Source: Rhizaria sp. SCN 62-66 (Eukaryota). Taken from it: a stretch of DNA of 52,044 bases. Below the pieces are notes generated by a model. That model had not been told where the DNA came from and ran no database searches. It saw only the letters and a list, made by a program, of their open reading frames with translations. The DNA is taken from the NCBI GenBank assembly GCA_001724265.1, contig MEDY01000307.1:1-52044 (forward strand), given 5' to 3'. Position numbers and translations under genes: made by a program. How positions within the stretch are numbered: position 1 is the stretch's first letter; every line of letters starts with the position of its first letter. This document shows, piece after piece, positions 1 through 52,044 of this stretch.

Positions 1-505
1 AAATAAACCACGTAGTTTGATAACTTCTACGAAAGTGCGCCAAAGTCGCAAAAAAAGCGCGAAATCGCGTTTTTTAGTTGACGCTACATAGGGGTTACTC
101 ATATCTTGTTTATTTTTCTTCTTTCGCTCGCCTCCACCACACCTCCTTGCCATCGTATCTTCTCTTCGTCGTTCTTTTTCGTTCGTCTTTTCTTCGTTCG
201 TTGCGTAATGTTGTTTCATTGTGTTATATGTTCCTTGTGTCTTGTTTTTCGGTATTGGAGGGTGGGGGTGTTGCAGCAAACTACATACTAATTTTTATTT
301 CGTTTTTTCCACAGTATTGTTTCTTCGCTCATCTCAAGGCATTTTTTTCATCGTAAGGTCGTTTTCATCTGTTTTCATCGCATTTTCTTTCTTCAGCAAG
401 TTTGTTCTTGGCTAATTATTACAAATATCTAAATACAACCCAGTTTCATCGAGTACATATGGACAAATATCCGGATTCATGCTTGCACTAAATGTTCATA
501 TGAGG

Positions 506-3500
506 TTATGTGAAGATCGTGTAAAGCTCACTCATCATTGTTTCAAAAGCAGCTTTGTCTTCCGCATTCACGCTCGCAGCACTCGAGCTATGTGCATTGG
601 ACTCGGCATTACTGTTAACAGGGCCCCACACAAACTCGCTCTGCTCACGGTCACTCGCAGCCATACACTCCACCGCTTCACCCAAACTGCCGACAGCCGC
701 TTGCGCCGCAGCGCGCGCGCGCGCCAGCGGGGGCGGCGGAGGCACCGCGAACGCGCTGAGGCCGACAGCCATGGCTGCGGGGCATTCGCGGTTGCAAGCG
801 CCACATGCACTCGCGTTCGAGTAGTTGTTTTGGTGTGGTTTCAGAGCTTTCAGCAGCCACTGCAGGGCGCGGGCCTCCGTGCCAGGCAGCAGCCCCCGCC
901 TCGTGGACCCGCTGGCGGCCGCTGCAGTGTTGTCCGTGGTGGGATTGGGAGACTGCGGACACGGCAGCGGCCACAGCGCTTGCGTCGCCCGCCGCATCTG
1001 CTGCGTCACAGATACAACAGCGCCGCTGCCGCCGAGCGCATCTGCAGCGGCCTTAGCAGCGTCCGCGCTCGCCTTCGAAATCACGTCAACCGCTTTATCC
1101 GCGCCGCCGCGGCCGCAGCCGTAGCACACACTCACACCGCTCACACTCGCGCTCGCATTCGCACTCGAACTAGCGTTGCGACTGTCGGCGTCGCTCCGCA
1201 GCGCTGCGTCCGTCGAGGCGACCTGACTTTTCCCGCGCCCAGCTTGACTTTTGCGCAGCGCGGCGGTGATCGCGCGCGCTGTCTCGAGCGCTGCGGCCGC
1301 GGCGGCGGCGGTGTGCGCGCGGGCGAGCGCGGCGAGCGAGAGCTCGCGGGTCACTGCGGTCACAGACCAGAGCAAGTTGTAACCAGCAGCACCAGTACTG
1401 TTGCAGTCAGTCCTCTTCGCGGCGTCGCCGATGTCGCTGCACACGATGCCGCCGTTGTCCGCGGTGTAGCGCGCGAGGCGGGCGGCCAGAGCGAGGTCGA
1501 CGCAGCGCCACTGCTGCGGCGACAGCAGGGGCCTCGGAGGCACGGTCACAGTCGCAGCGTCGTTGTCGCCCGCTGGGTTCGCGCTGCTGGAGAGAGGCAG
1601 CGGTTTCCCGTCGATGCACAGCGTCGGCACTAGGACCGCACCGGGACCGGGGATCACGTCGGCGCCACCGAGAGACTGCTGCTGCTGCTGCTGCTGTTGT
1701 TGCGCGAGAGTGGCGGGGTGCTCTGTGGTCACAGTGAGAAGCTGATACACACGCGCAACGTGACTGTGTGTAACAGCAGCGCAATCGTCGAGACACTTGA
1801 GACTCTTGCGGCCATGGACACGACTGCCCACGCCTGACACGGCAGGGGCGAGAATCCAGCTCTTAGCAGCCCATGCTTCGGCGGCTGAGATGATGACCAG
1901 TGCAGACGCGACCGCTGCAGCCTCCGCCGCGGTCTCTGCCCCTGCTTCTGTCTCCGTCTCCGCGTCTGTTTGCGGCCCACTTGCATCGGTCACGCTACCG
2001 CCTGTGCTCAGCGTCGGCGCACCGAGAATCGCGGCGGCGGCCGCTGTAAGAGCGACGGGTCCGGCACGCGCGCTTCCAGTCGACGACGGCGCCGCAGCGG
2101 CCGCCTGGGTGAAGAGAGGAAACAGCACGGTCAGGTGCGGCAAGAACAGAGACAGAATCGCGTTGGCGGCCCACGGCGTTAAGTTACTCGCAATGTCGTG
2201 CAAGCCGGTCTCACTGTTGCTAAGCGCAGTGTTGGAGCCGGCGGCGCACTGCCGGCAGGTAACTGTGAGCAGTTGAACTCCCGTTTTGAGAGCTTTGCTG
2301 TCCCACACCCACTTACAGTAGCCTGGCTCAGCACACTTAAACTCCGCAGAGCACTTAGAGCAGATGATCGAGGTCCTCTCGTGGTCTTTGAATGTGCTGG
2401 CGTTCGCTGCATTAATGCCGTTGAAGATGATCGCCCCCTTGCACATCATCACCCACGCGTGCAGCGCCGCCAACAGCGCCAGCCGCTGTTGGTGCCGCAC
2501 AGTCTGCTCTAAGCACGCGGCGCCGCTCTTATCGCCCATACTACTCATGCTAGCTGTGCTAGCTGCGATACTATTGCCAGCGATGCTGTTGTGGGGCGAC
2601 AGGCGGGTGATGTGGGTCAGCATGATGTCGAAGTACCGGGCAAACGCCAGCGGCGTCGCTGCTATGACGACAGTGCCGGGGTCGTTCGCAGCCTTGCGTG
2701 CGATTGCAGACGCCACTGCAGCCGCGAATTCGTGACGCTCACGGTCACGGGCGCGGTCACGTTCGTTCCTATCACGGGTGCCACCCAGGTCGCTGCTGCT
2801 GCTGCTGCTGCTGCCGCTGCCGTCCGCGTCGCTGTGAACGCTCACGGGCAGGCCGAGCGTGTCCGCGAGCGGAGATACGAGCGGGCTGAACGCTAGAGCC
2901 GTCAGTTTGTCCACGGCCGCGCGGACGGCGGCGGCGGGCTCGTACCCGAGCAAGCACTCGTCAAACAGCACGCCGACGCTGTCGTCGCCACCAGAACTAG
3001 AGCTGGAGCTCGAGTTCGAGCTTGAGTGTGCGCCCGGGTTGTCACGAGGGCTCGCCTGGCGGTTGACAGAGGCAGCGACTGTGAGCAAGACGTCGTTGAC
3101 GGCTTCACTGAACCGCTGCTCACAGTCACCCTGCACACTCGCTGCCGCAGCCGCGGCCGCCGACGCTGCTGAGGTGTTTAGACTCAAAAGCGGACCCGGG
3201 ACGTAGCGCGGGAAGGGTGCGGCGGGCGAGGCTAGCGGCGGCAACGTCAGCAGCGTCAACAGAGCAAGGTACAGCTGCGGCGGCGGGCCAAACGGGGCAG
3301 CGGCGGCGGCTGGGGGATGACCGTGGGCAGCGGCGGGGAAGGGCGGCTGCGGCGGGTACTGTTGATGCTGATGTTGCTGATGCTGTTGCTGCTGCTGCTG
3401 ATGCTGATGATGCAGGGGATAGGGATGCGGCTGGTGAGGCTGCGGGTGAAGGCCTAGGTGCGGCTGCTGCACGGCGCCATGATGGGCATATCCATGACCG

Positions 3501-3862
3501 TGAGCGTACGCGTGACCGTGAGCAGGGCCAGGGGCAGGGAGAGGAGGGTGAGGAGTAACGGGTCCGTGAGCGTTGGTATGAAACCCCCCTTGCTGTTGGT
3601 GCTGGGACAGAGGGTAGGGGGCAGCGCCAGACGGGCCCGCGTAGCCAGGGTGCGGGGCGTGGGGAGCAAACAACCCGGGGTGCCCCTGCTGGTGCTGGTG
3701 CTGTGCATGGGGAGGCCAGTGCTGAGGCTGAAGCTGCTGGTGCTGCTGAGGGTGCGGCTGCTGCCATGGCTGTGCCTGCTGGCCCTGCCACTGCTGCTGA
3801 GGATGCGGGGGACCGCCAGCGTGCGGGGGATAAGGAGCTCCGTTGTATGGAGGCTGCGACAT
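506..3862 (-). CDS. 1118-aa protein with Q/H/P-rich N-terminus, possible insert-split CID-like helical domain and Cys4 zinc-binding segment; function unknown
   Basis: Uninterrupted ORF from ATG to TAA with GC-rich codons. The N-terminal ~190 aa are Q/H/P/G-rich. Motif CSKC...CRQC is present. Helical blocks QQRLALLAALHAW and AEAWAAKSWI loosely recall a CTD-interacting domain (weak, by eye). Confidence 0.7.
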   Translation of the reverse strand: MSQPPYNGAPYPPHAGGPPHPQQQWQGQQAQPWQQPHPQQHQQLQPQHWPPHAQHQHQQGHPGLFAPHAPHPGYAGPSGAAPYPLSQHQQQGGFHTNAHGPVTPHPPLPAPGPAHGHAYAHGHGYAHHGAVQQPHLGLHPQPHQPHPYPLHHQHQQQQQQHQQHQHQQYPPQPPFPAAAHGHPPAAAAAPFGPPPQLYLALLTLLTLPPLASPAAPFPRYVPGPLLSLNTSAASAAAAAAASVQGDCEQRFSEAVNDVLLTVAASVNRQASPRDNPGAHSSSNSSSSSSSGGDDSVGVLFDECLLGYEPAAAVRAAVDKLTALAFSPLVSPLADTLGLPVSVHSDADGSGSSSSSSSDLGGTRDRNERDRARDRERHEFAAAVASAIARKAANDPGTVVIAATPLAFARYFDIMLTHITRLSPHNSIAGNSIAASTASMSSMGDKSGAACLEQTVRHQQRLALLAALHAWVMMCKGAIIFNGINAANASTFKDHERTSIICSKCSAEFKCAEPGYCKWVWDSKALKTGVQLLTVTCRQCAAGSNTALSNSETGLHDIASNLTPWAANAILSLFLPHLTVLFPLFTQAAAAAPSSTGSARAGPVALTAAAAAILGAPTLSTGGSVTDASGPQTDAETETEAGAETAAEAAAVASALVIISAAEAWAAKSWILAPAVSGVGSRVHGRKSLKCLDDCAAVTHSHVARVYQLLTVTTEHPATLAQQQQQQQQQSLGGADVIPGPGAVLVPTLCIDGKPLPLSSSANPAGDNDAATVTVPPRPLLSPQQWRCVDLALAARLARYTADNGGIVCSDIGDAAKRTDCNSTGAAGYNLLWSVTAVTRELSLAALARAHTAAAAAAALETARAITAALRKSQAGRGKSQVASTDAALRSDADSRNASSSANASASVSGVSVCYGCGRGGADKAVDVISKASADAAKAAADALGGSGAVVSVTQQMRRATQALWPLPCPQSPNPTTDNTAAAASGSTRRGLLPGTEARALQWLLKALKPHQNNYSNASACGACNRECPAAMAVGLSAFAVPPPPPLARARAAAQAAVGSLGEAVECMAASDREQSEFVWGPVNSNAESNAHSSSAASVNAEDKAAFETMMSELYTIFT

Positions 3863-3875
3863 CCCTTATTTGGCT

Positions 3876-4183
3876 GATGCAAACCAGGAAGGACTGACCA
3901 AACCAAACAAAGACGACTGACCGAGCCGGGGTCGATGAGGCAAGTTGGGCTCGAGGAGCGGGACTTTTGAACAAAGCAGAAGTCGACGAGGTCACCGTTA
4001 TTAGCGCCAGTATAATATGATTAGAGTTATTTTACAATATCTGACACTATATTTAACTTATGTATCAACTGACGTTCACCAGAGCTAGATCCCACCTTGA
4101 TTTTTTCGCACTTTCGCCTCTCAGCTCACCACCGCGCCACCCTCTGAACTGGCCTTGCGCCTTCTTTCTCTACCACTTGACAG
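3876..4183. promoter_or_regulatory. Putative bidirectional promoter between head-to-head genes
   Basis: Short spacer with an AT-rich core (about 4000-4070) between divergent ATGs at 3862 (-) and 4218 (+). Each end has a pyrimidine tract plus CAG facing its gene. Confidence 0.45.
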
Positions 4184-4217
4184 TTACGTTATCAAGATAT
4201 AATACTGCTACTCCGCC

Positions 4218-7200
4218 ATGGACCCATCGTTTTTGAACGCCTCCATGGCGGCCTCGTTCGAGGACGACTACATCGAGTACCACGTATACCTCGACTGTAT
4301 CCCCGCAAGCCCTCTCCCGAACACCACCTCCACAGCCACCGCCACCGCTCCAGCGGCTTCCTCCTCAACACAGAGCGGCTCAAACCCTGGCGCAGGAGTA
4401 GCGGGCACGCTGCCCGATAGCTACGACGCCGACTCGCTTGCTCTGCCAGCGCGGCGCCAAATGCTGCCTCTGTCCGCTTGTCTGAACTCGACTCCCAGTG
4501 ACTCGAGCGCGCAACCTCAGACAACTCAGCGTCAGGCTCAGCCTCAGGCTTCTGCTCAGTCCCCGAGCACAGAGACCGTGAGTGCGCTCGAGTACCTTCA
4601 GGCCGTGCGCGTGGCGTGTCTGGACTACGTGCAGCCCTTCGTGACCGCCTACACCTGGCACATGCAGCCGTTCTCGCTCGCCGTGTGGGATCCCGCCGCG
4701 CACCTCAGGCGCACACGCAACGGCAATCTCCGCGGCGCAAGCACCGCGAGCGCCCCTTCTGGCGCCGGCCACGGGCGCGACCAGGACCCCCTGGTGGCGG
4801 GGCTGCGGAGCGCGATGGGCCAGCGGGGCGCGGCGCACACGCTCACTGGTCACAATGCCGGTGCCGGGACAACGAATGGTGCTGGAACTGCGATGCCTCC
4901 GCTGCCGACTGACCTGGACCTCACCGCCATCGCCACCGGCGCCCGACGCGCCAAAGACGCCACCTCTGGCACTAGCAGCAGTCGCAGTGCTGCGGATGCC
5001 GCCAGCGGTGGCGATGCGGCTGGGCCCTTGTCCGAGCTCGCGCGAGCCGTGTCGACGCACGCATTCCCCTGCTGCGCGCACCTGCACGGCTGCGTCCGCT
5101 TTGACAACAACCTTAATGACGAGTGGGCCGTCGTGCTCGTGCTCCTCGCGCTTACCGCGCGCTTCCCCGACCTCACCGTCGTCGTCAGCGACAGGTCCAG
5201 CGGGCAGTTTCTGCTCACCGAGGCCGCCGCGGCCGACATGGCGCGCAAACGGGCCGCAGCGATCGCCAAAGCCGCGGCCGCCAGCAACACAGATGCCGCG
5301 AACGCGATTGTGTCAGCGGCTGCCGTGGGCGGCGCTGAAGCGGTCTGTGTCAAGCCAGACGGGTTTCAGTTCCCTCAGTTCGATTACAGTCGGATTCCGC
5401 AATCTGCCGACAGCAGTCTCCGTGCCGCTGACGACAACATCAGTGTAAACGCGGGTCCCCAGACCTCTGCGGCCGCCGCCGCCCCGACGGGGCTGCCTGC
5501 GTGGTGTCAGGACCCGGAACAGACGCCGGGCCGCGTGTGGCTGCGGCGCGGGCAGGTGCAGCTGGTGCCGCCGCCGCCGACGCTGGCCGAGTCGGTCGCG
5601 TCTGCGGCCACTGCTGCCGCCGCCGCAACGAAGAGTAAAGGCGACAAGAGCGGGGGCAGTTGCGGCACGGGCCCACGCAGCGCGAGTGCGAGCGCGGCGG
5701 ATGTCGCGAACGCCAAGATTGAGATTGTCTGTGATGAGGATGACGAGCACAAGTCTGATTTAAGTCTGGCCCTTACTCCCGTTCTGCGCAGGCTCCCCAC
5801 ACTCACTATCGCAACCTCAGCGGCGGCTGACAGCCCTGCTGCTGCTGCTGCTGCTGCTGCAACTTCTTCTGCAACTTCTGCTGTAACTTCTGCTGCAACT
5901 GCCAGTGCGGCAGCTGACGCCGACGCGAGCATCGCCATTAACACCCCGGCGCTGGCCCCCGCCGCCGGGCTCGCGCTGGCGCGCGGTCCTGGCGCGCCGC
6001 TGACGCTGCCGCACCACGCGGTGCAGCGGCTGCTGCTGCAGAAGCTCGACCGCCTTGTGCGCCGCGGCGCAGACGCGCCCCGCGATCTAAGTGCCGCGAA
6101 TCTAAGTACCTCTGCCACTGCGGTCGCCCCGCGCCCCGCCGCCGACGCTGCCGACGCCACCGACGCTGTGGACCTGACTGCGCTGGCCCGCGCCGCCCGC
6201 AGCCGGCCGCTGCTGGCGTCGAACGCGCTCATGGTGCCTGTTCTGCTGCCGCAGGCGCTCGCGGCGGTGGTCGGCCGGGCGCCCTGGGTGGCCGCGGCGG
6301 CCGCGGCGGCGCTTGCTGGCGCGGACGAGAGGGACGTGCGGGCCGTGCGCGCGGCGAAGCGGTTCGTCAACGGGGAAATATACACATCCGCGCAGAACAC
6401 ACAGAGTGCGATGCACGCAGGACAGGGTGACTGTGAGCAGCAGCGCATGAGTGATTGTGATGAGCAGAGTAAGAGTCGGAAGAAGTGGTTCGACGGTATG
6501 ATCGGCGTTGTCAACAGCAAGAGCGCGAATGGCGACGTTGACACGTTTGCTGATGTGAATTGTGCAAGTTTATACCACGCCTTCTCGATTGACAACAGCA
6601 TCTGCTCACAGTCCCAGCTGCGATCGCAGTGTAGTCAGACGACTGCGCCTGCAACTCACGCAACGGCAGCTGCAACCACAACCACGTCCGCGACTGCGCC
6701 TGCGGCCGCGACTCCAGCGACGACGCCCACTGCGGCGGCCACCGAGCCCGGCGTGGAGTTCCGCTGGTGCTGGACGCGGCTGACGCACCACACGTACGCG
6801 GACCTGTGCCGTGCACACCGCGGCTGCTTCTCGCACCGCTACGCTGCCGCGCTGCCCGCCGCGCTCCCGCAGGCGCTTATGGCCAACCGGCTGCCCGCGG
6901 GCGCGCTTGTTTGCGGCTGCGCTCAACGCGATAACAGCAACAACAACAACAGTGACGTGAGTACCGGCAGCGGCGGTGACCGCGATGATGTAGTACGCTT
7001 AACGCCGTTGCTGCCAGGTTCAGGGCTTGATTACCCGACCCAAACGCTTCACGGTCGCCGCGTCGCTCTGGGCCAGTGCCACCACTTCTGGCTCGGTCCG
7101 CATCTGCTGTGCGCCGCCGCGGTGCTGCGCGGCATGCTGCTGGGCATGCACCTAGGTGCGCGACTCGCCGCGGGCGCCGAGGTGCTGTATCAGCGCGCCG

Positions 7201-10200
7201 CCGCCGTCACGGCTCGCGCCAACGCCGACTCGAACACCCGCCCAGGCTTTGACATGAGCGCAAACGGGAACACTGCTAATGGGAGTGCTGACAGCGAGGC
7301 CAGGGTGACCGTGACTAATACCATGCGCGCGATTGCCGACGCTCGGCTGGATGACAGCAGCAGCGCCGCTACCGCCGGCATCGAAGTTAAGCCGCCGCGG
7401 TGGGTGATGTACAGCGAGCTGTACAACAACATGATGCTCACAGTTACATCCTCCGGCACTCTTACCAGTCGCGGCAACTCAGAGAGCAGCTCATTCAATG
7501 CTTACTCGTCAGTGTACAACGCGTGTTTTGCCCCCGGCAGCACCAACACCCGCCGCATTCCCCGCGGTTTGCTGTGGTACCTGTCTTCACCGTCGCCGCA
7601 GTGCTCGCGCACGCTCTCGCTCGCCCCGCGGTTCGCTCTGCTGCCGATGCAGGCCGACCGCGAGCAAGGTGAGGCGAGTGAGGGTGAGCGAGGCGCGGGA
7701 GACTGTGAGCGCCTGCTGAGTGGCTGTGGCCGCGGCGAGTGGGTGACGACTGTGAGCCCCTTGGCGCAGTCACGTTCGGCGAACCTTGCCGTCGCAGCAT
7801 TCATCGACGCCTATGCACGCATTACGCAGAGAAATAAGAACCACAATAACAACAACACTTCCCCAGGCGCTGTGCCGTCATCACCACCGTTGCCATCACT
7901 GCCGTTGCAGTTGCCCGGCCTCTCCGCTGCGCTGGCGAGCAACGCGTGGGTGCGGTCGTTTCTGTCCCTGCCCATGCCGGCGCCGGTGTTCCGCGACACG
8001 GCCTACTCGACCGTGCTCCCTTCTCTCGTGTGCCGCTCGCAGCAGGCGCGCGACGGCGACAGCAGCCCACAGCCGCAGGACGCCGCCGCAGCGCCCGCGA
8101 GCCACGACTGGTGGTACCCCCTTGCGCACCCCGCGGCATCGTTCCCGCCCGTGAAGCCCCCGTCCCTCGCGCACGCGGCTGCGGTGGCGCCGCCGGCCGC
8201 GTCCGCGCTCGCGGCGGTGCAGGCGACGAGCGCGTGCGTGGCCTTATCGACGCAGCCGCTGCGGCGCAGCGCCTACCCGACGATCGCGGCCGTGCCCGCA
8301 GGCGACAGCAACACCGCGCACGCTATGCACGCGCTCACAGGTACTGTTGTCTGTGGGAGCGCGCTCACGGTTTCTGATAGGCTGTGCAGCAGTGTGCCCG
8401 ACTATAACCAACATGAGGAGCTTGATCTCGCCACCGACGAGGCCGAGGCCGCTGTCGGCGGAGACGGGGGCTCGGCCGCCGTCACCGCGGCGTTTGGCCG
8501 TTACTTGGCTGAGCCGAGCCCAGGGCTGCTTGTGGCCACTGCAGCCGCGGTCGCTTCGACGGCATTCACGTCCCGCTCAGCGAACGGCTCCGGGCCTCGG
8601 TGCCACAGCTTAGAACTGTTGCATGCTCAGAGTAGCGTCGCCCTGAGTGCACATGACGTGGCTTGTCTCCGGTCGATTCCCGAGACCACGCTTGTCGACC
8701 CGCGCGCCAGTGCTGCGCCGCTGCTGCTCTGGGGACTGGCGCAGACGGGCTACGCTACCGGCGCTAGCGATGCGGCTGCAAGTCGATGCAACGCACGCAT
8801 CAATGCTAGCAGCAACGCCCGTTCAGATGGCGGCCATGCCACTGCGACCAAGAACTCCGCGTTTGCAACTGCACACCTGGATACAGCTGCGCCTGCGAAT
8901 GCCGCGTCTACAGAGAAGAAGAACACGTTGAAGTCCTTCTACGATAGTGTGACGTTCGCGCGCGCTCACATCAATGACGCCATAGACGCGAATACTACAG
9001 CTGGTGAGAGTGGGGACAAGAAGCGCCAGTTCTGGGCGACTCTTGGCATCAACAATCACTCCCCAAAAGCCAAGAACGTGTCGACACAAGGTGCGACTGT
9101 CGCGACTGTCGCGATGGCAGATGATTATGAATGTGACAGCAGTGCGCCGAGTGGCCCCGCGGCTGCTGCTCCGAGGGCGGCTGAGGGTTGGTTGCCTTCA
9201 CACATGCGGCAGCATTCCAGCCACGGCTCAAACACTCTCGCCGACGAAACGCAAACAGGCGTTTCCCATGCAGCGTCGAAGACGAACTCTTTTAAAGGTG
9301 CGGTCAACGTAACTAGCATGTCTGACAACGATCTGACTGCAACCGCAGCGTATATTGCGCAGCAAACTAAACATTTGCTCTACAGCTCTCGCGCGTCCGA
9401 GAGCACTGGTGCGGACGCAACTGCTGAGACTACTTGCGGCGGCTCCAAATATGCTGGCAATGATGATCTTGTCGATCCGTTCGACTTCGGTGTGCTTGGC
9501 GAGCTTCTGGCTGAGATGGAGCGCCGCGCCCATAATAACGAGGCGGGCAACGATGCTGCTGACTTAGCCAGTGTTGAGAGTAACGTCGTTGACAACAGCG
9601 TCGAGGACGACGGTAATGACGAGGATGAGGACGACCAATATGATGACGAGGACGAGGACGAAAACAGCGAAAAAGAAGAAGATGATGATGGTGACCGTAA
9701 TGAGGATGAATCTGATGCCGCTCGTCGCAACAAACGTCCCAGTGGTCGCCGTGTTCGTTTTGCTAACATTAGTGATGCCGTAAATTCAAAGGATGAATCC
9801 GAGTCCGAGCCGTTGTCGAATGTGTTGGCTTCTCTGCAACGCTTTATGTCGAAGCGGAGTGACTACCGCGGCATTGTAGCTCCTTCGCAGTCTTCTGCAT
9901 CGGCCACGAATACGAATGCTACTCACATTCGTACGAGCGCTAATTCGAGTTTAGATCAGCTAGTTGCTGCGGCTCGCAAGAGTGGCGATATTTCAAAGCA
10001 CGTCGCTAGCAAGGCATCGAACAGCACCGACGCGACCGTCGCTGGTGATCGTGCCCCGAGTGATGCGGCGAGCTCTGGAGCTGCTCCAGTCACACTCAAT
10101 ACGAGTAAAGTTGCGATGCTACTCGCACAAGCGCGCTCTCGCATGTCCCAGCCAAAGAGTACTCAAGGCACGAACATCGCAGCCACCTCCACAGCTACAT

Positions 10201-11123
10201 CGTCATTGACGACGGCTAGTTCGTCGGAGGGCGCCGTCGTTCCGCGCTTCCTTGCACATCTCGCCTCCGACAGCGAGGACGGCGACGATGCTCACTCCAA
10301 GAGCGGCGGTGTCGCCCACCGTCTCCCCGCGGCAGCGCCTGGCGTCGACGGGGGCTTCACTGACGACAGCGACACTGATGACAGTGGCGATGAGAGTGAC
10401 GGCGATGATGGCGGTTGCGTGACTGGTCGTAGAACCGGCAAGAATAAGAAGCAAGCTCAGGTTGACGCTGAGAACATGGCGTTCGCGCAGATGATTGCGA
10501 GGAAATACGGGACTAGCGACAACACCAAGAGTGTGATCGACGGAGGCGACGTGGCCAGTGAAGAAGTTCTGCGCGACCATGACGCGGCCACTGTGACTCA
10601 GTCTGCGACCCGTGAGAAGACGGGCTGCATGACTCTCAAGTCTCTCCGAGCCGCTGCGACCAGCGCTGTGAGCGCTGAAGCAAGCGCTGACAGCTGCTCA
10701 CAACAAGATGAAGAGGAGGAAGACGACAGTGAAGCGACTGTGAGTATGGCTGAGTATATGCGCGAGATGGACCGCCAACTCGGCCGTGGCGTTCACGCTC
10801 ACTCTAACAACCCCGGTCCTTCTGGCAACCACCACCACAAGAAGAAAACTCAGAACTGTAACACTGCTGCGGACTCTAACATGCTTGAGGGTGATAGCGA
10901 CGATGATGACACCTACGACGACAATCAGCGCATCTCTGATACGAAGGGTCCTCAAGGGTCAGCGGAGTACAGTGTGCTGAAGAACCTTCTCGCCGCTGTA
11001 AGCGCACAGGGAGGCCTGCCAGGCCCTGCGACGGCGCTGCTGAAGTCACTGGGCGTGACGTTACCCAGCGTTGCTGCAGTCGACCAGGAGCGTGACGATG
11101 CGAGCGACTGTGACCAAGATTAA
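4218..11123 (+). CDS. ECD: Ecdysoneless/SGT1 (ECD) family protein, 2301 aa, strongly expanded
   Basis: ECD-family motifs occur in the canonical order: YTWHMQPFSL; HLHGCVRFDNNLNDEWAVV; SDRSSGQFLLTEAA; LPAW...GRVWLRRGQVQLVP; RLTHHTYADL; LGARLAAGAEVLY; MAEYMREMDRQL; and C-terminal VLKNLLAAVSAQGGLPGPATALLKSLGVTLP. Confidence 0.85.
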   Translation: MDPSFLNASMAASFEDDYIEYHVYLDCIPASPLPNTTSTATATAPAASSSTQSGSNPGAGVAGTLPDSYDADSLALPARRQMLPLSACLNSTPSDSSAQPQTTQRQAQPQASAQSPSTETVSALEYLQAVRVACLDYVQPFVTAYTWHMQPFSLAVWDPAAHLRRTRNGNLRGASTASAPSGAGHGRDQDPLVAGLRSAMGQRGAAHTLTGHNAGAGTTNGAGTAMPPLPTDLDLTAIATGARRAKDATSGTSSSRSAADAASGGDAAGPLSELARAVSTHAFPCCAHLHGCVRFDNNLNDEWAVVLVLLALTARFPDLTVVVSDRSSGQFLLTEAAAADMARKRAAAIAKAAAASNTDAANAIVSAAAVGGAEAVCVKPDGFQFPQFDYSRIPQSADSSLRAADDNISVNAGPQTSAAAAAPTGLPAWCQDPEQTPGRVWLRRGQVQLVPPPPTLAESVASAATAAAAATKSKGDKSGGSCGTGPRSASASAADVANAKIEIVCDEDDEHKSDLSLALTPVLRRLPTLTIATSAAADSPAAAAAAAATSSATSAVTSAATASAAADADASIAINTPALAPAAGLALARGPGAPLTLPHHAVQRLLLQKLDRLVRRGADAPRDLSAANLSTSATAVAPRPAADAADATDAVDLTALARAARSRPLLASNALMVPVLLPQALAAVVGRAPWVAAAAAAALAGADERDVRAVRAAKRFVNGEIYTSAQNTQSAMHAGQGDCEQQRMSDCDEQSKSRKKWFDGMIGVVNSKSANGDVDTFADVNCASLYHAFSIDNSICSQSQLRSQCSQTTAPATHATAAATTTTSATAPAAATPATTPTAAATEPGVEFRWCWTRLTHHTYADLCRAHRGCFSHRYAAALPAALPQALMANRLPAGALVCGCAQRDNSNNNNSDVSTGSGGDRDDVVRLTPLLPGSGLDYPTQTLHGRRVALGQCHHFWLGPHLLCAAAVLRGMLLGMHLGARLAAGAEVLYQRAAAVTARANADSNTRPGFDMSANGNTANGSADSEARVTVTNTMRAIADARLDDSSSAATAGIEVKPPRWVMYSELYNNMMLTVTSSGTLTSRGNSESSSFNAYSSVYNACFAPGSTNTRRIPRGLLWYLSSPSPQCSRTLSLAPRFALLPMQADREQGEASEGERGAGDCERLLSGCGRGEWVTTVSPLAQSRSANLAVAAFIDAYARITQRNKNHNNNNTSPGAVPSSPPLPSLPLQLPGLSAALASNAWVRSFLSLPMPAPVFRDTAYSTVLPSLVCRSQQARDGDSSPQPQDAAAAPASHDWWYPLAHPAASFPPVKPPSLAHAAAVAPPAASALAAVQATSACVALSTQPLRRSAYPTIAAVPAGDSNTAHAMHALTGTVVCGSALTVSDRLCSSVPDYNQHEELDLATDEAEAAVGGDGGSAAVTAAFGRYLAEPSPGLLVATAAAVASTAFTSRSANGSGPRCHSLELLHAQSSVALSAHDVACLRSIPETTLVDPRASAAPLLLWGLAQTGYATGASDAAASRCNARINASSNARSDGGHATATKNSAFATAHLDTAAPANAASTEKKNTLKSFYDSVTFARAHINDAIDANTTAGESGDKKRQFWATLGINNHSPKAKNVSTQGATVATVAMADDYECDSSAPSGPAAAAPRAAEGWLPSHMRQHSSHGSNTLADETQTGVSHAASKTNSFKGAVNVTSMSDNDLTATAAYIAQQTKHLLYSSRASESTGADATAETTCGGSKYAGNDDLVDPFDFGVLGELLAEMERRAHNNEAGNDAADLASVESNVVDNSVEDDGNDEDEDDQYDDEDEDENSEKEEDDDGDRNEDESDAARRNKRPSGRRVRFANISDAVNSKDESESEPLSNVLASLQRFMSKRSDYRGIVAPSQSSASATNTNATHIRTSANSSLDQLVAAARKSGDISKHVASKASNSTDATVAGDRAPSDAASSGAAPVTLNTSKVAMLLAQARSRMSQPKSTQGTNIAATSTATSSLTTASSSEGAVVPRFLAHLASDSEDGDDAHSKSGGVAHRLPAAAPGVDGGFTDDSDTDDSGDESDGDDGGCVTGRRTGKNKKQAQVDAENMAFAQMIARKYGTSDNTKSVIDGGDVASEEVLRDHDAATVTQSATREKTGCMTLKSLRAAATSAVSAEASADSCSQQDEEEEDDSEATVSMAEYMREMDRQLGRGVHAHSNNPGPSGNHHHKKKTQNCNTAADSNMLEGDSDDDDTYDDNQRISDTKGPQGSAEYSVLKNLLAAVSAQGGLPGPATALLKSLGVTLPSVAAVDQERDDASDCDQD

Positions 11124-12356
11124 CTAGGGGACCACACCGGTGGCGACGACCGACATCGATGAATGGCTATTTGTTTCAACCTCAACCACTTGACAATGTG
11201 CAATTTGTCATCAAGTCGTATAGTTTCAAATGTAAAGTAATCCTTCACTGAACTGGAGTGCGGTGATGAAAAATAATAGTTATTTTAAATTAGTTTAATA
11301 CAAGTTACCGTGATTATTATTTCTGGCATGTTCGTAATTTCACAGCACACTCTGATGCCACCGAATGCCGTTCAATATGGATAGACTTAAACTTCTAAGA
11401 GTTGCGGGTTATTGAAGAAACAGATACAGTTTCAGTGTATTGTTGGGGTCAGTGAGATGACGACACACAAAACGCGGTCCGCGAATGTGATGAACAAAAA
11501 TATAAGTTGCAGAGATTCTCATGCAACGAGGGGAACCGAACGAATCAATCAGAGTGAATCATGATGATGTCGGATTCTCTAAAATGTCTTGACAAAAGTG
11601 AGTGCGTCAAATGTGGAACAAATTGACAAAACTGTACCGTGACTTGTACGTGTTACAGCGCGATAAGGATGTGAATCATAGCGATTACGTTTCAGTGTGT
11701 TTCAGTGCATAACACAACAAGAAGACACCTACGTGCGAAAGCAGACCACATGCCACACAACATTTCCACAAAAGAACACAATCAATAGCAATAGTGAAGC
11801 GGAGCTACTCGAGAACATCACAGACGTGAGTGACTCAGCGAGGCTCGCGAGAAGATCAAAAAACAAAAAGGTGACATACTATGCATAACAGAACAACAAG
11901 GACGTAAGCATACATGAAACATGCACAGCTAAGTGCGTCAAACATCAAGAATGTTGAAACTAAAACAAACGAAATCAATTAAACAATTTACTCTTATTTG
12001 AGAACAAAGAGCATACGAGCATTGCAGGTCGCTCCGGAGCTGCGGGATCTCGAAGAGGCTACACATGGCAACGATCATTACACACACGTTTTCGTGCTGA
12101 TACGTTAAGAAAAAGGTAAACCACCCTTAAATTTCAGTTGAGTAGTGGAACATAATATACGAGGCGTTGATATGAGCTGTTTACAGCTTACATCTTGTCG
12201 AACATTAAAATGAGGGAGAGCAGGTCTCGACCTCAAACAAAAATTACAAAGATAAAGTAGAATAGACGGTGGGTGTTAAAGCTTGTGATAACGCGATACT
12301 ACGTACACATCATCACAGATATGAAGATTATAACTTGCAGGAGAAGGGGGTTGGAC

Positions 12357-15300
12357 TTAGACTTCAATCTCAGCAGTGTCGGCGTTCTCCCCAGCGTCGG
12401 CGTTCTCAGCAGTGTCGGCGTTTTCAGCGACATCGCCGTTGGTGGGAGTCATCTCGACGTCACCACCCTTGTCAGTTGCGCTTTTTGTAGAGGAGTCTGC
12501 GAAGCAGCAGAGTTTCTTGTTCCACGCGATGAGCACGATGACGAGGATGATGAGGAAACCACCGACACCGACGACGACACCAGCGATGATGTTGTCATGG
12601 TTGTTGCTAATGCTGTGGTGAGGCGTAACCTCCTCCTCAGTGTCAGTGCCAGTATCGGTGTCGGCGGTGTCGTCAAGAACCATGCCGGTGCCGGTGCCAT
12701 GGGGCAGCTCAGTGCACGAGGTGTCGCACGCGTCGTCACTGACGCCGATGTTGGTGGGGACGGCAGTGCTCAGCGCAGTGCCCGCGGTGCTGGGGCTCGA
12801 CTTGAGGCCGGCCAAGATGGCGTCGATGGCGATGTACGTGTCGGCCATGTCAACAGAAGCGGGCTGATCAGCCTGCGCAGCGAACTGCAGCGCGGAAGTC
12901 GGGCGCAGGCTGGCGGTGTGCGCGGCAAAGGCAGCAGGCAGCGCGGCGGCGGCATTGTTCGCCATTGCGGGGCACTCGGGACCAGCGCTGATGAGCACGT
13001 TCACGAACTTGCCCTTCTTGGTGGTGACGGTGCTTACGTTGGCGACAGTGTAGAACACAGAGGTCTTGCCACCGAGAGTCTTGACGTCGGTCTTAAGCTG
13101 TGATGACCAAAGAGCGAGATCCTCAGTCTCATTCGCCTTGCCGAGGAAAAGCAAGGCGGACTGGGGGAAGACGAGGCGCAAGTGCGCGAAGCGGCAACTG
13201 CAATTATCAGAAGTATATCCAGGCTTGCACGTGCACTGGCACTGGTCCGGGATAGAGCTCGCGGTGCCGTTATTGTAGCACACGTTCTTGCACGTGTCGC
13301 AGAGGTCACCAGTGAAGAGTGAGTTATCTGGGCACGTACACGTGTTGGTGCACTCGAAGGCGTTGCTCGACTGGTTGAACTCGATGAGCGGGACGCCCTC
13401 GTTGGCGCACGTCAGCGCAGAGCACGTGGTGTCGATGGCGTCCTCGCACAGAGCGTCGCGGAACAGCGCGGTGCCGTCGGCGGCGGTGCGGCAGTTGCAC
13501 TGGGCCTCGTTGTCGACGACAGAGCAGCTCTCGGTGTTGTCACTGTTGCACGCGGCAGCCTCGCACGGCGACACAGCGCAGTACGCGCCGGACCACGAGC
13601 CCATACACGAGCAGATGCCAGTGACGCTGTTGCACGAGCCGCCGTTGCTACACGAGTGCGTCAAGCCGGCCGTAGTGTCGCAGAGCGCGCCGATGTCGAC
13701 GGTGGCGGTCACAGAGACTGTCGAGGAGAAGGTCACCTTCACGGTGTGTGTGCCGGGGAAGAGCTGGAGCGCAGTGGCGCTGATCGAGCTCTTGAGTGCA
13801 CCAATGGCCACGCGGGTGGCGTTGATGGCGATGCCGGAGCTGGCCGGCGTGACGAACACAGTCACCTTAGCGCCAGCGACAGCGGCAGCGTTCGTAGTCC
13901 AGGCGACGTCAATGGCACGAGTGGAAGCGTTCCACGTAGCAGTGAGACCAGAAAGAGCGACATCAGTGCTGCACGATGCGTCGAAGAAGCCGTTACCACA
14001 TACGCAGGTGGCGAGCACATTCTGCTGCACCTGACCCTCGACAGTGAACGACTCGTAGCCAGAGCAAGTGCCGCGGTCGGCAGCGCAGGTCACGGCCGGC
14101 GCGTCGCAGTCGACGAACGCGGGGGACTTGTCAGTCAGCTCGTCGCAGATGTACTCCGCGGCAACCACAGTCTCACCGGCGCCGTTGACGAAGGCGCACT
14201 CCGAGGTCTGCGTGCGGATCGACTTGCACAGCGGCACGGTCGAGGTGACACACGCCGACTGTTGGATGTCCCAAATCAACGGAATGTTGCAATCGTTGGG
14301 AATGTTGTCACACGACTGCTTCAGAGACACACTCGCTTCAGCGCAAAGCGCGCCAGCAACAGGGGCGCTCGAGACGCTGTTGACGCAGATACCAGCACGC
14401 GTGGCGACGCCGCACTTGACAATCTGGCTGTTAATGGAGCACTCGTCCTCGGAGTTAAACTGCGCGGCGCACAGGTCGAGGCTCGACGCGCACGCCTTGG
14501 TCTCCGCGGGCTTGCTGCTGGCGACCGCAGCGGGGCAGTGGTTCGCAATGTCAGCGGTGCTGCTCGAGTCAGCAACGCACGAGTCGTGAGCGCAACTAGC
14601 GTAGCCGCCGTCATTAGCGCAGTCGACCATGGAAATGGCGCTGGCACCGGAGGCGTAGCACCTCCACATCGCGTTGGAGCACGTGTAGTCCGTGCATGAC
14701 TTCGAGAAAGTGGGCTTGGCCGCAATGTTGCAGTTGTTGTCGTTCAAAATTGCCGTGTGTTCGCCGCGATTGAGACGAGAGCAGTAGGGCGCGTTGGTGT
14801 GCGTGCCAGTGCCACAGTCGTTGCTGCAAGCGCCAAACTCAGCATCGTTAGTAGCCGTGCAATTGATACCAGGCACACCGTCGCTGGTGCAGCGCCACTC
14901 GTAAGTACAGGCGAGTCCGGGCGTGACAAACGAGCTGAAGCCCGACGCGAGGGTCATCGAGATGTCGCCAACCGTCGCAGGCACAAGCGTCGTAGAGCGG
15001 TCGCAGTCGGCGGTGGTAGCGAATTCCAGCTTGAACGCCAGTTTCGCCGCGGTCGCGGGCAGCTGGCTGCTCAGCGGGATCGTGGCTACGCCGCCCGAGA
15101 CACGGCCCACCACAGTGAAGGCGCTGACGCCCTGCGCGGTGACGGTGATAGGCAGAGCGTCGTTGTTGTAGTAGAGGTCGGTGACACCCGTGCTGGAGAG
15201 CGTGATCTTGCCTTCAACGGCGCCCTGCTTGAAAGTGGCGTACGAAAGCACGAGCGAGAGGTGCGATTCGGTGACCGCAGTCTGCTCGACCTTGACGTCC

Positions 15301-18300
15301 GTCACAAGGGTGCACACTGCGGTGTGGAAATCGGCAGTAAGCACGCCTGGAGTGGTCAAAGTGGTGATGTCTGCGTTGGCAGAGAGCGCAAAGGCAACCG
15401 TATTGTCGCAGGCCAGAGCGGCGTTGAGCGCGGGCAGCACGGCGAGCGAGCCCTGCGGAGGGAACACGGCGTTATTCGCGATAGTAAATGACACTGTGAT
15501 TGTGCCCGTGGGGCTGTCGTACGCAAGAGTCGCGGTGACGCCGGTGACGTCAGAGCCGTTGCTGTCCTTCACGGCCTGCGCGGTCGTGGGCACGCCAGCG
15601 AAGGGCTTCGCAGAGTTGGCGTTAACGTGCACAATAGTGAGGATGTTGGTGAGCGCGACGGCGTTTTTGTTGATGTAGTTGGTCCAGGACACGACGAGGC
15701 CAGCGTTGCTCGCCAGAGTCGCGCCGTCGTCGGTGAGCTTGAGCCCTGCGAAAACAACGGGGCACACAGTGGTGGAGTAGGACGTCGACAAAGAGCCGGA
15801 CGGGTTCTTCGTCACCGTCACCGCGTCAGAGCCAGAGCTAACAGCGAACGTTGACGTCGTGCCACAGGCCGCATTGACGTTAAGCGCGGGCACCAGCGTG
15901 AGGCGACCCTTGGTGGGCGGTGCTGACGAGAATGAGACGAGGTACGCGCCGCCAGTATAAATGACAGAGGCGACGCCAGTCATCTCGGCGCTGTTGGTGG
16001 CGTCGATGAGCGTGACGGTGGTCGTGGCGGTGTCGAAGGCGTCGCTGAGGCCGGAGGAAGAAGCGAAGCGGAAGCTCGTCGCAAGAGACCTGCTATTAAC
16101 ATTGGTGAACCCAGTCCACGAGAAAACGAAGCCAAAAGAGCCCGCGACAACCTGAGAGACGACGGCGACGCCACTGAACACGGCGGGACACGGAGCGGAT
16201 GTGTAAGTCTTTTCAGTCGAGCCTGCCTGCAGTGTCACAGTCGAGGTTGACCCGGATGTGAGAATGAAACTCGACGTGGTGCCGCAAGTTGCGGAAGAGT
16301 TGACCTGGGGCGTCAGAAGGATAGAGCCCTTGGTGGGCATAGGGGTCGACGTCGTGGGGGTGAATGACACGACAAACGCACCTCCATCAACTGCAACGCT
16401 GGTGATGCCAAGAATCTCGGCGTCATATTGATTACGTAGCTTAACCACCGTGGAGGCCGCGGAAAAGACAAATACGTCACTGGCGCTGCTGGGTGCAAAG
16501 CGGAAGCTCGACGCCAGCGAAAAGCCACCAGGATTGTTCAGCCCACTCCATGAGATGAGGAAGCTGAACGTGCCGCCGACAGTCATATGCGTATAGACGG
16601 AGATACCGCTGAACGTAGGACAAGTGTACGTGGGCATCGTGACTGACGGCAACGCGCCACTTGCGGTCGTGAGTGTCATTAAAGTGCCGGTGGCAGTGTA
16701 GACTGCAGTTTGGCCGCACTGAACAGACTTCTTCCGCGAAACACCAATGACAAAGCTGCCGGCGGTAGGAACAGAGTAGCCTTGATATGAGTCAAAGGCA
16801 ATGACAATGTTCCCGTTTGTGATGATAGCCATCGCATAAATATAGACATTCGCCGCGATTTGAACGTAGCCAGCACCCACAAGCGAATCGATGGCATCAG
16901 CGACGCCGCTGTCGAAACTCAACGTGATTTTCCCAAGCACAACAGAGTCGGGATTGCTGTATGCGCCCCACGAAACGTTAAGACCAGTCACACCGCTCTG
17001 ATCGACCCAATCGACGGAGAATTGGCCGAACTCGGGGCAGCGCTGGGAGGCAGCAGACGCGGTGAGCTGATTGCTGGAGAAGCTAGAGGTGCCATCATCG
17101 ATGGTGATGGTGTAGCTGCCCGTCAGTCCGCACGAGGAAGACTTAACGGCCTTAAAGGTGAATTGAAGCACGGGAAGGGTATACATGGACATGTCTATGT
17201 CATTTGAAAAGGATAAACGGAAGTTGTTGTTCTCAAATTGCATGTTGACTTTGGTATTCAAACCCAAATCAACAACGAGCGAATCCGCGTGGACACCAGT
17301 AAACACGGCCGCTGCATTGGCGTCGAGCTTGATCATAAAGTCAGAAAAGTCTGTGATAGCAACGTTATCCGCGTTGATCACGCCACTCCAAGACACGGTG
17401 AACACGTCGTCAGCGATGGCGAGCGACATGTCCATGAACTTCGGGCACTTGGCTGCGCGCGCTGTCGTCGTCAAGAGACTCGAGGAGACAGTGTTGCTCA
17501 CCTTGGCGAGAGCAACGTTAGAGCTGTAGATCGTGTACACGCCCGTCAAGTCAGCAGTGCACGAGTGCGCCGACGCGTTGACGGGAGGCGCGAGCGAAAA
17601 AGATCCAGTTGCGGGCACTTTCGCACCGGCGGAGATGGTAAACACAAGCGAGATCAATCCATCGACGCTCTTCGCAGTGACACTCACTTCCCCGTTCGCA
17701 AACACAGTCGTGGGCCCCCAGTTCTGCTCGTACACCTCAGTGCCGGACTCGTGACGGATCTCCAGCAGGGGCGCGACAGAGTTGAAGCTGTCCACGACGA
17801 TGTTGCTCCAGCTCACGTCGAGATTCACAACGCCATTGCGCACCTCGGCGTTAAGCTTCATAGAGTTGAAGTCAACGGGACAGTTACGCCACACGTAAGG
17901 GGCGGAAAGAAACGCATTGTTGTCATCTAAAGCGGCCAACGTCGCGACATCACCGGGCGACGCGAGGGAATAGGTCGCAGACGTGCCGCAGCTGGATGAA
18001 GTCGACAAGCGCGCGGGGGTAATGTCGACGTACGCGGGCGCGGGAAGAGAAGCCGAAGCCGTCCCGGTACCAGAGTAGACAAACGACAGCACAATGTCAA
18101 AGGAGTCGAAAACCGCGTTCACCTGCCAGTGCTCAATGGCAAGGCCGGTGTTCGAATCGCGGATGGCCGCGCTGAGAGCCACCGAGCTGTCCAGCAGATT
18201 ATTGTTGCCACCGTAGGCGATTTTGACGACGTTATCGTACGTCGTAGAGTCAGACTGAAGACCCGTCCAGGAGAAGCGGAAGCCAACGGAACCATTAATC

Positions 18301-19340
18301 ACCGCCAACACGTTGCCGGCGTCGTCGTCGTAGGGCGCGGTGAGGCGCACACCGGAAAATGCGGTGACGCAGCGAGGAGAGGAGGCGGAGAAGCTGACGG
18401 GCGCACCTGCGATCGAGGCAAATTCTGAGTTTGACTTCAAGATGTAATTGCCACTTACCGGTGTAGAACACGATGGACCGGTGATCGTAGTCACAGAGAA
18501 AACGAAGTATCCCGCCCCAGAGGAAAGAAGTCCGCCGGAAGGGTAGTTGAACGTCAAGCTAATGGAGTTGCTCCCAGACATAGCGGGTGTAAGAGTGATA
18601 CCCCCTTCTTCGGAGCCGAAGACAGTGACGGGTGAGGTTTGAACATCGACGAACATGTTGTTGCCACTTTCGTGTTGTAGAAGGAGCGATGGTGCAAAAC
18701 TTTGATGCTGCGACTTCGTCACTGATTGCCATTCGACTTTGACCTGGATGGGAATTGCATTGGAAAGAACCGTAGAAGCCACGACGCCGACCAGCCGGGT
18801 CGGGCAAAATTTACCATAGTACATTATAGAAAGAGAGCTCGGCATGGCATATTGGGGAGGTGGCCCATACATCACCCCGTACGTCAGCACATATCGCGCG
18901 GACAAGTCACAAGGAAAAGAGGTCTCATCGGCGCTTGTGAAGCTGATCGTCAGGGAGTTCCCGCCAGTTGGAAAAGATTGACCCGAGCAGTCAAAAGAGA
19001 TGAGTAGGTCGCGTGTACCGCTGTCGATCCGCACACTGGCCACACACTCTCCAGGAGTTGAGAGGATGGCTGTTGCTGAGGCGATGAGCGCGGGATCGTT
19101 AGGAACGTTCCCCATGTACTTGAGCTTGATCGCATCCGTATATTGCTTGGGCGTCGAATCGCCGATGTACGCCCAGGAGATCGTTAAATTACTAGTTCCT
19201 GCAAAGCTGTGCTTCGCATTCTGTGACAGGGTCGCGTAGTAAGGCGTCACGGACGCGGACGCCCCAGATAACAGTATGAGCAATGTGACCATAACCATAA
19301 GGAGCAAACAAGCCCGCCGAAGACTTTGCCGTAAAGTCAT
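12357..19340 (-). CDS. Large type-I cell-surface protein (2327 aa): signal peptide, ~10 beta-rich Cys-pair repeats, TSP1-like repeats, EGF-like domains, FN3-like domain, single TM, short acidic tail
   Basis: ATG at 19340 directly follows an acceptor-like ttttgtgcag, so the ORF-track start at 19379 lies in the pyrimidine tract. Signal peptide MTLRQSLRRACLLLMVMVTLLILLSGASA; TSP1-like FGACSNDCGTGTHT; EGF motifs CSNGGSCNSVTGICSCMGSWSGAYC and CQCTCKPGYTSDNC; TM IIAGVVVGVGGFLIILVIVLIAW at 12522-12590; TAA stop. Confidence 0.9.
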   Translation of the reverse strand: MTLRQSLRRACLLLMVMVTLLILLSGASASVTPYYATLSQNAKHSFAGTSNLTISWAYIGDSTPKQYTDAIKLKYMGNVPNDPALIASATAILSTPGECVASVRIDSGTRDLLISFDCSGQSFPTGGNSLTISFTSADETSFPCDLSARYVLTYGVMYGPPPQYAMPSSLSIMYYGKFCPTRLVGVVASTVLSNAIPIQVKVEWQSVTKSQHQSFAPSLLLQHESGNNMFVDVQTSPVTVFGSEEGGITLTPAMSGSNSISLTFNYPSGGLLSSGAGYFVFSVTTITGPSCSTPVSGNYILKSNSEFASIAGAPVSFSASSPRCVTAFSGVRLTAPYDDDAGNVLAVINGSVGFRFSWTGLQSDSTTYDNVVKIAYGGNNNLLDSSVALSAAIRDSNTGLAIEHWQVNAVFDSFDIVLSFVYSGTGTASASLPAPAYVDITPARLSTSSSCGTSATYSLASPGDVATLAALDDNNAFLSAPYVWRNCPVDFNSMKLNAEVRNGVVNLDVSWSNIVVDSFNSVAPLLEIRHESGTEVYEQNWGPTTVFANGEVSVTAKSVDGLISLVFTISAGAKVPATGSFSLAPPVNASAHSCTADLTGVYTIYSSNVALAKVSNTVSSSLLTTTARAAKCPKFMDMSLAIADDVFTVSWSGVINADNVAITDFSDFMIKLDANAAAVFTGVHADSLVVDLGLNTKVNMQFENNNFRLSFSNDIDMSMYTLPVLQFTFKAVKSSSCGLTGSYTITIDDGTSSFSSNQLTASAASQRCPEFGQFSVDWVDQSGVTGLNVSWGAYSNPDSVVLGKITLSFDSGVADAIDSLVGAGYVQIAANVYIYAMAIITNGNIVIAFDSYQGYSVPTAGSFVIGVSRKKSVQCGQTAVYTATGTLMTLTTASGALPSVTMPTYTCPTFSGISVYTHMTVGGTFSFLISWSGLNNPGGFSLASSFRFAPSSASDVFVFSAASTVVKLRNQYDAEILGITSVAVDGGAFVVSFTPTTSTPMPTKGSILLTPQVNSSATCGTTSSFILTSGSTSTVTLQAGSTEKTYTSAPCPAVFSGVAVVSQVVAGSFGFVFSWTGFTNVNSRSLATSFRFASSSGLSDAFDTATTTVTLIDATNSAEMTGVASVIYTGGAYLVSFSSAPPTKGRLTLVPALNVNAACGTTSTFAVSSGSDAVTVTKNPSGSLSTSYSTTVCPVVFAGLKLTDDGATLASNAGLVVSWTNYINKNAVALTNILTIVHVNANSAKPFAGVPTTAQAVKDSNGSDVTGVTATLAYDSPTGTITVSFTIANNAVFPPQGSLAVLPALNAALACDNTVAFALSANADITTLTTPGVLTADFHTAVCTLVTDVKVEQTAVTESHLSLVLSYATFKQGAVEGKITLSSTGVTDLYYNNDALPITVTAQGVSAFTVVGRVSGGVATIPLSSQLPATAAKLAFKLEFATTADCDRSTTLVPATVGDISMTLASGFSSFVTPGLACTYEWRCTSDGVPGINCTATNDAEFGACSNDCGTGTHTNAPYCSRLNRGEHTAILNDNNCNIAAKPTFSKSCTDYTCSNAMWRCYASGASAISMVDCANDGGYASCAHDSCVADSSSTADIANHCPAAVASSKPAETKACASSLDLCAAQFNSEDECSINSQIVKCGVATRAGICVNSVSSAPVAGALCAEASVSLKQSCDNIPNDCNIPLIWDIQQSACVTSTVPLCKSIRTQTSECAFVNGAGETVVAAEYICDELTDKSPAFVDCDAPAVTCAADRGTCSGYESFTVEGQVQQNVLATCVCGNGFFDASCSTDVALSGLTATWNASTRAIDVAWTTNAAAVAGAKVTVFVTPASSGIAINATRVAIGALKSSISATALQLFPGTHTVKVTFSSTVSVTATVDIGALCDTTAGLTHSCSNGGSCNSVTGICSCMGSWSGAYCAVSPCEAAACNSDNTESCSVVDNEAQCNCRTAADGTALFRDALCEDAIDTTCSALTCANEGVPLIEFNQSSNAFECTNTCTCPDNSLFTGDLCDTCKNVCYNNGTASSIPDQCQCTCKPGYTSDNCSCRFAHLRLVFPQSALLFLGKANETEDLALWSSQLKTDVKTLGGKTSVFYTVANVSTVTTKKGKFVNVLISAGPECPAMANNAAAALPAAFAAHTASLRPTSALQFAAQADQPASVDMADTYIAIDAILAGLKSSPSTAGTALSTAVPTNIGVSDDACDTSCTELPHGTGTGMVLDDTADTDTGTDTEEEVTPHHSISNNHDNIIAGVVVGVGGFLIILVIVLIAWNKKLCCFADSSTKSATDKGGDVEMTPTNGDVAENADTAENADAGENADTAEIEV
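12369..12430 (-). repeat. 18-nt tandem repeat (about 3 copies) encoding (A/G)ENAD(T/A) in the cytoplasmic tail
   Basis: Protein ends AENADTAENADAGENADTAEIEV; the DNA unit cagcagtgtcggcgttct recurs with few substitutions. Confidence 0.85.
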
Positions 19341-20280
19341 CTGCACAAAAGGGGAGCGAAAGAAAACACGAGAAAACAATTATAAGCCACAGGCTGAAAT
19401 AACATTGAACGACAGGTCAATAAAAACGTTCACAACTAGACGAATTCAAAGTTCAAATGGATTCATCGCGTACGCCATGGGCGCATTTCCCTTGGCTCGA
19501 ACTGAGAGACCCATAGTGGACCGATTGTCGCTCAAATGAGGTAATCAAGCATACATACAGATACGCAACTACATACATCATTGTAATACCATTGTATAGC
19601 TTCTTGGAAGAAAGCGACACATAGATGAACCGAATCGACCAAAAACCTGCCAACGTTTCTGTTTTCGCCATAATATGCCCCACAATCTCGTTTGTAGAGA
19701 TGTCAATAACTAATGAATAGCTCCCAAACGTGGAAACAATAAATAAATCAATTACATATTCCAAATACGATCTATGGTCTCAAACTACGGACATTTGCAA
19801 TCGGTCCCAGAGTTGCGAGGCCTCACTACGCGACCGTGGCGTAAAAAAGATACCCTTAGAGCTCAACTCTTTTTTATCGGTCCAACTGCTGCCCGCATAT
19901 ATGGCGAGGACAACAACTATTTCAATTACTGTTTCTATTAAGCGTGTTGTTTGAAGAGATGAAACCGTGGAAATAAAGATTATAACAGAGAATAATGCAT
20001 TTATGTTGATTTTTAGATGACAGGTTTCTGTTTCACACACACAAAAAAACCGCATCCAACAATACCACCCGATTCCGAGCAGAAACAATCAATACGAGAG
20101 ACGTACAAAAGGAAAATGATAAAGTAACACAAAGGAAACAGACCGAAAGCTAACTACTACTGCAACTATAGCTCCAACGACTAGTATCACAACAAAATAC
20201 TACTGCAATTCAAACCAGAGACACACTTGAAATTGCGGTCAGCTGCAAGCATCGTCACTGTTGCTTAGGTCTCTGGACTT

Positions 20281-20320
20281 GACACGACATCTACTAAGAC
20301 GACACGACATCTACTAAGAC
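20281..20320. repeat. Perfect 20-nt direct tandem duplication
   Basis: gacacgacatctactaagac occurs twice in a row, 5 nt downstream of the MyTH4-FERM stop codon. Confidence 0.95.
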
Positions 20321-20325
20321 GGTCC

Positions 20326-23215
20326 TTAAACAATCTTGAGAACCGACGTCGGAGCAGCCTTAGCGCGCACCTTAAAGCGCACGTAGTCGTGAATAAGCCC
20401 AGCAATAACCTTGCCGTCATTCGATTTGAACACGAGCTTCCTCTGTTGCACAATGTTACCGACGACGACAATGACCTTCTCGTCACTATGTCCCCACGTC
20501 ACGATGTCGGGGTACTTGTAGTTCTCCAGCACGGTCCGCTTCTCCGGGTGCAGTAGCATGACGCTCTCGCATGTGACGCCCAACAGCAGTGGCGACGGGT
20601 ACTCCTTGAAGAGGCGCTGCTCCACGGTGAAGACCGTGGCGCCGTAGCACTGCATCTCCTGCGCGTGCTGCAGGTACAGCACGCGCGCGTCGCTCGGGCT
20701 GCGCGACGCAAGCTAATGAGGCAGCAACGCATGTGAAACAACGAAAATAGTGATGGGAATGAACCAAATAATTTAATGGACGAGTGTTTATCATTCATGA
20801 ACAGTTCGAATGCACAACAAATGAGATAGATCGTACCTGGTTATAGTGCTCCTGTACCATGCGCGACATGAGGGCGACGAGGTTGGGGTCAGCCTTGTTA
20901 CGGTCGTTGACGAAGTTGCTCGCGGGCATGAAATCGCCGATGCGGGTGTTAAAGTCCGACATCGTCCTCTCCATAGCGCGGAGCTGGAACGCAGCGAGAA
21001 CGGTGGCTTCCTTCTCCTTGATCGGGTATCGGTCAGTGATGACGTCGCTCACGGCCTAAGCAGTTGGAGTGTAGTGGTAACGAAAAAAGAAGAAATTTTA
21101 GAAGAGATGCGACTCAACAATCAAATGTCGAGTCATTGAACAGAGATACACATGTGCGAAGATCCAACCCGCAGATATATGTACATGTTCGCATGATTTA
21201 CGCGTTGAGAGGAAGGAACACGTACCTGCAGGAACTGGAGCTTGATTGCCTCTGCGTCCTGCGCGAGTTCAGGCACACTGAGCTTGAGCACGAGCTTGGC
21301 CTTGTAAAGGAAAGACGAGTAGAGCGACTTGTACACCGGCGCGCCCTTGGTGCCGGCCTTGTTGTCCTCCGCGTCCGGGGGCTCGTTCTCCCACGACGCG
21401 ACGATGTCGAGGATGCGCTCCTTGGCGTCGAGCAGCCGCTCCACGTTGGCGCTGCCGACCTCGTACAGCGCGAAGGGCTCCGTAAAGGTGAGGTTGAGCT
21501 TGGCGATGAGTTTCGTCTCGACCTCGCCGACAGTGGTGTACGAGTCGGCGTCGATGGCGTGCTTGCTGCCGTCGATGAGAGGGATAACCAGCGACACCGG
21601 CTTGATCGCCGCCAGCGCGTCGAGTTCCACCTTGGACGGGATCTGATGGCGCTGGCCGAGCGCGGCAATTTGGCTCAATTGGCTCTCGCACGACTTGGCG
21701 AGGGCGCGCACCTGCGCCGGCTGCGACGACTCCACCACAGACTTGATGTACCTGAGGCAGGAGACACAAATAAAAAAATAAAAAAATTATATGCCAGATT
21801 ACAATTAGGATCAGTTCAATTTCAAGACAGCAGTAAGTCAACAAACAGTACTACCAACATCGTGTTAATTACATTCAGTGAGCTTGATTGACGTACTTCT
21901 CGACGAAAGGCTTGATGGCCTTGGAGGGCGGGAAGGTGGCGAGGCAGTAGCGCATGAGCTCCCAGCCCTTGATGGTGGACTCAACCTTGGGGTTGTTCTT
22001 GGTCTGCTTGGAGATCTGGACGTAAATCTCGTCACGCAGACCGGAGGGCGCAATGAGCAGGTTCCGAAGCATCTTCTTGGCGTGGTCGATGGGACCCTTG
22101 GAGCTGGAGCGGTCGCCCATGTAGCTCATTACGTTCTTAAACGACTGGATGGCTTCTTCATCCAGATCGCGGTTCTGCTTCAACAGCGCCTTCTTGATGA
22201 GCGACTTCTTAAACGACAGCAGACTCTCCTCGTCCAACACCTTGCTCTTCTGGCGCAAGATACGGTTCACCAGACCCTTGCGGTGCGCCGCGAACTTGAG
22301 CGTCTGCCCTCCCTCGCCGTCCGACTCCGAGTCCGAGCCCTGCAGCAGCAGCCCCGTGCTGGTGCCCCCCGGGCCGTCATGCTCGCCGTCGTCGTCCGCG
22401 AAGGGGTTCTCTTCGGTCATGTCGAACATGCCGTTCGAGTTGATCCCCCGCGGGCTGCCGGCTGCGGGCGCGCGTACGCTCGCGCCGGGCGCCACTGCGG
22501 CCGCGGCGGCCGCCGCCATGGGCCCGCCACGGACCGAGACCGGGGCCGGGGCCGCCGCTGCCGTCGCGGGCGCGGGGCTGGGCAGCGCGGCGGCCGGGCG
22601 CGATGGCGTTGGCGGCGCGGCTGCGGCTGCGGTGGCGGCGGGCGCGGGGGCGTCGAGCTCGGCGGGGCGCTGCCACACGGTCTGCTTGGTGGCTTTGTTG
22701 TAGTAGTACGTCTTGCCGCTGTTGGGGTCGACGGCCGAGCGCCACACGCTCGACGGGGCAGCGGCAGCCGCAGCAGGAGCAGGAGCAGGAGCAGCAGCGA
22801 CGGGTGCAGGGGCAGGGGCGGCAGTAGGAGTCGGGAGTGCCATTGAGGGGCGCACAGGGGCCACCTGCGCAGCGACGGGCGTCGCGGTGGCGGGAGAGGC
22901 CTCGGGATCGGCCCCCATGCAAGGAGGGCGCTTCCAGGCGGTCTTCTTGGTCTTCTTGTTGTAGTAGTACGTGCGACCGGACGCCTGATCGACAACCTTG
23001 GCCCACAGAGCAGGGTTTTGCTCGGGGTCTTCCACGACCGCGGGCTCGGGCACGGCGGGCTGCGCGGGCAGCGCGGCGGCGGGCGCGGGCGCGGCGGCGG
23101 CGTCGGCGGGATCGACGTAGTCTGCTGGCTTGGTCCAGGACGTGGCCTTGGTGGCGCGGTCGTAGTAGTACGTCCGGCCGGACGACTTGTCTACGGTGGC
23201 AACCCACTGCGGCAT
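20326..23215 (-). CDS. 3xWW-MyTH4-FERM protein, about 816 aa, 4 exons
   Basis: Exons 23215-21897, 21751-21226, 21055-20837 and 20712-20326 join in frame through GT-AG introns of 145, 170 and 124 nt. Three WW motifs (W..D..SG(R/K)TYYY...T..T.W..P). MyTH4: AIQSFKNVMSYMGD...LRDEIYVQISKQT.NNP...KGWELM..CLATFPPS. FERM: FALYEV...FLYKAKL...LQFLQAVSDV...YL..AQEMQCYGATVF...LLLGVT...IVTWG. Confidence 0.92.
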
Positions 23216-25058
23216 GTGCAGACGGGGGCTATGTCAGAAGATGAAACAGGAAGCAATGTGGGTGCAAGGAATGAGCCGAGGTTGGAAACGTCAGATAGAG
23301 TCGGGAGCAAAGGATCGAATCGGTGTAGGACAAGGGATACGTCGTCGTTCCAAGCAAACGAAGCTGTCTTAGATTATAGAAAAACACATCAGACATCTGA
23401 CACATGCGTGATATGCGCCTCTGACGTTACGCGCATCGAGCTAGAGATGCCGTTTCATCCCGCGAGACAATCATGAAGGGGAGTCAGAGGGGATGCAGAA
23501 GATATATGGCAACGGTGGGGACAAGCATACTCTATGAACATGTGCGTAAAATACGTAATGAATTCGTAGTAGAACATCTAAATAGTACATCTTGAACTTT
23601 CACTTAGCGCGTAAATCCGACACAAGCCCACTATTTCGCTGGCTGCATGCCTGCCTACTGCCTCCCTCCCCCACCCAACCGCCACCAACCTGCGCCCACA
23701 GTCGGTTGGCAGCATGCTCCGAGATCGGATCATCGGTTATCTTCGAAGAACTATATCGGGTCATAATCATCGTCAAAAGGACGTTTGTTTTGTCACCTGA
23801 AGCTATCATATTATTTTGAATGGTATCATTCATTTGTATTGGTATTGCTTCTTATTATACCACCATATGATGAGGTTCGACGCTGGCTTGAGCGTGGCTC
23901 TTCTGGAGCTGATAGCCAATCTTGATTCCATCCTAGAGCCCTTGGAATAGGTTTTTAGTGAGAGAATATGACCATGGGCACGACCAAACTGTTTATGGTT
24001 GCTTAAGATCACGTTTGTACCATCGTTGCGCCGGACTACCCTTTGTGTCTCCTCTGAATGATGGCTGCGCTCATGCTCTGCGCTTCTTTTCCAAAGCACT
24101 TGAGGAAGGCAAGCGATCGCGAACCACGTGTCTTTAGTCGTTGCCCATTCACTATTACCGGTATTACTTCCTGAAGTCCGATTTGTATGCTCTCATACGT
24201 CATGAAGTCCACGTTTCTGAAGCCGAACGTGACCATGGTGACTCTTTGCCCCAAATGCAATCAGGATTGTTAAGGCCCCTGAGTTGTGCACATGTAACCA
24301 CTATATACGAGTATTCATTTTTGTGCAACACACATAACTGATTTTTTTTAATGACACGTTCAATTAAACGATTGAGGCCATGGTCTCATTGCAAAATTCA
24401 TCTGATGAGTTCAGCTGTTGATGAGGTCAGCACTCTTTTGGCTGCCTAAGAGCACGATAGACTCGCAGTTAAAATCCAACCAGACCGATATATATGGGAA
24501 TACATTGTTTTCCCTCCTAAAGCTGTTGCTCTACAACACTCGCTATGATTTTCGTTATGATGTCTCTTTTCGACCGTCACTGCCTCATGACATCGTTCAT
24601 ACATTCGTTGTTATGTCAAATGTCTCCTTAATTAAAACAGCCCACATAAAGTAAAGGGCGTGGAATCATACATCCATACTAGATGTATCGTACATCGCAG
24701 AATCATATCAATCAGTGGCTTTATGTCTTTATTTTGAAGATGTCGAATGCACAAGTTCCAACACTAACCGTGGCCCGTGGCAAAGTTCGATGCTCTTGCG
24801 ATCAGCGAACAGCGGGAGAACAGTTTTCACTGATGTCGGTATATAGTCTCGTTTTCACTGGTTTTAGACACGTCTTTAGCGAGAATTCGGCAGTATTCAT
24901 TTCATTACAAATAATCCCTTTTACATTCACTTCTGTATGCCCTTCTTTTTATGCCCTTTAATTTCGGTCTGGTAGCTCGTTTCGGGCTTTTCCCTGACCT
25001 CCTTTGCAGCGTCCATACCGACATTCACTGCCACTGATCAGAAGTGCTAAGCTTAGAT

Positions 25059-28000
25059 ATGGATACAAGATCTGACCGGCAGCTTATCAGCGCTGATGAC
25101 GGGCCTCCCCCGTCCGATTCATCGACTCAAATATCTTCCCCTCTCAACGCTGCATCTGCTGCTACCCCTCCGCTCTGCTCGACTTGCACTTTCAACCGGC
25201 CTGGCGTGCCTATCACTTCCTTAGATGAGCATAATAGCCCGTCCATGACAGTGAGATCTTTCTGTGTACTTTGTGGGCGGTTGACTATGTCTCCACTCAT
25301 TGAAGACCCCGCATCAGGTATGTCCACCTCACAATTGTCCTCCTTTCGCAACGAAGTTAACGATGAAGACACAGGCATTGGCGGCAATGAAATCGACACA
25401 TCGAGTAGTGCTGACAGCGACAACAACAGCACTGAGGCCACATCATTGGGGTTTGGAGCTCCGCAGTCTCTTTCGCCACTGGTTAAGCGCTCTCGCCCTG
25501 CTGACACTCCCAGTGCAGGGTCAGCGACCTTTTCTCAGAACCCGCTTTCAATGCCTCCGTTACGTCTCCATGACTGCATCGATGACGATAGCACCCGTAA
25601 CAGCTTTGCAACGCCTGCGCATGCATGTGCCACATCCTCCGTTTTTATCCCGACGTCGGTATCAGCCCCGGCCTTTGCGCCAGTCTCTGTCTCAGCCTCA
25701 GCGCCTGCCCGCCCATTAAGCGCTGTCACAGCCGTGCCTGGCACCGCCATTGGTTCTGGCCATGGGTCAGTCTCTGGCGGAAGCCACAATGACGCTGCTG
25801 CTACTGCTAGTGTGGCTGGACTATTTTATAGTAGTTTTACACCGCGTGGTTCGCGGTCAAGCCAGATCACTCCGACCCCCTCGCAGGCTATTGACCCCGC
25901 TGGAACGTACAGTCAAGGAACGTACCTCCGGGTCCTCTTTGCGCCGGCGTCGGAGCCAGCGCCGGAGCAGCGACAGAGCATGGGCACGGTCACCGACACC
26001 GACATGGGCATGAACGCGACTGCGATCACCTGCACGAACATGAGCATTGTTGCTGATGTTGATGCTGGTCAGGCCTCTTCTGATGTTAACGCGGATGGCC
26101 GCGCGGCCGTTGCAACGACACCCGAGTCAGTGAAGAGATTCGCCCCCCACCCGCCTGCTTTACCGCGCAGTGCAGAGACAGCGCCCGCTGCCGGGAGCAT
26201 ACAACCACTCGCTGTGGCGCGCCAACTTGCGCGCTCGCCAGGTACGCAGATCTAGTCCTGGATGTTGATTTGTTATTGTCTGTCACTGTGTCTATTCATT
26301 TCAATTTTAATCTCCGATCTTACGCATGCCTTTTTGTTCCTTTTTACCTTTATTGCGAGTGTAGGAGGTCTCCACATGCTCGGCTCGATCAGGCTCAGCA
26401 GTCTCAACCCAGCACTGCCTGTGCCTGCAAGTCTCGAAGCGCTCTGCAACCGCAACCATGACTCTGGCCACACCTGCGTCCCTAATCCTGATTCCGGCAA
26501 CACCACCTGTCCGGCGTCTGCCTCCGTATCCGGCAGTAGCACGCCTCTCTCCGTCTCTGTTGGCTGCCGGGACTTCACTTCGCGTGGAGCTCAACTCAAC
26601 GCTAGCTCTGCGCATGCGCTTGCACCAATGTCTGTGTCGGTGTCTATGTCGGAGTCGTGGTTTGGCGATGTCTGCGGCAATACTGCGATGATCCCTTTTG
26701 CGAACACTCGCGCTTCTGCAACCGATGCGAAGACTGCGTCCCGTCCCAGTGGTGACTCAGGCAAGGCTGCGACGGATGATGCGAACCTTGTCGCGCCACT
26801 GCCTGTATCCATGGTTGGTTTGCAGCAACTGCCGATAGATTCCGTCGGATCCCGGTCACAGCCACACGCGCAGTCTCAGTCGCCATCAACGTTTGAGCTT
26901 CACTCCCAGCCGCATTCACAACCGCCGTTGCAGCCGCAGGTGCGTTTACCGTGTAGACCCGCCCAGAGCCCGAGCCAGAGCCCCCCGCGGCAGGCCCGCG
27001 GTCAAAACCAACATCAGAGCGCCAGTCACCGCCGCAGTCAAAGCGAGAGTCAGAATCTCAGCTGCGATGTGGGCGACACTGCTGTGCTGCTGACTCCGCT
27101 CCACTGCGCAGGCGCTGCCGAGCTCGCTGTTGTCATTGAAAGTCCCACGGCGTCCTCTGATGGCGCGGCGTTCTCGTTCCGTGATAATGTAGGCAACATC
27201 AACAACGCAAATCATATCACGAGCGGTGTCTTGTTGTCTCAGTCTAATTGCCCTATTTTCATTGAGGATACTGACGTTGGTTTCGCCAATGACGCTGTCG
27301 ATGTAAGCGATAGCGGCACTGCAAGTCATCAGAGTGACGCAGCCTTCCCGTGTGACGCGACGCAGCGACCTGAGAGTGCGATGCCATTGCTGTTCGGCGC
27401 ATTCCCATCACGGATGCGTCTTGCAGCGGCATTCAGTTTTGCTCATGACAGTAGTCTCACGACCAATTATAATAACATTGATGGTGTTGATGTTCCCATC
27501 ACATCCACTGCTACCCATAATGTTGTCTCCGACTTTGGCTACCCTGCGGCTGGCCAAGCTCTGCACGACAACAACGACGACAAGAACACCACTACCATCA
27601 GCAACAACAAGAACAACAACAACAACAACAGGGCTCCGGGCTCCAGTCCTACTGCAAGGCGCCGCCTCAAGCGTGCTCTAGCTAACGAAACATGCATTTC
27701 GGACGACGCAAACATTTTTGCGCATAGCCACCTGAGCGACGGTGACATTATCGCAGCGCAATCGGTGATGGATGTTGATCTACCATCGCTGCCTCTGCCC
27801 CAGCTTGCCAATGTTAGCTTGCAGTCACAACTGATGTTGCATAACGTAGTGACAAACAACGTTCGCAGCAACTTCACGCTCAGCCTCAGCAGTGGAGCGA
27901 GTGCATATGGAGCTGTGCCTCAACGTATGGCAACGTTTACAACGTTTTCGTCGTTACCACATGCAAGCCTGGACTCCAACGCTGTCGAGGACGTCGTCAC

Positions 28001-30020
28001 AAACACCATTTCACCTGGCACTTTTGCCGATGCGATGCAGAGTAATGCTGTTCGTTTCACTGCTTTTGACTTTCGTTCGCAGCTGGGTCCGTGCTCGTTT
28101 GCCCCAACGAGTTTGCAGCCACGACTGCAACAGCAACAGCATCCGCGCCAGCTACGACAACAATACGAAGCCTTTGCTCCCGAGAGCGAACTTGCTGTTG
28201 AGTATGGTGAATACTTCCACTCTCCTCCCCCGCAAACATTGCCAACGCCACTGCCACCACGTCCAGCCCTGCCACCACAGCAGGTACTTATTTCGTCTCT
28301 CCATGCAAAGCACCAAGAAAGCACTTCCACACTTAAGCCTGAAGACGAAGATGAGTCCCCACTGTCACACGAGAATGAGTCGGGAACAGCGGCGGACTCA
28401 CTTAATGCCGCTCGTCATGCTGATGTCGGACTGGACGTACAAGCTGCCGCTGTTGATGCGTACAACCGAGCTACGCTAGAGCAAAGGCTGCGAGCGCTGC
28501 GGATTGCAGCTGCGACATCTCAAAACGTGCCGGCGCACAACTGTACAGTGCACCACTCATCACGACTTGCGTACAATTGCGACTCCATCCAAAGTTTTAC
28601 CCAGCACCAGCAGTCCGCACAACAACTGCGCCATCAACCACAAAAACAACAGCAACAACTGCCTTTGCAGCAACAATTACTGCAACACCAACAGCTGCCC
28701 CAGTTACATTATCGCCAATCATCTCGCTGCCACAGCCGCGCGCAATCTCACTCAAGTTTTAGCTTTGCACTGCGTTGCGACAGCGAGGATGATAAAGTTG
28801 CGTCCACCAGTAGCACCATTTCTGTGCGTGTATCTCAACAGCAGCAGCAACCGCAGCAACAAGAACTACATCTTCAGCTGTCGCAAACTGAACCCCGAGA
28901 GGCGACGCAGTATCGAGGCTCTGAGCCTGATTCCCGGCCTCAAATGCATCATGTTCAAAGCGTGACTAACAGTCGCGTTTTTGCGCCCCGTCATGGACAC
29001 AGCTACGGCCACAGTCTTAATCTGCTTGAGAACAACAGAGAAATTGTCAGTCCAACTCTGCGTACAGGTGAGACATCAAGACACGAACACAATCACCGCG
29101 ACCAGCGGCACTTACATGCTCCGGCTCAGGCTCTCGACCAACGCCGTGGTTCTCTCAACCTGAGTGACCTCGGGGTGGACGAGAGCCACAACAATAGTCG
29201 GTGTGACAGCACTGCCTACAGCAGTGCTGTACAAACGCCGACAGCGATTGGAACCCCAGTGCCTCATCTCATGCCGTCTGGCCTGACGCTCTCTGCCTCA
29301 AACGACCACAGTTGGCTTGCCAACGGGAACAATGCACTTGCATTTCTACCTGTCTCTGGCAGTCATCTAACCACAGCTGGCTCTGTTATGACTCCTGGCT
29401 TTGGCAGAGGAGCTGTCTCTATTGCTGCACCACCTCATGCACTTATTGGTGTTGTTGGTTGCAATGGTTACGTGCCATCCAATTTTACCACTGTTTCATC
29501 TTTGATTCCTCTTGCACCTGCCGCTCCGACCTTAAATCATGGATTTTCCCCGGCAATTTCATTCGCTGGTGCTCACACTGGTGGTGACAACGTCGTTGTT
29601 ATCCGCACTGTGCCGAGGGACTTTGTTGATAGCAATGTTGCTTTCAGCACTCGTGCACAAACAGTAACAACGCTTGCGGAAAGCGTTAATACTGCACATA
29701 GTCATGCACAGAGTCATAACAACAGTGTTTCCCCGCATATGCACCAGCATCAATGTCCACAGCAGCAGCAGCTGCGGCTTCAACACCGTCCTTGGCCACA
29801 AACACAACAACACCAGGGTTCGCTGCAACTCCCGCAAACATCGGCGGTTGATGTCACCACCAACATCAGCACTCATGGCATTAGTCTCGGTCTCGGTGCC
29901 AGCTCAAAGTTTGACCAAACCTTCGTTGGCCCGCATTCAAGTGAACATATCTGCAACATAAATGGCGGCAGTAGTGACTCTAAGTGCAGTACTATCAAGA
30001 ACCAACATCAAAAGCAATAA
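25059..30020 (+). CDS. About 1612-aa low-complexity S/Q/N/P-rich protein with N-terminal Cys4 (RanBP2-like) zinc finger; 2 exons
   Basis: Exons 25059-26241 and 26365-30020 are joined by a 123-nt intron (gtacgc...gtgtag, T-rich), merging ORFs 25044..26255 and 26262..30020. Motif CSTCTFN...CVLCG at about 25175-25277. TAA stop. No other recognisable domain. Confidence 0.7.
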
Positions 30021-32464
30021 TGTTTATGTGTATTATAGTTGTACACATCAATGACCGATTTTGCATTTGAAAGTGTGCTTTTATTTGTATTTTTGCAATT
30101 TTGACCGTCTTTTGTATGTATTATAAGTCTCAATATCGTCTCATTTTGTCGTTGATTATTAGTCTGTTGTCTCAGGTCATCGTCCGCTTATTTCTCTCTA
30201 ACATATTCTAATATGAGTTTGATTGCCTGTGTCTTAGCGTGAATCGTTGTTTTATTGACACGATCATAACAATTTGTTTTACTTGTTTGTGTAAAGCGAT
30301 AGTGCTTGACTAGTGATTAACTCGTTACGCACCTGTCCTGTTTCCATGAGATTTTGTTGGTCTCTTTTATTGTGAAGACGTTCGACTGATTGATTCAGTT
30401 TTTTTTAATAACGCAGGACTGTATGCTGATGTGTCTTTGTCTGTGACTTGTGTTCATGTCGAATACGGGAAAATCAGTGAGTCTGCCGTAATACGTTTAT
30501 CGCATTTGTTCCTCGACTCAGCTGGCATTGCATGTTGTGTGTATGTTTCTCTTTGTAGCGATGCGTTATGCTCTAATTTTTGTGTTTGTTTTATATTCTT
30601 TTCTGTATGGGTGCTACTAGTTTTAAAATTCATTTTAATAGCTGCTGATGATGTTTTTGTCGGTTCAACTAAATTGTAAGTTTCAATTACTAACGCACAC
30701 GACAGTACATATGATTGATGTTATAATATGCGTTTTATGCGTTCATGTTCAGTTCAAGAATGTGGCATTCGATATGTATTCAGCAAAATTTTCTCTTCCG
30801 ACTCGTGTAGATTATTTCTACATTTCATGTTCATATGCGTTCCGCCGATGGTTTCAATAGTATCGCGTGAAGGCGTCGCTATTTGGGCCATTGTTTTGTT
30901 TGTTTAACTTATTTGACATTGCTTATTGCTGTCTAGTTAAGCACCACTATATATCTTATTAATTTTCTGTTATTTCGGAGTGTTATTCCAAATGTATCCC
31001 CATTGGTCTATGCTTTTCGTTCGTTCGCTAATGATGTAGCTTTCACGCCTCATGCAGTTGCTTTTGAGACAACACATGGGCGCTCTTATAACTGTGTACT
31101 TCTTCTTCGTTTGTGCGTGTTTATTGTGACACGGACATGCCGATGCTTTGGCCTAGCCCATGCATCATATTCTATTCTGTGCACTATGCCTGGTTTGAGC
31201 TCTATCACTGTTTGTGTTTTGATCCCGTGTCTCCCGTAGTCTGTCTTGTCACTACATCTCCTTGTGCAACACTGTACATTTGTATGCCGTGAAGAGAGCT
31301 TGAAATCAGTGAGATTGGCACCTCGATGGCTCTCTGTCTTACTCATATGTCAATACACCAAGTGTGGTTGCTACAATCAATGAAGTGCCATGGGCCAATG
31401 CACACGAAGATTGTTGAAAGTATAGTATTATCAAATAGTTCGCAGTCATCACAATCACTAAAGCGAATCTATTTGGAGATTCTTCTCAGATTACAATTCG
31501 GAGTTTGTTTGGTCTTCCGAAATCGATGTGTGGTGGACATGAGACTGTTGTTCAGACCATCAAGCGCGACGCTCTTGCCAGCAGTCAGCACCCGTGTACA
31601 ACATACAAAATGCCAGCAGCTGGAACCCAGTTAGCTGCTAAGTCTCTGCGTTGTCAGCAGCATACCACAACCGATGGTCAGCATGGGTGCTATCTAATGC
31701 GGAGCAATAAGAACTCCCGTCATACTATGGACGAGTTTTTTGCAGCGGTTAGGTTCTTGGAGTTCCTCTTCTTATGGGCTATACTTACCGAATACGATAA
31801 ACGGTATCAAATTACAACTTCGAAGAGGGGGTGAGAATGATAGAAGTCGGGACTAAATGAGAACTTGTTTCGCTGAATAGGATGACGTTACTCGCTGCTT
31901 GGATGGTGATTATCCACGTTTGATTGCAATGAAGAAAAACTAAGAGACGAATCATGTATTTGCGCAAGATGGAGACATGACGTCAAATTAGAGCTACACT
32001 GCACGCGTGCCCTGCCCACGCGATCACATCACATGTAACAAACAACGCATGCACGCATAACAGACAAAATATGAATTACACTGGATGCGACGACAATGAG
32101 AGTTGGAGCGTAATACAACTCTGAATGCGAAATGAATTCACAAATTATATAAACAACAGAGAGAGAAAAGCAATGCAAAAATAAAAAGGAACACGAAAAC
32201 AACGGAAAAACGTACATGTACATCCTACACAAGAGATTAGTCTAACAACACTGCTGCTGCTGCTGGGTGCTGGTGCTGGTGCTGGGACGCTCAAGAGACA
32301 AACATACTCAGAGGAATGAAGCAATAATTTAATCGTAAAATACAAGATCATATTCCTTGACTCAGTCACAGCAGTTACAGCCACGAATAAAACACTAGTC
32401 AATAACCACCAACAATCACATCACGGTCACAGTGTCCTGCGGCATCACACGCGGTGTGACAACC

Positions 32465-34002
32465 TTAGTAGAGGAGACGCGTCTTGATCGAGGCCTTGAG
32501 CTGGGCGATCTGCGTCTTGACCTCGTCGCTCATGGCCGAGTCGAGCTCGACGATGAGGTAGCCGACCTTGCCCTGCGTCACGAGCACCTGGCCGCCGACG
32601 TTGTAGCCAGAGAGGATGTTGTTGATGTCGCGCAACACGCCCGGCACGTTCTGGTGGAAGTTCAGGATGCGGTGCGCGCCCTTGGTGCTGGGCAGGTGCA
32701 CCTCGGGCAGGTTCACGCAGCCCACCGTCGCGCCAGTGTTGATGAAATTGATGATCTTGCCGGAGACCTCGATTCCGATGTTTGCTTGCGCCTAAATGAA
32801 TACAAAGTTCAAAGTTTAGTTGCAATATGAGCATAGAGACGTTCACGTTAATGGTTGTTCAAGAAAATTTGTGTTCGATAAAAACGTACCTCCTCGGTGG
32901 AGCCGCCGATGTGGGGCGTAAGAATGCAGTTGTCGAGGCCCCGGAGCGGGCAGTAAAGCTCCTCCTTGGCGCTAGCGGGCTCGGCGGGGTAGACGTCGAC
33001 GGCACAGCCGGCGAGCTGCTTGCTCTTGACGGCCTCGGCAAGCGCGTCGAGGTCCACGACTTCGCCGCGCGCGGCGTTGATGAAGTAGGCGCCCTTCTTC
33101 ATCTTGGCGAACTGCTCCGTCGAGATCATGTTGCTAGTCTCGGCCGTCAGGGGCACGTGCATGGTGATGATGTCGCTCTGCTCGAGCAGCGCGTCGAGCG
33201 ACGAGACATACTGCGCGTTGCCGAGCGAGAGCTTGGGCAGATGGTCGTAGAACTTGACGACCATGCCCATGGACTCAGCGAGCACCGAGACCTGGGAACC
33301 GACATGGCCGTAGCCCACGATGCCGAGGGTCTTGCCGCGGGCCTCCCAGCAGTTGGTGGAAACCTTGTTCCACTTGCCGAGGTGGCACTCGCGGTTGCGG
33401 TCGCCGATCTGGCGCAGCAGCATAATGATCTCGGCAATTACCATCTCGGCCACGGAGCGGGTGTTGGCGAAGGGCGCGTTGAACACGGGCTTGCCGCACT
33501 CGGCCGCGGCCGGCAGGTCCGTCTGGTCAGTGCCGATGCAGAAGCAGCCCACGGCGAGCAGGCGCTTGGCCGCCTGGAGGACCTTGGCCGTGACCTGCGT
33601 CTTGCTGCGGACGCCGAGGATGTGGCAGTCGGTGACGGCCTCGAGCAGCTCGTCCTCGCTCATGGCCGTGTTGCGCTGGTCCACCAGGTAGCCCTCGTCG
33701 CGGAAAATCTTCGCCGCGGCGTCGGAAATCTTCTCCAGGAGAAGGACCTGGAGTGATTTCGTGGATATGTAGATGTGGGAAGAGTGATCAGTGAATATTA
33801 TGAGGTGTTACGTTCATATTAGAAAGAAGTAACGCAGGGGGCGTTTAAGCGCGCACTGCTTTGCGAAAAATGCATCGTGGCACTACAACGGGGTATACAC
33901 GTGTTCTGGAAGTGGCGTTAAGTGATGAAAACAAGTCTATTCAATGTAAATTCATACCTTAATCTCAGTCTTGGGGAAGGCAAGCACTTGCTTATCAGCC
34001 AT
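32465..34002 (-). CDS. serA: D-3-phosphoglycerate dehydrogenase with C-terminal ACT domain, 409 aa, 3 exons
   Basis: Exons 34002-33958, 33747-32890 and 32791-32465; introns of 210 and 98 nt. Motifs GVRSKTQVT, GCFCIGTDQ, FNAPFANTRSVAE, GIVGYGHVG, INAARG, LTPHIGGSTEEAQ; ACT domain FHQNVPGVL..IN.....NV. Confidence 0.97.
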
Positions 34003-34015
34003 GACGTGGGAAGCT

Positions 34016-34397
34016 GTGAAAGGCAAAGCATGACGAAGGACGAATTCAAAAGGTGGAAGGTGAGTTGCACAGAACGCCGAAATAAACAGCAATACAAGCT
34101 AGGATTAGTACAGAGACCAAGTGAGCAAGATATGAAAGCACAACTCATATGCTAATATCAAGTGGTTTAAGTGCTAATCAAAGGAGCCACGGAGAAATGC
34201 GTGCAATTTGGTAGTCTGGATGGTGGCGAGTGTCAACACGTGCAAACATGCAAGGCAATGGCGCCAATCGAAACAGACATAATATGCCGCCAATCAACCG
34301 TTATGGCGTGCATGATTTTGTAGATAGAAATCTCCATGTACATAGCTTACACATATAAAATCGTGTGCTCTTGACTTTAATGTAATCGCGTAGTTAC
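34016..34397. promoter_or_regulatory. Putative bidirectional promoter between serA and the LYR-motif gene
   Basis: About 380-nt non-coding spacer between divergent ATGs at 34002 (-) and 34403 (+). Confidence 0.45.
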
Positions 34398-34402
34398 AGC
34401 AA

Positions 34403-35142
34403 ATGGCTTACCGCCTTCGGACCACGAAGGCTGCGGCTGAGGCTATGCCCAGTCTTAAGTCCTTCATGCTTCGCGCCGAAGTCACAAAGCTCTACCGCGC
34501 CGTTTTGCGCATGTCCCGCCACCTTGAAGGTACGTTTCTACTCTCAAAACATCTTATTAGTTTCTCTTTGAGCCTTATTGTTCCGCCCTCGCGCTTCGTT
34601 TTCGCATCAAACCACAAACCACTTTCTCTCTCACCGGCCCACAGTCCCTCCAACAGCTCGCACCCCCACCTCACCTCTCACTGCTCTGCCTGTTGTCGCT
34701 TCACCCATCATTGAACCACTCTTTAACACTCCGACAGGCTCCACGCAACGGCTGGAGGTGCGCGACTTCGCGCGCCAGAGCTTCGAGGCGCACCGCAAGG
34801 TCGCCGACGAGGGCCACATCCGGCACCTGCTCACCGACGGCAAGCGCCAGCTCGACCGTACGTCGCTCTCCGCTCTATAACAAACCCCTGTGTGATGTGC
34901 TCTATATGTCATCTGCCCATGCTTCTGTTGCTGTACCTGTTGACGCTTCAGGTTGCATTTGCCGCTGAATCGTAATGTGTTGCGTTGCACTCTTCTGTTG
35001 TCATGGTCATGTCTCGCTGTGACTGCAGTCACTATCTCTCACTCACACTTTCATCACTGATATGTTGTTTTTTTTTCTTTCTCTGTTGCTTTTGTTTTGT
35101 CTTTATGCAGAATTCGAGACATCGATTGCGATGTCACGCTGA
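34403..35142 (+). CDS. LYRM2: LYR-motif protein, LYRM2-like, 92 aa, 3 exons
   Basis: Exons 34403-34529, 34738-34857 and 35111-35142 (both donors gtacgt) splice to MAYRLRTTKAAAEAMPSLKSFMLRAEVTKLYRAVLRMSRHLEGSTQRLEVRDFARQSFEAHRKVADEGHIRHLLTDGKRQLDQFETSIAMSR. LYR motif and downstream Phe present; the SLKxF...V..LYR pattern resembles LYRM2. Confidence 0.85.
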
Positions 35143-35498
35143 TTTCGCAGCTCAACAATTATGCGACTGTCACCGTTGCATCATTGGCGTAACGGTGACA
35201 ACCTAACTTAATTTGCATGGGAGGCGGATATATCTCTGCACAACCAAGGGTCATGTTGAATGTGATATGAGTTAAACTTTACTTGATGATGTTCAAAGAG
35301 TCTGTTATGTCAAGTTGTGAGCGTGGTGCTTCGCTTCGCAACCAGGCCTAGCGTGATCGGCTACACAGGATGATTCTCCTCATAAAGTACACGTAATGAA
35401 CTACAGTATGGTTATATCACGATGTATTATTAAGATTAAACGGCTATATATCAAATTGTTCGGTTTTAGGCCGACATGAGTGAACGAGGCTCAAGTGA

Positions 35499-36293
35499 TC
35501 ACGCATCATCATTACCTTTCGCAGCAGAGCCAGCGGAATCAGCAGAATCGGTCTCGGTCGCAGCAGCCGCAGCGGCCATGCGCGCGACCATGCCCTTGCT
35601 GAACTTGGCCTCCTGGCTCGCAATCCGCTTGCGCACCGCGGCGGCCAGCGCCGCTACACCGCTCGGCACCGCGCCCACAGCTGTCGCCGCAGTCGCTGTC
35701 GCACCCGCCCCGGCAGTCACAACTGCAGCAGCCGTGTCTGCAGATGTGGTCTCCGCACTGTCGCTGCTGCTCTTGGTGACGGCCGCAGACTCAGCAGCCG
35801 GCGCCGTGCCCGCAGCGGGCGCACCGTTCTCGGTGTAGATGCGCTCTAGCGTGTTGATATCCTCCTCCGCGCCCGCCAAATCATCCATCATGAACAGGGC
35901 TTTGGCGCGGCGGTACAGAGCCTTGGCGTTGCCGGGCTGGAGCGCAATAGCCTTAGAAGCCGCCGCGGCCGCCGCGGGCCACTCTTGCAGCTGGCAAAGG
36001 CACGCGGCCGAGTTGGCGTGTGCCGCGATACGCAGCCGCAGCACTTCCGCGGCGATGGGCGGCGGAAGTGAGGACCGCGGCGGCTGCGGCAGCGGGGCCG
36101 CCGAGCCCGACATCGCGGCCATCGCGGCGCCGATGTCGGGGTCGATGCCTGTAACGTACGGCAACATGCGCGTATAGCGGCCGTGCGCCTTGCGGTAGTC
36201 TTTCGCGGCGAAGAAGGCATTGCCGGCTTGCTGCAGCTCGGCCGCGGTCGCCAGCGACGCGTTGACCTGAGCTGGAGTCAGCGGCAGCGGCAT
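35499..36293 (-). CDS. TPR protein, TTC9/immunophilin-type 3-TPR domain, 264 aa
   Basis: AELQQAGNAFFAAKDYRKAHGRY; AHANSAAC...EWPAA...SKAIALQPGNAKALYRRAKA. ATG at 36293 lies 7 nt after an acceptor-like CAG. TGA stop. Confidence 0.85.
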   Translation of the reverse strand: MPLPLTPAQVNASLATAAELQQAGNAFFAAKDYRKAHGRYTRMLPYVTGIDPDIGAAMAAMSGSAAPLPQPPRSSLPPPIAAEVLRLRIAAHANSAACLCQLQEWPAAAAAASKAIALQPGNAKALYRRAKALFMMDDLAGAEEDINTLERIYTENGAPAAGTAPAAESAAVTKSSSDSAETTSADTAAAVVTAGAGATATAATAVGAVPSGVAALAAAVRKRIASQEAKFSKGMVARMAAAAAATETDSADSAGSAAKGNDDA

Positions 36294-36302
36294 CGAAAAT
36301 CT

Positions 36303-36654
36303 GCGCAGCGAAAACAAATGTGAGTGTGACAAGGAATAACATTAGCTACTAAAACACTGTTAATTCAGGAAGGCGACCGCTTAATAACTTGACGGGTTAT
36401 ATAGAGCGTGCTGTGACCGATAATAGATGGGAGAAGCACAGGCTAGTCAAGAGTACCAACGTCCCTCTCGAAGGAACACTTCAAAGAATAAGGGCTAATT
36501 CGAGAAATATTCCGTCCATGCATATATGCGATACCATTCTAATAATAAACTGGGCGCATATAACTAAGTGCAAAATTGGACTTTATGAAAACCCATCCTT
36601 CCTCAAAACACTTTGTTTTTGTTCTTCCCTTTCCGACGACTAGTCCGTTTCCCC
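36303..36654. promoter_or_regulatory. Putative bidirectional promoter
   Basis: AT-rich ~350-nt spacer between divergent ATGs at 36293 (-) and 36662 (+), bounded by pyrimidine tract-CAG elements on each strand. Confidence 0.45.
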
Positions 36655-36661
36655 AGCGACC

Positions 36662-37309
36662 ATGTCGTTGGAGGACTTGGAGCGCAAGTGGCGTCCCAAG
36701 GCGTTTCACGAGTACACGCTCGATGAACCCGCTGGGTTAACAAGCCCATCCAGTTCTGGCACACCTGCGACAACCTCAGGTGGTGTGCCAATAGGCCCGG
36801 CCCCTGCCCCAGCCTCATCAACCACAGCAGCCGCAACGGTTACTGTGTCATCGTCGTCCGCGTCCGCCGCGCTACTCCCCAGTGTCACCACGGGCCGGCG
36901 CCGCAGCATGGCTTCTATCCACGACAACATCTATCTCCGCGACGAGACCCTGGCCAAAATCGACGCTATCTGCTCCGAGAACGCGGCTCACGTGCGCCGG
37001 CAGACGGCTGCGTCACTGCTGGCGCTCGCGCACGCTACGCGCCAGACGGACGCGACGCCGCTGCCCACGGTCTCGCTGCACGGCGCACGGGTTGACGCCG
37101 CGCTGGAGACGGCGCGCGCGACGCGGACGGCTTCGCCCAGCGGCGCCTCGCGCGCGTACGACCACGTCGCATCTGTCGTCGCTGCAATCGCTGATAGCAG
37201 CAGGAACAAGCGCAGCTCGAACTACGGCACGACGGCTACAAGCTACGATATCAGCGCCCGCCCGCTTGCTCCGACGACGACTGCGTCACTTCCCAGTGCC
37301 AAAGCAGCA

Positions 37310-37364
<55 letters not shown>

Positions 37365-40300
37365 CGATGGCATCGAACGAGAAGCAGTGGGCTGCCCCAC
37401 CAGCGCGCCCTCATGCTCTGTTCGTCGCGTCGAAGCGCACTCAAGCACAACAGCAGGGACAACAACAGCAGCAACAGCAAGCACAGCAGCCGCATCTGGT
37501 ATTTGCCAGCAGCCGGCCGCTGCCCACAACAACAGCAGCAGCAGCTGGCCCGCCGTTCGTGTACACGCCCGTGACTTCGTTTGATTTGATGTCCACTGCG
37601 CCAACGTCGTTGGCGCCGCACAACGGCCATACGTATTTCACCGCAGCCGAGGGCGTCGACGCCCCTGCTCATGGAACCTATCCTTACAACGATATCAATA
37701 GCGCCGCTAACGCGACCGGTAACGCCTTGGCCCACCGCCCCTCCGCCGCTGCCACCGCGAGCCCTGAGGCCGGCGACGCGGGCCTCGACGCCGCGGGCCT
37801 TGACGCGGCGGCGGTGAGCGCGATGACGCCCGCGTCGGTGCTTGCCTCGCTGGACGCGGCCATCACAGGGGCCCGCGCACGGCGCATGGGCGACTTGTCG
37901 ACCGTGCCGGCCTACGAGCGCGGGATCGGCTACGTGCCGCTGCCGCACGCGGCCAGGGGGCGCGTCACGGCCGTCTCGGCCACGGGCGAGCGCGTGCTGC
38001 ACTCGGAGGTCGACGCACACGCGGACGGCAACACGTCAAACAGCACGAACAGCGCTGGAGTGACTGGCGCTGGCGATGCTGGTGCGGCTGCGACGGTGGC
38101 TGCGACGGCGACATCGACTGCGGCCGCTGGGATGTTGGGCCCGAAGCTGCCGGTGCGCGGTGTGCGCGGCCACGGCACGATTCCGCCACAGGCGCTACTT
38201 ACACTCTCTAAGGGTATTAATAATGACGCGCATGATGCTGACGGCAATGCGCTGCAACATGGTCCCAGGGCGGGGGATTTGAGGGGCCATCCGGGCGTGA
38301 GTCTGCGGCCGCGCGCGCTAGGACTACAGTCGGGGTACGTCGACGTCATTCATGCGTCAAAGCAACAGCAGAAACAGCAGCAAAGCGCTGGCCCGGCCGC
38401 TAAGCGCGGCAAGCGTCACCCGCATAAAAGTGGCGACAAACGCCGTGTCGACGACGGCGACGGCGACGGCGATAGTAACAGTGGCGACGATGACGGCGGT
38501 AGCAACAGCGGCAACTCAGGTGACGGCAGCCATGACGACGACTTCTGTGAGGACGATGCTGACGAAGATAGCGACGGCACTAAACAGCTGCTTGTGTCTG
38601 CTACTGCTCATATGAAGCCGCAGCCGCCCGCCATCATTGTCCGTTTAGACTCAGCAGCACCGCCGAGTCACGGCATCTCTATGCGGAGCCTGTTGCCCAC
38701 CCGCGCTTCGACTCAAGCGTCTCGCATGCACACTGTGCATGTTGCTAACAACAACAGCGACATCAATCGCACCCGACCCATGACACAGCGCGGCACGAAG
38801 CAGAGCGCTGATGTGACCGCTGACGTCGCGGTCGCCGCGCCCCTATACCGCGAGTTTGTCGGTGGCGCTCTTGGCAACGCGACCCTCCTGCCGCAGCCCC
38901 GCACCCGCACCTGCCCTGCCGCCAACTCCGCTGCGGCTGTTGCGACGGGGGCGGGCTCTGCTGCCGCGTCTGCAGTAGCTGCAGCCGCGCCTGCTCCTGC
39001 TGCGTGGCGGCGGCAGCGGCGCGACGAGCGCAAACCCGGGTTGTTGCCGTCTGACTCGGCCGCGCTGGCGACGATGGCGCGCTACGCGACCACTGCGAAT
39101 AACAGCAGTCACAACAAAGCAAGTGCATTGCGTCGCCCTGCTTCGCACAACTCAAACGCGCAATCTGGCAGCAATATCTCTCAAGTGACCGCGACTGTGG
39201 CAGCTGGCGCAAGCAACGGCAACGGCAAAGTGTTGTCCGGCAGCGGCTGCGCGGAGCTCGCGGCGACGGCGGTGACGGGCCTGATCCCCGCCCCGGCCAT
39301 GCTGTCGCAGACGCCCGCTTGGTGGGCCGACGCTGGACCCGGGCCGCAGGCCATGCGCGCGCAGATGGCAGCCGCGCTGCGCAGGCGCGCACTGGGGCAG
39401 GCGCCGCGCGTGCAAATTGAAGCGTCTGTTGACACGAGTCATGCTGACAGGAGCTACCAGAACAGTGATGAAGTTGCCTGTAATGACGATATGTTTACGC
39501 TGCCGATTGCTGACGAGCACGATCTGGCGCTGCGCGTGCGTTTGATGGATGCCGCGCTGGCGCAAAGGGGCCGCGATCGCGCCCGCGCTGCAGTGCGCAA
39601 AGACGCCGTCACAGCGGCGCTGCCCGTTGTCAGCGACGACACCGCCCTCGCTGCCGCACGCGCCGCCGCCACGGTCGCCACCGCCCAGTCGCGATCACAG
39701 GGCAGCGCGTTGACTGCAGTGAATACCGCCGTGCTAAACACGGGTACGAGCGCGTTCTTGTCGCCCGCGCGCCCGCCCGTGGCCCCCGCGGCCTCGCGCG
39801 CGCCTGCCACAGTCACCGGCGGCGCCGTCACCGCGGCTGCCGTGTCGGCGCACTGCGCGAGCAGCCGCGCCGAGGCGGGCCGCGAGGTCGCCGGCAGCGA
39901 CAAGGGCACGCGCGACCCGCGCCGCGCGCTGCTGGCGCTGCCGTACCCGCTCCAGACGCAGACTGCGGCGCTGAGCGAAGCTGTCGCCGCTGAGACAGCG
40001 AAGGCAGAGGCTGTGGTGCGTATGGACGGGAAAGCGCATTCAGCTGCACTTGGTACCGCTGAAGGTGAGGAAACAGGCGCTCTGTATGACAGGCTTGCAG
40101 ACACGCACATGGATCTTCAGACCCACGTCAACGATCAGCGGCATCAACAGTTTGCCTCTATCACATACGACGGCGAGAGGAACAATAGCACGGCCAAGGC
40201 AGGGCCGTCTGAGTTCTTGCGTCAAACGCTGACCCAGGTGTTAGGCCCCTTAGAACAGGCGCTTGCACATGCGCTCGAAGATGAGCGGCGGTACCGTACT

Positions 40301-43300
40301 TCTGTGCGTGTGAACGACAATCCAGAGACGCCCAATAAGTCAGGCCTGCGCCAAATCAGCACAGATGGTGACAGAGAGAACGAAGACGACGAGGACAATG
40401 AATATGCGGCTCGCAACGCGCTGACCCACGTCAAGAGCGACAAGACGCAGCCACATCAGCAGCTACCCACAACTGACTCGGAAGCGAAGGACTCGGCCGA
40501 GACTGTGACTGGCTGGGAGGGTTGGTTTGCGCTGCCCGCCTCGGCCGTGCCGCCCCCACGCGCCGCGCTGCTGCTTCTCACCCTGGGCCTTGCCCGGCGC
40601 GCGCTGGAGCAAGACATCACCCAGCACCACGCCGTCGCCATGGCCTCCGACGCCGCCTACGACGTGGAAGCTGCATGTACTACTGCCGACAACGCAGACG
40701 GCGCAAAGCTGACGAAGCGTCCGCGTGCGCCGCCGCCGCTGCTGGCATGGACCGGCGTCGAAGACGGCGTTCAGTGGGACTACGGCAACGACGACGACGA
40801 CAACGCCAGCGCTAACAGCAAGAAGGACACTTCTGATACTGCAATGACGGCGATTGAAAGTAACACCTCGAGTTCATCTGCCGTGAATACCGGTGTGTCT
40901 AACAGCATGACTCCGCCTGTGAAGAGCAGTGGCTTGCCGCCAGTGCGCGCACTTTGGGAGACTGCGTCTTGGGACCCGACCATGTTCGACGGCGAAACAT
41001 GCGCCAGTGACGCTGACAACACCGCAGTGCCGCAGTCAGTCGCGCGCGCCCTCGCTGCTGGCGCTGTGCCGACGCGTGATGTGCGTTTCCTGCTGCTGGG
41101 CCTGCTTGTGGGCGACGCGGCGAGGCTACGGCGCGTGCGCAAGCGTGGTGGTCGCAAGGGCAAGGTTGACTTGCAGGTGCGCAATGAGAGTAAAGAAGCA
41201 ATCGGTTCTGATGCTGCGAGTGCTGACTTCGAGAGCGGTCTGAAGCTTGTCAACCACATCAACAGCGGGCAAGCTGCCGCAGCCAACAACAACGGTAGCA
41301 ACAGCAATGGCATCGTGCTCACAATCACCGCGCCGACGCCGAGCACGCCGAACAAGGCCGTTGGCGCGACTCCACGCGGCGGCGCGCTGCCGACCATCGC
41401 AGAGCGGCCCGCTTCGGTGACTGGTCTGGGTCCCGGTGCTGGCAAGCTTGTCGCTGCAAGCAATGGCGTTGCTGCTGGTGCGGAGCTAAAGCTGCGTTCG
41501 TTAGGGGCTGTGTTGGCCGATTTTGAGGCTGCAGTTCCGCAGTCAGTGCGCGACGTTGACCGTTTTGCCACTAATAGTAGCAGAAATAAGACGCTCGACA
41601 AGTACTCATTTGGCGGCTCCAGCCCCCGCAACAACGGCAGTGACGACGACGGCGAGTCTGATTCTGAAATCTACGCCCCGCCAGACTCCGACTTTTTCGG
41701 TCTCGACATAACCGTCTCGCCAGAGCTCTTGTCTTCCAGCACCGCGACCGCACTCGTTGCGAGACTCGCCGCGCCCTCGACCGCCACGGACTCTTTCCTC
41801 TCGCGCATTGACACGCCCGCGCCCGATCTCTCTCTCGTCCTCCCTGCGTCTCGATCCACCGCGCCGATTTTGTCTCCTGTGGCGGGTGCCGCCGCGCGCG
41901 CATCACCCACTGCGGACGCGGTTGCTGCGGTGGCGCTATCGCCGCCGGAACTGGCCGAGGCGCGCGCAGTGTACTCGCTGCTACGGCACCACCACGGCGC
42001 CGCGCTCGACGTGGCACGTCTGCAGCGCGACCTGGAGGCCATGGCCGCGCGCGTGGCGCAGGCGCAGCGCGCGCCGCTCTCGGTCGCCCTCGCCGCCAAC
42101 GGCCCGCCAGGGCTGCAGCCGTGCACGCCCGCAGTCGGCGCTAAGACGCCCGCGTCGGACGCTGGGGCCGAAGTGTCGGCACGTGCAGCGTTGCCTAGCT
42201 CTTCAGCCGCTGCTGTTGGTTCGAGCAGTAGTCCGTCGACCGCGCGGGGTGGAGCGTTGCAGCGTACGAAGCGTCGCCTGATGACATTTGCTGAGTTTCT
42301 CACGGTCTTCTGGCTTCCGTCACGAAACAGCGCGACAACTGCTGCGCACTCTGCGTCCACGCTGCCGCTGCCGCTCGAGCTGCTCGGTCCCGCGTACGCG
42401 CGCGCGCAGGCGCTCGGCCTCGTGTCCGGCGCACTGGCCCGCGGCGCGCAGAGGAGAACCGCGCTGATCTCGGGCGCTGCCGCTGCCGGCGCTGCAGCGG
42501 GCTCTGCGGCTACACAGAGCTCGCACCTCACCGCAAGTCCGAGTGCTGTCGCATGCAATAGCGGCGTCGCGGGCGCAGACCCCGCGTCGTCTCCCATGGC
42601 AGCAGCGGCTGTCGCGACTGTGGGCATTGGCGCAGTGAACCTGCCTGACAGCGCGCTGCGCTGGGTGCCCCCAGTCGTGGCCACCAAAGCACGCGAATCT
42701 GCGGCTTCCGTAGCCGCCTCGCTGTTGTCGCGCACAGCGACCTTCGGCACTCAAGTCAACTCCACGTTCTTTGCTGCTGCGCCATCGGCCGCATCAGCTG
42801 ACGCGACCCATACGGGAACGACAGCTGCTGCAGGCGCTGGTGCTGGCACAGGCACGGGCACTGCGCTGACATCGGCGACGAACGCGCGCCTGGACGCCAA
42901 AGTGAGCCGCTTTGACGAGCTGGCGCAGGGCCCCGAGTGGCGCCTGCAGCCCGCCGTGGGCCGCGGCAAAGATGTTGCGTTGCTGCGCCAGCGCCAGCAC
43001 CGCGCGCGTCTTGCTGCGGAGGCTGCGCACCGCGCCGCAACCGAGGGTGGACACACACCGAGCTTCGCGACACCTGAAGACGCGATTTTGATGTATCCCG
43101 CCGGGATCCCGCCTGTGCCGCCCGGTGCCGCCGCGGCTGCTGCAGCCGCTGCCGCCGCCGCTGCGGCCGGGGAAGATTACTCCGCTTCTGCGGATGGCCA
43201 AGCGAGCCCAGTGTACTTCGATGACGACATTACGGCGCGCACCTGGGAGCGCGGCAGCGCTGCTGAGGCCGCGGCCATTGCCGCCGCAGAGGCCGCGGCG

Positions 43301-45034
43301 CACGCGCAGATCCGCAGCGGGCAAACAACGCGCTCGGAGCAGCTGCAGGGAGCTTGGCGCCGCTGCCGCCGCATCGCGCGCGCGCGCGTGGGCGCCTCCG
43401 AGGGCGGTTTGGCTGCGGGTCTCACTGGCGATCTCGGCGACCCAAGCCACAGTGACGACGCGTCGGGGGCCTCGGACATCGACGCTGCTGCTCGCTCTGC
43501 GGCGGTCCCATCGAGACCCGCGAGCGCGACTGCTGCGCTGGCCATGGCGTCGGCGTCGATCACCGGCGCAGTGCGGCACATGCAGCGGACGCCCTCTGCG
43601 GCGGCACGCGGCGGCGCCGTTGCCAAGGAGCGTCCGGGAAGTAACCATGGCAAGTCGCGGTGGCGCAGCGCGTACGCGCAGGCACAACAGCGCGAACTCG
43701 ACCGCGAGGAGCAACTCCACGTCGAGCTGGCGGCCGCCGCGGCCGACACGGCCGCTGCGGGCGGCGGCGCTGACACACTCGCCCGCGGCGTCATCACTGC
43801 GGCCGCTGCGGCTGCTGCGGCGTCCGTCGAGGCCGTAGCCGCGGCTGACGGTGTTGCTCCGCGGTTTGGCGTCACTGTCCCGCTGTCTGCGGCGCGCGCC
43901 GGCGCGCAATGGGCGCACGCGTCGGCCGTTAGCGTAGGCAGCGGCGATGACGGCAGCGGCGCAAGCCCGCTGCGGTGGCGCACCGTAGGTCTGCGCGTCA
44001 CGCACGGCACGACGCCGCTTGCGGACCGGCCGCAGTCCCGCCCGCAATCACGGCCGGGCTCACGCTCCGCGGCGCCTCTTGCAGCTGACGCGTATGCTCA
44101 TGCTGGTGTGAACGCGGGCCTAGTCACGGCTGACAACGTGAATATTGTCCCTAAGTTCACCTTCTTTGCCTCCCATGAAACACTGCGCGCCGCATCTGCC
44201 GCTGCTGCTGCCGCGCGCGGAAGCGCTAAGCCCGTTGCTGCGCCCGCACCCGAGCCCACGCCCGTGGCCGCAGGCGGGAAGCTGACTGGGCGTGCGGCGA
44301 CGTCGATGCTTTCTGCGCGTGCGCTGCAGAAGACGCTGAAGACTGGCGACGAGTTCGCGCTCGAGGAGTACTATGAGACCGTGAAGCAGCACTTGGACGC
44401 ATCCGAGGCTGAGATGTATTACCCCACAGTTGCCGCACAATTGCCCGCACAGACGTCTGCCGCCTCTGGGTCAACGCCAGTGGCGTCGTCGCCAAGCGTC
44501 ACTACACAACAGCAGCAGCAACTACAACAACAGGTGGCGAAGGTCTCACCCGCCCTGCTCTCTGTCACACCAGGCCGCAGTTTGTCCGACAACAACAGCG
44601 CGCCTTCGTCCTCAACCCCCACAGCCGCTGGTCTCTCCCCGATCACCACGACCAGCGACGTGGCGGCGCGTGTCGCTGCTTTCCGCGCCTCCCGCGGGCT
44701 CGCCCCGACGGTCGCCACCTCCGCTGCGGCGCGCGCGGCCGATGGCGAACGGTCCGGCAGCGCGGCGGAGACCGCTGCGTCAGTGATGGCGGCTGTGGCG
44801 ACCGTGGGCAACGACCGGAAGCGGCTGGACCCGCGGCGCGCAGTGCCCGTGTCAGTGCACGAGCACCTGCGACAACTGCATACGAAGGACATGGCGGTGC
44901 AGGGCGACGCGGGCAAAGCACGGAAACTGGCGGTGACGCAGTTCCACAGTTTGGAACAGAGGCTTGCGTGGATGCTCAAGGATAGCGAAGACAGCGGCAC
45001 TGCCACGCTTGCGCCAGCCGTCTCACGCTCATAA
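36662..45034 (+). CDS. 2790-aa Ala-rich low-complexity protein of unknown function, possible degenerate EF-hand pair
   Basis: 8.4-kb uninterrupted ORF from ATG to TAA. LSPPELAEARAVYSLL...LDVARLQRDL and LMTFAEFLTVF resemble EF-hand helices (weak). Confidence 0.75.
37310..37363 (+). repeat. Perfect (GCG)18 microsatellite encoding poly-Ala
   Basis: Uninterrupted GCG run in frame within the 36662 ORF; with two preceding GCA codons it encodes about 20 Ala. Confidence 0.92.
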
Positions 45035-45203
45035 AGGTTATATGGTTCCAATTTCGCAATCACTCGTCTTTAATGCTCTATATTTTGTTATATAAACCAA
45101 AAGTGTTATTTTAATTCACAATACACGTGTATTTTCATTGTTGTCACAGTTTCATTGTTTTTAAAAGTAAATAGTATCATTAATAAACTGCTTGAGCATC
45201 AAC

Positions 45204-48200
45204 TCATGCTGGATGTGCTGCGTTGTTGTGTTGTATCACTGTGAGGCATCTGTTCGGATACGGTTCGTCCTCTGACTCAACGCTCACTTCACTTGTAACG
45301 CTGCGGCGACTTAGTTGCCGCTGAATAGACTTGAAAGGGACTTGTGCACTCCTCTGCACTTGTGTAACGTCATGATACACGTCAGCCTCTGTCGTTTCGT
45401 CGAGAACGTGATCCTCGCTGACATTATCATCATTCTCGAGACCAAGCATATGTTCACGCGCATTCTCATAGTATGCATCGTCAAACCAAAACTCGCGCAG
45501 CAGACGCTCTTTTTCAGCATCATCCACAGTTTCGCCATCGTTATCGTCTGCATCCTCCTCATCACTGTCTTCATCATCAGAATGAATATTCTGATGAGAA
45601 ATCGGCGGTTCCAATGACTGCGTCATCACTTGTGCCCGCAAAAACGCGTGGTTTGCGGCGGGTGTGTTCAATGCAGCCGCGGAAACCGCCGCCGCAGTTG
45701 CGCGCGAAAGCAATACGCTCGCTCGGCGCTCAGTTGGTGTTGCAAACTGAGCGTCCCCCGAGATCCTTCGCACGACAGCCTCCTTGAACTGGCCGAATAT
45801 CCCACGCAGTGACGCTCCCACTTCAAGCGCTAATGGGAGACGCTGCTCAGTTGTCTCTTCGACGCTGGTGTCCGCGTCGTTCTCAAACGCTACGTCTGCC
45901 TGACGTTGCTTCAAAGCTGTAGGATGTTGATGGACAGTCATTGTCGAGAGTGAGATCCGTGTGCTACCGCTGCTAACTGAACCACATTCTTCGGACTCTC
46001 CAATGTCGGCGACGCTCTGGTTGCGCTGCTTTGTAGCGGAAATTTCAGTGTTGCCACCCAAGTATGACTGTGAGTAGCGCCGGTGCAGCATTGCAAGCGC
46101 ATCCTCTTCATCGCCCTCTGTCACCGTTGGCTCAACGTTGACTTGTTTGCCACTGTATCGACGGTTCTCAATAGTGCTCGGAGTTACAGCTTGCTTTTCG
46201 ACATTACCGCCCCGCGTAAGCTCGTCTGCAGCGGCCCGCGCAATTACGTCAACCTGACTTTGCGACAGCGACCGACGTCGGAGTCCGTTACCATGCGGCA
46301 CAGGTGTGCAGCTCCCGTTATCCACGTTGTCAGCGGTCGTTACTTGCTTTGCGTTTGGCGGCGGTGCGGCAGCAGCTCGGAGTGCAGGAAAGTAAGCTGT
46401 CTTCTCGCCGTGCTCACAGTCACTCACCATTGTTACCGCGACCGCGCCAGAAAGTCCCTTGAAGCGGTACCAGCCCATATCATCGAGCAGCACTATCTTG
46501 CACCCGCGTAAGCCATCAAGTGTGAGTAATGCAGCGGCGGTAAGTGGTGCAAGGAGAAGTGGCTTGTCGGCTGGCGGTAATGCCGCAGTCAGAACTGCAC
46601 TTGACACCAAATATTCAGGGTTATTATGTACCTCTGCCATGGCCGTGCATGGTTGCTTGACTGCGCCAATTGGCGTTTGAATGCTGGTAGGGGTTAGGAA
46701 GCCTGAGCTTGGCGAGCCTGGCTCTTCACTTGCATTAGCATCGGTGAGTCCGACATTCGTGACAGTTTGTCCAGCCGCTGTATTGACAACATTTTCTTGT
46801 GAACTTTGCTGTGCGGCGCTGTTAGGCGACTCCGGAAACGGGGCAAGGTGAACTGCGGACGTAAGAGTAAGACGCAGAGTTGTTGCCGCGGCAGATCCAA
46901 CAGGCACTGTTGCCATTCCACTTGTAGAGCAACTCGCAGGCGCAGCTGCACACTCGGTAGCAGCGATGATGTTATGATGACGCACATCGTCGGGTATTGC
47001 GTCGGGCGCTGCGTTTGTTGTGTTATTAGCGCTCATGTTTGCCACTGGCGTCATTGTCGGTGGACACGCCGCAACAAACGCGCGCCAAGCTTCGGCAACA
47101 GGTTGTGTGCACACAATCTGGCCACCATGAGCACTGTAGAAAAATGAAATTGTAGGACAAATAAAAGATGTGAGGGACAGCTGTGCGCCGCAATTTTTTT
47201 CTAGAAAACGTGTAATCTGTCCACTTTAACTGAGCAGAGAGAATGTACCTGTCCGCAACTCGCGCGGCCCTATTGACCACTGGCCCAAAGTAGTCCATGC
47301 GTCCCGTAACGGGGTTTCGGCGGCAGGACGGCTCACCACAGTGCACGCCCATGCGCACACGCAGCCCGGCAAATACGTCCTTGCTTGGATCATCCACAGA
47401 GACAATGCGCAGCGATGATGGATGAGAGTGCAATGCAGTGGGCCACGGGCACGCCAGCAGGGCGCGCTGAACATTGATGCACCAGGCAACCGCGTCATTC
47501 GGGTTAAAAAAAGCCACCATAAATGCGTCACCTTCGGTTTTGACTTCGTATCCGTTAAATATGCGCATTAGCGAGCGCATGATAGCATCGTGCGCGGTAA
47601 GTGCATCATTCATGGCATCGGGACAGCGCTCCCAAAGCTTTGTAGAGCCCTGCGAAACATATATTGTAGGAAATGGCAAAATAGGCGTTGTTTGTGAAAG
47701 TGTTCTCAATAAATCACTATAAATTGAATGCAATGGAATTTTCTATCAATAAAACGTACTTGAACGTCAGTAAACACAAGTGTCACGTGACCAGTCGGCG
47801 CTGCTTGTGTAACCGTGCTACGGTACTGCGCATAAGAACGACTTGCACTTGAGCTAGTCGGTGACGGTGTCGATCTTTGCGATAATGCATGCGTTGCGGT
47901 GTCCATTGCTCGGCGGCGTATGTCGCGTGTGATATCATTGTTCGGTGACGATTTGGCAGCTGAACTAAGCCGATCATTTTCATGTCCATGATTTGCACAA
48001 CTATTGAGGACAGTGGAAATAAAGTCTTCGCATGCGCCAGCGCTGCGAAGTCGCTCTGTAAGGCTAAGCCCAACAGCGGCTGCGTGTAGGGCGTTCATAA
48101 CGCCCCGCCCGCCAACATTAGGCTCACGACCATCCGGCAACTTCGAAGCAGAATCTTGGAAGGTCCTAAGCATTAGATTATCATCAGCTGTTTTTCTCAT

Positions 48201-50447
48201 CTCACCAGATGTGACGCAGCTCACAGCTGCTGCGTTGATAACTCGGATCCACTCGTCTCGCGAATGCGCGCAGTCTGTGCCAAATGAAATCTTGTAGTCA
48301 TCACTGCCGTTACCGCTACTTGTGCTGCCGCGGCGCCACTTCAGTCGGAATTGGCCTGTTTCGCAGGAGCTGCTTTGCGATGTAATATTAAGGCGATAGG
48401 CAAAACCACTCATCGAAGGTAGCGGGTGCCCGCCATTAATGCCAGCACTAGAGGCACCAACGCTAAGGCTGCCACGTGCTAGAGATGTCGCTGAGGTTCT
48501 TTCAAGTGTGGCAGAAACCGTGGAGATCGGAAGCGTTTGATGATTTCCTTCCGCGGCAATCTCTGCAAAAGTGGATGGAGTAACTACAAATGAGCCCTTT
48601 GCAGCTAAATCGCACATGTACAGTGTCCCATTGTTCAGAATTAGGAACTTGCGTTTCCAATTTCCGTTGGAGCTAAGTTTGTACACCCATCCGTCACAGT
48701 ACGTGTCACTGCTGTTACCGCATCTGGTCGCCGCTTCCGCAGCCTGAGGCAGCAGCGGCATTTGCGGCAACCACGGAGATACGACAGCAAGGGTAAACGC
48801 GCGGGTCCAACGTGCGCGCTCTGCCGCGGACCGCAGCGCCAGATGCAATGGGCGTGCGCGACCAGAGTGTGGAAAACACACAGTCAGTGGCCACAACCGC
48901 GGCGCAGCTGTCGATGTTGTGCTGTGGACATTGCTGTTTTTAATCGCCGCGTTAAGCAAATACGTTTGCTCATCGCATGCCCACTTACACTCCGGGCACA
49001 CTTTGACAGGCTGACCTGCGCCTCCGTTGCCGGCGCCAGAGTGTGCATTTAGATACGTGGCGCTGCCGCTTGCACTTAAGCAGCTCTCGGAGGCTGGACC
49101 AGCGTGCATGACTGGTACCGGCGCCGGTGTGGAAGTTGCAGTCTCAGTCAAGCAAGCAGAGCAGCATGCGGCGTGGCAATGCGCACATTGTCGCCGCGAC
49201 CGCAGCAGACTGAACGCAGCTAAGCATACGGCGCACTCCCGCATAGACGCAGGGTTATGCTCGCGGTCGCCGCGCGCTGGTACTGGCGGCACTGGCTGAA
49301 ACGGAATAAGCCGATCTTGATTGCTGCCATCAATGGTCATGGTTGTGCCGATTGTTGTTGAAGTGGCACTTGGGATCCAGATTGCCTCCGATGTTGATAA
49401 CAGCCTTGCTGCGCGCGCGGCATCATTGAGTGCGCGGCACAGTCCGTGACTGCACTGCGTGTGGCTAAGGGCTGGCGCTGTACTATTCAGCGTGAGAGCT
49501 GATGGTGGTACTTCAAGGACGCACGCCTCGTGGGGCAAAGCGCTCAAAGTGCGCAAGCTGTGCTCAAACGACCCAGTGTGGTCCTTTTGTGTAGAGTGTC
49601 CAAGCGCGCTTAAACTGCGGCTTTCGCCTGCGCTTATACACAGAAGTGATGCTGCAGCCACGCTCTTCTCATGAGCGTTTGCGCCGGCCTGCGCAAGCGC
49701 AACGCACGCCTGCGCCAGCGCTGTCAGCGCGCGGTCTGCCTGGGCAGACGCTGTTGTAAGTGCAAGTGATGATGGGCGCGTTTCAGGCGGAAGCAGCCGC
49801 AGCGGTCCGCCTACACTGGGCGCACGGGAGTGCTGTCGCGGCGCCGCCAAGAAACCATGAGCAGACTCAGCTGTTCCAGTGCCGTTAGCAGCGTGAGCGA
49901 GCGTGTGCATCGCATTCATGGGCATTAATGTATGGCCCTGACCCGCACCCCAGAGTAACACGTAACCTCGCCGGGCGCCCGCTGTAAGCGAGACTGTTCC
50001 TGTCACCTTCGGCTCGTACCATAGCAAAGTTGGCGCCGCAAAGCGCACGTACACAGGTCGCCAGCGCAGGCGAGACGCCGGAGTCGCTGCCACGGCAGAA
50101 GCCGTCGCGGCTACTGCATGCAACGTGACATCTTGCACGGTGTTGTGCGTGTCTTCGCTGTGGCTTGACATTTGCACGATGCCTGAGCCTGACGCGTTCG
50201 TTTGCTGTTGTGAGCTGCCGCGCCGGGACTGCAACGGCGGGTTAAACATGGGAAAAAGCGACGTATGGCGCTTGGATAGCCACCCTTCGACTATACTATC
50301 AACTTGAAAGCTAGAAGTACGACGGTGGTTAGTGCTATTTGTGGATGTGTTGGCGGTGCGATAAACAACGTTGTGCCGCGGGAGGTGTGGATTTGCGCAC
50401 GGAGCAGTAAAAGCATCCATGTCGCTCGCAAATGCGTTCTGCTCCAT
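45204..50447 (-). CDS. Soluble class III adenylyl cyclase with split PH, FYVE-like and second PH domains, about 1672 aa from ATG 50447; true 5' end uncertain
   Basis: Exons 50447-47760, 47649-47249 and 47133-45204 (introns of 110 and 115 nt) give APTGHVTLVFTDVQ|GSTKLWE...YEVKTEGDAFMVAF...GLRVRMGVH.G...RMDYFGPVVNRAARVADS AHGGQI...MGWYRFKGL. Both metal-binding Asp, the ATP-specifying Lys/Asp and the catalytic Asn/Arg are present. PH motifs EGWLSK and DGWVYK...WKRKFLIL...RDEWIRVI. TGA stop. Confidence 0.9.
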
Positions 50448-50459
50448 GTCGATCGCGGG

Positions 50460-51196
50460 CTAAGGTGCGCTGTCTTTATCAACACCTGCCACATGTGGTA
50501 TGGCAACCCCAGTAGTAGTTGCAGTCGCGCGTGCTCCGTTATCGACAGCAGCCTTTGTCTCCGTCGTCGTCACGTTACAAGCGCTAGTTTCACTAGTTTC
50601 ATTCGCAGCAGCTCCTGTGGACACAACCACGATCGGGAGCACGCGACCGCGCTTGCCTAAAGCTGTCGCAGTGTTATCTTCAGCTTCTTTAGTGACGTTA
50701 GCAGATGTGTTTTCAGATGCTAAGGGTGCTGTTGCCGAGTCTAGCGCAGTCAGCAGAAGCGCCAGCTCACGGTTCGAGTCTACTGCGACGGCGAGAGTCG
50801 CGCTGTCTGACACGCGCGGTGAGCTTACACGGGAAGAAAACGACAGTGTAGCACTAAGAACTACAAGGTTTACCGTGAGGAGTGCGAGCTGGTGATGTGC
50901 GACCGTATTGAGAGAGCGGGTGTATGTGTTTGGCAGGAAGACGAGGGAGCGGTGCGAAGTGACGATGAGGTCACAGGGCACGGAGACGTCGCGCTCGACA
51001 AGCATGCATGCCGGGGAGGAGAAATACACGGACTCTGTGCTAAGACCCAAGCCTGCGTATGCTGTGTAGCGAAAGAAAATGACAAGAGATGGGAAGATTG
51101 ACGAATGAGCGACTTGAACTCCGATGGTGCAACTTGAAGGCATAAGAAATCATCTAGAGAGCGGCGTACCAATACCATTCCGAGACTTAGGCGGCA
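50460..51196 (-). CDS. Upstream coding segment in frame with the cyclase gene but ending at TAG; either a separate small gene or the cyclase N-terminus
   Basis: Candidate exons 51196-51170 (27 nt) and 51061-50460, joined by a 108-nt gtacgc...cacag intron. Reads xPPKSRNGIAYAGLGLSTESVYFSSPACMLVERDVSVPCDLIVTSHRSLVFL..., a beta-rich stretch ending in a helix (PH-like by eye), followed by a T/A-rich linker. Confidence 0.5.
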
Positions 51197-51809
51197 CTGC
51201 AATACAGAATGCGAGAAACTGCGGATTAGTTGCACAATTAAGCGCGTCATAGACAAACGCCTGAGGGGGATTTTCGCTCATAGCGAACAAATCACAACGG
51301 CAAGTGCTCAGAGGCGAGTCTATACATTTTCAAAGGTCGGACATTCAATGAGATGAGTTAATATGGCATGCTAAGAAGTTACAAAGTTCATTTCAAGTTG
51401 TGGCTATATATTTCAAACACAAAAATATGAATAATGACGGCTATATAGGGGTGCATACTTCAAAGAAGATCGCGACGGTTTTGTTGCCCTGATGACCCTC
51501 AACAATGAATTGTGGTGAGAACGGCGTGTGCAAGAGTGAGCACGATAAAGCGCCAGATTGAGCATGTTAGCAACACGGTGATTGATTTAAGTTTTTAATT
51601 TGTATTTGGTTGAGTCTTGATTCGAAGCTACGTCTTTTGTTCTGCACTGCAGCGAATTGCTGCTTGTCCACAACGCAAGGCAAACAACAGCACCACTGTA
51701 TCTTTGAAGAGTGCGAGAGTCATACAGCGGTGATAAAGAGAAAGTTACGGTCGTCATGTGTTTAGGTCTGCTTAAACGCAGCGCCAATCACGCGAAGAAA
51801 GCAACCAAC

Positions 51810-52044
51810 TTACTCGTTGCGGGCAGCGACCTTGGCCTTCTTGGCCTTCAGGCGCTCGCGGCGGGCAGCGGCCTCGGCAAGGAGGGCGGCCTCACGGACC
51901 TTCTCGGACTTGATGAGGTGAATGTGCTCCATCAGGACCTTCTTAGACTTGAAGACGTTACCCTTGCACTTGGCGTAGAGCTCGTTGTGCATGTGGGAGT
52001 CGATCTTCTTGGAAGAGCGGTAGGACTTGAGGAAGCGGCGGAGG
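51810..52044 (-). CDS. RPL19: 60S ribosomal protein eL19, 3' part (truncated by window edge)
   Basis: [42 protein letters not shown] matches the eL19 signature LRRLL..YR...KID.H.YH.LY.K.KGN.FKNK..LME.IH. TAA stop. Confidence 0.96.

Follow-up and report, generated by a model that had tools for sequence, protein, structure and literature searches.

Why should a word resembling a 3' splice acceptor stand just before one start codon after another, usually with no donor to pair with it? The question is raised by a 52-kb stretch of DNA from Rhizaria sp. SCN 62-66 (contig MEDY01000307.1; here called the window, 52,044 nt in full), for which an earlier note had proposed that most mRNAs receive a spliced leader (SL) in trans. 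SL trans-splicing is rare among eukaryotes, with a patchy distribution and debated origins. In the SL1 system of Caenorhabditis elegans, a UUUCAG-type acceptor lies a few nucleotides from the ATG at the end of a donor-less outron; the leader supplies the 5' end of the message, and a short genome-encoded 5'UTR is tolerable. Within Rhizaria, the available portions of two reports document SL trans-splicing only in photosynthetic Paulinella and link it there to the activation of transferred genes; they describe a 28- to 33-nt leader and multi-copy SL RNA genes, both demonstrated, in Paulinella micropora and P. chromatophora, with ~20% of P. micropora genes reported as trans-spliced, and they give SL trans-splicing as not found in three further rhizarians and SL RNA genes as putatively missing from the heterotrophic sister species Paulinella ovalis (PMC6053224, PMC9311404). 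Transcription of P. micropora's calmodulin gene, as set out in part of one of these reports, starts 136 to 151 nt 5' of its ATG; a pyrimidine-rich outron follows, with an AG close to the ATG (PMC6053224).

Results

The organism is probably a cercozoan, which would place it in the phylum of the only rhizarian genus known to trans-splice. This placement follows from one protein family: the WW-MyTH4-FERM protein gave 21 matches, and the only two clusters among them with an organism name were Paulinella micropora and Euglypha rotunda (44 to 52% identity). PGDH was discarded as a taxon marker, being uninformative, as its best named matches were choanoflagellates (63%), followed by Cyanophora and Ancoracysta; the SGT1-like protein had no matches in the protein search, an Atlas look-up matched at domain level only, and the window contains no rRNA. 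We are dealing with a wastewater protist, heterotroph-like, whose genome is compact and poor in introns.

Our sample was the nine clear ATGs of the window, a tenth candidate start at its right end being left out because its position is not fixed. In seven cases a long open frame has this ATG as its first; the starts of PGDH (34002) and LYR (34403) were confirmed through intronless orthologues in a genomic relative, L003. The earlier note had counted 11, 34, 0, 13, 49, 11, 3, 7 and 5 nt between a YAG and the ATGs at 3862, 4218, 19340, 23215, 25059, 34002, 34403, 36293 and 36662, and on recheck all nine distances were exact (Table 1). At ATG 25059 the note had passed over YAGs at 2 and 17 nt in favor of the one at 49 nt, which follows a pyrimidine tract; the nearest-YAG distance is 2 nt there and as listed for the other eight, so that in eight of nine genes a YAG falls within 0 to 13 nt of the ATG.

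Table 1. Coordinates of the gene-start sites, introns, candidate donors and divergent spacers in the window
Feature	Position	Strand	Details
CAG	3874..3876	-	11 nt 5' of ATG 3862; preceding 20 nt 70% pyrimidine
CAG	4181..4183	+	34 nt 5' of ATG 4218; preceding 20 nt 80% pyrimidine
CAG	19341..19343	-	Adjoins ATG 19340 (0 nt); 85% pyrimidine before; strongest acceptor-like site
TAG	23229..23231	-	13 nt 5' of ATG 23215
CAG	25007..25009	+	49 nt 5' of ATG 25059; pyrimidine tract before
CAG	34014..34016	-	11 nt 5' of PGDH ATG 34002
CAG	34397..34399	+	3 nt 5' of LYR-protein ATG 34403; weak tract
CAG	36301..36303	-	7 nt 5' of TPR-protein ATG 36293
CAG	36654..36656	+	5 nt 5' of ATG 36662; long pyrimidine tract before
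Cis intron, WW-MyTH4-FERM gene	20713..20836	-	RNA-proved; GTACGA..TAG, 124 nt
Cis intron	21056..21225	-	RNA-proved; GTACGT..TAG, 170 nt
Cis intron	21752..21896	-	RNA-proved; GTACGT..CAG, 145 nt
Cis intron	26242..26364	+	RNA-proved; GTACGC..TAG, 123 nt
Cis intron, PGDH	32792..32889	-	RNA-proved; GTACGT..TAG, 98 nt
PGDH intron 1	33748..33957	-	Inferred from intronless L003 orthologue; GTATGA..CAG, 210 nt
LYR intron 1	34530..34737	+	Inferred; GTACGT..CAG, 208 nt
LYR intron 2	34858..35110	+	Inferred; GTACGT..CAG, 253 nt
GTACGC, candidate cis donor	19468..19473	-	133 nt 5' of ATG 19340; would make 133-nt 5'UTR intron
GTATGC, weak candidate cis donor	23525..23530	-	315 nt 5' of ATG 23215
GTATGC, candidate cis donor	24935..24940	+	124 nt 5' of ATG 25059; 75-nt intron to CAG at 25009
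Divergent spacer, 355 nt	3863..4217		GTAYG on neither strand; TATA-like words in the AT-rich centre; each sense strand pyrimidine-rich toward its own ATG
Divergent spacer, 400 nt	34003..34402		No GTAYG
Divergent spacer, 368 nt	36294..36661		No GTAYG, nor any GTACGT donor with up to one mismatch

The clustering of YAGs at the start codons is not due to chance. The nearest-YAG distances of the nine starts sum to 86, compared to 326.6 +/- 78.3 when the 100 nt upstream of each ATG were shuffled 2000 times with dinucleotides preserved (P=0.0005), in a small sample (n=9) whose pattern had been noticed before it was tested. Counted outward from the ATG in 15-nt bins, YAGs numbered 9, 2, 2, 6, 1, 3, 3, 1, 2 and 1, or 9 in the first bin versus 2.3 per bin elsewhere (P=0.0007). 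Of nine comparison words,.AG gave P=0.0015, while RAG, YAC, YGA, GAY, YTG, YAA, YAT and CTR all fell between P=0.16 and 0.96. RAG was not concentrated near the nine ATGs, and YA[A/C/T] was flat, with 11 in the first bin versus 13.1 per bin elsewhere. As YAG is enriched and these words are not, the signal is the Y-A-G word of a 3' splice site rather than a general pyrimidine-purine initiator, and its spread over 0 to 13 nt argues against a fixed, Kozak-type position.

Sequence composition upstream of the ATGs is intron-like. The sense-strand pyrimidine fraction 20 to 120 nt 5' of the ATGs is 0.59 to 0.69, versus 0.63 in eight introns, ~0.52 downstream of stops and 0.50 to 0.55 in coding sequence. 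The layout is therefore one of a YAG after a pyrimidine tract before the ATG, more often than chance allows. Upstream ATGs are not depleted in this region (8 versus 10.2 expected in 100 nt; 18 versus 18.9 expected in 150 nt), and all of them lie 5' of the chosen YAG, including out-of-frame ATGs at -29 (PGDH) and -49 (TPR), which fits removal of that sequence.

For comparison we used the introns of the window, five proved by RNA and three inferred, with lengths of 98 to 253 nt. The bias of cis donors toward GTACG that had been claimed held in all five proved introns, and the inferred three have GTACGT, GTACGT and GTATGA, so that the organism's donor consensus is strict (GTAYG in 8/8). Introns are biased to gene 5' ends, PGDH intron 1 following codon 15 and LYR intron 1 codon 43. 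No branch-point word common to the five proved intron tails was found on inspection by eye. The gene-start sites differ from the acceptors of these introns: CAG makes up eight of nine of the former versus four of eight of the latter, and a G directly follows the AG in 6/8 introns (proved and inferred) versus 0/9 gene-start sites (p=0.002), seven of which have a pyrimidine there. This contrast could reflect non-coding as opposed to coding exons, or a different kind of site.

If the gene-start AGs are acceptors of cis introns, donors should lie upstream. GTACG and GTATG are missing from both strands of the three short divergent spacers (0 versus 3.52 +/- 1.90 expected, P=0.03), a lack that the earlier note had claimed for two of the spacers and that extends to all three; the argument is partly circular, since donors are required only if the AGs are in use. 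In all, six of the nine gene-start sites (ATGs 3862, 4218, 34002, 34403, 36293 and 36662) have no consensus donor within reach, and five of the nine genes have none within one mismatch of GTACGT. GTGAGT-type words do occur in the spacers, 27 to 58 nt from the neighbour's ATG, where they are the antisense of the neighbour's pyrimidine tract. The remaining three genes (19340, 25059 and 23215) have a GTACGC or GTATGC 124 to 315 nt upstream, among them the minus-strand gtacgc at 19473, which is present as claimed. A TATATAG-like box ~90 nt upstream of the GTATGC at 24935 completes a plausible, coherent cis model for ATG 25059, in which box, ~60-nt exon, donor, 75-nt intron and CAG would follow one another.

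Four RNA runs were searched, all as assembled contigs, which cannot show where an RNA begins. The shared 5' leader joined at the AGs that the earlier note proposed was not seen at the nine sites, with none among the 24 loose ends listed of 139 in the RNA contigs and sparse cover. Nor did the contigs, which give little or no cover there, have splice joints listed for these sites; X1 and X2 have zero depth over 19164-19827, 23812-24475 and 33772-34435, with little at other gene starts. The WW-MyTH4-FERM gene is the most highly expressed of the window, at a depth of ~20 in X1 and X2. The most telling contig, X1 record 1 (2818 nt, spliced, depth 19.8), would end ~19 nt 5' of ATG 23215 if colinear, that is, ~5 nt past the TAG at 23229 and ~4 nt past its A. 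Neither a long colinear 5'UTR nor a joint at 23229 to any upstream exon is seen in it, the latter a weak observation with only ~5 nt beyond the site; its end is a weak hint of trans-splicing. An end near 23230 derived from bin depth (2.47, giving ~83 nt) was set aside as unreliable, other contigs adding depth in the adjoining bin. Contigs from X3, a polyA library, run colinearly through introns at 32737-32972 and 33917-34144; X3 contains DNA or pre-mRNA and is uninformative on mature 5' ends. A loose end at 35082 in X3 was rejected as a leader, since it resembles an indel variant within an intron rich in T.

Searches for the leader and its gene were likewise negative. No SL RNA gene was seen in the 52-kb window, a small sample for such a gene; Rfam gave no match at gathering score and two irrelevant sub-threshold ones at E<=1, and a tRNA search of the window gave nothing relevant. 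The Paulinella leader had 0 matches in the window at up to three mismatches, and this organism's own leader could differ. Transcript-derived, N-terminally extended proteins were not found: the protein search gave only genomic calls for this organism's PGDH (P0001, P0146-P0148) and no WW-MyTH4-FERM protein at least 90% identical. A metagenome scan yielded no cDNA of this organism: L001 and L002 are window DNA, and L003 and L004 are genomic relatives.

These relatives allowed a second look at the sites. CAG lies 7 nt 5' of the PGDH ATG and 4 nt 5' of the LYR ATG in L003, and 7 nt 5' of the PGDH ATG and 5 nt 5' of the ATG of the adjacent TPR gene in L004; the CAGs are thus kept near orthologous ATGs though the spacers of the window, L003 and L004 hardly align. 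YAG proximity over nine pooled starts of L003 and L004 gave P=0.036, weaker than in the window and with four of the nine being orthologues of window genes, and four of seven L004 starts have no YAG within 28 nt. Upstream of PGDH, the only block common to the window and L003 is TATA-like (GATATTA..TGTGCTTT) and lies ~130 nt from the ATG. An upstream ATG ~25 to 29 nt 5' of the PGDH ATG is also common to the two and could be a retained regulatory uORF.

Discussion

What had been observed in the window is confirmed: the sites are placed AG-specifically and non-randomly, the donor consensus is strict, and the short spacers contain none of these donors. Nearly every gene start has an acceptor-like signal, usually with no matching donor, a combination that fits SL trans-splicing. 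From it we infer that splicing takes place at the gene-start sites at all, and that its partner is a trans-acting leader. Each gene would be transcribed singly from the AT-rich centre of its spacer; the pyrimidine-rich first 70 to 130 nt of the transcript would be removed, and a capped leader from a separate SL RNA would be joined at the AG, with the YAG acting as 3' splice acceptor and 0 to 34 genome-encoded nucleotides left before the ATG. In the six short-spacer genes the donor-less YAGs would most likely be outron acceptors; in 19340, 25059 and perhaps 23215, which have long upstream regions, the acceptor may instead pair with the GTACGC or GTATGC to make an ordinary 5'UTR intron. In four genes, with distances of 0 to 7 nt, hardly any 5'UTR would remain without an added leader. 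Of the inference made in the earlier note, then, the AG-specific, pyrimidine-preceded sites, the intron-like sequence upstream and the six donor-less genes speak in its favor, and the failure to see a common leader or an SL RNA gene speaks against it. With the cis donors at three of nine genes, the +1 base contrast, the possible PGDH uORF, the weaker L004 pattern, the rarity of SL trans-splicing and a cercozoan placement drawn from one protein family also counting against it, trans-splicing of these genes is partly supported, and we hold it as a tentative reading with a reasonable, though less than even, prospect of being right.

Cis-spliced 5'UTR introns throughout, with short non-coding first exons, an intron end just before the ATG and non-consensus donors in the short spacers, would also account for a real acceptor-like signal. 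Gene 19340 has its GTACGC at a distance inside the known intron range, 25059 has a TATA-like box, donor and CAG in register, 23215 has a more distant GTATGC, and known introns do tend toward gene 5' ends. Yet the eight known donors are all GTAYG and the divergent spacers have none, most genes lack even a near match, and the GTGAGT-type words there belong to the opposite pyrimidine tract; moreover, 355 to 400 nt would need to accommodate a first exon, a donor and an intron for each of two genes, and the X1 contig, weakly, has no upstream-exon joint. We regard this explanation as quite unlikely.

Two readings dispense with splicing. The YAG could be the transcription start or its border, an initiator-like word ending a pyrimidine-rich core promoter, with 5'UTRs of 2 to 36 nt. 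Transcription start sites follow a pyrimidine-purine rule, with which the Y-A step agrees, and pyrimidine-rich tracts shortly before the start site are known from fungi; untranscribed upstream sequence would also explain the undepleted upstream ATGs, the pyrimidine after most gene-start AGs is unlike an intron acceptor, and the X1 contig ends near the site. A generic initiator, however, would not favor YAG over YA[ACT], and we know of none that requires G at +2. If colinear, the X1 contig passes the A of the TAG by ~4 nt, the TATA-like block shared with L003 is ~130 nt from the PGDH ATG and not ~30 nt from the CAG, and four genes would need 5'UTRs of 2 to 9 nt, a length that to our knowledge occurs only in a few unrelated protists. 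A literature search for Plasmodiophora initiator elements gave nothing beyond the Paulinella trans-splicing work. We consider a start-site role unlikely. It is similarly improbable that the YAGs have no role in processing or initiation and arise within colinear pyrimidine-rich 5'UTRs from composition, a loose translation-context preference or post hoc selection. The small sample noticed before testing, the modest and partly orthologous replicate in the relatives, the shared PGDH upstream ATG (which suggests that the region may stay in the mRNA) and the +1 difference from intron acceptors all point that way, but neither the shuffles nor eight control words reproduce the pattern, the distances vary where a Kozak-type element would be fixed, a 19.8-fold RNA contig lacks a long colinear 5'UTR, and the out-of-frame upstream ATGs at -29 and -49 would, if retained, hamper translation.

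As a known kind of system, SL trans-splicing here would resemble nematode SL1 in having an acceptor within a few nucleotides of the ATG and no outron donor, in an unrelated lineage; nematodes also use it to resolve operons, whereas genes in the window alternate between strands, which suggests no operon role. The ordinary 5'UTR introns of intron-poor eukaryotes likewise show an acceptor just before the ATG and a 5' intron bias, and three genes here have suitable donors, but six lack a consensus donor in the whole spacer. The likeness to Paulinella includes probably the same phylum and singly transcribed genes, and extends, as far as the published description of the calmodulin gene goes, to AT-rich spacer centres, pyrimidine-rich stretches of 70 to 130 nt and AGs at 0 to 34 nt. 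In Paulinella, however, the leader and SL RNA genes are proved, and neither was seen here, where the system is known from genomic signals only; by the available account ~20% of P. micropora genes are trans-spliced, compared to a signal at all nine starts here; and the present organism, a wastewater protist that is heterotroph-like and has few introns in a compact genome, has a WW-MyTH4-FERM protein only 44 to 52% identical to those of euglyphids. SL trans-splicing has also been found recently in unexpected protist lineages, the cryptomonads (PMC5619915) and eustigmatophytes (PMC8570151), in reports that, in the parts available, build on transcript 5' ends, unlike the genomic signals used here.

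Should the sites prove to mark transcription starts, or to belong to ordinary 5'UTR introns, the result would be a modest note on gene structure. If they are acceptors, gene callers and 5'UTR models for metagenome-assembled eukaryotes of this kind would have to provide for acceptors that directly precede the ATG. We think it possible, with some reserve, that in an uncultured heterotroph of activated sludge, probably cercozoan and with strict GTACG donors, most of the singly transcribed mRNAs receive a spliced leader. If so, SL trans-splicing would be known from two rhizarian lineages, the second of them outside photosynthetic Paulinella, and the compact genome of this protist would lend itself to the study of outron signals, donor avoidance and leader function. 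SL trans-splicing would then have a greater age and a wider spread in Cercozoa than published accounts give it, or would have arisen again, in either case without being tied to plastid acquisition, and a heterotroph that trans-splices nearly all of its genes would undercut the link to the activation of transferred genes.

Acceptor-like words lie close to the start codons

The earlier note had placed the acceptor-like word YAG just upstream of all nine clear start codons in the window (ATGs 3862, 4218, 19340, 23215, 25059, 34002, 34403, 36293 and 36662), and all nine distances were exact. At ATG 25059 the YAG it chose lies 49 nt away, after a pyrimidine tract, passing over nearer ones at 2 and 17 nt; with the nearest YAG taken throughout, the distances are 11, 34, 0, 13, 2, 11, 3, 7 and 5 nt. 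Seven of the nine start codons are the first ATG in a long frame, and those of the D-3-phosphoglycerate dehydrogenase (PGDH) and LYR-like genes (ATGs 34002 and 34403) are confirmed via intronless orthologues in L003, a metagenome locus from a relative.

The summed distance of 86 nt compares with 326.6 ± 78.3 when the 100 nt upstream of each start are shuffled 2000 times with dinucleotides preserved (P=0.0005), and YAG counts in 15-nt bins outward from the ATG were 9, 2, 2, 6, 1, 3, 3, 1, 2 and 1 (first bin P=0.0007). The word.AG was likewise close to the ATGs (same shuffle test, P=0.0015), whereas RAG, YAC, YGA, GAY, YTG, YAA, YAT and CTR showed no enrichment there (P=0.16-0.96) and YA followed by A, C or T was flat (first bin 11 vs 13.1). 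YAG placement beyond chance is thereby confirmed, and since the control words are flat, the signal is specific to pyrimidine-A-G, the 3' splice-site word.

Pyrimidines account for 59-69% of sense-strand bases 20-120 nt ahead of the ATGs, compared with 63% in introns, ~52% downstream of stops and 50-55% in coding sequence. Upstream ATGs are not depleted (8 vs 10.2 expected within 100 nt, 18 vs 18.9 within 150 nt). All of these lie farther out than the chosen YAG, the out-of-frame ones at -29 (PGDH) and -49 (TPR gene) among them, which fits that sequence being removed or never transcribed.

A possible tenth start lies on the minus strand at 51169-51200, where ATG GTA TTG directly precedes GTACGC (donor G at 51169); a pyrimidine tract and CAG lie 18 nt upstream of this ATG, and the frame downstream (50460-51149) is intron-like over its first ~100 codons.

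Strict donors are absent from the short divergent spacers

Contigs from RNA runs X1 and X2 are spliced and are therefore RNA; they prove five cis introns, and intronless orthologues point to three more (GTATGA..CAG, GTACGT..CAG and GTACGT..CAG). That cis donors are almost all GTACG, as previously proposed, holds for five of five RNA-proved introns and seven of the eight proved or inferred, the eighth being GTATG. Such a consensus is uncommonly strict, and its form is unusual too, with C rather than the A of most eukaryotes at donor position +4; a corresponding change would be predicted at the U1 snRNA 5' end. The window holds no snRNA gene.

GTACG and GTATG are indeed missing from both strands of the divergent spacers 3863-4217, 34003-34402 and 36294-36661 (355, 400 and 368 nt), where shuffles give 3.52 ± 1.90 (P=0.03), and in five of the nine genes the upstream region searched lacks any word that matches GTACGT with at most one mismatch. 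The caveat that some genes have plausible cis donors was also borne out, with consensus-type donors at three of nine. At ATG 25059 a TATA-like box lies ~90 nt above the donor, and exon, 75-nt intron and CAG form a coherent cis model. Where donors are present, at ATGs 19340 and 25059 and perhaps also at 23215, an ordinary 5'UTR intron is the simpler explanation.

At 1.8 kb the divergent spacer 23216-25058 is five times as long as the other three. It contains neither a long open frame nor an Rfam match, and RNA depth in X1 and X2 is zero across 23812-24475 within it.

Features of the window and of the relative's locus L003
Feature	Position	Strand	Basis or remark
SGT1/ecdysoneless-like protein	ATG 4218		Pfam
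Secreted membrane protein, TSP1/EGF	ATG 19340		Pfam
WW x3-MyTH4-FERM protein, 816 residues, without motor domain	19978-23215	minus	WW x3-MyTH4 by Pfam
PGDH	ATG 34002		Pfam
TPR protein	ATG 36293		Pfam
FYVE/PH protein	close to right window end		Pfam
Cis intron, GTACG..YAG	20713-20836	minus	RNA-proved
Cis intron, GTACG..YAG	21056-21225	minus	RNA-proved
Cis intron, GTACG..YAG	21752-21896	minus	RNA-proved
Cis intron in PGDH, GTACG..YAG	32792-32889	minus	RNA-proved
Cis intron, GTACG..YAG	26242-26364	plus	RNA-proved
Inferred intron, PGDH/LYR	33748-33957		intronless orthologues
Inferred intron, PGDH/LYR	34530-34737		intronless orthologues
Inferred intron, PGDH/LYR	34858-35110		intronless orthologues
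GTACGC	133 nt upstream of ATG 19340		consensus-type donor
GTATGC	124 nt upstream of ATG 25059		consensus-type donor
GTATGC	315 nt upstream of ATG 23215		consensus-type donor
GATATTA..TGTGCTTT block	34120-34160; L003 ~770-800		~130 nt upstream of PGDH ATG
Common out-of-frame ATG	34027-34031; L003 884-886		25-29 nt upstream of PGDH start

RNA contigs and the search for a leader

All four RNA runs are contigs, in which RNA starts are not visible. No joints at the nine AGs were listed among the RNA contigs (X1 and X2 have zero depth over several gene starts), nor did any of the 24 of 139 loose ends listed fall there. Just one transcript is well covered: X1 record 1, a contig of 2818 nt at depth 19.8 with three introns spliced out. 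If colinear, it would begin ~19 nt upstream of ATG 23215, ~5 nt past the TAG at 23229-23231; this end speaks weakly against the gene having a long colinear 5'UTR and fits equally well with a leader, a further exon upstream or transcription starting nearby. Contigs of X3, labelled a polyA metatranscriptome, run colinearly through introns (32737-32972 and 33917-34144), so that X3 carries DNA or unspliced RNA, is uninformative here and is not for uncritical use as expression evidence. The window gave no Rfam match to an SL (spliced-leader) RNA or snRNA in its 52 kb, and the Paulinella leader is absent from it.

Short CTG/GGTGCT and CAA/CAG-type repeats (32252-32285, ~28659, 28836, 37459 and 37525-37545) attract contigs of many other organisms (X4 depth 258.7 at 32265); they produce the false long-range joints and most loose ends in RNA contig mapping. 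Two convergent genes are separated by a 2.4-kb AT-rich tract (30020-32460, GC ~0.40), its plus strand T-rich over the left half and A-rich over the right, with X1 and X2 RNA contigs in or near it at 30485-30955 and 32192-32729; it probably represents two very long 3'UTRs.

Host and relatives

The window is eukaryotic, with GC-rich coding sequence (~60-70%), AT-richer spacers, alternating gene strands and very long open frames (2301, 2327 and 2790 codons). Its DNA occurs in wastewater and activated-sludge runs. The ATG 34403 product is small and, from its sequence, LYR-like. Only 2 of 21 matches to the WW-MyTH4-FERM protein are named, Paulinella micropora and Euglypha rotunda (44-52% identity), and by this one gene family the host is probably a cercozoan; the best named PGDH matches are choanoflagellates at 63%, then Cyanophora and Ancoracysta. 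Full-length WW-MyTH4-FERM orthologues (770-966 residues) are nearly all environmental sequences, and the family may be a marker of this protist group.

A metagenome scan returned two loci of the same organism, 100% colinear with the window (L001 and L002), and two from relatives. L003 (PGDH 78% identical) keeps the PGDH-LYR divergent pair, with CAG ahead of both starts, at 7 nt for PGDH and 4 nt for LYR. L004, within a 139-kb eukaryotic contig (PGDH 68% identical), has CAG at 7 nt (PGDH), 5 nt (neighbouring TPR gene) and 11 nt (one other ATG), and four other starts there have no YAG within 28 nt. Over nine starts in these relatives, four of them orthologues of window genes, the summed distance was 200 vs 347 ± 82 (P=0.036).

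Between the window and L003, little of the PGDH-LYR spacer can be aligned beyond a TCACAG region, the out-of-frame ATG, possibly a uORF of this serine-pathway gene, and the GATATTA block, possibly a core promoter. None of the four PGDH and LYR introns of the window is present in L003 (278-2138), PGDH in L004 (9962-11194) lacks the window's PGDH introns, and P0147, a protein-only record from a ~93%-identical relative, reads through both; comparison of these sequences points to the introns having been gained recently in this lineage, or else lost elsewhere.

What the gene-start sites may be

We lean slightly towards the gene-start YAGs being true acceptors, cis or trans, because the G and the preceding pyrimidine are both required, the upstream sequence is intron-like, and 0-7 nt leaves almost no 5'UTR. 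The base after the AG points the other way, being G in six of eight introns and in none of nine gene-start sites (p=0.002), and CAG accounts for eight of nine gene-start sites vs four of eight intron acceptors; the difference may be one of coding against non-coding exon starts, or mark another kind of site. One such site would be an initiator-like start that closes a pyrimidine-rich promoter and leaves only very short 5'UTRs. It accommodates untranscribed upstream ATGs and the X1 end; given a signal specific to the splice-site word, we consider it unlikely. That the YAGs have no processing role at all stands against their placement beyond chance and has a similarly small chance of being right.

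Six genes sit in short divergent spacers that lack the strict donor word, and for them a trans-acting leader is the best available partner, with which their acceptors would pair; overall we hold this partner to be a tentative reading, somewhat short of even. Cis splicing through non-consensus donors would supply the missing partners, in a window whose known donors are this strict, and seems quite improbable.

The nearest known system is that of Paulinella, described with a 28-33-nt leader and multi-copy SL RNA genes, and with a calmodulin gene transcribed from -136 to -151, whose pyrimidine-rich outron leads to an AG close to the ATG; the same source states that SL trans-splicing was not found in Bigelowiella, Plasmodiophora or Reticulomyxa (PMC6053224). 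A second source reports ~20% of P. micropora genes as trans-spliced and SL RNA genes as putatively absent from heterotrophic P. ovalis (PMC9311404). Among the papers listed by literature searches on SL trans-splicing in Cercozoa and Rhizaria, none reports it from another cercozoan. Gene-start anatomy is the same in the window and in Paulinella; the defining features of the Paulinella system, a common leader and an SL RNA gene, were not seen in the window or its RNA contigs. SL trans-splicing, proposed earlier from the sequence, is a plausible candidate here, consistent with the probable lineage; if true, it would have some bearing on how trans-splicing evolved in Rhizaria.
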